The notes beneath the pieces are model-generated. The model made no database searches. It had not been told where the DNA came from and worked only from the letters and a program-made list of their open reading frames with translations. From Candidatus Limnocylindrales bacterium (GTDB taxonomy: Bacteria; Chloroflexota; Limnocylindria; Limnocylindrales; CSP1-4): 52,054 bases of DNA. Below, piece by piece: positions 1 through 52,054 of the stretch (its first letter is position 1; each line of letters opens with the position of its first letter). The position numbers and the translations under genes were made by a program. The DNA is taken from NCBI GenBank assembly GCA_025450915.1, contig JANWLH010000128.1, positions 1 through 52,054 of the forward strand, in the 5' to 3' direction.

Positions 1-1
1 C

Positions 2-787
2 ATCATCGCGCCGTTCATCGACTCGCTCGTCCTGGTCGACATCCGCGAGTTCCCGCGACCGGGCGATCGGCAGGAGGTCATCACCAAGGACAACGTCGTC
101 GTCGCGGTCAACGCCACGATCTTCACCCAGGTCGTCGACGCCAAGCAGGCGCTCTTCTCGATCGCGAACTTCGATGTCGCGATCGACGCGCTGGCGCGGA
201 CCGCCCTCCGCTCCGTCATCGGGACCCTATCGCTCGACGAGGCGCTGTCCGAGCGCGAACGGATCAACGTCGACGTCCAGGAGCAGATGGAGGCCGTCAC
301 CGACAAGTGGGGCATCCGGATCAACCGGATCGAGATCGTCGAGATCACGCCGCCGCCGCAGATCCTCCAGGCGCTGGCCCTCCAGAAGCAGGCCGACCAG
401 GAGAAGCGGGCCAAGATCCTCCAGTCGGAGGGCCTCCAGCAGGCGGCGGTCAACGTCGCCGACGGCAACCGGCAGGCGGCGATCAAGAGCGCCGAGGGCG
501 AGCGCCAGTCGGCGATCCTGCGCGCCGAGGGCAACCGGCAGGCGGCGATCCTCGAGGCCGAGGGCCGGGCGCAGGCGATCAAGACGGTCTACGACGCGAT
601 CGCCCTGGCGAACCCCAGCCCGACCCTGGTCGCGATCCTCCAGCTCGACACCCTGTCCAAGTTCGCGGCCAGTCCGAACGCCAAGCTGATCATCCCGGCC
701 GAGTCGGCCGCCCTCCTGGGAGCCGCCGCGGCCCTGCGCTCGGTCATGGGCGACGTGCCGACCGAGAGCAATCCGCCGACCGCCTGA
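2..787 (+). CDS. SPFH/band-7 (stomatin/QmcA-like) protein, 5'-truncated by window edge
   Basis: Frame is open from position 2 (IIAPFIDSLVLVDIRE...QEVITKDNVVVAVNA...WGIRINRIEI...AEGERQSAILRAEG). These motifs and the AEG repeats are typical of the family. Confidence 0.9.
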   Translation: MIAPFIDSLVLVDIREFPRPGDRQEVITKDNVVVAVNATIFTQVVDAKQALFSIANFDVAIDALARTALRSVIGTLSLDEALSERERINVDVQEQMEAVTDKWGIRINRIEIVEITPPPQILQALALQKQADQEKRAKILQSEGLQQAAVNVADGNRQAAIKSAEGERQSAILRAEGNRQAAILEAEGRAQAIKTVYDAIALANPSPTLVAILQLDTLSKFAASPNAKLIIPAESAALLGAAAALRSVMGDVPTESNPPTA

Positions 788-866
788 GGCGATCTCGGGT
801 TGAGGGTGGGCCGCGGGTCCACCCAGGACCCGTTGCCCGGTCACCTCTCGTATCCTTGGCGATCGA

Positions 867-1985
867 ATGGTGACTGAGCGCGACTATTACGAGATCCTCG
901 AGATCGAGCGGACCGCCGGCGATGCCGAGATCAAGCGATCCTTCCGGCGACTGGCCCAGAAGTGGCATCCCGACGTCAATGCCGACGCCGGCTCCGAGCT
1001 CCGCTTCAAGGAGATCAACGAGGCATACCAGGTCCTGTCCGATCCGACCAAGAAGCAGGCCTACGACATGTTCGGCAAGGCCGGCGTCGACGGCGCCGGC
1101 GCCGGGGCGGGCTTTGCCCAGGGCTTCGGCGGCCTCGGTGACATCTTCGATGCCTTCTTCGGCGGGGCCGCCGCTGGTGGCCGGCGCACGGGCCGGGCCA
1201 ACAGCGGCTCCGATCTTCGCTACGACCTGCGGATCACGTTCGCCGAGGCGGTCCTGGGGACCGACAAGGAGATCGAGTTCCCGGTGCTCGACCGCTGCGC
1301 GACGTGCAACGGGACCGGGGCGAAGCCGGGCAGCGACGTCAAGACCTGCCCCCAGTGCGAGGGCCGCGGCGAGGTCCGCAGCGTTCGCCAGACGATGCTC
1401 GGCCAGATGGTCAACGTCCAGCCCTGCCCGCGTTGCCACGGCGAAGGCCGGATCGTCGAGACGCCGTGCGAGACGTGCCGTGGCGACGGCCGGGTCGAGA
1501 AGCGCAAGAAGATCCGGGTGAACGTGCCCGCGGGAATCGACGAGGGCCACCAGATCCGGCTGTCGGGCGAGGGCGAGGTCGGGCCGCACGGCGGGCCGTC
1601 GGGCAGCCTCTACGTCGCCATTCACATCCAGGCCCACAAGACGCTCAAGCGCGAAGGCACCGAGCTCTTCCTGGAGCGCGAGATCTCGATCGCCCAGGCC
1701 GCGCTCGGGACGCGGGTGACGATCCCGACGATCGAGGGCGACGAGCAGGTCGAGATCAAGCCCGGCACCCAGCCCGGCGCCGAGATCCGGTTGCGCGGCA
1801 AGGGCGTGCCCCACCTCCGGCGGGCCAACGTCCGCGGCGACCTGCACGTCTTCGTGAAGGTGGCCGTGCCGACGAAGCTGAACAAGAAGCAGCGCGAGCT
1901 GCTCGAGGCGCTCGCAGCCGCGTCGGGTGAGGCGGTCACCGGCGGCAGCGGGATCCTCGACCGGGTCAAGGACGCGCTTGGCTGA
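867..1985 (+). CDS. dnaJ: Chaperone DnaJ
   Basis: J domain with HPD, G/F-rich region, four CxxCxGxG repeats and C-terminal domain. Confidence 0.97.
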   Translation: MVTERDYYEILEIERTAGDAEIKRSFRRLAQKWHPDVNADAGSELRFKEINEAYQVLSDPTKKQAYDMFGKAGVDGAGAGAGFAQGFGGLGDIFDAFFGGAAAGGRRTGRANSGSDLRYDLRITFAEAVLGTDKEIEFPVLDRCATCNGTGAKPGSDVKTCPQCEGRGEVRSVRQTMLGQMVNVQPCPRCHGEGRIVETPCETCRGDGRVEKRKKIRVNVPAGIDEGHQIRLSGEGEVGPHGGPSGSLYVAIHIQAHKTLKREGTELFLEREISIAQAALGTRVTIPTIEGDEQVEIKPGTQPGAEIRLRGKGVPHLRRANVRGDLHVFVKVAVPTKLNKKQRELLEALAAASGEAVTGGSGILDRVKDALG

Positions 1986-2958
1986 GGACTCCCGCTCGGA
2001 TGCCGATCCCGGCCCGCCCGACGACGAGGGGCTGAGCGCCGGTGATACCTGGATCGAGCTCTCGGTCCGGGCCGATCTCGAAGCCGTCGAGGCCGTCAGC
2101 GAGATCCTGTCGCGGTTCGCCCCGGGCGGCACGAGCGTCCAGCCGGGGTTCGAGCTGATCGACGAGGGGCTTGGTGCGCGCGTCGATCCGAACCAGCCGG
2201 CGATCGTCCGGGCCTACCTGCCGGGCCGGAACCGGAGCGCCGCGCGGGCCGCCGTTGGTGAGGCCCGCCGGGCCCTCGGCCATCTCCAGGCGTTCGACCT
2301 GCGGCCGATCGGCGAGCTCGAGGTCTCGGTGGTCCACGAGGCCGACTGGGCCCATGCCTGGAAGGCCCATTTCCCGGTCCTGCGGGTCGGCCGGCGGCTC
2401 GTCATCCGGCCCACCTGGCGGCGCCATCGACGATTGCCGGGCGATGTCGTCATGGCCCTCGATCCGGGGATGGCCTTCGGGACCGGCCTCCACCCCACGA
2501 CCCAGCTGTGCCTGGCGGGGATCGAGCATTGGTCGGATGAGGGGCTCATCGCCGGCGCCCGGATCCTCGACGTCGGCTGCGGGTCGGGGATCCTGATGAT
2601 CGCGGCGGGCCTGTTCGGAGCCGGGGAGCTCCACGGGCTCGACACCGATCCGATCGCCGTCGAGGCGAGCGTCGCCAATGCGGCCCGGAACCACCTGGCT
2701 GTGCAGGTTCGAAGCGGCAGCCTGCCGAGCCGGAGCGGCCCGTTCGACCTCGTCGCCGCGAACCTGATCGCGAGCGTCCTGATCGCCCTCGCGGCCGACC
2801 TGGCGGGGGAGCTGCGGCCAGGCGGCCGGCTCCTCGCGTCGGGCATCTTCATCGATCGCGAGCCGGAGGTCCGCGCTGCCCTCGAGGGTGCCGGGCTGCG
2901 CCAGCTCGAGCGCACGGCGGAGGGCGACTGGGTGGCCCTCGACCTCGAGCGGCCGTAG
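1978..2958 (+). CDS. prmA: Ribosomal protein L11 methyltransferase
   Basis: DPGMAFGTGLHPTT, LDVGCGSGIL and ANL motifs; follows dnaJ. Start placed at the TTG overlapping the dnaJ end (approximate). Confidence 0.93.
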   Translation: MAEDSRSDADPGPPDDEGLSAGDTWIELSVRADLEAVEAVSEILSRFAPGGTSVQPGFELIDEGLGARVDPNQPAIVRAYLPGRNRSAARAAVGEARRALGHLQAFDLRPIGELEVSVVHEADWAHAWKAHFPVLRVGRRLVIRPTWRRHRRLPGDVVMALDPGMAFGTGLHPTTQLCLAGIEHWSDEGLIAGARILDVGCGSGILMIAAGLFGAGELHGLDTDPIAVEASVANAARNHLAVQVRSGSLPSRSGPFDLVAANLIASVLIALAADLAGELRPGGRLLASGIFIDREPEVRAALEGAGLRQLERTAEGDWVALDLERP

Positions 2959-3005
2959 GTCCCGGTCCAGGCGGCCCGCGCTCGAGGCCCGACTACAATC
3001 TGGCC

Positions 3006-3461
3006 GTGCCCTGGCTCCCGATCCTGCTCGTCATCCACATCGGCCTGGCGATCACCTTGCTGACGCCTTCGCTGCTGCTGCCGTTCGCCCTGCGGACGCG
3101 CCGGGCGACGGTCGATTCGGACAATCGATTCGTGCAGCTCCTCTTGCGCATGCAGGATCGGGGCACCCTGGTGATCGGCCTCGGCGTGGCGATCACCGGG
3201 ATCGTCCTGATCCTCGTCCTGGGCTACCGGCTGGCGACCCAGACCTGGCTGCTCGTGGCCCTGGCGATCTACGCGGTCGACCTGGCAATAGCCTTCTTCA
3301 TCCAGCGCCCGAGCCTCCACCGGCTCGTCGGGATCCGGGCCGCCTGGGACGACGAGGTCTGGCGAGCCCGCGCACGCCGGCAGCGCTACATCTCCTACGC
3401 GATGGCCGGCCTCGTCGCGACGATCGGCTTCCTCATGAGCACGAAGCCGGAGCTGTGGTGA
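3006..3461 (+). CDS. Small multi-pass membrane protein (DUF2269-like)
   Basis: About four hydrophobic segments and a C-terminal LMSTKP resembling the LMxxKP end of DUF2269. TACAAT lies 6 nt before the GTG. Confidence 0.7.
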   Translation: MPWLPILLVIHIGLAITLLTPSLLLPFALRTRRATVDSDNRFVQLLLRMQDRGTLVIGLGVAITGIVLILVLGYRLATQTWLLVALAIYAVDLAIAFFIQRPSLHRLVGIRAAWDDEVWRARARRQRYISYAMAGLVATIGFLMSTKPELW

Positions 3462-3814
3462 GGGCGGCGGATCCGGCCTGCCTGTTCTGCCGGATCGTCG
3501 CCGGCGAGATCCCGGCGACCCGCGTCCACGACGACGAGGCGCTGATCGCGATCCGGGACATCGCCCCGCGAGCGCCGACGCATGTCCTGTTCATGCCCCG
3601 CGAGCACATCCCCTCGGCGGCCGACCTGACGGCGGACGACGGCCCGATGCTCGGTGCCCTCTTCGGGGCAGCGGCCGAGTTCGCCCGCTCGGAGGGCATC
3701 GCCGATACCGGCTACCGGATGGTCACCAACATCGGCGCGTGGGGTGGCCAGACCGTGGACCATCTCCACGTCCACCTGCTCGGCGGCCGGTCCATGAGCT
3801 GGCCGCCCGGATGA
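3458..3814 (+). CDS. Histidine triad (HIT) nucleotide-binding protein
   Basis: CLFCRI N-terminus and GQTVDHLHVHLLGGR motif; GTGA overlap with the upstream stop. Confidence 0.93.
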   Translation: MRAADPACLFCRIVAGEIPATRVHDDEALIAIRDIAPRAPTHVLFMPREHIPSAADLTADDGPMLGALFGAAAEFARSEGIADTGYRMVTNIGAWGGQTVDHLHVHLLGGRSMSWPPG

Positions 3815-4356
3815 GGTTGTTTCGTGGGTTTGGCGAGCGCCTCGCGGGGCTGACGCTCGTCCTGGTGATGGTCGCCGGCTGCGGCATCGCCGCGAACGGC
3901 GGCGCGGCGCCGACCGTGGCGACCACCCCCCAGGCGAGCCTGAGCGCGACCCTCCAGATCTGCTGGAACCAGCTGACGACGACGCTCAATGCCGCGGGCC
4001 TGCCGCTCATCCATCCGCCGTCGCCCGTCCGGCCGGGCGAGTCACCGTTGCTGACGGCCGCGCCGCGGACCGTCGGCCAGGTGATCCTGCCGGGCGACCC
4101 GGATCACGGCTTCATCGTCCTGTACGAGTTCCCCGACCCGGCCAGCGCCTACACCGCGGCGCAGCAGCAGGCCGCGTACATCGGCGGCGGCGAGGGCCGG
4201 ATCCAGTTCCTGCCCGACAGCCAGTTCACGCTCCGTCAGGACGGCTCGTGCGTGCTCTTCTATGCATGGGCGCCATCGGTCTCGACCGACCCGCGCTCGC
4301 CGGACATTGCCACGGCGCTCCAGACGTTCGGCGTCGGGATCCCGGTCCCGCGCTAG
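3811..4356 (+). CDS. Hypothetical lipoprotein
   Basis: Signal peptide with VAGC lipobox; ATGA overlap with the HIT stop. Confidence 0.7.
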   Translation: MRLFRGFGERLAGLTLVLVMVAGCGIAANGGAAPTVATTPQASLSATLQICWNQLTTTLNAAGLPLIHPPSPVRPGESPLLTAAPRTVGQVILPGDPDHGFIVLYEFPDPASAYTAAQQQAAYIGGGEGRIQFLPDSQFTLRQDGSCVLFYAWAPSVSTDPRSPDIATALQTFGVGIPVPR

Positions 4357-4360
4357 ACGA

Positions 4361-6088
4361 TCAGCCCTGGCGGACGGGGAGGGGCTCGTCGACGGCGGCC
4401 CAGGCGCGGACCTGGTCGCGCTTCACCTTGAGGGTGTGGGTCCGGGGAAAGTCCGCCTCCGGCCAGAGCCGCCAGGCCGCGAGCCGCTGGTGGACCGCGA
4501 GGGTGGCATTGGCGGCCTTGACCGCAACCTCGATCTGGGCTCGCAGGGCGGCCGGGTCGATGCCGTCGGCAAGCGGCCCCTGGGCATTGCGGACGGGGAT
4601 GTCGCCGCCCTGCGGCAGGGCGTGGGAGCCCGGTGCGAGGACGATCGCTTCGATCCGGCCCGGCCGCGTCTCGACCACGACGCTGTCGCGGATCCCGGCG
4701 ATCCGCAGGGCGTTCTCGATATCCTCGGGATAGACGTTCAAGCCGTTGGGCAGGACGATGATGTCCTTGGTCCGGCCCATCAGGATCAGGTGGCCCGAGG
4801 CGTCGTGGCGGCCGATGTCGCCGGTCCGATACCAGCCGTCGGGCGTGAACGCCTCGGCCGTTGCCTCCGGCTCGTGCCAGTAGCCCGAGAACAGGGTCGG
4901 GCCACTGACCTGGATCTCGCCGTCCTCGGCGAGGCGGACCTCGATCGGCGGGATCGTCCGGCCGACCGTTCCGAGGCCGTGGTCCTCCTTGGTCGTCACC
5001 GAGGCCATCCCGCATTCGGTCGCCCCGTAGCCCTGCATCACGACCACGCCCAAGTCTTCCCAGGCCTGCTGGAGCTGGGGTGGCAGGAACGCCGCGGCGC
5101 AGACGAGCAGGTTCAGGCCGCCGCCCAGCCGCTGATGGACGCGCCGGAAGATGAGCCGGCGGGCGCGATACGGCAGGCGGCGGGCAATCGCCCGGAGCCG
5201 GTTGAAGTTGGCCACCTGGCCCTGGGCCTCGACCTCGCGTTCGACGGCGCCCCAGAACAGGTCGAGGATCTGGGGCACCACCAGCATCGTCGTGACCCGG
5301 TGGTCGCGGATCGCCTCGAAGATCACCCGCGGATTCCTGCTTCGGACGTACAGGATGTCGCCGCCGACGGTCAGCGCATAGAAGAGCGCGGCGACCTGCT
5401 CCATCAAGTGCGAGAGGGGCAGGAGCGAGACGAGCCGGTGCTCCTGGGGCGGGATCACGTGGTGGATGGCCCCGACGGTCTCGGCGATCATCCGATGGGT
5501 CAGCATCACGCCCTTCGGACTGCCGGTCGTCCCGCTCGTGAAGATGACCTCGAAGAGATCCTCCGGCTGGGGACGTGGCCAGGCCAGGACCTGGGCCTCC
5601 CAATCGGCCGGGAACGCGACGCCCGAGTCGCCCTCGTTCGGCTCCGCGGCGAGGGACTCCACCGTCGAGGTGGGGAAGCGCTCGAGGCGGGCATCGCGGG
5701 GATCGGGCGAGTCCCGCCCGGTGCCGATCGCCAGCCGGCTCGCGTCCGCCCGGGCGGCGATCCGCTCGATCGCGTCGGGTGCCATCCGCAGGTCGAGGGG
5801 CACAACGACCACGCCCGCCCGGATCGCGCCGTAGTAGACGGCGGGCAGCTCGGGCGTCGAGGGCGACCAGGTGAGGAGCCGGTCGCCCGGCTGCAGGCCG
5901 AGGGCCCGCAGGCGCCAGGCGACGATCCGGGTGCGCCGGTCGAGCTCGCGGAAGCTCCAGCGCATCGAGCTCCCATCGTCCCGGCGCAGGCCGAGGGCAG
6001 GCCGATCCCCGTAGCGATTCGCGGCGTCGTCGAGGATGTCAAGGAGGGTGGACCAGCTTGGGCCGGGCCTGGGCGAAGGGTCGGTCAC
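4361..6088 (-). CDS. Long-chain acyl-CoA synthetase / AMP-binding enzyme
   Basis: FTSGTTGSPKG, QGYGATE, GWYRTGDIG and NVYPEDIE motifs. GTG start at 6088 has TACCCT 7 nt upstream. Confidence 0.9.
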   Translation of the reverse strand: MTDPSPRPGPSWSTLLDILDDAANRYGDRPALGLRRDDGSSMRWSFRELDRRTRIVAWRLRALGLQPGDRLLTWSPSTPELPAVYYGAIRAGVVVVPLDLRMAPDAIERIAARADASRLAIGTGRDSPDPRDARLERFPTSTVESLAAEPNEGDSGVAFPADWEAQVLAWPRPQPEDLFEVIFTSGTTGSPKGVMLTHRMIAETVGAIHHVIPPQEHRLVSLLPLSHLMEQVAALFYALTVGGDILYVRSRNPRVIFEAIRDHRVTTMLVVPQILDLFWGAVEREVEAQGQVANFNRLRAIARRLPYRARRLIFRRVHQRLGGGLNLLVCAAAFLPPQLQQAWEDLGVVVMQGYGATECGMASVTTKEDHGLGTVGRTIPPIEVRLAEDGEIQVSGPTLFSGYWHEPEATAEAFTPDGWYRTGDIGRHDASGHLILMGRTKDIIVLPNGLNVYPEDIENALRIAGIRDSVVVETRPGRIEAIVLAPGSHALPQGGDIPVRNAQGPLADGIDPAALRAQIEVAVKAANATLAVHQRLAAWRLWPEADFPRTHTLKVKRDQVRAWAAVDEPLPVRQG

Positions 6089-6135
6089 GCTCGACAGGGT
6101 ACCGGGCCGGGCGGCGCTGGGCCTAGACTCAACGC

Positions 6136-6975
6136 ATGAGTGAGGGCTCCGACGCTGCGGTCGCCCCGGACCCACGCTGGACAGCCAGCGGACCGCTCGG
6201 CGCGCCACTGATCGTGATGATCCACCCGACCCGGATGAACCGGACCTACTGGACTCCCCAGGTCGAGGCGCTGGCCCCGACCAATCGCATCCTCGTCATG
6301 GACCTGCCCGGGCATGGCCACCTCGAGCGTGAGCCGTTCACGCTGGCGTCGGCCGTGGCCGTCGTCCGTGCGGCGATCGAAACCGAGCGCGTCGCGATGG
6401 GCGACGCGGTGCCCACCGTGGTCGTTGGCCTCTCGCTCGGCGGCTACGTCGCGATGGCCCTCGCGGCCGAGGCACCCGAGCTCGCCGATGCCCTGGTCCT
6501 CGCGGGCGCGACCGCCGAGCCGACGGGACCCCGGGCCCACCCGTTCCGGGCCCTGGCCCTGGCCTACGAACGGGCCCACCACCTGTCCGTCGGCCGGCTC
6601 ACCGCTGCGTTCATCCGGCGGCGCTATCCCGGTGGCCTGGGCGATCTCCTTGTCACGTCGGGTTTCGCCTATCGAGGCGGGTCTGAGGCCCTCCGTTCAC
6701 TCGCGGGGGAGCCGTTCCTGCCTCGCCTGGCGTCCTATCCGGGCACGGTCGTCCTCGTCAACGGGGCCCGGGACGTCGCCATGCGACCGGGCGAGCGGCG
6801 CTTCCTCGAGAAGGCCCGCCACGGCCGCCTGGTCCGGCTGCCGGGCGCCTACCACCTCTCGAGCCTCGACCGGCCGGCCGAGTTCACCGCGGTGATCCGC
6901 TCCGCAGTCGCGGAGGCGGTCGCTTCAAGGCAGGCCGCCGATCCGGAGACCCCGGCCTCGATCCCGGACCGGTAA
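6136..6975 (+). CDS. Alpha/beta fold hydrolase
   Basis: DLPGHG, GLSLGG nucleophile elbow and C-terminal His (GAYH). Confidence 0.88.
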   Translation: MSEGSDAAVAPDPRWTASGPLGAPLIVMIHPTRMNRTYWTPQVEALAPTNRILVMDLPGHGHLEREPFTLASAVAVVRAAIETERVAMGDAVPTVVVGLSLGGYVAMALAAEAPELADALVLAGATAEPTGPRAHPFRALALAYERAHHLSVGRLTAAFIRRRYPGGLGDLLVTSGFAYRGGSEALRSLAGEPFLPRLASYPGTVVLVNGARDVAMRPGERRFLEKARHGRLVRLPGAYHLSSLDRPAEFTAVIRSAVAEAVASRQAADPETPASIPDR

Positions 6976-7149
6976 TTCCGGTTTACCAGCCCGGGTAGTG
7001 GTAAGGAAGGATCGACCTCAAACCTGGCTCCCGCAGCCTCCCCGAGCGGCCGATTCGTGCGTGAGTGCCGGCCGCCTGGACTTGAAGCGAGCCCAATCCG
7101 TCTCGACTCCTTGCTTACGACCACCTGGGCTGGTATCTCGGAAGAATCG
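6970..7149. repeat. Long imperfect palindrome element, copy E1 (180 bp)
   Basis: Arms 6970-7009 and 7110-7149 are inverted repeats (30/40 by manual count). TTCGTG|CGTG sits exactly at the symmetry centre. Confidence 0.85.
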
Positions 7150-7386
7150 GCTGTGGCACCGGCCCCACCTGTCGAATCATTGGCCAGCGCGCCGGTTCAT
7201 CCAGCGGATATATCGCGCAGCCGCCGGCGAGGGGCGCACGTCTCCTGGCCGGCCCGGGGCGCTACGCCGGGCTCGGGAGGGGACGCTCGCCGAGGCGGGC
7301 AAAGATCGTGTCGCGAACCTCGGCGCCTGGAGGTAGCCGGAACGCGTGGTGCCACTCCGGCGCCGTGCACGTAGACCAGCGTGGGC

Positions 7387-7456
7387 CCGCGACGCGCCCT
7401 ATCCCAGCCTCGCTGTTCGAAGCGGATCGCTGCGCCAAGGATAGGGCGCGTCACGG
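7387..7456. repeat. Hairpin with 14-bp perfect stem
   Basis: GACGCGCCCTATCC (7391-7404) pairs with GGATAGGGCGCGTC (7439-7452), extendable to 17/18. Confidence 0.8.
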
Positions 7457-7633
7457 TTCTTCCGGTCTACCAACCGGGGTGGTGGTAAGGAAGATTCAGA
7501 CGGTCGTCGCCTTGGCCGGCGGACGTCCGCGAGTCGATTCGTGCGTGCGGATGCATCTCGTCGGCCCGAAGTGGCCTGGATCCGGCTCCATTCCTTCCTT
7601 ACCACCACACCCGCTGGTATCTCGGAAGAATCG
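7454..7633. repeat. Long imperfect palindrome element, copy E2 (180 bp)
   Basis: Arms 7454-7493 and 7594-7633 (33/40). Colinear with E1 at offset 484 without gaps; shares CGATTCGTGCGTG and GCTGGTATCTCGGAAGAATCGGC with E1. Confidence 0.88.
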
Positions 7634-7670
7634 GCAGCCGACGGCCGATCTGGGGGGTGGATCGCCCTCA

Positions 7671-7836
7671 GAAACTGGCGAATATCAGTCCCCGTAGTGA
7701 TAGTCCGGATCCGAACCCCTCCCGAGCCTCGGACGAGCCCGGCTCGTGCACGAACCAGCGCGCCGTATCCACCACATCGCCGGATTCGGGGTCGAATCTC
7801 CGCGCAGCACCACGTCCACTAGTAATCGCCAGGTTC
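7671..7836. repeat. Long imperfect palindrome element, copy E3 (166 bp)
   Basis: Arm GAAACTGGCGAATATCAGT...GTAGTG matches the reverse complement of 7808-7836 (21/29). Internal TCGTGCACGA; left half is 10 bp shorter than in E1/E2. Confidence 0.75.
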
Positions 7837-7922
7837 CGCGCCGGCGCGGGGGCCAGGCCCGTGCCGTGGCGCGGCGCGGCCCAGACCCCAGCCACTCCTC
7901 GGGAATAGGCAACTGAGCGTGG

Positions 7923-7951
7923 TTGACCGACCGGGAGGCCTCGTCTATGCT
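7923..7951 (+). promoter_or_regulatory. Sigma70-type promoter of the rpsU operon
   Basis: TTGACC-17 nt-TATGCT. Confidence 0.7.
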
Positions 7952-8063
7952 CCGCCAGCCGTTCGACGAGCGTGGATTCCACGCTCCCGAAGCCTCCTCG
8001 GGCCCCTCCGGCCACGAGCCCGAAGAGTGCAGCTGACCCTGGCCGTAGGAGGTGATCCGGGAA

Positions 8064-8249
8064 TTGGCAGAAGTCCGCGTGGGTGAAAACGAGACCTTCG
8101 AGAGCGCCCTCCGCCGCTTCAACAAGAAGATCCAGCAGAGTGGAATCCTTGCCGAGGCTCGCCGTCGCGAGCACTACGAGAAGCCGAGCGTCAAGCGCAA
8201 GCGCAAGGAAGCCAAGCGCAAGAAGGCCGCCCGCACGTCGCAGAGCTAG
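8064..8249 (+). CDS. rpsU: 30S ribosomal protein S21
   Basis: [10 protein letters not shown]...[16 protein letters not shown]; TTG start after AGGAGGTGATCC. Confidence 0.96.
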
Positions 8250-8300
8250 GTCGAGAGACCTGCTCCGCACCGGGCGACCCGCCCGAGGTGCCAGCAACCG

Positions 8301-8753
8301 GTGACCCTCAAGGAACGCCTCCAGTCCGAGACGACCGCCGCAATGCGGTCGGGTGATTCGCTGCGCCGCGACACCCTTCGGATGGTCCAGAACTCCGCCT
8401 ACAACCTCGAGAAGAAGAGCGGCAAGCCGCTCACCGACGAGGAGCTGCTGGCGGTCGTCTCGCGCGAGGTGAAGACCCGCCGCGAGTCAGTCGAGGCGTT
8501 CCGCAAGGGCCATCGCGAGGATCTCGCTACCAAGGAAGAAGCCGAGATCGCGATCCTCGGCGAGTTCCTGCCCGAGCAGCTCGGCGAGGCCGAGATCCGG
8601 GACCTCATCGAGCAGGCCGTGAAGGCCACCGCCGCCGAGACGCCCCGGGACCTCGGCAAGGTGATGGGCTGGCTCGCGCCGCACACTCGCGGCCGGGCTG
8701 ACGGCAAGCTCGTCAGCTCGCTCGTGGCCGCGCGACTGGCCGGGGCCGGTTGA
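8301..8753 (+). CDS. yqeY: GatB/YqeY domain protein
   Basis: REVKTRRESVEAF, FLPEQL, DLGKVMG, GRADGK; conserved position after rpsU. Confidence 0.92.
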   Translation: MTLKERLQSETTAAMRSGDSLRRDTLRMVQNSAYNLEKKSGKPLTDEELLAVVSREVKTRRESVEAFRKGHREDLATKEEAEIAILGEFLPEQLGEAEIRDLIEQAVKATAAETPRDLGKVMGWLAPHTRGRADGKLVSSLVAARLAGAG

Positions 8754-8760
8754 GCCGCCG

Positions 8761-10953
8761 ATGAACGGCATGCTGGTCCAGCGACCGGCGCGGGCGATCC
8801 CCTTCACCCGGCGCGACCTGGTTCGACTGCTCATCTCGTCGATCCTGCTGATCGTCGCGCTGACGGCGGTGCTGGCATCGGACATCGTGCCGACCAAGCT
8901 CAGCGTGACCGCCGGCCAGGTGGCCACGGCCGACATCGTCGCGCCTCGAGCGACGACGTTCACGAGCCAGACCCTGACCCAGGAGGCGCGCGACGCGGCG
9001 AGCCAGGCGGTCGCACCGCAATACGACTACACCCCGGCCAAGGGCGACACGGTGGCCCAGGCCGCCACGGTCGAGCTCAACAGCGAGATCGCGCCCGCCG
9101 ACGCGGCGTTCTCAGCGACGCTCACCGAGGCAGCCCGCAAGGCCCTCCTCAAGAACGCGATTCCGGGCCTCTCCGACGAGTCGCAGGCGAACTTGCTGGC
9201 AATGACCCCGGATCGCTGGCCGGCGGTTCGCGACGAAGCCCGCCGCCTCCTGGCCCAGCTCGAGGGGTCCGAGCTCAGGGACACGGACCTCGACAGCACC
9301 CGGGCGAACCTCGCCGGCCTCGTCCTGGGCGGCCTCCAGGCCTCGGAGCGCCAGCTCGTGGCCGAACTCGTCTCGCCCGTGCTGACCGCGAACTCGTCCT
9401 ACAGCGCGGACCTCACCACCGCCGCCCGCGAGCAGGCTGCCGAAGGGGTCGCGCCGGTGACGGTCACCCTCAGCCAGGGTCAGACGATCGTGCGCAAGGG
9501 CGATCCGATCGGTGCCCTCGAGATCGAGGAAGTCCAGGCGTTCGGGCTCACGGATGCCCGCGTCGACGTGGCCCGCCTGGCCGGCTGGGCGCTCCTCGCG
9601 ATCCTGATCGTCGGGCTCGTCCTGGCCTGGATCTGGCGGTTCCGGCCGACGCTCTGGCACCGGACCAACGTCCTCGTCCTGATCGGGATGCTCCTCGTCT
9701 TCACGACCCTCGCCCTGAAGCTGACTGCCGGGCGGTCGGTCCTGCCGTTCTTCGTGCCCACGGCGGCGGCGGGGATCCTGATCGCGATCCTCCTCGACGC
9801 CAGTGCGGCGGTGATCCTCACTGCGGTGATCGCCGTCCTGGGCGGTGCGGTCAACGGCAACTCGCTCGAGATCACCGCCTACATCTTCCTGGGCGGGCTG
9901 GCCGGCATCGTTGCCGTCCGGCGGGGTGACCGGCTCAACGCGTTCGTCCAGGCGGCATTCGCGATCTTCGTCGTCAACGCCCTGGTCGTGTCGACCTTCT
10001 CATTGCTCGGTGAGCGCGACATCACCGGCGTCCTCCAGCTCTACGGCGCCTCGGCCGCGGCCGCCGGGGGATCGGCCATCGCGGCGGTCGGCAGCTTCGC
10101 GGTGATCGGCAACCTGTTCGGGATCCTGACCGTCTTCCAGCTGCTCGAGCTGGCCAATCCGTCGCAGCCGCTCCTCCGCCGCCTGCTGATCGAGACGCCT
10201 GGCACCTACCACCACTCGATCATGGTCGGGAACCTGGCCGAGCGAGCCGCCGAGGCGATCGGCGCCGATCCGCTGATCACCCGCGTCGCCGCTTACTACC
10301 ACGACGTCGGCAAGCTGGCCAATCCGCAGGCGTTCATCGAGAACCAGGCCGGCGGCGACAACGTCCACGACGAGCTCGATCCGGACGTCTCGGCGACGAT
10401 CCTCAAGGAGCACGTCGGCGACGGCATCGAGATCGCCTACCGGGCCCACCTGCCCAAGCCCCTGATCGCGTTCATCCCGCAGCACCACGGCACCGCCCGG
10501 CTGAGCTACTTCTACGCCAAAGCGCGCGACGAGGCCGCCGCGCCGTATGGCGGCCTGGACACGGCAGAGGGCGAGAAGGCGGCCGACGCCATCGACCAGC
10601 GGCTCTACCGCCATAACGGCCCCAAGCCACAGAGCCGCGAGGCCGCCCTGCTGATGCTCGCCGACGGGGTCGAGGCGTCGGTTCGGTCGCTCTCGTCACG
10701 CGACGAGCCGGCGATCCGGGCGATGGTCAACCGGATCATCGGCGAGCGCCTCCAGGACGGCCAGTTCGACGAATGCGACCTGACGCTGCGTGACCTCGAG
10801 CGGATCCGGGAGGCGTTCGTCGCCCAGCTGCTCGGGATGTACCACCAGCGGATCGCCTACCCGCAGTCGAAGATCGTCGAGCTCGAGTCGCGACGGCTCG
10901 CCGCCGGCGGCGGAACGGTCGAGAGCCACGGTCCGTCGAGCGATGGGGCCTGA
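8761..10953 (+). CDS. 7TM-HD (HDIG) phosphohydrolase, PgpH/YqfF-like cyclic dinucleotide phosphodiesterase
   Basis: Extracellular domain plus multiple TM helices, then PGTYHHS, YYHDVGK, QHHGT and MLADGVEA; lies upstream of ybeY as in Firmicutes. Confidence 0.92.
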   Translation: MNGMLVQRPARAIPFTRRDLVRLLISSILLIVALTAVLASDIVPTKLSVTAGQVATADIVAPRATTFTSQTLTQEARDAASQAVAPQYDYTPAKGDTVAQAATVELNSEIAPADAAFSATLTEAARKALLKNAIPGLSDESQANLLAMTPDRWPAVRDEARRLLAQLEGSELRDTDLDSTRANLAGLVLGGLQASERQLVAELVSPVLTANSSYSADLTTAAREQAAEGVAPVTVTLSQGQTIVRKGDPIGALEIEEVQAFGLTDARVDVARLAGWALLAILIVGLVLAWIWRFRPTLWHRTNVLVLIGMLLVFTTLALKLTAGRSVLPFFVPTAAAGILIAILLDASAAVILTAVIAVLGGAVNGNSLEITAYIFLGGLAGIVAVRRGDRLNAFVQAAFAIFVVNALVVSTFSLLGERDITGVLQLYGASAAAAGGSAIAAVGSFAVIGNLFGILTVFQLLELANPSQPLLRRLLIETPGTYHHSIMVGNLAERAAEAIGADPLITRVAAYYHDVGKLANPQAFIENQAGGDNVHDELDPDVSATILKEHVGDGIEIAYRAHLPKPLIAFIPQHHGTARLSYFYAKARDEAAAPYGGLDTAEGEKAADAIDQRLYRHNGPKPQSREAALLMLADGVEASVRSLSSRDEPAIRAMVNRIIGERLQDGQFDECDLTLRDLERIREAFVAQLLGMYHQRIAYPQSKIVELESRRLAAGGGTVESHGPSSDGA

Positions 10954-11518
10954 GTCGGTCTCAGCCTCGCGGTCGATCTACCTCCGCCCATGGCGGATCG
11001 ACATCACCACGCGGCCGGGCGTGCCGACCCTCGTGCCGTTCACCCGCCTGGCTCGGACGATCGGGGCCGCGCTCGAATCCGCGGACGCCCCACACCCGGC
11101 CTCGATCGGGCTGATTCTCGCCGATGACTCCGAGCTGGCAAGCCTGAACGTGGCCCATCTGGGCAAGGACGGAGCAACCGACGTGCTGTCCTTCCCGCTG
11201 CTGCCGGCCAATGCGTATCCGGCCCATCCCGGAGCGTCGCACCCCGGGAACCTGGCCGGCCCCGACGCCATTCCGTTTGCCCTGCCGCCCGGGCGACGCC
11301 CGCACCTCGGGGACATCGTGGTCTCGGTCGAACGAGCGACCGAGCAGGCCGAGGCCGGCCGCGGCGGCCAGACGGGCGATGTCCGCTGGTCGCCGGCCGA
11401 CGAGCTGCGCCTCCTCGTCAGCCACGGCACGCTCCACATCTGTGGCTGGGATCACGCCGAACCCGAGGAGGAGGCCGCGATGCGCGCCCTCGAGCAGCAC
11501 CTCCTCGTCGGGGGCTGA
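10943..11518 (+). CDS. ybeY: rRNA maturation RNase YbeY
   Basis: TDVLSFP, LGDIVVS and HGTLHICGWDH (HxxxHxxxxDH). Start uncertain. Confidence 0.92.
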   Translation: MGPESVSASRSIYLRPWRIDITTRPGVPTLVPFTRLARTIGAALESADAPHPASIGLILADDSELASLNVAHLGKDGATDVLSFPLLPANAYPAHPGASHPGNLAGPDAIPFALPPGRRPHLGDIVVSVERATEQAEAGRGGQTGDVRWSPADELRLLVSHGTLHICGWDHAEPEEEAAMRALEQHLLVGG

Positions 11519-11665
11519 TTCTCGGTGCGCCGGGCGGGCCCGCCCTCAGCCACTCGCTCGCGACGCTGATACCATCGTCCAGGGCCCGCCGCGGACGGTT
11601 TGGGTCCTGTCAGCGTGCACGCGCAACGGCGCGGAGCGCGCCCTTTGGCATGTCGCGGAGCGTTC

Positions 11666-12364
11666 GTGAAGATCGTCGTCGGCCTGGGAAACCCGGGCAG
11701 CCAGTACGCGAAAACCCGTCATAACGCCGGTTGGATGGTCCTCGACAAGATCGCCGATCGAGCCGGCTGGTCGGGTCGCGGCCGGACCCGCGACGCAAGC
11801 TCGGTGGTCCAGGGCCGGTTCCGCGGCCTCGACCTGATCCTCGTCAAGCCGCTCACGTTCATGAACGATTCGGGCCTGGCCGTGCGCAAGGTGCTGGCTC
11901 GCGAGCACGCCCCGCTCGTCGACCTGCTCGTGGTCGCCGACGACTTCGCCCTGCCGTTCGGCAAGCTGCGCTTCCGCGAGGGTGGCAGCGGCGGCGGACA
12001 CAACGGCCTCGGCTCGATCATCGACGAGCTCAGCAACGAGGGCTTCAGCCGGCTGCGAATCGGGATCGGCGATCCCGAGCATCGCGCCATCGACCACGTC
12101 CTGTCCGCGTTCACGCCCGACGAGCAGGCCCGGATGGACGAGCTCCTCGAGGCCGCCGCCGACGGCGTCGAGGCGTGGGCCCGCGACGGGACCTCGAAGG
12201 CCGCCAACCGGTTCAACAGCTTCCTGCTCCGACCGGCCGATGCCGAGCGGCAGGCGGCGCCCGGCGAGATCGACGGGCCACCCGGCGTCGACGGTGTCCG
12301 CCGGACGAAGACCGGCTGGCGCAAGCCGCGACCGATCGATCCCAACGGCGAGTCCGGCGAATGA
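11666..12364 (+). CDS. pth: Peptidyl-tRNA hydrolase
   Basis: IVVGLGNPG, TRHNAG, KPLTFMNDSG, GGHNGL and RLRIGIG motifs. Confidence 0.96.
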   Translation: MKIVVGLGNPGSQYAKTRHNAGWMVLDKIADRAGWSGRGRTRDASSVVQGRFRGLDLILVKPLTFMNDSGLAVRKVLAREHAPLVDLLVVADDFALPFGKLRFREGGSGGGHNGLGSIIDELSNEGFSRLRIGIGDPEHRAIDHVLSAFTPDEQARMDELLEAAADGVEAWARDGTSKAANRFNSFLLRPADAERQAAPGEIDGPPGVDGVRRTKTGWRKPRPIDPNGESGE

Positions 12365-12377
12365 ACGAGCCTCGCGA

Positions 12378-15300
12378 ATGAACGAGCGCCCGCCGTTTCG
12401 TGGCAAGCGCGGGGCCGAGCGCCGCCTCGTCGAGCGCATCTCGACCGAATACGCCGAACGCAAGACCCGCACCGAGGCGACGGCGGTCGACTTCGACGTG
12501 GCGGCGGTCGATTCCGAGGTCGGCGACCTTCGCAGGGCAGAGGCCGCCGAGGCCGCCCGGACGGCCGCGGCCCGGGTCGCCGCGACGAAGGCGGCGGCGT
12601 CGCGCTCGGCACGGCGGATTCCGGACCTCTCCGTCCTGCCGCCGCTCCTCGTCGGAACGGGGTCGTTCGCCTCGCTCCAGGAGCGGATCGGTTCGGCGAC
12701 CGCGGCCGTCCCGGTTGGCGGCCGGCACGCCGGCCTCACGACGATTCCCCACGGCGCGAAGAGCTTCCTCGGGGCAGCGCTCGCGGCGACGGGTGAGCGG
12801 CTCGTCTGGATCGCCCGCGACTCGGAGATCGGCGACCGGCTGGCCGAGGAGCTCGCGGCCTGGCTGGGCGACCCCGAGTCAGTGGTCGTCCTGGAGCCGA
12901 GGACCGCCCTCGCCTATGAGCGCAGCGAGCTCGTGCCCGACGAGACGGCGGCCCGGGTCGCAGCCCTGGCTGCCTGGCGGAGCGGCGCGGCCCGGGTCAT
13001 GGTCGCCAGCGTCCAGGCGCTCCTCCAGCACACGCTGAATCCGGCCGACCTGCCGGCCGAGCCGCGCCACCTCAAGCCCGGCGATCGGCTCGTCCTGGAC
13101 CGGTTCCTGCTCGAGTTGCTGGGCCTCGGCTACCAGCCGGTCATCGAGGTTGCCGGCCGGGGCGAGTTCGCTCGCCGGGGCGGGATCGTCGACGTCTTCC
13201 CGCCGGGCTCGGCGTTGCCGGTGCGCATCGAGCTCTTCGGTGACGAAGTCGATTCGCTGCGCAGCTTCGATCCGACCGACCAGCGGACGACCGAGCGGAT
13301 CAGCTCGGTGAACCTCCTGCCGGCGACCGAGTTCCTGGTCCCGACCGGCGGGATCGACGAGATCCGCGCCGGCCTCGGACGCGCCGCGAACCGGCTTCCC
13401 GAGCGGCTCCAGGCAGATCTCGCGCGATTCGAGGGCGCCCGGTCGGAAGGGGCCCAGGCAGCTCCCGGCCCGGCCGGGGCGAGTGGCACCGGTCGGGCGC
13501 TCCACGCCGGTGATGCCGCCGAGATCTGGGCCGGGATCATCTGCCCGGCGAACGGCTTCGACCATGTCCCACTCGAGACGCTGCTGGTCCTCGATGAGCC
13601 TGCCGACCTGGCCGAGGCGGCCCAGTTCCTGTGGCGGCAGGCGGATGAACGGCGGGCGGAGCTCGTCGAGGGCGGCGAGCTACCCAAGGACTGGCCGGTC
13701 ACGTACCTCGGGCCGCGGGACTGGAAGAGCCGGCTGGTGCGCTCGCGGACCCTCGAGCTGACCTGGGAATCGGAGGGCGTCCTCGCCCCGGGCACCGCGA
13801 TGGCGGCACGCGGGCTCTCGTCCGGCGACCTGTTCGGCTGGCGGGAGCCGGTCGTTCCTTCTGCCCGCACCGGGCGGCTCGCCGAGGCGCTCGACGCGTG
13901 GCGCTCGGAGGGCGCCCGGATCGTCCTCGCGTCGGACCAGGCACCGCGCCTCGCGGAGCTCCTCGCCGAGGCCGGCCAGCCGACCGGGGTCACGAGCCGG
14001 CTCACCGTCGCGCCGCCGCCCGGGGCGGTCGCCCTGATCGAGCGGAGCCTGAACGGTGGCTTCACCGGCGGCCCGGACGGCCTGGTGGTGATCACCGACC
14101 GGGAGCTGTTCGGCTCGGTCCGCGTCCGCCGCCCGAAGGCCCTCCGGCGAGTCGTGCCACGGGACATCCTCGAACGGCTCAAGACCGGCGACCTCGTCGT
14201 CCACATCGACCACGGCGTCGCCCGCTACGAGCAGATGCTCCGGCGCGGAGGCTCGGGCGAGGAGCGCGACTACCTCGAGCTGAGCTTCGCCGGCGGCGAT
14301 CGGATCTACGTCCCGGTCGAGCAGATCGCCCGGGTCAGCCGCTACTCGGGCGGCGAGCATCCCACGCTCAGCCGGCTGGGCGGCACCGACTGGCTGCGGA
14401 CGAAGCAGCGGGTCAAGAAGGCCGTCGACGATCTCGCCGAGGAGCTCCTCGAGCTGTACGCGACACGAGCCGGCGCCGAGGGCCACTCGTTCGCCGCGGA
14501 CACGCCCTGGCAGGGCGAGATGGAGGCGAGCTTCCCGTACGAGGAGACGGTCGACCAGCTCCGGGCGATTGCCGAGACGAAGGCCGACATGGAATCACGC
14601 CGGCCGATGGATCGGCTCGTGGTCGGAGACGTTGGCTACGGCAAGACCGAGGTCGCGATCCGGGCGGCGTTCAAGGCGATCCAGGACGGCCGGCAGGTCG
14701 CCGTCCTCGTGCCCACGACCGTCCTCGCCGCCCAGCACGACACGACGTTCTCGCAGCGCTTCGCCGCCTTCCCGATCACGGTCCGCCTGCTGAGCCGGTT
14801 CGTGCCGGCCAGGGAGCAGGCCGAGACGATCGAGGGTCTCGCGAGCGGCGCGGTCGACCTCGTCATCGGCACCCACCGGCTGCTCTCGCGGGACGTCAAG
14901 TTCCGCGACCTCGGCCTCGTGGTCGTCGACGAGGAGCAACGGTTCGGTGTCGCCGCGAAGGAGCGCCTGAAGCGCCTCCGCCGCGAGGTGGACGTCCTCA
15001 CCCTGTCGGCGACGCCGATCCCGCGGACGCTCAACCTGGCCCTGGCCGGGGTTCGCGACCTGAGCGTCATCGAGACCCCGCCCGAGGATCGCCTGCCGAT
15101 CCAGACCCGGGTCGCCGCGGCGACCGCCGGCCTGGTCCGCGACGCGATCGAACGGGAGCTCGACCGCGGCGGCCAGGTCTTCTACGTCCACAACCGGGTC
15201 GAGACGATCGAGGCCCAGGCCCAACAGCTGCGGGGCATGCTGCCCGACGCCCGGATCGTCGTCGGCCACGGCCAGATGCCCGAAGGCAGCCTCGAGCAGG

Positions 15301-16232
15301 TCATGATCACGTTCGCGGGCGGGGCGGCGGATGTCCTCGTGTGCACCACGATCATCGAATCGGGCCTGGACATCCCGAACGCCAACACGATCATCATCGA
15401 CCGCGCCGACACCCTCGGCCTTGCCCAGCTCTACCAGCTCCGTGGCCGGGTCGGGCGCTCGAGCCGCCGCGCGTTCGCCTACCTCCTGTACCGCCGCCGC
15501 GAGCGCCTCTCCGACGAGGCCCGCAAGCGACTCCAGGCGATCTTCAATGCCTCGGAGCTTGGGGCGGGCTTCCAGATCGCCCTCTCCGACCTGGAGATCC
15601 GGGGCGCCGGCAACATCCTGGGCGGCGAGCAGTCCGGCCACATGGCGGCCGTGGGCTTCGACCTTTACAGTCGCCTGCTGGCCGATGCGGTCGAGGAGGT
15701 CAAGGCGCGTCGCGAACGGCGTGAGCCGAACCTGGCCCCGACCCAGGCGGTCCTCGACCTGCCGATCGACGCCCACCTGCCGGACGACTACGTCTCCGAC
15801 GAGGCCCAGAAGCTGGAGCTCTACCGGCGCCTCGCCCGAGCCCGCAACACCGAGGACCTCGATGCCTTCCGCCGGGAGGCGGCCGACCGCTTCGGCCCGC
15901 TGCCGCCGCCGGTCGAGCGGCTCGTCGAGGTCGCCGGGCTGCGCCTGGCGGCCGAGGCGGCCGGGATCGCCTCGATCTCGCGTGAGGAGGGCCAGCTCGT
16001 CGTCCGCTTCGGGGCCCTGAGCCGGGCCACGGCGATGCGCCTCCTGGCGCCGCTGGGCGGCGGTCCGCGGGCGGTCGGTCTGGGCCTGCCCGGCGTCCGT
16101 CCCGGCGACGTCACGTTCGCGAGCAACCAGGTCCGGATCCGGCTGCCGCGCGATCCGCGAGCGGGCTGGCTGCTGACCCAGGCGGTGGTGGCTCGCCTCT
16201 CGGAGGCCGAGCCGGAGCCGGCCAATGCCTGA
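12378..16232 (+). CDS. mfd: Transcription-repair coupling factor
   Basis: UvrB-like module (GEFARRGGIVDVF), RID (GDLVVHIDHGV), GDVGYGKT, DEEQRFG, QLRGRVGRS and TRCF C-domain; follows pth. Confidence 0.96.
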   Translation: MNERPPFRGKRGAERRLVERISTEYAERKTRTEATAVDFDVAAVDSEVGDLRRAEAAEAARTAAARVAATKAAASRSARRIPDLSVLPPLLVGTGSFASLQERIGSATAAVPVGGRHAGLTTIPHGAKSFLGAALAATGERLVWIARDSEIGDRLAEELAAWLGDPESVVVLEPRTALAYERSELVPDETAARVAALAAWRSGAARVMVASVQALLQHTLNPADLPAEPRHLKPGDRLVLDRFLLELLGLGYQPVIEVAGRGEFARRGGIVDVFPPGSALPVRIELFGDEVDSLRSFDPTDQRTTERISSVNLLPATEFLVPTGGIDEIRAGLGRAANRLPERLQADLARFEGARSEGAQAAPGPAGASGTGRALHAGDAAEIWAGIICPANGFDHVPLETLLVLDEPADLAEAAQFLWRQADERRAELVEGGELPKDWPVTYLGPRDWKSRLVRSRTLELTWESEGVLAPGTAMAARGLSSGDLFGWREPVVPSARTGRLAEALDAWRSEGARIVLASDQAPRLAELLAEAGQPTGVTSRLTVAPPPGAVALIERSLNGGFTGGPDGLVVITDRELFGSVRVRRPKALRRVVPRDILERLKTGDLVVHIDHGVARYEQMLRRGGSGEERDYLELSFAGGDRIYVPVEQIARVSRYSGGEHPTLSRLGGTDWLRTKQRVKKAVDDLAEELLELYATRAGAEGHSFAADTPWQGEMEASFPYEETVDQLRAIAETKADMESRRPMDRLVVGDVGYGKTEVAIRAAFKAIQDGRQVAVLVPTTVLAAQHDTTFSQRFAAFPITVRLLSRFVPAREQAETIEGLASGAVDLVIGTHRLLSRDVKFRDLGLVVVDEEQRFGVAAKERLKRLRREVDVLTLSATPIPRTLNLALAGVRDLSVIETPPEDRLPIQTRVAAATAGLVRDAIERELDRGGQVFYVHNRVETIEAQAQQLRGMLPDARIVVGHGQMPEGSLEQVMITFAGGAADVLVCTTIIESGLDIPNANTIIIDRADTLGLAQLYQLRGRVGRSSRRAFAYLLYRRRERLSDEARKRLQAIFNASELGAGFQIALSDLEIRGAGNILGGEQSGHMAAVGFDLYSRLLADAVEEVKARRERREPNLAPTQAVLDLPIDAHLPDDYVSDEAQKLELYRRLARARNTEDLDAFRREAADRFGPLPPPVERLVEVAGLRLAAEAAGIASISREEGQLVVRFGALSRATAMRLLAPLGGGPRAVGLGLPGVRPGDVTFASNQVRIRLPRDPRAGWLLTQAVVARLSEAEPEPANA

Positions 16233-17658
16233 CGGTGCCGTCGAGGCGCTCGACAGCGGCAGGCCGACCGCCCACGTCGGGCTGTTCGAGCCGGGACGCC
16301 GGAGCCTGACCCTCGGGCTCGTCCTGACGGTCACCCTCGTCGCCTTCGAATCGCTGGCCGTCGCCACGGCGATGCCGATCGTCGCCCGCGAGCTCGGCGG
16401 GATCGAGCTCTACGGCTGGGTCTTCAGCCTCTTCTTCCTCGGCGACCTCGTCGGCATCGTCTCGATGGGCCTGCTGATCGACCGCGGCGGGTTGATCCGG
16501 CCGTTCGCCCTCGGCCTCGGGCTCTTCGCGATCGGCCTGCTGATCGGCGGGACGGCCCCGTCGATGGCCGTCCTGATCGGCGGCCGGCTGCTCCAGGGAT
16601 TCGGTGCCGGAGGGATCGCGCCGGTGGCCTACGTCGCGATCGCCCGGGCCTTGCCGGCGGATCTCCGGCCGCGGATGCTGGCGGTGCTCTCGACGGCGTG
16701 GGTCGTGCCGGGCGTGATCGGCCCGGCGCTCAGCGGCGTGATCGCCGAGCACCTCAGCTGGCGCGTCGTCTTCCTGGGCCTCCTGCCGCTCGTCGCGATT
16801 GCCGCCGTGCTCACCATCCCGGCGCTCTCGCGGGTGGCTCCGGCACCGGCGACGGAGGCTCCGACGAGTGCCAGTGAACGGCGGCGCCTGGTCGGGGCAA
16901 TCGTCCTGGCCGTCGGGGCGGGCCTCCTCCTCGTCGGGTTGACAAACGCGACGCTGTTCCCCGGCCTCGTCCTCGCGCTGATCGGCGTCGTGATCGGCCT
17001 GCCGGCCTACCGGGCGCTGACGCCGGCCGGGACGCTCTCCGCCCGGCGGGGCCTGCCGGCCGCGACGCTGATCCGCGGCCTGCTGACGTTCGCCTTCTTC
17101 AGCGTCGACGCGTACGTTCCCCTCCTGCTGATCGGCTGGCGGGGGATCGACGCGAGCACCGCGGGGATCGCCCTGACGGTCGCCACCCTGACCTGGACCG
17201 GTGCCGCCTGGGTCCAGGCCCGCTACGTCGTCCGCCTCGGGGCCGGACGGTTCGTCACGGCGGGCTTCTGCGTCGTCCTCGTCGCGGTGGGCATCCTCGC
17301 GCTCGTGCTCTCGCCGGCCGTCCCGATCGTCGTCGCCTCCGTCGCCTGGGGAATCGCCGGGATCGGCATGGGCCTGGGCTACGCGCCGCTGACCCTGATC
17401 GTGCTGGCCGAGGCGCCGCCCGACGGCCAGGGCATGGCGACCGCGGCGCTCCAGCTCAGCGACGTGCTGGGGACGGCCCTCGGCACGGGGACGGGCGGGG
17501 CGGCGATCGCCTTCGCCGCCGGGGCCGGCCAGCCCGCCTGGGTCGGCTTGGCGGGCGCGTTCGCGATCGGCACGGCGGTCGGGTTCGTGGGCCTGGGACT
17601 GACCGGACGGCTGCGCAGCGCGAGCGTCCCCATTCGCACGGCGCTGGAGGCGCGGTAG
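16225..17658 (+). CDS. MFS transporter (DHA2-like)
   Basis: About 14 hydrophobic segments; AMPIVARELGG and GRLLQGFGAG motifs. Confidence 0.88.
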   Translation: MPDGAVEALDSGRPTAHVGLFEPGRRSLTLGLVLTVTLVAFESLAVATAMPIVARELGGIELYGWVFSLFFLGDLVGIVSMGLLIDRGGLIRPFALGLGLFAIGLLIGGTAPSMAVLIGGRLLQGFGAGGIAPVAYVAIARALPADLRPRMLAVLSTAWVVPGVIGPALSGVIAEHLSWRVVFLGLLPLVAIAAVLTIPALSRVAPAPATEAPTSASERRRLVGAIVLAVGAGLLLVGLTNATLFPGLVLALIGVVIGLPAYRALTPAGTLSARRGLPAATLIRGLLTFAFFSVDAYVPLLLIGWRGIDASTAGIALTVATLTWTGAAWVQARYVVRLGAGRFVTAGFCVVLVAVGILALVLSPAVPIVVASVAWGIAGIGMGLGYAPLTLIVLAEAPPDGQGMATAALQLSDVLGTALGTGTGGAAIAFAAGAGQPAWVGLAGAFAIGTAVGFVGLGLTGRLRSASVPIRTALEAR

Positions 17659-17724
17659 ACTGCAACGGCCGCAGTCGGTCCCGCTGCGAGGAAGCCAGCC
17701 ACCTCATCGGAGGCCCCAGCCGAT

Positions 17725-18246
17725 ATGTCCGCCGAGGAACTCCGCGCAAAGATTCGCGAGATCCCCGACTTTCCCAAGCCCGGCATCCTGTTCTACGACA
17801 TCACCACGCTGCTCAAGGATCCGGTCGCGTACAAGGAATCGATCGACCTGATGCTCGCGCCGTGGCGCGATGACAAGGTCGACCTCGTCGTGGGCATGGA
17901 GTCGCGCGGCTTCATCTTCAGCGCCCCGATGGCCTACCTCCTCGACGCGGGCCTGGTGCCCGTGCGCAAGCTGGGCAAGCTGCCGGCCGAGACGATCACG
18001 GTCGAGTACGCGCTGGAGTACGGCTCGAACACCCTCGAGATCCACCGCGACGCGATCCAGCCGGGCCAGCGGGTCCTGGTCGTCGACGACCTGCTCGCGA
18101 CGGGCGGCACCGTGCGTGGCACGATCGACCTGGTCGAGCGGCTCCAGGGCGAAGTGGTCGGCCTGGGCTTCCTCGTCGAGCTCGAGTTCCTCAAGGGCCG
18201 CGACCGGCTCCAGGGCCTGCGGGTCGAGAGCGTCGTTCGCTACTGA
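17725..18246 (+). CDS. apt: Adenine phosphoribosyltransferase
   Basis: IPDFPKPGILFYDITTLL, ESRGF, YALEYG and VDDLLATGGT. Confidence 0.97.
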   Translation: MSAEELRAKIREIPDFPKPGILFYDITTLLKDPVAYKESIDLMLAPWRDDKVDLVVGMESRGFIFSAPMAYLLDAGLVPVRKLGKLPAETITVEYALEYGSNTLEIHRDAIQPGQRVLVVDDLLATGGTVRGTIDLVERLQGEVVGLGFLVELEFLKGRDRLQGLRVESVVRY

Positions 18247-18257
18247 GCCAGAGTACG

Positions 18258-19799
18258 GTGAGCGACGCGACAACCGACGATCCAGCGGGCCAGGGACCCC
18301 TCCCGGGCGGCACCGCCGCGTCCGCCCCGCCGGCCCCCGACGCTCAGCCCGTCCCCCCCGGCGCCTCCGCCGGCCAGCCGGTGCCCGAGGTCGATCTCGG
18401 CCGGCGGTTCTTCTTCCGCCAGTTCGCCGCCGAGGTGATCCACTCGGCAGCGACCGCCGCCGGGGCCGCCGGGGCCCTCCAGCGCGCCGCGACCGACGCC
18501 GCCGGGGCGCTGCTCAATCCGGAGTCCGCGTTCGGCAACAACCAGGCGCCGACGACGGTCAACCCGATGCTCGCCGCGACGCGCCTGTTCGAGCCGACGC
18601 CCGCCCTGGTCAACCCGGCTCCCGGCGAATCGCGCGGCTTCCGGACGGCCTTCCGGATGGACCACGATCGGATCCTGTTCATCGACCAGCGCAAGCTGCC
18701 GGGCGAGCTCGTCGAGTACTCCTGCGCCGATGGTCCCGAGGTGGCTGTCGCGATCCGCGAGATGGTCGTGCGCGGTGCGCCCGCTCTCGGTCAGGCCGCG
18801 GCCTATGGCCTGGCGCTGACCGCCCAGCATTCGCGAGACCGCGCGAATCCCGAACGTCGTGCCCGGATCCGCGGTGCCGCGACCGAGCTCCGGGCAAGCC
18901 GCCCGACGGCGGTGAACATCGCCTGGGCACTCGACCGGATGCTTGCCCGAATCGAGCGGCTTGGCGACCTCGCCGACAACGGTGACGTCGTCGCCGGCGT
19001 CCTGCGGGTCGAGGCCGACGCGATCTGCGCCGAGGCGACCCGCGATCACGGCGCCCTGGCCGATTTCGGCCTCGCCCTGCTGCCCCAGACGCCCGGCCGC
19101 GAGCTGCGCCTCCTCACCCATTGCAACACCGGGCCGCTGGCCTGCGGCCAGTTCGGGACGGCGCTGGGCATCGTCCAGGCCGCCTGGGCCGCGAACCGGC
19201 AGCTCGAGGTCTTCGTCGACGAGACCCGGCCCTACCTCCAGGGCGCCCGGCTGACAGCCTGGGAGCTCGTCCAGGCCGGCGTCCCCTACACGCTCATCGC
19301 CGACGGTGCCGCCGGCTCGCTGCTTGCCTCGGGCCAGGTCGACGCGGTCCTCGTCGGCGCCGACCGGATCGCCGCGAATGGCGATACCGCCAACAAGATC
19401 GGGACCTACCCGCTGGCCGTCCTGGCCGCCCGCCACCGGGTGCCGTTCTACGTCTGCGCGCCGCTCAGCTCGGTCGACATGGCCACCTCCGAGGGGTCGA
19501 TGATCCCGATCGAGATGCGCTCCGAGGACGAGGTCTTCAGCTTCGCCGGCGTGCGCACCGCCCCGCGCTTCGGCAAGGCCTGGAATCCGGCCTTCGACGT
19601 GACGCCCGCGTCGCTGATCAGCGCGATCGTGACCGAGGAGGGCGCCCTGCGAGCCCCGTTCGGTCCGGCCCTCGAGGCAGCGGTTGGCGCGAAGGCCGAG
19701 CATGATGCGGCGGCCCGCCTCGCCCAGTACGCGACGCCCGCCACCGTCCCGATGCAGCCCGCGAACTCGCCGGCCGACCCGCCCGGGGTGGTCGCCTGA
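18258..19799 (+). CDS. mtnA: S-methyl-5-thioribose-1-phosphate isomerase with long N-terminal extension
   Basis: DQRKLP, MVVRGAPA, SRPTAVN, LTHCNTG, ETRPYLQGARLT, GADRIAANGDTANKIGTY and NPAFDVTP. Confidence 0.94.
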   Translation: MSDATTDDPAGQGPLPGGTAASAPPAPDAQPVPPGASAGQPVPEVDLGRRFFFRQFAAEVIHSAATAAGAAGALQRAATDAAGALLNPESAFGNNQAPTTVNPMLAATRLFEPTPALVNPAPGESRGFRTAFRMDHDRILFIDQRKLPGELVEYSCADGPEVAVAIREMVVRGAPALGQAAAYGLALTAQHSRDRANPERRARIRGAATELRASRPTAVNIAWALDRMLARIERLGDLADNGDVVAGVLRVEADAICAEATRDHGALADFGLALLPQTPGRELRLLTHCNTGPLACGQFGTALGIVQAAWAANRQLEVFVDETRPYLQGARLTAWELVQAGVPYTLIADGAAGSLLASGQVDAVLVGADRIAANGDTANKIGTYPLAVLAARHRVPFYVCAPLSSVDMATSEGSMIPIEMRSEDEVFSFAGVRTAPRFGKAWNPAFDVTPASLISAIVTEEGALRAPFGPALEAAVGAKAEHDAAARLAQYATPATVPMQPANSPADPPGVVA

Positions 19800-20668
19800 T
19801 GGCCAGCATCGTCGTCTCGCGGCGGGACACCGGCCTGGTCACCCGGACCACGACCGACCGTGTCCTGCTCCGCCAGTTCCTCGAGCACGATCGCCTGTTC
19901 GCGGCCTATGCGATCTGCGATCTCGATGACCGCGAGTTCAGCCGCACCCGCTGGGGTGGGGCGTTCGTCGGCACCGACCTCGTCGCCGTGGCCCTCGAAT
20001 ACGCCGGCCTGTCGCCCCAGCCGCTGTTCGTGATGGGCCGCAACGACGGGATCGAGGCCGCGCTGCGCGACCTCGTCAAGCCGCGCGCTGCCTACGTGGC
20101 GGCCCTGCCGGCGGCGATGCCGGCCGTCGAGACGAGCTATCGCGTCGATCCGGGCCCGCAGATGGTCCGGATGTGGGTCGATCGGTCCACGTTCCGGCCC
20201 TATCCCGCCGACACCCGTCGCCTGCTGCCGATCGAGGTCGGCGACCTGAACCGGCTCTACCAGCTCGGCTTTGCCTCGTGGCTCGGCTCCGGCGCGATCG
20301 CGAGCGGCGTCTACTACGGCGTCCGAGTCAACGGCCGGCTCGTCGCCGCGGCCGGCACCCACGTCGTCAGCGCGTCAGCCCGGCTGGCCGTCGTCGGCAA
20401 CGTCCTGACCCAGGCCGAGTACCGCGGCCGGGGCTACGCGACGGCGACCACCGGCGCGGTCACCGCCGAGCTGCTGCGCTTCTGCGACCAGGTGGTCCTC
20501 AACGTCCGGGCGGACAATCCGCCCGCTCTCCAGGCCTATCGCCGGCTCGGCTACCAGGAGCACGTCCGGTTCGAAGAGCGGCTCATCCACCGGGTCGGGA
20601 CGTCCTGGCCGAGCCTGCCCGGGCCGCTCCGACGCTTCCTCTCACCCCGCAAGGAGACCGATCTCTGA
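19799..20668 (+). CDS. GNAT family N-acetyltransferase (FR47-like C-domain)
   Basis: [16 protein letters not shown] acetyl-CoA motif and [13 protein letters not shown]; start and stop overlap mtnA and ahcY. Confidence 0.88.
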
Positions 20669-21948
20669 TGACAGCCCCCACCACGCAGCTTCCGGCGCAC
20701 GACGTCGTCGACCTCGGCCTGGCCGGCGAAGGCGTTCGGCGGATCGAATGGGCGGCTCGAGAGATGCCGGTCCTGCGCCTGATCAGCGAGCGCTTCGAGC
20801 GTGAGAAGCCGCTCGACGGCCTGCGCATCGGCGCCTGCCTCCACGTCACCACCGAGACAGCCAACCTGATGCGGGCGCTCAAGGCCGGCGGAGCCGAGGT
20901 CACCCTGGCGGCGTCGAACCCGCTCTCGACGAAGGACGATGTCGCCGCGGCCCTGGTTGCCGCCTACGGGATCAGCTGCTACGCCCGCCACGGTGAAGAC
21001 CGCGACACCTACTACGGCCATCTCAACAAGGTCGCCGACACCCATCCGCAGATAACGATGGACGATGGCTGCGACCTCGTCGGGCTGCTTCATGAGCAGC
21101 GGCCCGAGCAGCTCAAGGAGGTCCTGGCCGGCACCGAGGAGACGACGACCGGCGTGATCCGGCTCAAGGCGATGGCCGCCGACGGCGCCCTCCGCTTCCC
21201 GGTCGTCGCCGTCAACGAGGCCCAGACGAAGCACCTCTTCGACAACCGCTACGGAACGGGCCAGTCGACCCTCGACGGGATCCTCCGGGCGACGAACATC
21301 CTCATCGCGGGACGCCAGGTCGTCGTCGCCGGCTACGGCTGGGTGGGCAAGGGGATCGCGGCGCGGATGGCCGGCCACGGCGCCCACGTCGCGGTCATCG
21401 AGGTCGATCCGATCCGTGCGCTCGAGGCACTGATGGACGGCTTCCAGGTGATGACCGCCGAGCAGGCCGCCGGGTGGGGCCAGCTGTTCATCACCGCCAC
21501 GGGCAACGTCAACGTCTTCCGGCGCGAGCACTTCGCCGCGATGCGCGAGGGCGCGATCATGGCCAACTCCGGCCACTTCGACGCCGAGCTCGACCTGGCC
21601 GCCCTGCGCGAGATGGCCGAAGGGCATGTGCGCGAGGTCCGCGACAACGTCCAGGAGTTCGACCTCGGTGGCAAGCGGGTCAACCTGATCGCCGAAGGGC
21701 GGCTCGTCAACCTGGGCGCTGCCGAGGGCCACCCCGCCGCCGTCATGGACATGAGCTTCGCCAACCAGGCGCTCTCGGCGGAGTACGTGGCGCTCCATCA
21801 CGCCGAGCTCGAGGCCCGGGTCTACGTCGTTCCCGAGGCGATCGACGCCGAGGTGGCCCGGCTCAAGCTGGCCGCCCTCGGAATCACCCTCGACCCGATG
21901 ACCCCCGAGCAGGTCGCCTACATAGCCTCCTGGCAGCACGGCACCTGA
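20668..21948 (+). CDS. ahcY: Adenosylhomocysteinase
   Basis: [33 protein letters not shown] and [21 protein letters not shown]. Confidence 0.97.
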
Positions 21949-22076
21949 CGTCCCAGATCGCTGTCCGTCGAGCCGGGCAAGCTCCCGCCACGCTCGATTC
22001 GCGCTCGCTCCATGAGCATTCCGAGGCCAAGCCGACCCACTGACGGCTCGCCGAAGGCTCGCGGCACGAACGGACC

Positions 22077-22922
22077 CTACGGACGGGTCGCGACCAGGCC
22101 GAACGACAACGGCAGCCTCGAGCGCTCCTCGGGGAGGATGTCGGCGTGGCCGCTCCACCAGTCGCGCGGGTATTCCACCAGTCGCTCGATCCGCAGGCCG
22201 GCGCCAGCCACGGCCGTGACGACCTCGCCGAGGGTCCAGGCCCGCGAGAACTTCCAGTGCTGCGCGCCGTCGGGGATCGAGAGGTGGTCGATGAAGCCGG
22301 GCGACCAGCCGCGCGACGCCTCGGGACCGGCGAAGTAGTCGTAATCGGTCAGGGTCCAGTGGCCGTCCTCGTCACCGTCGACGAGCCATTCGAACGGATG
22401 CCCTTCGAACAGGACCAGCCGGCCGCCCGGCACCAACAACCGGGCCACGACCGCGGCCCACGCATCCAGGTCCTGGAGCCACAGCAACGAGCCGCGGCCC
22501 GTGTAGACGAGGCCGGCGCTGCCGTCCAGCGAGTGTGGCGTGTCGAGCACGTCCGCAACGAACCACGTGGCCGGTGCGCCAGTGGCTGCGGTGAGCCGCG
22601 AGGCGAGATCGATCATCCGCGGGCTCAGGTCGATGCCCACGACCTCGCCCGCCCCAAGGCGCCAGAGCGAGAGCGTGTCCCGCCCGCCGGCGCATTGCAG
22701 GTGGATGGCCCGGCGGCAAGCATGGAGGTCGCCCAGCAGCTCCTCCTCCTCCGGGAAGAGGTTGCTCCCGCCGCCACGAATCAGCTCGATGGCTTCCTCG
22801 AGCCAGCCCTCGTAGCGCTCGGCCGCCTCGTCCCAGGCCTTGCCGGTCGCCGCGTGCATCGCCCGAACGTCTGCCGCCTCGGCCGGCGTCGCGGGGCGCA
22901 CATCGGAATCGTCGGCATCCAC
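22077..22922 (-). CDS. Class I SAM-dependent methyltransferase
   Basis: IHLQCAGGRDTLSL, GIDLS, VYTGRGSLLWL and LVPGGRL..FEGHP motifs. Confidence 0.88.
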   Translation of the reverse strand: MDADDSDVRPATPAEAADVRAMHAATGKAWDEAAERYEGWLEEAIELIRGGGSNLFPEEEELLGDLHACRRAIHLQCAGGRDTLSLWRLGAGEVVGIDLSPRMIDLASRLTAATGAPATWFVADVLDTPHSLDGSAGLVYTGRGSLLWLQDLDAWAAVVARLLVPGGRLVLFEGHPFEWLVDGDEDGHWTLTDYDYFAGPEASRGWSPGFIDHLSIPDGAQHWKFSRAWTLGEVVTAVAGAGLRIERLVEYPRDWWSGHADILPEERSRLPLSFGLVATRP

Positions 22923-22947
22923 CTAGCGAGGGTACCGCGCCCGAAGG

Positions 22948-23119
22948 TTGGGACCGATGTCGGCAGGGGACGCATTACGCCCAAGTCCAGGGCCGCGACG
23001 GCCCTCGGGCGGACGCTGGTGGCCGCTTTCGTGCACGGACTCAGCTGCTGATCCGCTGCAGGGCCTCCCCGCCTGCGCCGGCCTGGACGTACCGCGTCTG
23101 ATGACGACAATCGTCCCAA
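22948..23119. repeat. Long imperfect palindrome element, copy E4 (172 bp)
   Basis: Terminal arms 19/26 inverted identity; GTGCAC (23031-23036) exactly at the centre. Confidence 0.8.
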
Positions 23120-23180
23120 GTCGGGCCCGGGAGCTGAGTGGGCGGAGTCGCCGGAGACCCCCGTCGACTGCCCTCAGACG

Positions 23181-23352
23181 TTGGGAAGAATGTCGCCCGC
23201 AGCCGCATTGCGGTGGAGTCAGGGGTCAGCGAGGCCCGTGACAACGTCCACTTCGCCGAGTTCGTGCACGAGCGAGCCGGTTGCCACGCCCGATTCGAGC
23301 CCAATTGGCGAGATCTTGACGGCAACGCGCCTGGGGGCGGCATTCGTACCAG
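23181..23352. repeat. Long imperfect palindrome element, copy E5 (172 bp)
   Basis: Terminal arms 24/31 inverted identity; TTCGTGCACGAG with GTGCAC (23264-23269) exactly at the centre. Left arm resembles that of E4. Confidence 0.82.
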
Positions 23353-23408
23353 GTCAGGCCGGTGGCGGGGGCCGCGGGCCTTGCCGGTGGGCTGGGACGA
23401 ATGCGCTC

Positions 23409-24089
23409 CTAGAAGGCAGGCGACACCGACGGGCCCGGGGCGAGGCCGCTCAGGTCGATCGTCGTGTTGCCGCTGCCGTAGATCCGGTTGCACACCGTGG
23501 CGAGGGCCGCGGAGAGGATCGCGTAGTTCGCGTCGCCGATGTTGTTCGTGTTGTTGGCCGCGTCCATCAGCGCACCGACGCCTGGGACGTCCTCGGCGCT
23601 CACGTCAACGCTGCAGTAGACATCGCCTTTGAGCGCGGCGAACGCAGGCGATTCATTGTTGCTATCCCACATGGCCTTGTCGCCAACTCCTGGCAGCGGG
23701 GCAGGGCTGGCGAACTCCGAGACATCGCTGTCGTACTGGGCCGTCCCGTCCGAGCCGCCCGCGACTTGCACGTCGACGTTCACGCTCGCGTCGGCCGCCT
23801 CGAACCGGCACTCCTGGCCCGTGCCGCTGAGGCCGAACGCGGTGACCGCGACCTGGGTGATCGGCGCGTCGAGCAACGGCTGAACCTGGTCGAATGTGAG
23901 CTGCTTGCACGTGGCGCTCGTGCCGCCCGTCGGTGCGACGGAGGCCCCTGGGGCAGCCGACGAGCCGCCGTCGCTCGACGACCCCGCGGCCGGCGAGCCG
24001 CCGGAGCCTCCCGAGCTGCCTGAGCAGCCGGCGAGGACGACCGCCGCGACGATCAGGCCGGCCGAGCTGGTGCGAACGAAGCGATGCAT
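23409..24089 (-). CDS. Hypothetical lipoprotein (DUF3558-like)
   Basis: AGGAG RBS, LAGC lipobox, S/G linker, paired Cys and LPGVGDKA motif. Confidence 0.72.
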   Translation of the reverse strand: MHRFVRTSSAGLIVAAVVLAGCSGSSGGSGGSPAAGSSSDGGSSAAPGASVAPTGGTSATCKQLTFDQVQPLLDAPITQVAVTAFGLSGTGQECRFEAADASVNVDVQVAGGSDGTAQYDSDVSEFASPAPLPGVGDKAMWDSNNESPAFAALKGDVYCSVDVSAEDVPGVGALMDAANNTNNIGDANYAILSAALATVCNRIYGSGNTTIDLSGLAPGPSVSPAF

Positions 24090-24203
24090 CGGATTCTCCT
24101 GGTGGCAGCGGGCCACTTGAACGGCGCCGATTGCCTCGACGCTCGCCCAAGTTGCGATACGCCGATCGCAATTCGATCGCAGGATCGAATCCGCTACCGT
24201 TGA

Positions 24204-27293
<3,090 letters not shown>

Positions 27294-27295
27294 CG

Positions 27296-29518
27296 ATGCC
27301 GATCGAGTGGGATGCATCCGCGCGCCAGCTCCACCTGCGCAACGACCAGGTCAGCTACCTGATCCGGGTCCTCGAGGACGGCTCGATCGGCCAGCTCCAT
27401 TTCGGTGCGCCGCTCGCCGACGGTCGGTCGTATCGCCATCTTGGGCGGGCCGGGTTCCAGGGCTTCACGAACCGGCTCGACGACCCGATCGCCCTCGAAT
27501 ACCCGACGGCGGGCGGCGGCGATTTCCGGATGCCGGCCCTGGTCGTGGAGCAGGCCGACGGTTCGAGCAGCCTGCGGCTCGAGTATGCGAGCCACCGGAT
27601 CTTCCCCGGAAAGGCGTCGATCGATGGCCTGCCCTCGACCTACGCCGAGTCGGCCGGCGAGGCGACCAGCGTCGAGATCGAGCTCGTCGATCGGCCCAGC
27701 GGCGTGCAGGTCGCGCTGTCGTACACGATCTTCCGCGACGCGCCGATCGTGGCCCGCCACGTCCGGATCCGGAACGGGGGTTCGGCCCGCCTTCGGGTGA
27801 CGACCGCGATGAGCGCCTCGCTCGACCTGCCCGATGACGCGTGGACGCTCGTCCAGCTGAGCGGTGCGTGGGCGCGTGAGCGGCATGTCACCGACAGGCG
27901 GCTGGCTCCCGGCCGCCAGTCGACGGCCAGCCTGCGCGGCGCCAGCGGCCACGAGCACGATCCATCGCTGATCCTGCGCCGCCCGACCACGACCGAGACA
28001 AGCGGCGAAGCGTACGGCCTCAGCCTCGTGTATTCGGGCAACTTCCTGGCCGAAGCGGAGGTCGGGCTGTATGGCACGACCCGTGCCCGGCTCGGGATCA
28101 ACCCGGAAGGGTTTGCCTGGACGCTCGAACCGGGCGCGGATTTCAACACGCCCGAGGCCGTCCTCGCCTGGTCGAACGACGGCCTCGACGGCCTGAGCGC
28201 CGCCTACCACGGGCTCTATCGCGAGCGGCTCGCCCGGGGCTCCTGGCGCGACAGGCCCCGGCCCGTCCTCATCAACAACTGGGAAGGGACGTACTTCGCC
28301 TTCGACGAGCAGAAGCTCGTCGACATCGCGACGGTCGCCCGGGACCTGGGGATCGAGCTCTTCGTCCTCGACGACGGTTGGTTCGGGGCGCGCGACGACG
28401 ACACGTCCTCGCTCGGCGACTGGGTTGTCGACCGGCGCAAGCTGCCCAATGGGATCGACGGCCTGGGCCGCCGGATCGAGGATCTCGGGATGCGCTTCGG
28501 GCTGTGGATCGAGCCCGAGATGGTCAGCGAGAAGAGCCAGCTCTTCGCCGCGCATCCCGACTGGGCGATCGGCGTGGCCGGCCGGCCACGGACGGAGAGC
28601 CGCCAGCAGCTCGTGCTCGACCTCTCCCGGCCCGAGATCGTCGACCACCTGTTCACGGTCATCTCGGAGGTCCTGGCGAGCGCGCCGATCTCGTACGTCA
28701 AATGGGACATGAACCGGAACATCACCGAGCCGGCCAGCCTCGCGTTGCCGGCGGAGCGCCAGGGCGAGTTCTTCCATCGCTACATCCTTGGCCTCTACGA
28801 TCTGTACGGCCGGCTGACCGGAGCGTTCCCCGAGATCCTCTTCGAGTCGTGCGCGGGCGGCGGCGGCCGCTTCGATCCGGGCATGCTGGCGTACGCACCG
28901 CAGGCCTGGACGAGCGACGACACCGACGCGATCGAGCGCCTCCGGATCCAGTGGGGCGCCTCGCTGCTCTACCCGACGAGCTCGATGGGTGCCCACGTCT
29001 CCGCTGTCCCCAATCACCAGACCGGCCGCCGGACGCCAATCGCCACCCGGGCGGCGGTCGCCTTCTTCGGGGTCTTCGGCTACGAGCTCGACGCGACGAG
29101 CCTCTCGGGCGCCGAGCGGGCCGAGGTCGCCGACCAGGTGGCCTTCTACAAGGACCACCGCGAGCTCGTCCAGCGCGGCCGTTTCGTGCGCCTGCGCAGC
29201 CCGTTCGAGGGCGATGGCAACGAGACGGCGTGGATGTCGGTGTCCGATGATCGCCGCCAGGCCGTCGTGGGCTTCTACCAGACGCTGACCCGCCCGAACC
29301 CCGGGGTGAACCGCCTGCGCCTGCGCGAGCTCGACCCGTCCGCGCGCTATCGGATCACCCTCTGGCCGGCCCGCGCCGACACCGTCGAGCGCGACAACGC
29401 CCTGGTCCGGGGCGGTGACGAGCTGACCGAGGTGGGGCTGTTCCTCGACGTCGACCGCCACGAAGTCGCGAATCACGGGGACTACTGGGCCCAGCTCTTC
29501 ATCCTTCGGGCCGAGTAG
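27296..29518 (+). CDS. GH36 alpha-galactosidase
   Basis: [49 protein letters not shown] and WTSDDTD. Confidence 0.95.
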
Positions 29519-29571
29519 GGGCCGGGCCGCAGGGCCCGTGCTACCCTGCCCGGAGCACAGCAGGAGGCCGC

Positions 29572-30768
29572 TTGACCACGATCCTGGACGCCGCCGAATA
29601 CCTCTTCACGTCCGAGTCGGTGACCGAAGGGCATCCCGACAAGATGTGCGACCAGATCAGCGACGCGATCCTCGACGCGATCATTCGCGCGGATCCCAAC
29701 GCCCGGGTCGCCTGCGAGACGGCGACCACCACGGGCCTCGTCGCGGTCCTCGGCGAGATCAGCACGACGACCTACGCCGACTTCCAGCAGATCGTCCGGG
29801 AGACGGTTCGCGAGATCGGCTACACCCGCGCCGAGTACGGCTTCGACTACCAGACCTGCGGCGTCCTGGTCAGCGTCAAGGAGCAGTCGCCGGACATCGC
29901 GATGGGCGTGGACGGACACGAGCTCGGGGCCGGCGACCAGGGGATGATGTTCGGCTTCGCCTGCCGCGAGACGCCCGAGCTGATGCCCCTGCCGATCGCG
30001 CTCGCCCACCGGATGGCCCGGCGGCTTGCCGAGATGCGCAAGACCGGCCAGCTCCCGTACCTGCGCCCGGACGGCAAGACCCAGGTCACCCTCGAGTACG
30101 AGCACGGCGTGCCGCGCCGGGTGAAGACCGTCGTGGTGAGCACCCAGCACGATCCGGACGTGACCGTCGAGCAGATCGGCGACGACATCGCCGAGGCGGT
30201 GATCCTGCCGAGCCTGCCCCGCGAGCTGCGGGCGAGCGACCCGGTCATGCACATCAACCCGACGGGGCGCTTCGTCACCGGTGGCCCGATGGGCGATGCC
30301 GGGCTGACCGGCCGCAAGATCATCGTCGACACGTATGGCGGGATGGCCCGCCACGGCGGCGGCGCGTTCAGCGGCAAGGATCCGACGAAGGTCGACCGGT
30401 CGGCCGCCTATGCCGCCCGCTGGGTCGCGAAGAACGTCGTGGCCGCCGGGCTCGCCGACCGCTTCGAGATCGAAGTCGCCTACGGGATCGGCATCGCCCG
30501 GCCGGTGAGCGTCTCGGTCGAATCGTTCGGGACGGGCAAGATCCCGGACGAGCGGATCCAGCACCTGATCGCCGAGCACTTCGACCTCCGGCCGGCGGCG
30601 ATCATCGAGGCGCTCGACCTGCGCCGGCCGATCTACCGCCAGACGGCCGCGTACGGCCACTTCGGGCGGCCCGACCTCGACCTGCCCTGGGAGCGGACGG
30701 ATCGTGCCGCGCTCCTGGCCGATGCCGCGGGACGCGCCCTGCCGGAGCCCGTCGCCGAGGCAATCTGA
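29572..30768 (+). CDS. metK: S-adenosylmethionine synthetase
   Basis: [19 protein letters not shown] and [16 protein letters not shown]. Confidence 0.98.
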
Positions 30769-30769
30769 C

Positions 30770-31840
30770 CTGTACGCCGTCATCCTGGCCGGCGGCGGAG
30801 GCACCCGCCTGTGGCCGCTGTCGTCACCCGAGCGCCCCAAGCCGTTCCTGCCCCTTCTTGGCGAGCGGACGCTGCTGCAACTGACGGCGGATCGGCTCGA
30901 AGGTCTCGTCGATCCAGACTCGGTCTTCGTCGTGACGGATCAGCGCTACGCGAGGCTCGTCGGTGAGCAGTTGCCGGACGCAACGGTCCTTGCCGAACCA
31001 ATCGGCCGGAACACGGCTCCGGCAATCGCGCTGGCGACCGTCGCGATCGATCGCGCCGACGACGAGGTGATGCTGGTGCTGCCGGCCGATCAGACCGTTG
31101 AGCGGGCAGAAGCCTTCGCGGAGGTGCTCCGCGACGCCGAGCGCGACCTTGCCCGTGGCGCCTTTGGCCTGGCCGCACCGCTCGTGACCCTGGGAGTCCA
31201 GCCGACGCGACCCGCGACCGAGTTCGGCTACCTGATCCCGGACCTCGATCAGCACCAGGCGGGCCGGATCGATGCCTATCGGCTGAAGTCGTTCCAGGAG
31301 AAGCCGAGCATTGATCGCGCGACGGAGCTGCTGGTCCAGCCCGGCGTCGCCTGGAATGCCGGGATGTTCATGTGGCAGCGCCGCGCGATCCGGGCCGCCC
31401 TCCAGGCGTTCGCCTCCCGGTTGCTCGATCCGATCGAGCTCGCTTTCGGCTCCGGCGCGCTCGTGGAGATCTACTCGTCGATCGAGTCGATCTCGATCGA
31501 CTACGCCGTGATGGAGCCTGGGGCGGCTGCCGGCCAGGTGGTGATGGGCTCCATGGATGTCGGCTGGAACGACCTCGGGAGCTGGACGTCACTCCTCGGC
31601 GAGCTGGGGATGCCCAGCATCGAGGCGACGATCGCGCCGGCCGGCGAGCCGTTCGAGGCCGGCGCGGGTGACCTCGCGATCTGGCGGTCGCCCTCCGGTC
31701 GGCTGGCCTCCGCGAGCGGCGTGGACGCTACGATGGTCGAGACGACCGGGCCGGTCGCGATCCTGAGTGGAGCCCACCAGCTCACGGCCCGGATCGACGC
31801 CCTGCTCGCCCGTTGCTCAATCCCGGAGGCTCCTCAGTGA
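30770..31840 (+). CDS. Mannose-1-phosphate guanylyltransferase (nucleotidyltransferase domain only)
   Basis: AVILAGGGGTRLWPLS..PKPF, EPIGRNTAPAI, FQEKP, WNAGMF, SIDYAVME and GWNDLGSW. Start inferred at CTG 30770. Confidence 0.9.
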   Translation: MYAVILAGGGGTRLWPLSSPERPKPFLPLLGERTLLQLTADRLEGLVDPDSVFVVTDQRYARLVGEQLPDATVLAEPIGRNTAPAIALATVAIDRADDEVMLVLPADQTVERAEAFAEVLRDAERDLARGAFGLAAPLVTLGVQPTRPATEFGYLIPDLDQHQAGRIDAYRLKSFQEKPSIDRATELLVQPGVAWNAGMFMWQRRAIRAALQAFASRLLDPIELAFGSGALVEIYSSIESISIDYAVMEPGAAAGQVVMGSMDVGWNDLGSWTSLLGELGMPSIEATIAPAGEPFEAGAGDLAIWRSPSGRLASASGVDATMVETTGPVAILSGAHQLTARIDALLARCSIPEAPQ

Positions 31841-33318
31841 CCACGATCAGCCAGGTCCCCCAGCCCACGAAGATCGTCTTCGGCACCGACGGCTGGCGGT
31901 CGAAGGTTGCCGACGACTACACCTTCGAGAACGTCCGGCGCTGCGCCGACGGCGTCGCGAAGTACGTCGTCGGCCGGGGCGAGCAGGCCAAGGGCGTCGT
32001 GATCGCGTATGACCGGCGCTTCGCGTCCGAGCACTTCGCCGCGGCCGCGGCCGAGGTGCTGATGGCCCAGGACATTCCCGTCGCGTTCGCCCGGCATGCC
32101 GTGCCCACCCAGATGTCGTCATATGAAGTCGTCGAGCGCGGCAGCGCGGCCGGAATCGTCATCACCGCCAGCCACAACCCGTGGACCGACAACGGCTTCA
32201 AGGTCAAGGCACCGACCGGCTCGGCGGCCGGGCCCGAGATCCTGGCCGTCCTCGAGGCGACGATCGCCACGAACGGTGGAACGGCCATCCCACGCCGGCC
32301 GTTCGCCGACGCCGAGGCGGCCGGCCTCGTCGACTGGTACGACCCCTACCCGGGCTACGAGCAGTACGTCCGGCGGACGGTCGATCTCGACGCGCTCAAG
32401 GCAGCCGACGTGAGCGTCCTCGTCGACCCGATGTACGGCGCCGGTGCCGACTGGCTGCCGCGCCTCCTGGCCGGCGGCAAGATCCGGATTCGCGAGATCC
32501 ACAGTGAGCGGAACCCGTACTTCGGCGGGATCAACCCCGAGCCGATCCGGCCGAACGTCGATGAGGCGCTGGGGATCCTGGCCGGCGGTGGCTACGACAT
32601 GGGCCTGCTCCTCGACGGCGACGCCGACCGGGCCGGGGCCGCCGACGAGCAGGGCAACTTCATCCATCAGCTCGAGGTCACGGGGCTGCTGATGTACTAC
32701 CTCGCGGAGCATCGCGGCTGGCGCGACCCGATCGTCGAGAGTGTCAACAACACGTCGATGGCCCGGACCCTGGGCAAGCATTACGGCATCCCGGTCTACG
32801 AGACCTCGGTGGGCTTCAAGTTCATCGGCCCGAAGATGATCGAGACGGGGGCGATGATGGGCGCCGAGGAATCCGGCGGCTACGGCTTCGGGATGCACCT
32901 GCCCGAGCGCGACGGCGTCTACGCCGACCTGCTCCTGCTCGACCTGTTCCTGCGCGAGAAGGCCGCTGGCCGCTGGCCGGTCTCGAAGGCCCTGGCGGCG
33001 TTCCACGAGCTGGCCGGGCCGTCGTTCTATCGGCGGATCGACGTCCATGTCGAGGCCGGCCTGTACCCCGCGGTGAAGGAACGGCTGATGGTCGAGCTCA
33101 AGGCCCACGCGCCGGCGACCCTGGCCGGTGCGCCGGTCATCCGGACCGACGCGCTCACGACGAACGACGGCTTCAAGTTCTTCACCGCCGACGGGTCGTG
33201 GATGCTGATCCGGTTCAGCGGTACCGAGCCGCTCGTGCGGGTCTACACGGAGGCGGTCACCGGCGAGATCCGCGACGAGATGGTCAAGGCCGGCGAGGCC
33301 CTGGTCCGTGCCGCCTGA
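31837..33318 (+). CDS. Phosphoglucomutase/phosphomannomutase
   Basis: FGTDGWR, TASHNP, DGDADR, EESGG and RFSGTEP. Confidence 0.95.
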   Translation: MTTISQVPQPTKIVFGTDGWRSKVADDYTFENVRRCADGVAKYVVGRGEQAKGVVIAYDRRFASEHFAAAAAEVLMAQDIPVAFARHAVPTQMSSYEVVERGSAAGIVITASHNPWTDNGFKVKAPTGSAAGPEILAVLEATIATNGGTAIPRRPFADAEAAGLVDWYDPYPGYEQYVRRTVDLDALKAADVSVLVDPMYGAGADWLPRLLAGGKIRIREIHSERNPYFGGINPEPIRPNVDEALGILAGGGYDMGLLLDGDADRAGAADEQGNFIHQLEVTGLLMYYLAEHRGWRDPIVESVNNTSMARTLGKHYGIPVYETSVGFKFIGPKMIETGAMMGAEESGGYGFGMHLPERDGVYADLLLLDLFLREKAAGRWPVSKALAAFHELAGPSFYRRIDVHVEAGLYPAVKERLMVELKAHAPATLAGAPVIRTDALTTNDGFKFFTADGSWMLIRFSGTEPLVRVYTEAVTGEIRDEMVKAGEALVRAA

Positions 33319-33679
33319 GGCCGAGCGGCGGGTCCCCAAGCCCTGGGGCCACGAGCTGATCTGGACCCAGACCGATCGCTACGTCGGCAAGCTGATCGTC
33401 ATCGAGGCCGGCAAGCGGCTCTCGCTCCAGAAGCACCTGCGCAAGGATGAGTCGATCCTCGTCGTTTCGGGCCGGTTGAATCTCAGCCTCGAGGACCAGG
33501 ACGGGAAGATCGAGCAGATCGAGATGGGGCCCGGCGATCACCACCGAATCCCGGTAGGCCGGATCCACCGGTTCGCCGCGATCGAGCGCACCGAGCTCGT
33601 CGAGGTGTCGACACCGGAGCTCGACGACGTGATCCGGATCGAGGACGACTTCGGGCGCCAGGGCACGAGCAACCCGTAG
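33308..33679 (+). CDS. Stand-alone cupin (type II mannose-6-phosphate isomerase-like)
   Basis: KPWG, RLSLQKH, HRF and EVSTPELDDVIRIEDDFGR resemble the ManC C-terminal cupin. Confidence 0.8.
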   Translation: MPPEAERRVPKPWGHELIWTQTDRYVGKLIVIEAGKRLSLQKHLRKDESILVVSGRLNLSLEDQDGKIEQIEMGPGDHHRIPVGRIHRFAAIERTELVEVSTPELDDVIRIEDDFGRQGTSNP

Positions 33680-33816
33680 ACCGGCAACTCGCAGACCAGC
33701 CACCACTGGACGGGCGGGAGTATCGTTGGGGGAGCGACCGCCATCACCGGTCGATCGTGCAGGATCGGACGGCGGCCTCGTCAACGCCCGGGACAGGGCG
33801 ATGGAGGTCCAGGCGC

Positions 33817-34092
33817 ATGCACAGTTCGCTCATCGGCAAGGTCGAGAAGGCAAATCGCTATGCCCGCGAGCTCGATCGGGTCTCGATCGACCAGCTTTCA
33901 CTGACGTTCCGTGGCGACAACGACACCCATCACGTCACCCTGAGCTCCGGTAAGTGGCGCTGCACCTGCCACTATTTCGAGAGCTGGGGCAGCTGCGTGC
34001 ATCTCCTCACGATCCACAAGATGCTGGGGGTGATGGTCCCGGCGGAACCGGACTTCCTCGTGTCCCATGAACCCCAGGCCGTCACGGCCTGA
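33817..34092 (+). CDS. Small SWIM-type zinc-finger protein
   Basis: GGAGG RBS; CTC-x8-CVH motif. Confidence 0.75.
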   Translation: MHSSLIGKVEKANRYARELDRVSIDQLSLTFRGDNDTHHVTLSSGKWRCTCHYFESWGSCVHLLTIHKMLGVMVPAEPDFLVSHEPQAVTA

Positions 34093-34102
34093 GTCGCGGC
34101 GG

Positions 34103-35089
34103 TCAGCGGACCGCCAACCAGCTCACGACCGCCCGGTTCGCCCCACGCGGGAGCTCGAACCGGGCGATCTCATGCCAGGGACGATCGAGCGCGACGATCC
34201 GGATCGCTGCCGCATCGCCGTTCGCATCGGCCAGCACGATGGCCAGCTCCTGACCGTCGGGTGACGGCACGGCCACCAGGGCCGCTCCCTCCGTCGAACC
34301 GCCGGGCAGCGCAGGCGGCGCCACTCCGGCCAGCCAGGCCGCAACTCGTCCGGCGTGCGCGATTCCGCCGGCATCGATCGTCGCCACGACGCCGGCCGCC
34401 GTCCCGATCGAGCGCGGCGGCGGCACATCGAGCGTCGTGATCCGCCCGGTCTGCGGATCGACGAGCAGGGTCTCGGGCCGATCCGCGCGATCACGGCCGA
34501 CGACCGCGAGCCGGCCGTCGGGCAGCCACGCGGGCGCACCCTCGGCCGGCCGCGCCAGGGTGATCGACCGAGTCTCGCCGCCGTCCCAGGCTGCCACAGT
34601 CACGCGCCCGGGACCACCCGAACCTGGGTTGCCCTCGACGAAGGCCAGCCGCCGCTGGCCGGGGATGCCGGCGGCCGCCGACGCCGGTTCGAGGGTCGCG
34701 AACGCGCGCAACGGTTGGGAGCCGGCGAGAGTGCCGGGTGGCGGCGCAAGGTCGGTCAGGCTGCCGACCAGGAGCCGTCCGTCGAGGGTCGTCACGACGA
34801 AGCTCGAGCCATCGCCCGACAGCCAGGCCGCGTCGGGCGGCAGTGTCACGCGGTCGATGGGTCCGAGGCCTCCGCCCCTGACGTCCGCCGCGACGAGCGC
34901 CATGGCCCCGACCGTCCCGACCAGGGCCACCAGCCGCGGTGCGCCGGCAGCGGGCGCGCTCGCGACCGGACTCGCATCCGGACTCGGTCGGGCCATTGGG
35001 CGGGATGAGGTCGGGACGGCCGCGCACGCGGCCACGCAGGTGCCGACGAGCGCAACCGCCCCGATGATCGACACAAGTCGACGGATCAC
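34103..35089 (-). CDS. Hypothetical lipoprotein, possibly beta-propeller
   Basis: VAAC lipobox; repeated WLSGDG, WLPDG and PSPDG turns; overlaps the upstream stop. Confidence 0.65.
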   Translation of the reverse strand: MIRRLVSIIGAVALVGTCVAACAAVPTSSRPMARPSPDASPVASAPAAGAPRLVALVGTVGAMALVAADVRGGGLGPIDRVTLPPDAAWLSGDGSSFVVTTLDGRLLVGSLTDLAPPPGTLAGSQPLRAFATLEPASAAAGIPGQRRLAFVEGNPGSGGPGRVTVAAWDGGETRSITLARPAEGAPAWLPDGRLAVVGRDRADRPETLLVDPQTGRITTLDVPPPRSIGTAAGVVATIDAGGIAHAGRVAAWLAGVAPPALPGGSTEGAALVAVPSPDGQELAIVLADANGDAAAIRIVALDRPWHEIARFELPRGANRAVVSWLAVR

Positions 35090-35961
35090 TCGAGGACGTC
35101 ACCGCCGAGGGGCAGCCCGGTGCCGGCATCGAACGCCAGCTCGAGCCCGGCCAGCTGTCCGGCGAGCGCCCCGCTCGTCGTGACCCGCACGACCCAGGCC
35201 AGGCGGAGGGTGCCTGCCGGTCCGGCCGGGAGCGGATCGCCGAACGTGTCGTTCGGGGCAACCCAGGCCTTGGCCACCGACGCGACCGTCGCCTCGCCCT
35301 GGACTTCGCCCGTGAACCAGGCCGCCAGCCGCGCGTCGGCGAGGAGCCGAACGCGAGCCTCGTCGATCGTGCTTGCCGGAGCCGGGGCCAGTGGGTGCTC
35401 CGTTCGGACGATCGCGTGAAACGCCCCGTCCCCCGCGACCTGGACCGTGACACCGTCGCCGGGCGCCGGGACCGAACCGATCAGGCGGGGCCAGCGAACC
35501 AGCCAGCCACCGGCTGCCCGGGCCGTGACGGCCGGAGAGCCGGTGACGGCCACGCCGAGGTGGCTCGCGATCGTCGCCGCTCCGGCCGCGGCCGCACCCT
35601 GCGTGACGGGCGTGCCGGTCGGCAGCGCGTAACCGAGGCGGACCGACGACACGAGGTTGCCCGACAGGTCGAAGCGGGTGATGGCCGTGGGCATGCCGCC
35701 CAGATCGAGATCCGTGACCTCGTCGAGCGACTCGCCGGTCGCGGTGTCGGTGACCCGGGCGACGCTCCGGCCGGCCGGGACCGGCAGGCCGAGCCGCTCG
35801 TCGACGACGGTGGCCAGGGCTGTCGTCGTGGCCGCGGCAACTGCCGTCAGGTCCATCCGGCCTGCGTTGGGCCACCGGGTCTCCCCGATGAGCATCGACC
35901 CACCTCCGACGACGAGCAGACTGACGATGGCGATCGGCCAGGCACGACGCCGCGCGCTCAC
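35086..35961 (-). CDS. Membrane-anchored or secreted protein with PepSY/FTP-like region
   Basis: N-terminal hydrophobic helix; LRLAWVVRV...LAFDAGTG resembles the PepSY signature; GTGA coupling. Confidence 0.6.
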   Translation of the reverse strand: MSARRRAWPIAIVSLLVVGGGSMLIGETRWPNAGRMDLTAVAAATTTALATVVDERLGLPVPAGRSVARVTDTATGESLDEVTDLDLGGMPTAITRFDLSGNLVSSVRLGYALPTGTPVTQGAAAAGAATIASHLGVAVTGSPAVTARAAGGWLVRWPRLIGSVPAPGDGVTVQVAGDGAFHAIVRTEHPLAPAPASTIDEARVRLLADARLAAWFTGEVQGEATVASVAKAWVAPNDTFGDPLPAGPAGTLRLAWVVRVTTSGALAGQLAGLELAFDAGTGLPLGGDVLE

Positions 35962-36722
35962 TGGTTGCCTCCTGCGACGAGGCAGCGCTGGCAGCCGGTG
36001 GCCGCGCCGGCCCGGCCGGACCACGTGTACGTTCCCCACCAGTCGGCATCGAGGGGATGGGTGAAGTTCTGGTCGGCACCGAGATCGAACGCCGCGCCGA
36101 CGCTCAAGCCGCGCTCCAGGGCCGACCAGAAGGCCTTCTCGAACGTCTGCTCGTCGTTGTCGTAGGCGATCCCGGCATAGCCCAGGTAGAAGTGGCTGCC
36201 GCCGGTCTGGGATTTCGTCCGCGAGATCCCGAAGGCCCCCGGGAGCGTCGTTGCCGGATCGGCGTTGTGACAGGTGGAGACCACCACCAGGTTCGTGAAC
36301 CGGCCGGCCCGGGCCGCGGCGATCTCCGAGGAGAAGATGACGGCCTGGTTGCAGTCGCCCGAGTCCTCGCGGAAGCCGTTGTAGCGTCGCTGGGCCGCGG
36401 CATTCCAGTACTCGTCACCGTGCGAGTGGACGTAGAAGCCGTAGTCGTTGACGGTCCGGGCGAGAACCGCGGCACGGTTGAAGCCCGTGCCCGAGAAGCT
36501 CGAGACGGCATAGCCGAGCGAGCGCAGCCCGGTCACGGCCAGCGACAGCATCTGGGCCGGATGGCTGTCCGAGAATCCGACGCACGGACCCCGGAAGGCC
36601 GACACGTTCGAGTCCGCGCTGGCCTGGTAGCTGGCGAGCGCCGGCCTGGCCGATGGACCGAGCAGGACAATGACGGCGAGCAATGGCAGGACGGCGCGCG
36701 GCAATCGCACGCGAGCACCCAC
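35958..36722 (-). CDS. Secreted caspase/CHAT-fold (clan CD-like) putative cysteine peptidase
   Basis: GGAGG RBS, signal peptide ending ALA, FYVHSHG and LVVVSTC motifs, and FW.AL..G.SV..AF helix. Confidence 0.62.
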   Translation of the reverse strand: MGARVRLPRAVLPLLAVIVLLGPSARPALASYQASADSNVSAFRGPCVGFSDSHPAQMLSLAVTGLRSLGYAVSSFSGTGFNRAAVLARTVNDYGFYVHSHGDEYWNAAAQRRYNGFREDSGDCNQAVIFSSEIAAARAGRFTNLVVVSTCHNADPATTLPGAFGISRTKSQTGGSHFYLGYAGIAYDNDEQTFEKAFWSALERGLSVGAAFDLGADQNFTHPLDADWWGTYTWSGRAGAATGCQRCLVAGGNQ

Positions 36723-36918
36723 GAGAACCTCCTCCGGCAGGATCCGCGGCGGACCGTTCGGGCGGGGAATGCGGCGGCGATCTGGGTTGTCGGCGGCACG
36801 ATCGAGCGAGGATTGCAGGCCGGCCTTATCTGCCGGACATCGCCTCGTGGCGTTCGAATTGGGCTCGGGCGGCCCGCGATCGTTGACCGCCGTCACCGCC
36901 GGCGGCTAGGCTTGGCGG

Positions 36919-37623
36919 GTGACGCCCTTGCGCCCACGGACGGCCGGGACCGTCCGGCTCCCCCTGCTCCTGGCCGCCGGATTGCTTGTCCTGTCCGGCT
37001 GCGGCCTCGGCACGCCGACGACCGCGCCGGCCACCGCAGGCGGCACCAGCCAGCCCCCGAGCCTCTCACCCAGCACCGAGCCCAGCGTCGGGCCGAGCGT
37101 TCCGCCAAGTGACGAGCCGAGCGCATCGGCGTCGGCCGGTCCCAGCCCGAGCGAAGTTGTCGAGCCGTCGCCGTCCGAGGCGGGCGAATCGCCGAGCCCG
37201 TCGAGCTCGGCCGCCGTCTGCTCAGGCGCCAAGGACACGCCCGATTTCTACGAGGCATTCGCCGGATCCGTCAGCTTCCCGGTCTACTGCGCGGTCCTGC
37301 CCGCGGGCTGGTCGCTCGTCTCGGGGCAGTACCGGCTCGCGAACGGGGGGCACATCACGATCAGCTTCCGGCGCAAGGCAGACAACGCGACGTTCGAGCT
37401 CGACGAGGGCTCGTTCTGCGCCGACAGCACTGGCTGCGTACCGGCCGGCACGGCCAGTGGCTCGGGCCCGTTCGGTGACCTGAGCGGCAACCTCGTCCAG
37501 ACCTCGAGCGGCTTCGCCCTGGTCGTCGCAAAAGGCGAGAAGCCGAGCTGGCTGGCGATCGGCAACGGCCTCGACCAGGCAGCGTTCCTCGCCCTGACGG
37601 GCGCCCTGCACGCGGTCAACTAG
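36919..37623 (+). CDS. Ser/Pro-rich lipoprotein
   Basis: LSGC lipobox, long S/P/E linker and PVYCAVLPAGW domain. Confidence 0.72.
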   Translation: MTPLRPRTAGTVRLPLLLAAGLLVLSGCGLGTPTTAPATAGGTSQPPSLSPSTEPSVGPSVPPSDEPSASASAGPSPSEVVEPSPSEAGESPSPSSSAAVCSGAKDTPDFYEAFAGSVSFPVYCAVLPAGWSLVSGQYRLANGGHITISFRRKADNATFELDEGSFCADSTGCVPAGTASGSGPFGDLSGNLVQTSSGFALVVAKGEKPSWLAIGNGLDQAAFLALTGALHAVN

Positions 37624-37638
37624 CCCGCCGGCGACCCG

Positions 37639-38766
37639 ATGAAGATCGCCGACTTCGAGCTCGAGCGCTATTTCGCCCGCTGGGAGTTCGCGGTCCGGCA
37701 CCTCCTGTGTGCCTCGGACCTCGAGGGGTACCCGATGGCCGCGCTGCTCGAGCTCGCCGACGACGAGACCCGCGGGCTGTGGCACGACCTCCGGCTGGGC
37801 TATACCGAATCGAGCGGCCACCCGCTCCTGCGGGCCGCGATTGCCGGCCTGTACGAGACGGTCGACCCCGACGAGGTCCTCGTCTTCTCGGGTGCCGAGG
37901 AAGCGATCTACTGCCTGCTGAGCGTCGCCGTGGGCGCCGGCGATCACGTGATCGTGACCTGGCCTGGCTACCAGAGCCTCTACGAGGTGGCCCGGGTGGC
38001 CGGTGCCGACGTCAGCCTCCACGAGCTCCGGCAGGCCGACGGCTGGGCGCTCGACGTCGACCGGATTCGGGCCGCCGTCCGGCCAACGACCCGCCTGATC
38101 GTCGTGAATGCTCCGCACAACCCGACCGGGATGCTGCCATCCCACGCCGAATGGCGGACGCTGACCGAGCTGTGCGCCGAGGCCGGCGTGACGCTTTTCG
38201 CCGACGAGGTCTACCGGTTCCTCGAATACGACGACGCCGACCGCCTGCCGGCGGGCGCCGACGCCCTGCCGGCCGGGATCAGCCTGGGCGTGATGTCGAA
38301 GTCGTTCGCGATGGCCGGCCTGCGAATCGGCTGGCTGGCGACCCACGATCGGGCCCTGCTCGAGCGCTGCGCGAGCTTCAAGGACTACACCACGATCTGC
38401 CCGTCTGCCCCGGCCGAGATCCTCAGCCTGATCGGGCTCCGGGCCCGCACGAGCGTCCTCGAGCGATCGCGGGCGATCATTTCCACGAACCTTGCCGTCC
38501 TCGATCGGCTGGTCGCCGAGCGACCCGAGATCCTGACCTGGGTCCGGCCGCGGGCGGGCTCGGTCGCCTATCCGGAGCTGACCCTGGCCGGCCGGTTCAC
38601 GGGCTGGGACGCGGATCGATTCGCGGCCGAGCTCGTCGAGGCGGAGGGCGTCCTCCTCCTTCCGGGTTCGCGCTTCGGCCAGCCCGGCAACCACGTCCGG
38701 CTCGGCTTCGGGCGGCTCGACCTGCCGGAGGCGGTCGCGGGCCTGGAGCGCTTCGCCGCCGGCTGA
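37639..38766 (+). CDS. PLP-dependent aminotransferase class I/II
   Basis: NAPHNPTG, DEVY and MSKSFAMAGLRIGW. Confidence 0.92.
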   Translation: MKIADFELERYFARWEFAVRHLLCASDLEGYPMAALLELADDETRGLWHDLRLGYTESSGHPLLRAAIAGLYETVDPDEVLVFSGAEEAIYCLLSVAVGAGDHVIVTWPGYQSLYEVARVAGADVSLHELRQADGWALDVDRIRAAVRPTTRLIVVNAPHNPTGMLPSHAEWRTLTELCAEAGVTLFADEVYRFLEYDDADRLPAGADALPAGISLGVMSKSFAMAGLRIGWLATHDRALLERCASFKDYTTICPSAPAEILSLIGLRARTSVLERSRAIISTNLAVLDRLVAERPEILTWVRPRAGSVAYPELTLAGRFTGWDADRFAAELVEAEGVLLLPGSRFGQPGNHVRLGFGRLDLPEAVAGLERFAAG

Positions 38767-38770
38767 GGGA

Positions 38771-39535
38771 TCAGGCCGGGGTCGCGCTCGACGCTGCCAC
38801 GAATCTGAATGACGACCTGGCGCGGAGCCGGGCGAGGGCTGCGAGGACCGGCGGTCCCAGGGCCAGGATCATCAGCGCGTTCCCGACGCCGCGGAACGCG
38901 TCGTAGCCGGCCGACGTCAGCAGGTAGAACTGGCCGAACCGGGCGATCGTGCCGCCGGTGCCCAGCCCGGCGACGTAGCCGAGCTCGGGCGCGCCCTGGA
39001 AGAAGGCCCAGTCCCAGAGATCCATCGCCGCACCGAACGCGAAGCCAGCCACGATGCCGTACGCCGCCAGGAGGACGAAGTCGCGCCGGGTCGGCCGCCG
39101 GTCGAGGCCACCGCTGATGATCCCCGCTCCGAGCCCAACCCAGCCCGCGGCGAAGATCTGGTACGGCAGCCACGGCCCGAGGCCGCCGCTGACGATCGCC
39201 GATACGAGCATCGCGACGGTTCCTGTCAGGAAGCCATAGCTCGGGCCGAAGACGTAGCCGGCACACAGGACGAGGAAGAAGAACGGGCTGAAGCCGGCGA
39301 GGCCGGTGATCAGGGCCAGGCGCATCGCGGCGGCGAGGGCCGCCAGGCAGGCCAGCAGGGCGATGCCCTTGGCGTCGAGCCGTCGTGTTCCGATCTCGAT
39401 CGAGCCCAGGGCGACGATCGTCGCCAGGGCCACCGTCGCCGGGATCGATCCGCTCGGCGGCTCGATCCCGAGGTATGGCAGCAGGAAGAGCAGGCCGCCG
39501 ACGATCGACGCGAGGAGCAGCCCGGCGGCGGTCAC
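38771..39535 (-). CDS. ECF transporter S component (probably cobalamin, CbrT-like)
   Basis: FSPFFFLVLCAGYVFGPSYGF and GGLGPWLPYQ; lies in a B12 riboswitch operon. Confidence 0.85.
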   Translation of the reverse strand: MTAAGLLLASIVGGLLFLLPYLGIEPPSGSIPATVALATIVALGSIEIGTRRLDAKGIALLACLAALAAAMRLALITGLAGFSPFFFLVLCAGYVFGPSYGFLTGTVAMLVSAIVSGGLGPWLPYQIFAAGWVGLGAGIISGGLDRRPTRRDFVLLAAYGIVAGFAFGAAMDLWDWAFFQGAPELGYVAGLGTGGTIARFGQFYLLTSAGYDAFRGVGNALMILALGPPVLAALARLRARSSFRFVAASSATPA

Positions 39536-40956
39536 GACGCCTTCGCCTCGAGCACTGGGCCGACGGTTGGAGGCTCGGACTCCGTTACCCGGCCGTCCGC
39601 GATGACGAGCACGCGATCGGCGACCTCGGCAACCAGGTCCCGGTCGTGGGTCGCGACCACCACCGAGCAGCCGTCTGCCCGGAGGCGATCGAGCACCCGG
39701 GCGAGCGACCGGCGGGCGAGCTCGTCCATGCCCCGGGTCGGCTCATCGAGCAACGCGATCGCAGGGTTGCCGGCGAGGATGACCGCCAGCGCGCCGCGTT
39801 GCCGCTCGCCGGCGCTGAGATCGCGCGGGTCACGCTCCGCGAGCTCGGCCAGCCCGAATTCCGCGAGGGCGGCCCGGCCGGCGGCCTCCAGCTCGCCCTG
39901 ACCACGTGCTGGCCCAGGGCGATTGGTGGCCGCTCGCTCGAGCGTCCAGAGGACCTCGGCCAGCAGGCTCGGGCGGTGGAGGAGCGCCCCGGGATCCTGG
40001 GGCAGGTACGCGGTCCGGCCCGGGAGTCGGTCGACCGAGCCCGAGAGCGGCGGGAGCAGGCCGGCGATCGCCCGCAACAGCGTCGTCTTGCCGCTGCCGT
40101 TCGCACCGGTCAGGGCAAGGACCTCACCAGGCTGTCCGCTCAATCCGCCACAGGAGACCAGGGGAATGCCGCCGGGTCCGACGACGAGCTGATCGGTCGA
40201 CCAGGCCGGCTGATCCGCGCTTGCCGATCTCGCTGCCGGCGGCCGTAGCCGGGCCGGCGGTCCGACGAGGATCGGCCGCCCTGCCGGAGCGTCGACGCGG
40301 CCCCCGGCCAGCCTGACAAACGATGTGGCCACCGGCACCAGCCGCTCGAGCCGGTGCTCGGCGATCAGGATTGCGGTGCCACCGGCGGCGAGGTCGAGGC
40401 ACCCGTCGAGGACGGCCGCCTCGCCGCTTGCGTCCAGCTCTGAGGTCGGCTCATCGAGGACGATGAGTCGCGGCGCCATCGCGAGGACCGAGGCGATCGC
40501 CACGCGCTGGCGTTCGCCGCCGGACAGGGTGCCGACCCGTCGGTCGCGCAGGCCTTCGAGCCCGAGGCGTTCGAGCGCTGCGCCGACGCGCAGGACCATC
40601 GCGGCGCGGCCGATGCCCAGGTTCTCGAGCCCGAATGCGACCTCGCGCTCGACGCTGCCGTAGACGACCTGCCGCTCGGGGTCCTGGAAGACGAAGCCGA
40701 CGTCACGGGCGAGGACCCGGGTCGCCGTGCGGCTGACGTCGTGGCCGAAGACGGTCGCAGTCCCGCCGATCCGGCCGCCGTGGAAGTGGGGGATCAGGCC
40801 ATTGAACAGGCGCAGCAGCGACGACTTGCCGCCCCCGGAGGGTCCGACGACGACGGTCAGGCCGGGCTCGAGCTCGAGGTTCACATCGACCAGGGCGGGA
40901 ATCTCTCCCGGATACCAGTAGGAGAGATCGTCCAGGCTCGCGAGTGCGTCGCTCAT
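39532..40956 (-). CDS. ECF transporter tandem ABC ATPase
   Basis: Two Walker A motifs (GPSGGGKS, GANGSGKT), VFQDPERQ, LSGGE/LSAGE and two LDEPT. Confidence 0.92.
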   Translation of the reverse strand: MSDALASLDDLSYWYPGEIPALVDVNLELEPGLTVVVGPSGGGKSSLLRLFNGLIPHFHGGRIGGTATVFGHDVSRTATRVLARDVGFVFQDPERQVVYGSVEREVAFGLENLGIGRAAMVLRVGAALERLGLEGLRDRRVGTLSGGERQRVAIASVLAMAPRLIVLDEPTSELDASGEAAVLDGCLDLAAGGTAILIAEHRLERLVPVATSFVRLAGGRVDAPAGRPILVGPPARLRPPAARSASADQPAWSTDQLVVGPGGIPLVSCGGLSGQPGEVLALTGANGSGKTTLLRAIAGLLPPLSGSVDRLPGRTAYLPQDPGALLHRPSLLAEVLWTLERAATNRPGPARGQGELEAAGRAALAEFGLAELAERDPRDLSAGERQRGALAVILAGNPAIALLDEPTRGMDELARRSLARVLDRLRADGCSVVVATHDRDLVAEVADRVLVIADGRVTESEPPTVGPVLEAKAS

Positions 40957-41768
40957 GGCCAGATCGCCACGGCCGGCAGCAGCGCAGCGACGAACATGGC
41001 CGGGCTGACCGGGGGGATCGAGAGGCCCGGGTAGGGATACCAGTCGACGGCGACGCCGGCCGCCCGCGCCCACACGGCCAGGGCGATTGCGGCGACCGAG
41101 ACGACGACGACGATCGAGTCGCGCAGCCTCCAGGCCCGCGGCGCGTACCGGCTGCGCGGTCCCGAGCCGAACGCCCGCGACTCCATGGCTTCGGCGAGCT
41201 CGAGCGAGCCTTCGACGGCGGTGATCGCGACGGGCACGATGACGTCGGCCCACGACCGGAGGCCGGCTGGTCGCCAGCCGCGCATCGTCTGGGCGTCGCG
41301 CACCTGGCCGAACGACCGTCCGATCCCGGGCACCAGGTTGAGGGCCGCGGCTACGACGATGCCCGCCCGCTCGAGGACCTTGGGCAGCGCGTCGACGAGC
41401 TCGGCCGGCTCGAGGACGTAGGACAGCGGCGCGACGACGAGCACCGCCGCGGCCAGGCCCAGCGCGGCGTCGCTCCCGTAGGCGATCGATTCGAGGGTCC
41501 ATGGGCCACCGATGACCGGCCAGCCGCCGGGCAGCGAGATGAGCGCGGTATCACCAAGATGCCCGACCGCCACGTTGAGGAAGACGGCGCCAACGGTCGT
41601 GAATGCGATCGCCCGGACTAGGAAGCGGAGGTCCTGCTCGGGCCGGCTCCAGGTCCGCAGGACGTTGACCGCGATCAGGGCGATCAGGGCGCGATAGATC
41701 GGGTTCGTCGTGGACAGGGCGACGACGAGCCCGGCAAGCGACCAGACGATCAGGGCGCGGGCGTTCAC
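40953..41768 (-). CDS. ECF transporter transmembrane T component
   Basis: AQTMRG and AEAMESRAF motifs with TM helices. Confidence 0.9.
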   Translation of the reverse strand: MNARALIVWSLAGLVVALSTTNPIYRALIALIAVNVLRTWSRPEQDLRFLVRAIAFTTVGAVFLNVAVGHLGDTALISLPGGWPVIGGPWTLESIAYGSDAALGLAAAVLVVAPLSYVLEPAELVDALPKVLERAGIVVAAALNLVPGIGRSFGQVRDAQTMRGWRPAGLRSWADVIVPVAITAVEGSLELAEAMESRAFGSGPRSRYAPRAWRLRDSIVVVVSVAAIALAVWARAAGVAVDWYPYPGLSIPPVSPAMFVAALLPAVAIWP

Positions 41769-42619
41769 CGGGTTGGTCCGCCCGAGCCGGGCCGGCGCCT
41801 GAGCATTGCCAGTCCGGCGAGGCCCGCGATCGCCACGATCGCGGCCACGAGGGCCGGTGTCCCGTCCCCGGTTGAACCGGTGGGGGAGTCAGCATTGCCG
41901 CCACCCACGACCGGGCTCGACGGTCCTGGAGTGGCCTCGATCGCGGCGACCGCGCCGCTCCCGGCCGGCGTCGGGGGAACCGAAGATGCCGCCGGGCCAG
42001 CGCTCGACGCCGCCGGCTGGGACGGCGCCGTAGAGCCCGGGGGTGGCGGCGTGACGGGCCGGGGCGTCGCGGTCTGCGTCGGTGCCTGAGTGGCGGTTGG
42101 CCGCGGCGTCGGCCTGGGCGTGACGCCCGGCGTCGGCGTTGGCGACGGGCAGTTGCCCAGGCTGCTCGGCGGCGACATTCCCGTCTGCGCTTCGAAACGG
42201 AAGCCTTCCGCGTCGCCGTCGCCGAAGACCAGGGCGGAGACGCCCAGATTGGAGCTCGCCCAGCTTCCGCCTTTGCGAGCGACGAAAATCTCCCAAAACG
42301 GGCTGTTGCTCGTCCAGCAGCCCGACGGAATCTCGGCCGGCTCGCCGTCGATCCAGCAGATCGCATTACTCAAGCCGCCGAAGTCCATCGTCACGTACTT
42401 GACGCCCGATGCGATGAGGACCTGCTCTCCGGTCAGTGACGAGCCGCTGAACGCGATACATCGAGTCACCGTGGAGCCGTCGCCGTGCTCGACGACGAGG
42501 GCGACGTGGTGGCTTCCGGTCGCCGCGTCGCAGGTCGCCGCCGGCCTCGACCAGGCAATTGCCATGATCGGGACCTGGACGGCGACCGCGACGAGGACCG
42601 CCAGGAGCAGGTTCCGCAA
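41765..42619 (-). CDS. Membrane-anchored protein with transcobalamin beta-domain/DUF4430-like domain
   Basis: Signal peptide; ICWIDG...FWEIF...G.W..SNLGV......GDAEGFRF pattern; P/T linker; C-terminal TM followed by RRR. Confidence 0.65.
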   Translation of the reverse strand: MRNLLLAVLVAVAVQVPIMAIAWSRPAATCDAATGSHHVALVVEHGDGSTVTRCIAFSGSSLTGEQVLIASGVKYVTMDFGGLSNAICWIDGEPAEIPSGCWTSNSPFWEIFVARKGGSWASSNLGVSALVFGDGDAEGFRFEAQTGMSPPSSLGNCPSPTPTPGVTPRPTPRPTATQAPTQTATPRPVTPPPPGSTAPSQPAASSAGPAASSVPPTPAGSGAVAAIEATPGPSSPVVGGGNADSPTGSTGDGTPALVAAIVAIAGLAGLAMLRRRPGSGGPTR

Positions 42620-42621
42620 CC

Positions 42622-43779
42622 TCAGCGTGAGAGCCGCCTCGACCAGAGGCGGAGGCTGGCGCCGAGTGCCGCGAGGCTGAGCATCAGGAGCACGGGCAGC
42701 AGGCCGCCGTCAGCTGGCGTCTGACCCAGCGGCGCCGCAGCTGCCGTCGCGGGTGGGGTGGCCCCGGTCGGCCGGGGAGTCGCGACCGCCGCGCACACGG
42801 CCGCCGGCAGGGCCGCACCCGCCGTCCACGTCGTGCTTCCCGGGAACGGGACCTTGGCGAGGCCCGCCGGGACCTGGCTCGTCGTGAAGGCGTCGGGACC
42901 GGGATTGCCCGGGAAGGTGAAGCCGCCGTTGGCCTTGGACTGGAACGTCAGCAGGTTGGTCAGGGCGGTGTGGCCACTCTTGGTCCAGCTCGGCGCCGAC
43001 GGGTTCTCACCGGCGGCCACCAGCCCCTGGATCACGTTCGCATCGGAGTCGGGGTCGCTGAACGGCGACCCGAACGCGGCGCTGTACGGGAATCCACCAT
43101 CGCTGAGCTGCTGGGCGTGGAGGTAGGCCAGGGCGCTCGTGATCGAAGCGTCGGACGTCGGCGTCCCCGCGGCGACGAGGGCCTCGAGCGCGATCGCCGT
43201 CGAGTTCGTGTCGCCGCCGCCGACGGCATCCTTGACGCCCTGGAAGTCCCACGAGCCGTCGGTGTCCTGGGCCGCGATCAACTCGGTCACGGCGCCGGCC
43301 GGCAGGGGATGGCCCGCATCGGCCGCCGCCACCAGGGCGAGGATCGCCAGCGACTGGGTGTACGTCTGGCCGTCACCATAGGCGTGGGTCGTCGAATCGA
43401 ACGTCGCGTCGAGCGCCGTCAGGAGATCGTGCCCGCCGAATGCGGTCGGGTCGAGCTTGGCGTCGATCGCCGCGAGGGCCTCCTTCGCGACGAGTGACGC
43501 GTTCGTCAGCGAGCCGCCGATGCCCGCCTCGAGGTAGTCGAACGCCGTGCTGCCGCCGGACTTCTCGAGAATCGTGGGGTCGAAACCGGCCGCGGCCGCT
43601 CCGAAGACGTAGTCGGCTGTCACGCCCGGCGCTCCGCCGACGGACCCGTCACTGGCCTGTCCCGAGGCGAGGAACTGGAGCGCGCACGTCGCCGGATCCG
43701 GCGCTGCCCAGGCAGCTGGGACGTTGATGAGAAGGAGTCCTGTGGCCAGTATCGCGCTGGCCCACCTGAGTCGACCCAC
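42622..43779 (-). CDS. Membrane-anchored prenyltransferase/squalene-cyclase repeat (alpha6/alpha6 barrel) protein
   Basis: Signal peptide; repeats GQASDGS, AQDTDGSW, QQLSDGGF and FQSKANGGF; C-terminal TM with basic tail. Confidence 0.8.
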   Translation of the reverse strand: MGRLRWASAILATGLLLINVPAAWAAPDPATCALQFLASGQASDGSVGGAPGVTADYVFGAAAAGFDPTILEKSGGSTAFDYLEAGIGGSLTNASLVAKEALAAIDAKLDPTAFGGHDLLTALDATFDSTTHAYGDGQTYTQSLAILALVAAADAGHPLPAGAVTELIAAQDTDGSWDFQGVKDAVGGGDTNSTAIALEALVAAGTPTSDASITSALAYLHAQQLSDGGFPYSAAFGSPFSDPDSDANVIQGLVAAGENPSAPSWTKSGHTALTNLLTFQSKANGGFTFPGNPGPDAFTTSQVPAGLAKVPFPGSTTWTAGAALPAAVCAAVATPRPTGATPPATAAAAPLGQTPADGGLLPVLLMLSLAALGASLRLWSRRLSR

Positions 43780-43871
43780 GGTGGTTCCTCCGACGGCGAA
43801 CGGCCCACACCGCGGAAACCTGCCGTCAGAGGTTCATCTACCGATCTGCGCGGGTGGGATGACACATCCCG

Positions 43872-44030
43872 TTCGACCAGGTCTCCTGGCTCGCGGATCG
43901 ACACGTCCGGCCGCCTTCCCGGGCTCACGCCCAGTGGCATCACTGGCCGGCCGTTCCCCGCTGACAGTTGCGCGACAGCGCCGGATTTCCACCGGCTTCC
44001 CTTGGGTCAAACGGCACTATTCAGTTGTCC
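43872..44030 (-). ncRNA. Cobalamin riboswitch
   Basis: Minus strand reads AAGGGAAGCCGGTGGAAATCCGGCGCTGTCGCGCAACTGT...GCCACTGGG...GGGAAGG...GAGCCAGGAGACCTG (B12 box). Boundaries approximate. Confidence 0.93.
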
Positions 44031-44074
44031 GGCCATGGTACTCGCCGAACGATTCCCCGGTCAGCGCCCTCGGT

Positions 44075-44254
44075 GGGGTCGTTGTCGCACGCAGATCGAC
44101 AAACAGCGCGGTTCTGAGCTGACCGACGGGTTCTGGCTCAGTCACGCGGTGGATTCGTCGCTGTGTTAGCCGCCAACGGCTAATTCCGGCAAGCCGAGCG
44201 AGTTTGGGCGGCTCAGAACGGGCGATTTGTCACGTGGCCCGGGACATCCAACCC
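44075..44254. repeat. Long imperfect palindrome, tentative copy E7 (180 bp)
   Basis: GACAAA..GC..GTTCTGAGC / GCTCAGAAC..GC..TTTGTC inverted repeat plus weaker outer arms. No clear central GTGCAC. Confidence 0.6.
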
Positions 44255-44282
44255 GATCCGCCCGCGAGGGACGACGACGCGG

Positions 44283-45476
44283 CTACGCGCGCTTGCGCTG
44301 CAGGTCCAGGAAGGGCAATTTGACGACCGTCGCGGCGACCCGGCCGCGGCGGGCCTCGACCGTCCACTCTGCCTGGAGCTGCGTGCCGGGCCGCTCGTAG
44401 GCGGGGGGCACCGAGGCGAGAGCGATCGGCTTCTTGAGGATCGGGCTCCAGCCGTGGCTCGTGATCCGGCCGACCTGCCGACCGCCGGCATCGTAGAGCG
44501 GGATCGCGGAGCGATCGACCACGGCCGGGGCGCCCGGAGGCAGGCCCTGGGCGTTGTACATCGCGTCGATGTCCGGCCAGCTGATCTCGAGCCCGACGAG
44601 CCGTCGGCGTGGCCCGCCCCGACGACGCTCCTCGAGCAGCGCACGCCGCCCGACGAAATCGCCCTTCTCGAAGTCGACGAGCTTGCCCAGCCCGATCTCC
44701 CCGGGCGAGTAGGCCTGGTCGGCGTTCATCGCATGGCGGGCGCTCGTGTAGTCGACCTCGAGGAGGATGAGCCCGGCCTCCAGCCGGACGACGTCGAGGG
44801 CGATCATCCCGGCCGGCCGGATCCCGTACGGCTTGCCGGCCGTAATGACTGCATCCCACAGGTCGACGGCGCGCTCCGCCGCGACCCACAGCTCATAACC
44901 GAGGTCGCCGGTGTAGCCCGTCCGGCTGATGTCGATCGGGATGCCCGCGATCGTCGCCGTGCGTCGCCGGAAGTAGCGCAGATCGGCGAGGTCGCCGGCC
45001 CCGGCCGCCTCGAGGACCGCCCGGCTGAGCGGCCCCTGGAGGGCCAGCGCGGCAGTCGCCTCGGAGGTGTCGTCGATCGTCACGTCGAGCCCGGCCGCGT
45101 TGAGGCTGAGCCAGCGGAATTGCGGATCGGCCGCGGTCCAGCGGAACCGGTTCGGCCCGAGGCGGTGGATCGTGCCGTCATCGACGACCTTGCCGTCCTC
45201 GTCGCACCACGGGCCGTAGAAGACCTGCCCGACCTTCAGCTTTGTCGCGTCACGAGTGATCACCCGGTCGACGAGCTGCTCCGCGTCGGGTCCGTGGACC
45301 TCGTACTTGTAGAGCGGCGAGACGTCGATCAGGGCCGCCTGCTCGCGGATCGCGTTGTACTCGATGTCGTGGAAGTCGGCGTAGACGCTGGCGGCGAAGT
45401 AGCCCGACCACTCCCGCCATTGCATCTTCCGGTTGTACGCCAGGGTGCGGGCGTGAAAGGCGGTCCCGACGCTCAA
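44283..45476 (-). CDS. Aminomethyltransferase (GcvT/DmdA-like folate-binding) family protein
   Basis: EYNAIRE.AALIDVS, ALQGP, SRTGYTGDLGYEL and RLEAG; GGAGG before the TTG start. Confidence 0.9.
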   Translation of the reverse strand: MSVGTAFHARTLAYNRKMQWREWSGYFAASVYADFHDIEYNAIREQAALIDVSPLYKYEVHGPDAEQLVDRVITRDATKLKVGQVFYGPWCDEDGKVVDDGTIHRLGPNRFRWTAADPQFRWLSLNAAGLDVTIDDTSEATAALALQGPLSRAVLEAAGAGDLADLRYFRRRTATIAGIPIDISRTGYTGDLGYELWVAAERAVDLWDAVITAGKPYGIRPAGMIALDVVRLEAGLILLEVDYTSARHAMNADQAYSPGEIGLGKLVDFEKGDFVGRRALLEERRRGGPRRRLVGLEISWPDIDAMYNAQGLPPGAPAVVDRSAIPLYDAGGRQVGRITSHGWSPILKKPIALASVPPAYERPGTQLQAEWTVEARRGRVAATVVKLPFLDLQRKRA

Positions 45477-45562
45477 GCTGGCTCCTCCGATTCGGCCACC
45501 GGCGACTCCGGCGGGCCAAGTATGCAGATTTCCTATTCACTCTGGATGGCACGAGCCGGAAC

Positions 45563-45732
45563 TTCGTCCGGATGTCGCCGGCAGACGCTGCGGGCGAGGA
45601 TCCGGCCGAATTGGTCGGCAGAGCTCAATTCCTCGGTGTCAACCGTGCCCGACCGCCGGTCACCGAAGGGCGAATCGGAGGACGACAAGCCCAAACCTGG
45701 CGGACCGCGTCTGGTGACGACATTTGGACGAA
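45563..45732. repeat. Long imperfect palindrome element, copy E6 (170 bp)
   Basis: Arms 22/28 inverted identity. Right arm CCGCGTCTGGTGACGACA is nearly identical to E4 CCGCGTCTGATGACGACA; CGTG|CCCG lies exactly at the centre. Confidence 0.8.
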
Positions 45733-45875
45733 CCTCGCCCGGGCGAGTTCCGGAGCGACCGACCGGGCAACAGGTCGCCCTCGGCACGTCCGCCGAGCCG
45801 CTAGACTGCATACGTTCCATCCACCTTGCATAGGGCCGCGGCGCGTCCTGACGGCAAGTCTCGAGCGGAGGATCC

Positions 45876-47471
45876 GTGGCCAGGACGTACGACGCGGTGA
45901 TCATCGGCGGCGGCCACAACGGCCTGGTCAGTGCGGCCTACCTGGCCCGCGCGGGTCTCAGCACGCTCGTCCTCGAGAAGCGCGAGCTGCTGGGCGGGGC
46001 CGCGGTGACCGAGGAGATCTTCCCCGGCTTCCGCTTCTCGGTCGCCTCGTACGTCGTCAGCCTCCTCCGGCCAGAGATCATCCGGGAGCTCGACCTGCCG
46101 GCCCACGGGCTCGACATCCTGCCCCTCGACGGCACGTTCACGCCCCTCCAGGGCGACTACCTGTGGCGGGTCAACGACCATGGCCGGACGATCCGCGAGC
46201 TGCGTCGCTGGTCGAAGCTGGACGCCGAGGCGTACGAGGAATACGGCCAGCTGATGGTCGAGATGGCCCGCTTCATCAAGCCGATCCTGTCGATCGTCCC
46301 GCCCGACCCGACCGGCTTCGATCCTCGCCAGTTCACGCCCCTGGCCGGCCTCGCCCGCTCGTTCCAGCGGCTGCCCGAGAAGCAACAGGCGGTCTTCGTC
46401 CAGCTGATGACGATGAGTGCCGCCGATTTCCTGGCCCAGTGGTTCGAGACCGACCCGCTGATGGCGACGATGTCGGCGTCGGGGATCATCGGCACCTACC
46501 AGGGCGTGAAGTCGCCGGGAACCGCCTACGTCCTCCTGCATCACTACATGGGTGAGATCGACGGCGCGTTCCGGGCCTGGGGGATCCCCCGTGGCGGGAC
46601 GGGCGGAGTCTCGAATGCAATCGGCAACGCCGCGCGGGCGCAGGGCGCCGAGATCCGCCTCGAGGCGCCGGTGGCCCGGATCATGACCCGCGACGGCCGG
46701 GCCGTCGGCGTGGCCCTCGAGTCGGGCGAGGAGATCTACGCCCATCACGTCCTCTCGTCGGTCGACTCGCGGCTGACCTACCTCGGACTGCTCGAGCCGG
46801 GCTCGCTCGAGCCGGAGTTCGAGGACGAGGTCCGCCGCTTCAAGTTCCGGGGCTCGTCGGGCAAGGTCAACCTCGCGGTCGACGGGCTGCCGGACTTCAG
46901 CTGCCTGCCCGGCGAGGGCGACCACCTCCGCGGAGCGATCAGCTACAGCGCCTCGATCGAGGACATGGAACGCGCCTACGACGACGCGAAATACGGCCAC
47001 TGGAGCCGGCGGCCGTACATCGACATGATCATCCCGACGCTCGTCGATCCGTCGATGGCACCACCCGGCAAGCACGTCATCAGTTGCTTCGTCCAGTACG
47101 CGCCGTACCACCTCGATCCGGCGCTCGGGAGCTGGGATGACAACCGCGAGGCGTTCGGCGACGCGGTGATCGACCGGATCGCCGAGGTCGCCCCGAACAT
47201 CCGGGACATCATCCTCCATCGCCAGGTCCTCACCCCGCTCGACATCGAGCGCCGGTTCGGGCTCACCGAGGGCAACATCTTCCAGGGTGAGCTGAGCCTC
47301 GAACAGCTCTTCTTCAACCGGCCGATGCCCGGCTATGCCCGCTTCAAGACCCCGATCCGGGACCTCTGGCTGTGCGGCTCGGCGACCCATCCGGGGGGCG
47401 GGATCATGGGTGCCAACGGCCGGATCGCGGCGATGGAAGTGCTCCGGGCGACCGGCCGGAAGGTGGCCTGA
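45876..47471 (+). CDS. Phytoene dehydrogenase-like (PYROXD2-type) FAD oxidoreductase, gene 1
   Basis: IIGGGHNGL, GGAAVTEEIFPGF, TPLDIER.FGLTEGNIFQG and CGSATHPGGGIMGANG. Confidence 0.9.
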   Translation: MARTYDAVIIGGGHNGLVSAAYLARAGLSTLVLEKRELLGGAAVTEEIFPGFRFSVASYVVSLLRPEIIRELDLPAHGLDILPLDGTFTPLQGDYLWRVNDHGRTIRELRRWSKLDAEAYEEYGQLMVEMARFIKPILSIVPPDPTGFDPRQFTPLAGLARSFQRLPEKQQAVFVQLMTMSAADFLAQWFETDPLMATMSASGIIGTYQGVKSPGTAYVLLHHYMGEIDGAFRAWGIPRGGTGGVSNAIGNAARAQGAEIRLEAPVARIMTRDGRAVGVALESGEEIYAHHVLSSVDSRLTYLGLLEPGSLEPEFEDEVRRFKFRGSSGKVNLAVDGLPDFSCLPGEGDHLRGAISYSASIEDMERAYDDAKYGHWSRRPYIDMIIPTLVDPSMAPPGKHVISCFVQYAPYHLDPALGSWDDNREAFGDAVIDRIAEVAPNIRDIILHRQVLTPLDIERRFGLTEGNIFQGELSLEQLFFNRPMPGYARFKTPIRDLWLCGSATHPGGGIMGANGRIAAMEVLRATGRKVA

Positions 47472-47473
47472 CG

Positions 47474-49111
47474 ATGGCCCAGACCGGCAGGTCGTGGGAC
47501 GCGATCGTCGTCGGCGGCGGCCACAACGGGCTGGTTGCCGCGGCGTACCTGGCCAAGGGCGGCCTTTCGACGCTCGTGCTCGAGCGCCGCGAGCGGGTTG
47601 GTGGGATCGCCGACACCCACGAGCTCAAGCCCGGCGTCCGGGTGCCCGCGGTCGCCCACACCGTTGGCCGGCTCAGGCCGTCGGTGGTTCGCGACCTCGC
47701 GCTGCGCAGCCACGGCCTGCACCTGATCGCGCCGGAGGTGCGGGTCTTCGCACCGGCCCCTGATGGCTCCGCGATCACCCTGTACGACGACATCCAGCGG
47801 ACCGCCGACGGGCTCCGAGCCCGGTCCGGCCAGGACGCAGCGAGCTACGCCGGCTTCGATCGCCTCGTTCGCTCGCTGGGCCGCTTCCTGGCCGAGCTCG
47901 GTGGCGCGGCGCCGCCGGACATCAACGCGCCGAGTTTTGGCGACGCCCTCACCGGGCTGAAGCTGACCCGCTCGTTCCGCGGCCTCGGCAAGCACGACGG
48001 CCGCTCGATCCTGCGCGTCCTGCCGATGGCGATCGCCGACTTCGTGGCCGAATCGTTCGAGACCGACGCCCTCCGCGGGATCCTCGCCGCACGGGGCATC
48101 CAGAACACGGCGATGGGGCCCTGGTCGGCCGGCACGACGGCGGTCTTCCTGGCCGATTCCGCAGGCAACGACGGCGGGGCTGCCGGCCAGACGGTCTATG
48201 CCCGGGGCGGCCCGGGCGCTCTCTCGGCAGCGCTCGCGGCCGCGGTCCGGGCAGCCGGTGGCGAGATCCGCACCGACGCCGACGTCGTCAAGGTGACGAG
48301 TCGCGACGGCCGGGCGACCGGCGTGGTCCTCGGCTCGGGCGAGGAGATCACTGCCCGGGTCGTCGTTGCCGGAATCGATCCGAAGAAGGTCCTGACCCGT
48401 CTCGTCGACCCGGTCGTCGTCGGCCCCGGCCTGCGCTGGCGGGCCGCCAACATCCGCACGCCGGGCACCGTGGCCAAGGTCAACCTGGCCCTCTCCGGCC
48501 TGCCCGTCTTCCCGGCGGCCGGGGCGGGCCCCGACGGCGAGCGTCTCCTGCGGGGCAGGATCGTGATCGCGCCCGGCATCGACTACGTCGAGCGGGCTTT
48601 CGACGCGTCGAAGTACGGCGGGATCAGTGCGGCGCCCTATCTCGAGGCGACGATCCCGTCACTCGTCGACCCGACCCTGGTCGACGACCCGAAGTCCGGC
48701 GCACGCCGGCCCGCCCGCCACGTCATGAGCATCCATCTCCAATACGCGCCGTACCACCTTGCCGAGGGAACCTGGCCGGCCCGCCGTGACGAGCTGGGCG
48801 ATCTCGCGATCCAGACGCTCGAGCAATACGCCCCGGGGATCGGCAAGCTCGTCGTCGCCCGGCAGGTGCTGACGCCGCTCGACCTCGAACGCGACTACGG
48901 CCTCACCGGCGGCCATCCATATCACGCGGAGCCGAGCCTCGACAGCTTCTTCCTGTGGCGGCCGCTCCTCGGCAGCGCCCGCTACCGGCTGCCCGTCGAG
49001 GGCCTCTACCTCGCCGGCTCAGGCGCCCATCCGGGCGGCGGCGTCACGGGGATCCCCGGCCAGAATGCCGCTCGCGAGATCCTCAGCGACTGGAAGAAGC
49101 GCCGGCGCTGA
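47474..49111 (+). CDS. Phytoene dehydrogenase-like FAD oxidoreductase, gene 2
   Basis: VVGGGHNGL, TPLDLERDYGLTGG and AGSGAHPGGGVTG; ATG (MAQTG) just after the gene 1 stop. Confidence 0.9.
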   Translation: MAQTGRSWDAIVVGGGHNGLVAAAYLAKGGLSTLVLERRERVGGIADTHELKPGVRVPAVAHTVGRLRPSVVRDLALRSHGLHLIAPEVRVFAPAPDGSAITLYDDIQRTADGLRARSGQDAASYAGFDRLVRSLGRFLAELGGAAPPDINAPSFGDALTGLKLTRSFRGLGKHDGRSILRVLPMAIADFVAESFETDALRGILAARGIQNTAMGPWSAGTTAVFLADSAGNDGGAAGQTVYARGGPGALSAALAAAVRAAGGEIRTDADVVKVTSRDGRATGVVLGSGEEITARVVVAGIDPKKVLTRLVDPVVVGPGLRWRAANIRTPGTVAKVNLALSGLPVFPAAGAGPDGERLLRGRIVIAPGIDYVERAFDASKYGGISAAPYLEATIPSLVDPTLVDDPKSGARRPARHVMSIHLQYAPYHLAEGTWPARRDELGDLAIQTLEQYAPGIGKLVVARQVLTPLDLERDYGLTGGHPYHAEPSLDSFFLWRPLLGSARYRLPVEGLYLAGSGAHPGGGVTGIPGQNAAREILSDWKKRRR

Positions 49112-50369
49112 CCGCCTCGTCCTCGACCTCGGGGTCAATTCCCGGCCGCGGCTCGGTGGGCACCCGGACCCGGCGACCCTCGCGCTTCTCGACGCGCCGG
49201 GCCGCCCGCTGGGCGACCGTCTCGCCGGATTGCTCCTCGAGGTAGTGCCAGAAGAAGGCGGTGACGATCGCCGCAATCGGGATCCCGAAGATCGCCCCGG
49301 CGACCCCGGCAATCTTGCCGCCGATGAGGACCGAGCCCAGGACCACGATCGGATGAAGCCCGACCGCGCCGGCCATCAGGCGCGGCTGGAGGACATTCAT
49401 CACGACGAACCAGCCGATCCCGATCAGGACGGCGACCGGCAGCAGCAGGTCGGGGTTGAAGATCAGGGCATCGAGGACCGGTGGCAGCCACGCGACGAAC
49501 GGCCCGAAGAACGGGATCGCCATGAGCACGCCGGCGGTCGTCGCCGTGATCGGCACCAGCTTCAGGCCAAAAACGACCGAGACGGCCACCGTGATCGCCC
49601 CGTAGACGGCGCCCATGATCACCTGCCCGCGCAGGAATCCCCCGAACGATCGGTTGACGCTGACCCGCAGGAGCTCGGCCTCGGCTCGGTACGCGGTCGG
49701 CGTCAGCCGGAAGAGGAACGCCAGGATCCGCTTGCGGTCGATCGCGATGTAGATCGACAGGATCGAGATGATCAGGACGGTGCCGATCACGCTGATGCTG
49801 GCAACCGCCACCTGCTGGATCGGCCCGACGAGGTCCACGGCACCGGTCTGGAGGTTGTCGAGCAGCGAGTGGACGAGGGCCACGAGGTCGACCGACAGGC
49901 CCAGCCCGTTGAGCCGCTCCTGCCAGGGGGCCAGGTACTGGCCCAGGTTCTGTTCGATCTGGGGGATCGACTGGACGAACTGGCCGATCGAGCTGGCCAG
50001 GTTCGCGGCCACGACGAAGATCGCCAGGAGCAGGGCGCCGATCGCCACGACGTACACGATCAGCACGGCGGCCGCCTGGGGGAGGGGCCCGACGAGGCGC
50101 TTCAGGGCCGACGCGAAGGGGGTGACGATGAACGCGATCAGCCAGGCCAGGAAGAAGATCAGGACGATGTCGCCAAAGGCGAAGATCGCCGAGCCGACGA
50201 CGGTGATCGCGAAGTAGACCGCGATCACGGTGGCGCTCACGAGGAGCGCGGCAAACCAGCGCGGATCGCGGCCGAGGATCCGGCCCAGGTCGGTGGCGGC
50301 CTCCGAGACGCTGTTCAGCCGGCCGTCGTCGCCCGGTGTGTGCCGTTCCTGCCGATCCGGTTCGGTCAT
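49083..50369 (-). CDS. AI-2E (PerM/TqsA) family transporter
   Basis: GGFLRGQ, IPFFGP, NVLQPRLM...VGLHP and GAIFGIP motifs. Confidence 0.9.
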   Translation of the reverse strand: MTEPDRQERHTPGDDGRLNSVSEAATDLGRILGRDPRWFAALLVSATVIAVYFAITVVGSAIFAFGDIVLIFFLAWLIAFIVTPFASALKRLVGPLPQAAAVLIVYVVAIGALLLAIFVVAANLASSIGQFVQSIPQIEQNLGQYLAPWQERLNGLGLSVDLVALVHSLLDNLQTGAVDLVGPIQQVAVASISVIGTVLIISILSIYIAIDRKRILAFLFRLTPTAYRAEAELLRVSVNRSFGGFLRGQVIMGAVYGAITVAVSVVFGLKLVPITATTAGVLMAIPFFGPFVAWLPPVLDALIFNPDLLLPVAVLIGIGWFVVMNVLQPRLMAGAVGLHPIVVLGSVLIGGKIAGVAGAIFGIPIAAIVTAFFWHYLEEQSGETVAQRAARRVEKREGRRVRVPTEPRPGIDPEVEDEAVSAGASSSR

Positions 50370-50379
50370 CGCCTGACCC

Positions 50380-51399
50380 TCAGCGGAGCCCCATCTTCGC
50401 ATGGACCTCGGCGAGGGTTGCCTCGGCGAGCGGCTTGAGCCGGGCCGCCCCCGCGGCCAGCACCTCGTCGACCATGGCGGGCTTCGAGATCAGCTCGAGG
50501 TAGCGCTCCCGGGCCGGCGCGTAGTAGGCGATGATTCGCTCTGCGAGGAGTTTCTTCGTATCGACGCAGCCCGTCCGGGCGGTTCGCTCGCCGTCCCAGA
50601 TCTCCTCGTAGTCGGCGCCGAAGTGGCGGTGGAGCTGGCAGACGTTGCAGACCGCCGGGCGGCCCGGGTCCGTCCGCAGGATCCGCTTCGTGTCGGTGAC
50701 CATCGACATGACCTGCTTCCGGATGAGCTCCGGCGCGCCAAAGATGTCGATCGTGTTGCCGATCGACTTGCTCATCTTCCTGACGCCGTCGGTGCCCAGC
50801 ACGACCGGCGCGTCGGTGAAGACGGCCTGCGGCTCCGGGAAGGTGGGGCCGTAGCGGGCGTTGAACGCGCGAACGATCTCCCGGCTCAGCTCGAGGTGGG
50901 CGGCCTGGTCGCGACCGACCGGGACGACGGTGGCCTTGTAGATCACGATGTCGGCCGCCTGGAGGACCGGGTACGTGAGCAGGCCGTGGTTCACGTCGTC
51001 GGGCTGGTTGAGCTTCTTCTCCTTGTAGGTCGGCGTCCGCTCGAGCCAGCTCACCGGCGTGACCGTGGCCAGCAGCCAGGCGAGCTCGGTGTGCTCCGGC
51101 CGGTCGCTCTGGACGAACAGCGTGCAATGCTCCGGGTCGAGGCCCAGGGCCAGCAGCGATGCGGCCATCTCGCGGGTCCGCTCGCGCAGGAGCGTCCCGT
51201 CGTGGGTCGTCGTCAGCGCGTGGTAATCGACGATGCAGTAGATCGCGTCGTAGTCGTACTGCAGCCGGACGTAGTTGCGGACGGCTCCGAGGTCGTTGCC
51301 GAGGTGGACGATCCCCGATGGCTGGATCCCGCTGAACGCCCGCGGGCGTTCGCTGGCCAGGGGCGCCAGGGCGGGCGATGGGGCGAGCTCGAGGGCCAT
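50380..51399 (-). CDS. trpS: Tryptophanyl-tRNA synthetase
   Basis: SGIQPSG..HLGN, YPVLQAADI, VPVGRDQ and KMSKS. Confidence 0.96.
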   Translation of the reverse strand: MALELAPSPALAPLASERPRAFSGIQPSGIVHLGNDLGAVRNYVRLQYDYDAIYCIVDYHALTTTHDGTLLRERTREMAASLLALGLDPEHCTLFVQSDRPEHTELAWLLATVTPVSWLERTPTYKEKKLNQPDDVNHGLLTYPVLQAADIVIYKATVVPVGRDQAAHLELSREIVRAFNARYGPTFPEPQAVFTDAPVVLGTDGVRKMSKSIGNTIDIFGAPELIRKQVMSMVTDTKRILRTDPGRPAVCNVCQLHRHFGADYEEIWDGERTARTGCVDTKKLLAERIIAYYAPARERYLELISKPAMVDEVLAAGAARLKPLAEATLAEVHAKMGLR

Positions 51400-51488
51400 T
51401 GCCCGGAGTGTAACGGCCGACCGTGCGTGGGGAACGCCGCCGGCCGACGAGCGGCGGCCGGGATTGGGCGTCGGCTACCATTCCGCCC

Positions 51489-52054
51489 ATGCCCGTCCCA
51501 ACGCCCCACGCGCCGCTGCGTGTCGGCCTGCTCGGCGCCGGAACGGTCGGCTCGGCGGTCGCCCGTGCCTTCCTCGACGACGCGGACCGTCTCGCGCCCT
51601 TCGGCGGGGCGCGCCTCGTCCTTGCCGGCGTCGCGGTCCGTGACACGACCCGGGCCGCTGCCGCGGGCATTCCCGAAGAGCTGCTCACCGACGCCCCGGC
51701 GCACCTCGTTGCCTCGCCGGAAGTGGACGTGATCGTCGAGCTGCTCGGCGGCGACGAGCCGGCGCGAACGCTGATCGCCGCTGCCCTGGCGGCGGGCAAG
51801 CCGGTCGTGACGGCGAACAAGCACGTGATCGCCCATCACGGACCGGTCCTCGAGGCGCTCGCCCGCTCGATGGGCACGCCACTCCGCTTCGAGGCGGCCG
51901 TCGCGGCCGGGATCCCGATCCTCGGTCCGCTCGCCGCGGACCTCGCGGCCAACCGGATCGAGCGTGTCCGGGGCATCGTCAACGGCACGACGAACTTCAT
52001 CCTCAGCGCGATGACCGAGCGCAAGCGGGCCTACGAGGCGGTCCTCCAGGAGGC
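51489..52054 (+). CDS. hom: Homoserine dehydrogenase, 3'-truncated by window edge
   Basis: Own translation: LRVGLLGAGTVG, VIVELLGG, VVTANK, FEAAVAAGIP and GIVNGTTNFIL. Confidence 0.93.
   Translation, partial: MPVPTPHAPLRVGLLGAGTVGSAVARAFLDDADRLAPFGGARLVLAGVAVRDTTRAAAAGIPEELLTDAPAHLVASPEVDVIVELLGGDEPARTLIAAALAAGKPVVTANKHVIAHHGPVLEALARSMGTPLRFEAAVAAGIPILGPLAADLAANRIERVRGIVNGTTNFILSAMTERKRAYEAVLQE

Follow-up and report, generated by a model that had tools for sequence, protein, structure and literature searches.

Correia elements are bounded by terminal inverted repeats of 26 bp, and BIME/REP sequences are associated with a periodicity of DNA wrapping by gyrase. The BIME/REP elements of enterobacteria bind IHF and DNA gyrase (PMC2817692). 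Correia elements (CREE/NEMIS) are described as MITEs with an internal IHF site (PMC10969869), while REPIN/RAYT systems pair REP doublets with a REP-associated tyrosine transposase (PMC3116915; RAREFAN and 'Ancient Darwinian replicators' preprints).

Here we analysed a window, i.e. the whole stretch of 52,054 nucleotides, from the 2.48-Mb MAG of an uncultured soil bacterium of the Limnocylindria (Chloroflexota; G000, 69.6 % complete). Its palindromic elements resemble REPINs in being short extragenic inverted repeats dispersed in the genome, in forming several families per genome that each flank their own gene copy (an analogy of arrangement only), and in their apparently vertical inheritance, long persistence and conservation above neutral DNA. 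They differ from REPINs in the enzyme, which is predicted to fuse an XRE helix-turn-helix (HTH) domain to a PD-(D/E)XK nuclease fold instead of being an HUH Y1 transposase, in a length of ~174 bp, an interior that does not pair and a helical phase, whereas REPINs are hairpin-forming doublets, and in a coding sequence that extends into the element. Repeats flanking a cognate gene were found here, a RAYT gene and a hairpin doublet including the spacer were not. With Correia elements (PMC10969869) they share the intergenic location, a size of 100-200 bp, terminal inverted repeats, a putative internal protein-binding or bending site and clustering; unlike these, they show no TA-type or other target duplication, interiors unrelated between copies, strictly quantised half-lengths and a linked nuclease gene, and no sequence similarity is claimed. 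The extragenic position, often 3' of genes, and a suggested role in DNA topology recall BIME/REP elements (PMC2817692), as do periodic signals compatible with wrapped DNA, whereas the arms described here are long, sequence-specific and of many families, and REP stem-loops are absent.

A multi-copy gene that had so far escaped notice and encodes a putative DNA-binding nuclease lies between element pairs, and the elements appear to be its partner sites. With moderate confidence, we favour a gene-plus-repeat system comparable to REPIN/RAYT and inherited for the most part vertically, which would use a different enzyme, recognise duplex geometry, and bind and cut its elements.

Anatomy of the elements in the window and the genome

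All six palindromic elements claimed by the original prediction are present in the window, and their boundaries were refined with arm profiles (no strand is assigned to any of them). E1 (family A, 6973-7146, 174 bp, halves 87/87) has the arms TTCCGG-N3-TACCAGCC..GTGGTAAGGAAGG and the centre GATTCGTGCGTG at 7052-7063, a centre that is repeated at 7537-7548 in E2 (family A, 7457-7630, 174 bp). E3 (family C, 7670-7837, 168 bp) follows with the arms AACTGGCGAATATCAG-N6-GTAGTG and the centre CTCGTGCACGAA at 7743-7754; this tandem of A then C recurs at G000 C1:21324-21713. Positional orthologues were found in G002 for E1, in G012 for E2, and in G013, G012 and G004 for E3. The arms of E4 (family B, 22947-23120, 174 bp) read sTTGGGACGAWTGTCGCC-N4-GACGCRYTAC, with TTTCGTGCACGG as centre at 23027-23038, while those of E5 (family B, 23180-23353, 174 bp; centre GTTCGTGCACGA at 23260-23271) are degenerate, with E-values of 5e-5 and 4e-3 in the arm-profile search. 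E6 (B-prime type, 45562-45733, 172 bp) combines the arm CTTCGTCCGGATGTCGCCGGCAGACGC with the degenerate centre AACCGTGCCCGA at 45641-45652.

The geometry described earlier was also recovered. GTGC lies at the midpoint in six of six elements, in E6 in the degenerate version CCGTGCCCGA; the T-R-Y-C-R box placed 75.5 bp off the axis starts at arm position 12-13, where it is found in 17/20 family-A and 34/54 family-B arms; and the left half of E3, said to be 10 bp shorter, measures 79 bp vs 89 bp on the right. The sequence GCCCTCAGA, reported to precede both E3 and E5, does occur twice in the window, but the same is seen in 16/100 shuffles, and it is absent from every other element of the genome.

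A generic repeat finder reported 25 pairs, among which E1 and E2 were the only window elements, and coding DNA also yields many inverted pairs with 71-81 % complementarity. An unbiased inverted-repeat scan nevertheless gave 57 hits in the intergenic 10 % of the genome vs 28 in the coding 90 %, which, together with the dispersed genome-wide copies, indicates more than chance. Searching the whole genome with the arms by nhmmer returned 41 complete calls (A 10, B 28, C 3), 39 of them non-redundant, as one B call lies on a duplicate contig and one C call is the locus of an A call. All complete calls are intergenic according to gene calls from a crude home-made caller. They span 163-196 bp in total and share one anatomy, in which conserved arms of ~35 bp enclose a central TCGTGCRYG box within ~174 bp overall. 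At least six further arm types exist beyond A, B and C, so that a genome holds nine or more arm families. The six window stretches are real solo copies of this large dispersed superfamily of ~174-bp elements.

Helical phasing and folding

Half-elements measured from the outer end to the GTG/C dyad are 86-87 bp long in 43 of 52 cases in family B, with variants of 76-77 bp (2) and 96-97 bp (3), and 87-88 bp in 14 of 20 cases in family A, with 98 bp in 2. A/T steps are phased at ~10.3 bp in the two arm families, whose WW-step peaks coincide at positions 2, 10-12, 30-31, 39-41, 49-51, 61, 72 and 81-82. The Fourier amplitude of family B at 10-11 bp amounts to 0.062, whereas shuffles reached 0.027 at most (0/1000), and the phasing of family A at the same period was matched in 1/1000 shuffles. 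Among the candidates of the original prediction, the 10-bp half-length steps, the phasing and the conserved arms and centre favour a multi-site protein-binding or DNA-wrapping element. HipB operators are spaced dyads, and the dyad TACCA-N10-TGGTA, perfect in 10/20 family-A arms, resembles these; the fit of such an HTH-dimer dyad within the arm is clear in family A alone, family B resembling the null.

It is highly improbable that the element acts as a structured RNA or an ssDNA foldback, that is, as a long hairpin formed in RNA or offered to an HUH-type enzyme. Whole elements do fold better than shuffles on both strands, with z-scores from a weak -1.7 (E3, + strand) to -7.5, and in one polyA compost RNA run a 262-nt contig covers the right part of E5 together with the end of the neighbouring gene. 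The folding signal is, however, confined to the arms. Interiors pair no better than chimeras (hairpin energy -36.5 for elements vs -37.8 kcal/mol for chimeras, p=0.81, n=27), alignment pairing tests gave p=0.23-0.89 with mirrored positions pairing just as chimeras do, and among variable arm positions there is neither covariation nor compensatory change, positions 18-21 and 28-29 pairing below the control. Y1_Tnp (PF01797) had no hit in the 5/5 genomes tested, its control being positive in 6/14 named genomes, and 10-bp length steps and WW phasing are properties of duplex DNA. Rfam at the gathering threshold matched a cobalamin riboswitch as its sole hit in the whole window and no element, and at E<=1 it returned 0 hits over 6900-7900, E4-E6 being covered by the gathering search alone; the claim that the element belongs to no named family is consistent with our searches. 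Both hairpin candidates of the original prediction are therefore disfavoured, the ssDNA foldback substrate by chimera-like interior pairing and the lack of covariation, the long hairpin RNA additionally by the lack of an Rfam match.

A putative nuclease gene beside the elements

A multi-copy gene of ~245 aa, labelled in public databases as HTH regulator only, was found beside the elements. As it lies outside the window, with no hit of the HTH-nuclease profile on the window's contig, it could not be seen when the elements were first predicted. In G000, the copies at C15 and C36 (two) and six distant paralogues adjoin B, B-prime, A, G, F and H elements, and the arm type of E6 also brackets the gene at C36:512-1249.

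Across the genus, 23/33 gene copies have an element at their 3' end vs 111/1990 (5.6 %) of the G000 genes in an identical scan, with a P value of 8e-22 that is overstated because the 33 loci, like the 79 of the wider set, are kin. This wider set from other Chloroflexota MAGs has an element in the 3' window of 36/72 loci vs 7/70 after moving that window by 420 bp, in the 5' window of 28/74 vs 8/74 in the shifted one, and in either window of 46/67, leaving 10/33 genus copies and 21/67 wider loci with no element at the threshold used. The coding sequence runs into the 3' element, whose start falls within -9..+7 nt of the codons for a conserved C-terminal Phe-Leu motif of the HTH-nuclease in 24/36 3' elements (24/72 loci). 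Moreover, in 7/14 loci the 5' arm of a gene and its 3' arm are more alike than the 95th percentile of comparisons between loci, and arm types match at paralogues that are just 25-30 % identical. The linkage as such could reflect inheritance instead of function. Still, we lean towards the solo elements being cognate sites of a multi-paralogue HTH-PD-(D/E)XK family, with each paralogue bracketed by its own arm type.

The XRE match spans the N-terminal 66 residues (HTH_31, E=1.4e-11; TIGR03070 couple_hipB, E=1.4e-11, below the family cut-off), and Foldseek places this part with HipB/SinR. In the AF2 model (pLDDT 83.9), residues 79-174 form a helix, three strands, a helix and a further strand, for which Foldseek returned the R2 restriction-like endonuclease (RLE) domain (9dou_A, E=3.2e-4), AF1548 and EndoMS, and structure neighbours in the Atlas were NERD and Mrr_cat (TM 0.62-0.67). 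Residues E102, D115, E130 and K132 do not vary among 24 sequences, and the predicted protein thus has both the fold and the E..D..(E/D)xK residues of the PD-(D/E)XK superfamily. Among curated families none fits the nuclease domain, Pfam MmcB-like (E=0.01) and UPF0102 (E=0.014) both staying below their cut-offs. The C-terminal fold and the conserved E..D..ExK are shared with the RLE domain of R2 retrotransposon proteins, AF1548, EndoMS/NucS, NERD and Mrr (9dou_A, 1y88, 5gke), at the level of the fold alone with 11-21 % identity, and in contrast to R2 there is no reverse transcriptase here. The N-terminal domain and a predicted dimer via this domain recall XRE repressors of the HipB/SinR/C-protein type, from which the protein differs by its fused nuclease fold, the absence of a HipA-like partner gene and putative sites located in paired 35-bp arms ~130 bp apart. 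The homodimer model scored 0.60, a mark reached by 20/30 proteins solved as pairs and 1/23 solved as single chains, vs 0.01 for the best control, with contact agreement >= 54 % and pLDDT >= 78 across the runs; as the HTH domain is the interface, this pass may merely mirror the resemblance to solved XRE dimers.

In the gene-plus-repeat system that we favour, an integral number of helical turns would separate the arms from the central box, with phased A/T steps running along the spacers. HTH dimers would bind both arms, and bending of the phased spacer DNA could let arms and centre meet on a single protein assembly. The nuclease domains would then cut, and repair or recombination between elements may result in copying, movement or homogenisation.

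Filled sites, empty sites and probable exchange between elements

The three window loci are both filled and empty across 15 genus genomes. The E4/E5 site carries one B element in G015 and an empty spacer of 34-55 bp in G011, G003 and G014; the E6 site is empty in 7/15 genomes and holds related elements in G008 and G014; and the E1-E3 spacer varies from 41 to 1446 bp. No filled/empty pair is close enough for base-level mapping, and spanning contigs from three soil samples contained no excised forms of E4 or E5. A target duplication, considered in the original prediction, is not visible beyond 1 nt: in 16 oriented family-B copies, the flank logos reveal a conserved cGA to the left of the element and CTs to its right, with just a 1-nt direct C..C (or G..G) and no longer direct repeat. 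Positional orthologues agree at 448/576 arm positions (78 %, somewhat inflated by anchoring the alignment on the arms), 103/144 centre positions (72 %) and 383/650 interior positions (59 %), the baseline for unrelated interiors being 50 %. Only one trio shares its interior (80-88 % identity) and most solo copies match no other interior, so recent copying is rare.

Presence and absence at orthologous sites would also be expected of ordinary MITEs, i.e. IS remnants mobilised in trans by a conventional transposase missing from the assemblies, with the HTH-nuclease gene as passenger or landing site. We consider this quite unlikely. Small size, intergenic location, terminal inverted repeats, insertion polymorphism and the lack of an own transposase match such elements, as do tandem clusters and arm counts that range from 0 to 35 among species of the genus. 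Contig ends frequently fall inside elements, the repeats therefore breaking assemblies, and IS elements are often missed in assemblies; rve or DDE_Tnp_1 hits do occur in G002, G014 and G007. On the other side, neither a target-site duplication nor, among three transposase families searched and with G000 69.6 % complete, an insertion sequence that bears these ends and could be the parent was found, and DDE_Tnp_1, rve and Y1_Tnp had no hit in G000 or in G015, which is assembled in five contigs and holds 35 B arms. Each lone arm inspected belonged either to an ordinary element whose second arm is degenerate or to one truncated at the end of a contig. Dead copies in decay would not keep arms and centre conserved in orthologues while interiors are unrelated between copies, and a passenger gene would neither tie the start of the element to one particular codon in 24/36 cases nor show matching arm types across such distant paralogues.

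Conservation of arms, centre and spacing in place is likewise compatible with static architectural or regulatory sites, namely operator arrays of an HTH repressor or nucleoid organiser that rarely spread. The 5' element might, for example, serve autoregulation, and elements between convergent genes might insulate them or manage supercoils, the nuclease fold having no role in movement. Such an account, which we regard as unlikely, fits the HipB/SinR-like XRE domain, the 5' element ending 49-98 nt upstream of the start codon in most loci, where an autoregulatory operator is expected, the enrichment of family B between convergent genes (13/23 vs 15.8 % of spacer length, p=9e-6), the three samples free of excision variants and a gene locus syntenic in two species. 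It is opposed by the invariant E..D..ExK residues, which from sequence argue for an active nuclease, by whole-element differences among orthologous spacers, by the many arm families that each adjoin a gene of the HTH-nuclease family, and by concerted evolution at C36.

There, the element-gene-element unit is syntenic with one in G014. Its flanking elements are ~92 % alike within G000 and ~84 % within G014 (identities counted by eye), with 97/176 columns invariant among all four. The two elements flanking the C36 gene are homogenised within the genome, and this concerted evolution speaks for DNA transactions between elements.

Census and anatomy of the elements

The genome that contains the window (G000) is assembled to 2,481,858 bp on 170 contigs, with 70.3 % G+C and a completeness of 69.6 %. 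All six palindromic stretches of the original prediction were found in the window, namely E1 (6973–7146), E2 (7457–7630), E3 (7670–7837), E4 (22947–23120), E5 (23180–23353) and E6 (45562–45733), each consisting of two inverted arms of ~35 bp, a central TCGTGCRYG box (degenerate in E6) with a GTG|C dyad at the midpoint and the interiors between them. Profiles built from their arms and run over the genome with nhmmer yielded three arm families. Family B, with E4, E5 and E6, gave 62 arm hits that make up 28 complete elements (one on a duplicate contig) and six lone arms, family A (E1, E2) gave 21 hits and 10 complete elements, and family C (E3) gave 8 hits and three complete elements, one of them the same locus as an A call. 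The arms read sTTGGGACGAWTGTCGCC-N4-GACGCRYTAC in family B, TTCCGG-N3-TACCAGCC-N5-GTGGTGGTAAGGAAGG in family A and AACTGGCGAATATCAG-N6-GTAGTG in family C. Family B elements are mostly 174 bp (11 copies) or 173 bp (8) long, the others measuring 172 bp (2), 175 bp (1), 177 bp (1), 163 bp (2), 183 bp (2) and 184 bp (1).

Judged by a crude home-made gene caller, 41 of 41 complete calls are intergenic, with no gene overlap in 39, 3 nt in one and 54 nt in another. Convergent genes flank family B elements in 13 of 23 cases, compared with 15.8 % of the spacer length (p=9e-6), a bias absent in families A and C. A generic repeat finder alone singles out only E1 and E2 among 25 pairs. An arm-agnostic inverted-repeat scan of the genome, requiring at least 24 of 32 complementary positions and a total length of 150–210 bp, returned 85 hits, of which 57 fall in intergenic DNA (~10 % of the genome) and 28 in coding DNA, and revealed at least six additional arm families, such as GGGTACCnGGTACCTCAAAwGGCCGATTTCG and GTGTACCCAGTACAACAAAC. 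These results speak against equally good dyads in shuffled or background DNA, which would have refuted the original prediction. No autonomous element bounded by arms was detected, all lone arms being ordinary elements or contig ends. The duplicate contig noted for family B reflects a shared stretch of 480 bp at 98 % identity (C100:1–480 and C25:17740–18220), which includes one element and stems either from assembly redundancy or from two strains in the bin. In the window, a lone fragment resembling the family B arm core, GGGACGAATGCGCTC (23394–23408), sits immediately next to the stop codon of a gene (23409–24116, −) and may be what is left of a third element in this spacer between E4 and E5.

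When copies are oriented by the single-nucleotide direct repeat at their ends (C...C, or G...G on the opposite strand), family B has the consensus cGA|CTTGGGACGAWTGTCGCYGGCAGACGCACTAC ... CCGTGCGTGG ... GTAGCGCGTCYGGTGGCGACATTCGTCCCAAC|CTs. The distance from outer end to central dyad is 86–87 bp in 43 of 52 half-elements of this family, the exceptions including 76–77 bp (2) and 96–97 bp (3), while in family A the value is 87–88 bp for 14 and 98 bp for two of 20 half-elements. The left half of E3, predicted to be 10 bp short, indeed measures 79 bp next to 89 bp on the right; with the other half-length variants, E3 therefore becomes one case of a general rule by which elements differ in length by full helical turns. 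Peaks of A/T dinucleotides lie at positions 2, 10–12, 30–31, 39–41, 49–51, 61, 72 and 81–82 from the outer end, in families A and B alike despite their different arm sequences, and among 1000 shuffles each, none surpassed the amplitude of the 10–11 bp period for B and one did so for A.

Other sequence features were less general. The T-R-Y-C-R box described earlier corresponds to arm positions 12–16, where it forms the first half of an intra-arm dyad in family A and no dyad in family B. The family A dyad, TACCA-N10-TGGTA, is perfect in 10 of 20 arms, against a rate of 3.6 % among random intergenic 32-mers; since it holds for family A alone, it was discarded as a general HTH operator. Relative to all intergenic DNA genome-wide, family B interiors are 4-fold enriched in GATTC/GAATC (GANTC-type words) and 5-fold in GTGCA/TGCAC, and these words may be linked to a methyltransferase or to the site of the nuclease. 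CcrM-type methylation sites were considered for the former, which shows no positional pattern other than the general WW phasing. The ends of family B, GTTGGGAC...GTCCCAAC, raised the possibility of an integron attC site, which was rejected since the box order is the reverse of attC, where RYYYAAC precedes GTTRRRY. A promoter-like reading of the arms (TTGGGA...CACTAC spacing), judged by eye, was weak and was given up. The sequence GCCCTCAGA, said to precede both E3 and E5, is present at both but absent from every other element of the genome; its two matches in the window compare with 0.75 expected, 16 of 100 shuffles reach two, and it probably reflects chance or a local duplication.

Constraint on duplex DNA

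Whole elements fold better than shuffles (z −1.7 to −7.5), a signal that derives from the arms alone. After trimming 36 nt per end and removing the centre, we compared the pairing of each element's own interiors with chimeras that combine its left interior with the right interior of another copy. Own and chimeric interiors paired with −36.5 and −37.8 kcal/mol, respectively (p=0.81, n=27), their alignment scores did not differ (p=0.23–0.89), and the fraction paired at mirrored positions stayed at the chimera level, falling lower at the variable arm positions 18–21 and 28–29. As the interiors pair like chimeras, covariation is lacking and Rfam contains no match to the elements, both the ssDNA foldback and the long hairpin RNA had to be abandoned as candidates. 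The constraint acts on duplex DNA and not on a folded strand, and we consider it very improbable that the elements are structured RNAs. The contig of one polyA RNA run covers only window positions 23282–23540 and, as a contig rather than raw reads, is uninformative on transcription.

An HTH-nuclease gene linked to the elements

While checking the lone arms, we came across a small ORF between two B elements (C15:1214–1981), outside the window. This HTH-nuclease gene is flanked by elements at many of its loci in the genus and in other Chloroflexota MAGs; the original prediction had suggested a search for a gene family that co-occurs with the element. All 16 genomes of the genus carry the family, with 1–7 matches each; G000 encodes three close copies and six distant paralogues (hmmsearch E=4e-14 to 8e-7). 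The protein comprises ~245 aa, of which residues 1–66 form an XRE helix-turn-helix (HTH_31, E=1.4e-11). Beyond residue 66 no curated family was matched, MmcB-like (E=0.01) and UPF0102 (E=0.014) both staying below cut-offs, and NCBIfam and PADLOC recognized the HTH domain only. Residues E102, D115, E130 and K132 are invariant among 24 sequences. In the AlphaFold model (pLDDT 83.9) the N-terminus matches HipB/SinR and the C-terminus matches R2 proteins in their restriction-like endonuclease domain (E=3.2e-4), AF1548, EndoMS and PfoI, while structure neighbours in the Atlas outside its own family are NERD and Mrr_cat. A homodimer model passes with 0.60 against 0.01 for the best control. Among proteins with a structure solved as a pair, 20 of 30 reach this mark, and among those solved as a single chain 1 of 23. 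At least 54 % of contacts agree between the runs, at a pLDDT of at least 78. As the interface lies within residues 1–80, the result may stem from a resemblance to XRE dimers of solved structure. At E<=1e-30 the family spans 828 clusters at 50 % identity, publicly annotated only as 'XRE-family / helix-turn-helix transcriptional regulator', so that the nuclease half and the link to repeats are invisible in databases.

Within G000, the C15 copy lies between two B elements, one copy on C36 (512–1249) between two B-prime elements (the E6 type) in direct orientation, and the 3' end of a second C36 copy runs into an A element. Among the distant paralogues, a G-type (C55), an F-type (C144) and an H-type element (C91) adjoin the 5' side and an H-like element the 3' side (C10), and none was found at C148 and C147. 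Across the genus, the 3' window of 23 of 33 copies holds an inverted-repeat element compared with 111 of 1990 genes (5.6 %) of G000 in an identical scan, a linkage with a nominal p of 8e-22 among loci that are kin. We extended this to 79 loci in other Chloroflexota MAGs, drawn from the best 80 of 339 confirmed matches. Here elements occur in 36 of 72 3' windows (7 of 70 in a control shifted by 420 bp), in 28 of 74 5' windows (8 of 74 in the shifted control) and in either window at 46 of 67 loci. The start of 24 of the 36 3' elements falls within −9 to +7 nt of conserved C-terminal Phe-Leu codons, so the tail of the protein is encoded inside the element. The two elements of one gene bear the same arm type, their arm identity exceeding the 95th percentile of between-locus identity in 7 of 14 loci. 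The element–gene–element unit on C36 is syntenic with one in the genus member G014, with both neighbouring genes aligning. Its two flanking elements are ~92 % identical in G000 and ~84 % in G014 (counted by eye), and only 97 of 176 columns are identical across all four, with the differences in the interiors. This likeness within each genome indicates that the pair was homogenised or regenerated in each lineage and, by implication, that elements exchange DNA.

The best-supported explanation in our analysis is a gene-plus-repeat system that would resemble REPIN/RAYT in logic, employ another enzyme class and act on duplex-DNA geometry. What the data show is the anatomy and phasing of the elements, their lack of a hairpin signature, the gene linkage, insertion polymorphism, conservation in place and concerted evolution. 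In the biochemical steps we infer, HTH dimers would bind the arms, phased bending of the spacers would bring arms and centre together, the nuclease domains would cut the element, and recombination or repair would then spread or homogenise the elements. In its full form, we can put this forward only tentatively: an unrecognised class of prokaryotic intragenomic repeats, in which the enzyme that may recognise and cut, and so propagate or homogenise, helically phased dsDNA elements of ~174 bp is of neither DDE, HUH nor serine type but an XRE-HTH-PD-(D/E)XK nuclease, with dozens of paralogue/arm-type pairs co-diversified across Limnocylindria and other Chloroflexota. With neither a RAYT nor a hairpin, the elements lack what defines REPIN/RAYT systems. 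That they are ordinary MITEs whose transposase remained unassembled appears quite improbable to us. A few rve or DDE hits do occur in three genomes of the genus (G002, G014, G007), but DDE_Tnp_1, rve and Y1_Tnp, the three transposase families searched, have no match in G000 or in G015, which carries 35 B arms on 5 contigs. Two hallmarks of MITEs are thus missing, a parent IS by this search and a target duplication longer than 1 nt at the element ends. In the literature, repeat tables in supplements aside, we found no description of the elements or of Limnocylindria repeats, nor any account that pairs REP-like repeats with a PD-(D/E)XK protein; what is new is that a probable partner gene has been found for the elements.

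To our knowledge, REP/REPIN–RAYT are so far the sole well-described short repeats that persist long with a dedicated, vertically inherited enzyme. If the nuclease reading is true, a second system with an unrelated enzyme and duplex geometry would mean that such a lifestyle arose more than once. It would also account for a large share of the intergenic DNA of Limnocylindria, an abundant, uncultured class of soil and freshwater, and would offer a natural library of sequence-specific nucleases with cognate sites readable beside each gene; as the presumed site adjoins each paralogue, the specificity code would be directly testable. The strict 10-bp steps and A/T phasing would then show, in clean natural form, how a protein imposes a loop on ~170 bp of DNA.

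Distribution and orthologous sites

Allowing up to two mismatches, the family B arm pattern occurs in G000 and, at 1 to 35 arms per genome, in 9 of the 15 further members of the genus. It is absent from 9 of 9 other genera in the family and has a single 2-mismatch hit among 16 genomes of a sister family; the reversed control pattern was found in none of the genomes searched. Comparison of orthologous loci for empty sites, as originally proposed, showed that spacers differ by whole elements within the genus. The E4/E5 site is empty (34–55 bp) in G011, G003 and G014, holds one B element in G015 and in G013 and G012 is occupied by another arm family, which shares the centre box. The E6 site is empty (91–149 bp) in 7 of 15 genomes, and related elements occupy it in G008 and G014. 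The E1–E3 spacer (6976–8078, 1.1 kb) is an insertion hot spot, its orthologues being as short as 41 bp in G011 and as long as 1446 bp in G009. No excised form of E4/E5 was seen among spanning contigs of three soil DNA samples, which as contigs cannot show rare excision.

Positional orthologues exist for E3 in G013, G012 and G004 and for E1 in G002. Over eight such pairs, identity is 78 % in the arms (448/576), somewhat favoured as the alignments were anchored there, 72 % in the centre (103/144) and 59 % in the interiors (383/650), with unrelated interiors giving 50±8 % in the same alignment (Fisher's test: arms vs interiors p=1.5e-12, centre vs interiors p=0.006). As lengths stay within 158–175 bp and coding DNA is 81–92 % identical, the dissimilarity of the interiors is the neutral drift expected at this divergence, while arms, centre and spacing are held in place. 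Within G000, an interior is still common to only one trio of copies (80–88 %). Static operator or architectural sites, which we regard as unlikely, would share this conservation in place, but not the exchange implied by the homogenised flanking pairs. Paired arms seem to vary in step at the E3 locus, the orthologue in G012 (C120, L157) having AATATTCG in both arms where G000 and G013 have AATATCAG and ACTAGTAAT (read by eye).

Several minor observations concern the neighbourhood of these sites. The 618 bp spacer of G013 (C277, L013) orthologous to E4/E5 contains a small ORF starting ATGGGGGATGGACAGG... beside a D-type element, so spacers can gain short genes as well. Two conserved operator-like boxes flank E6 at 45519–45550 and 45791–45825 (AAGTATGCAGAT..GGATGG and GCTAGACTGCATACG..TTGCATAG) and are adjacent in another arrangement, AGTATGCGGTAGAGTCGTGCATGAAACCTATGCAGCCTGCATG, in seven genomes of the genus. 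They look like a putative shared regulatory site of the divergent gene pair, between the halves of which elements would thus have landed. A cobalamin riboswitch (RF00174, 106 bits, E=1.3e-25) is located at 43859–44025 (−), upstream of a minus-strand gene cluster ending at 43623.
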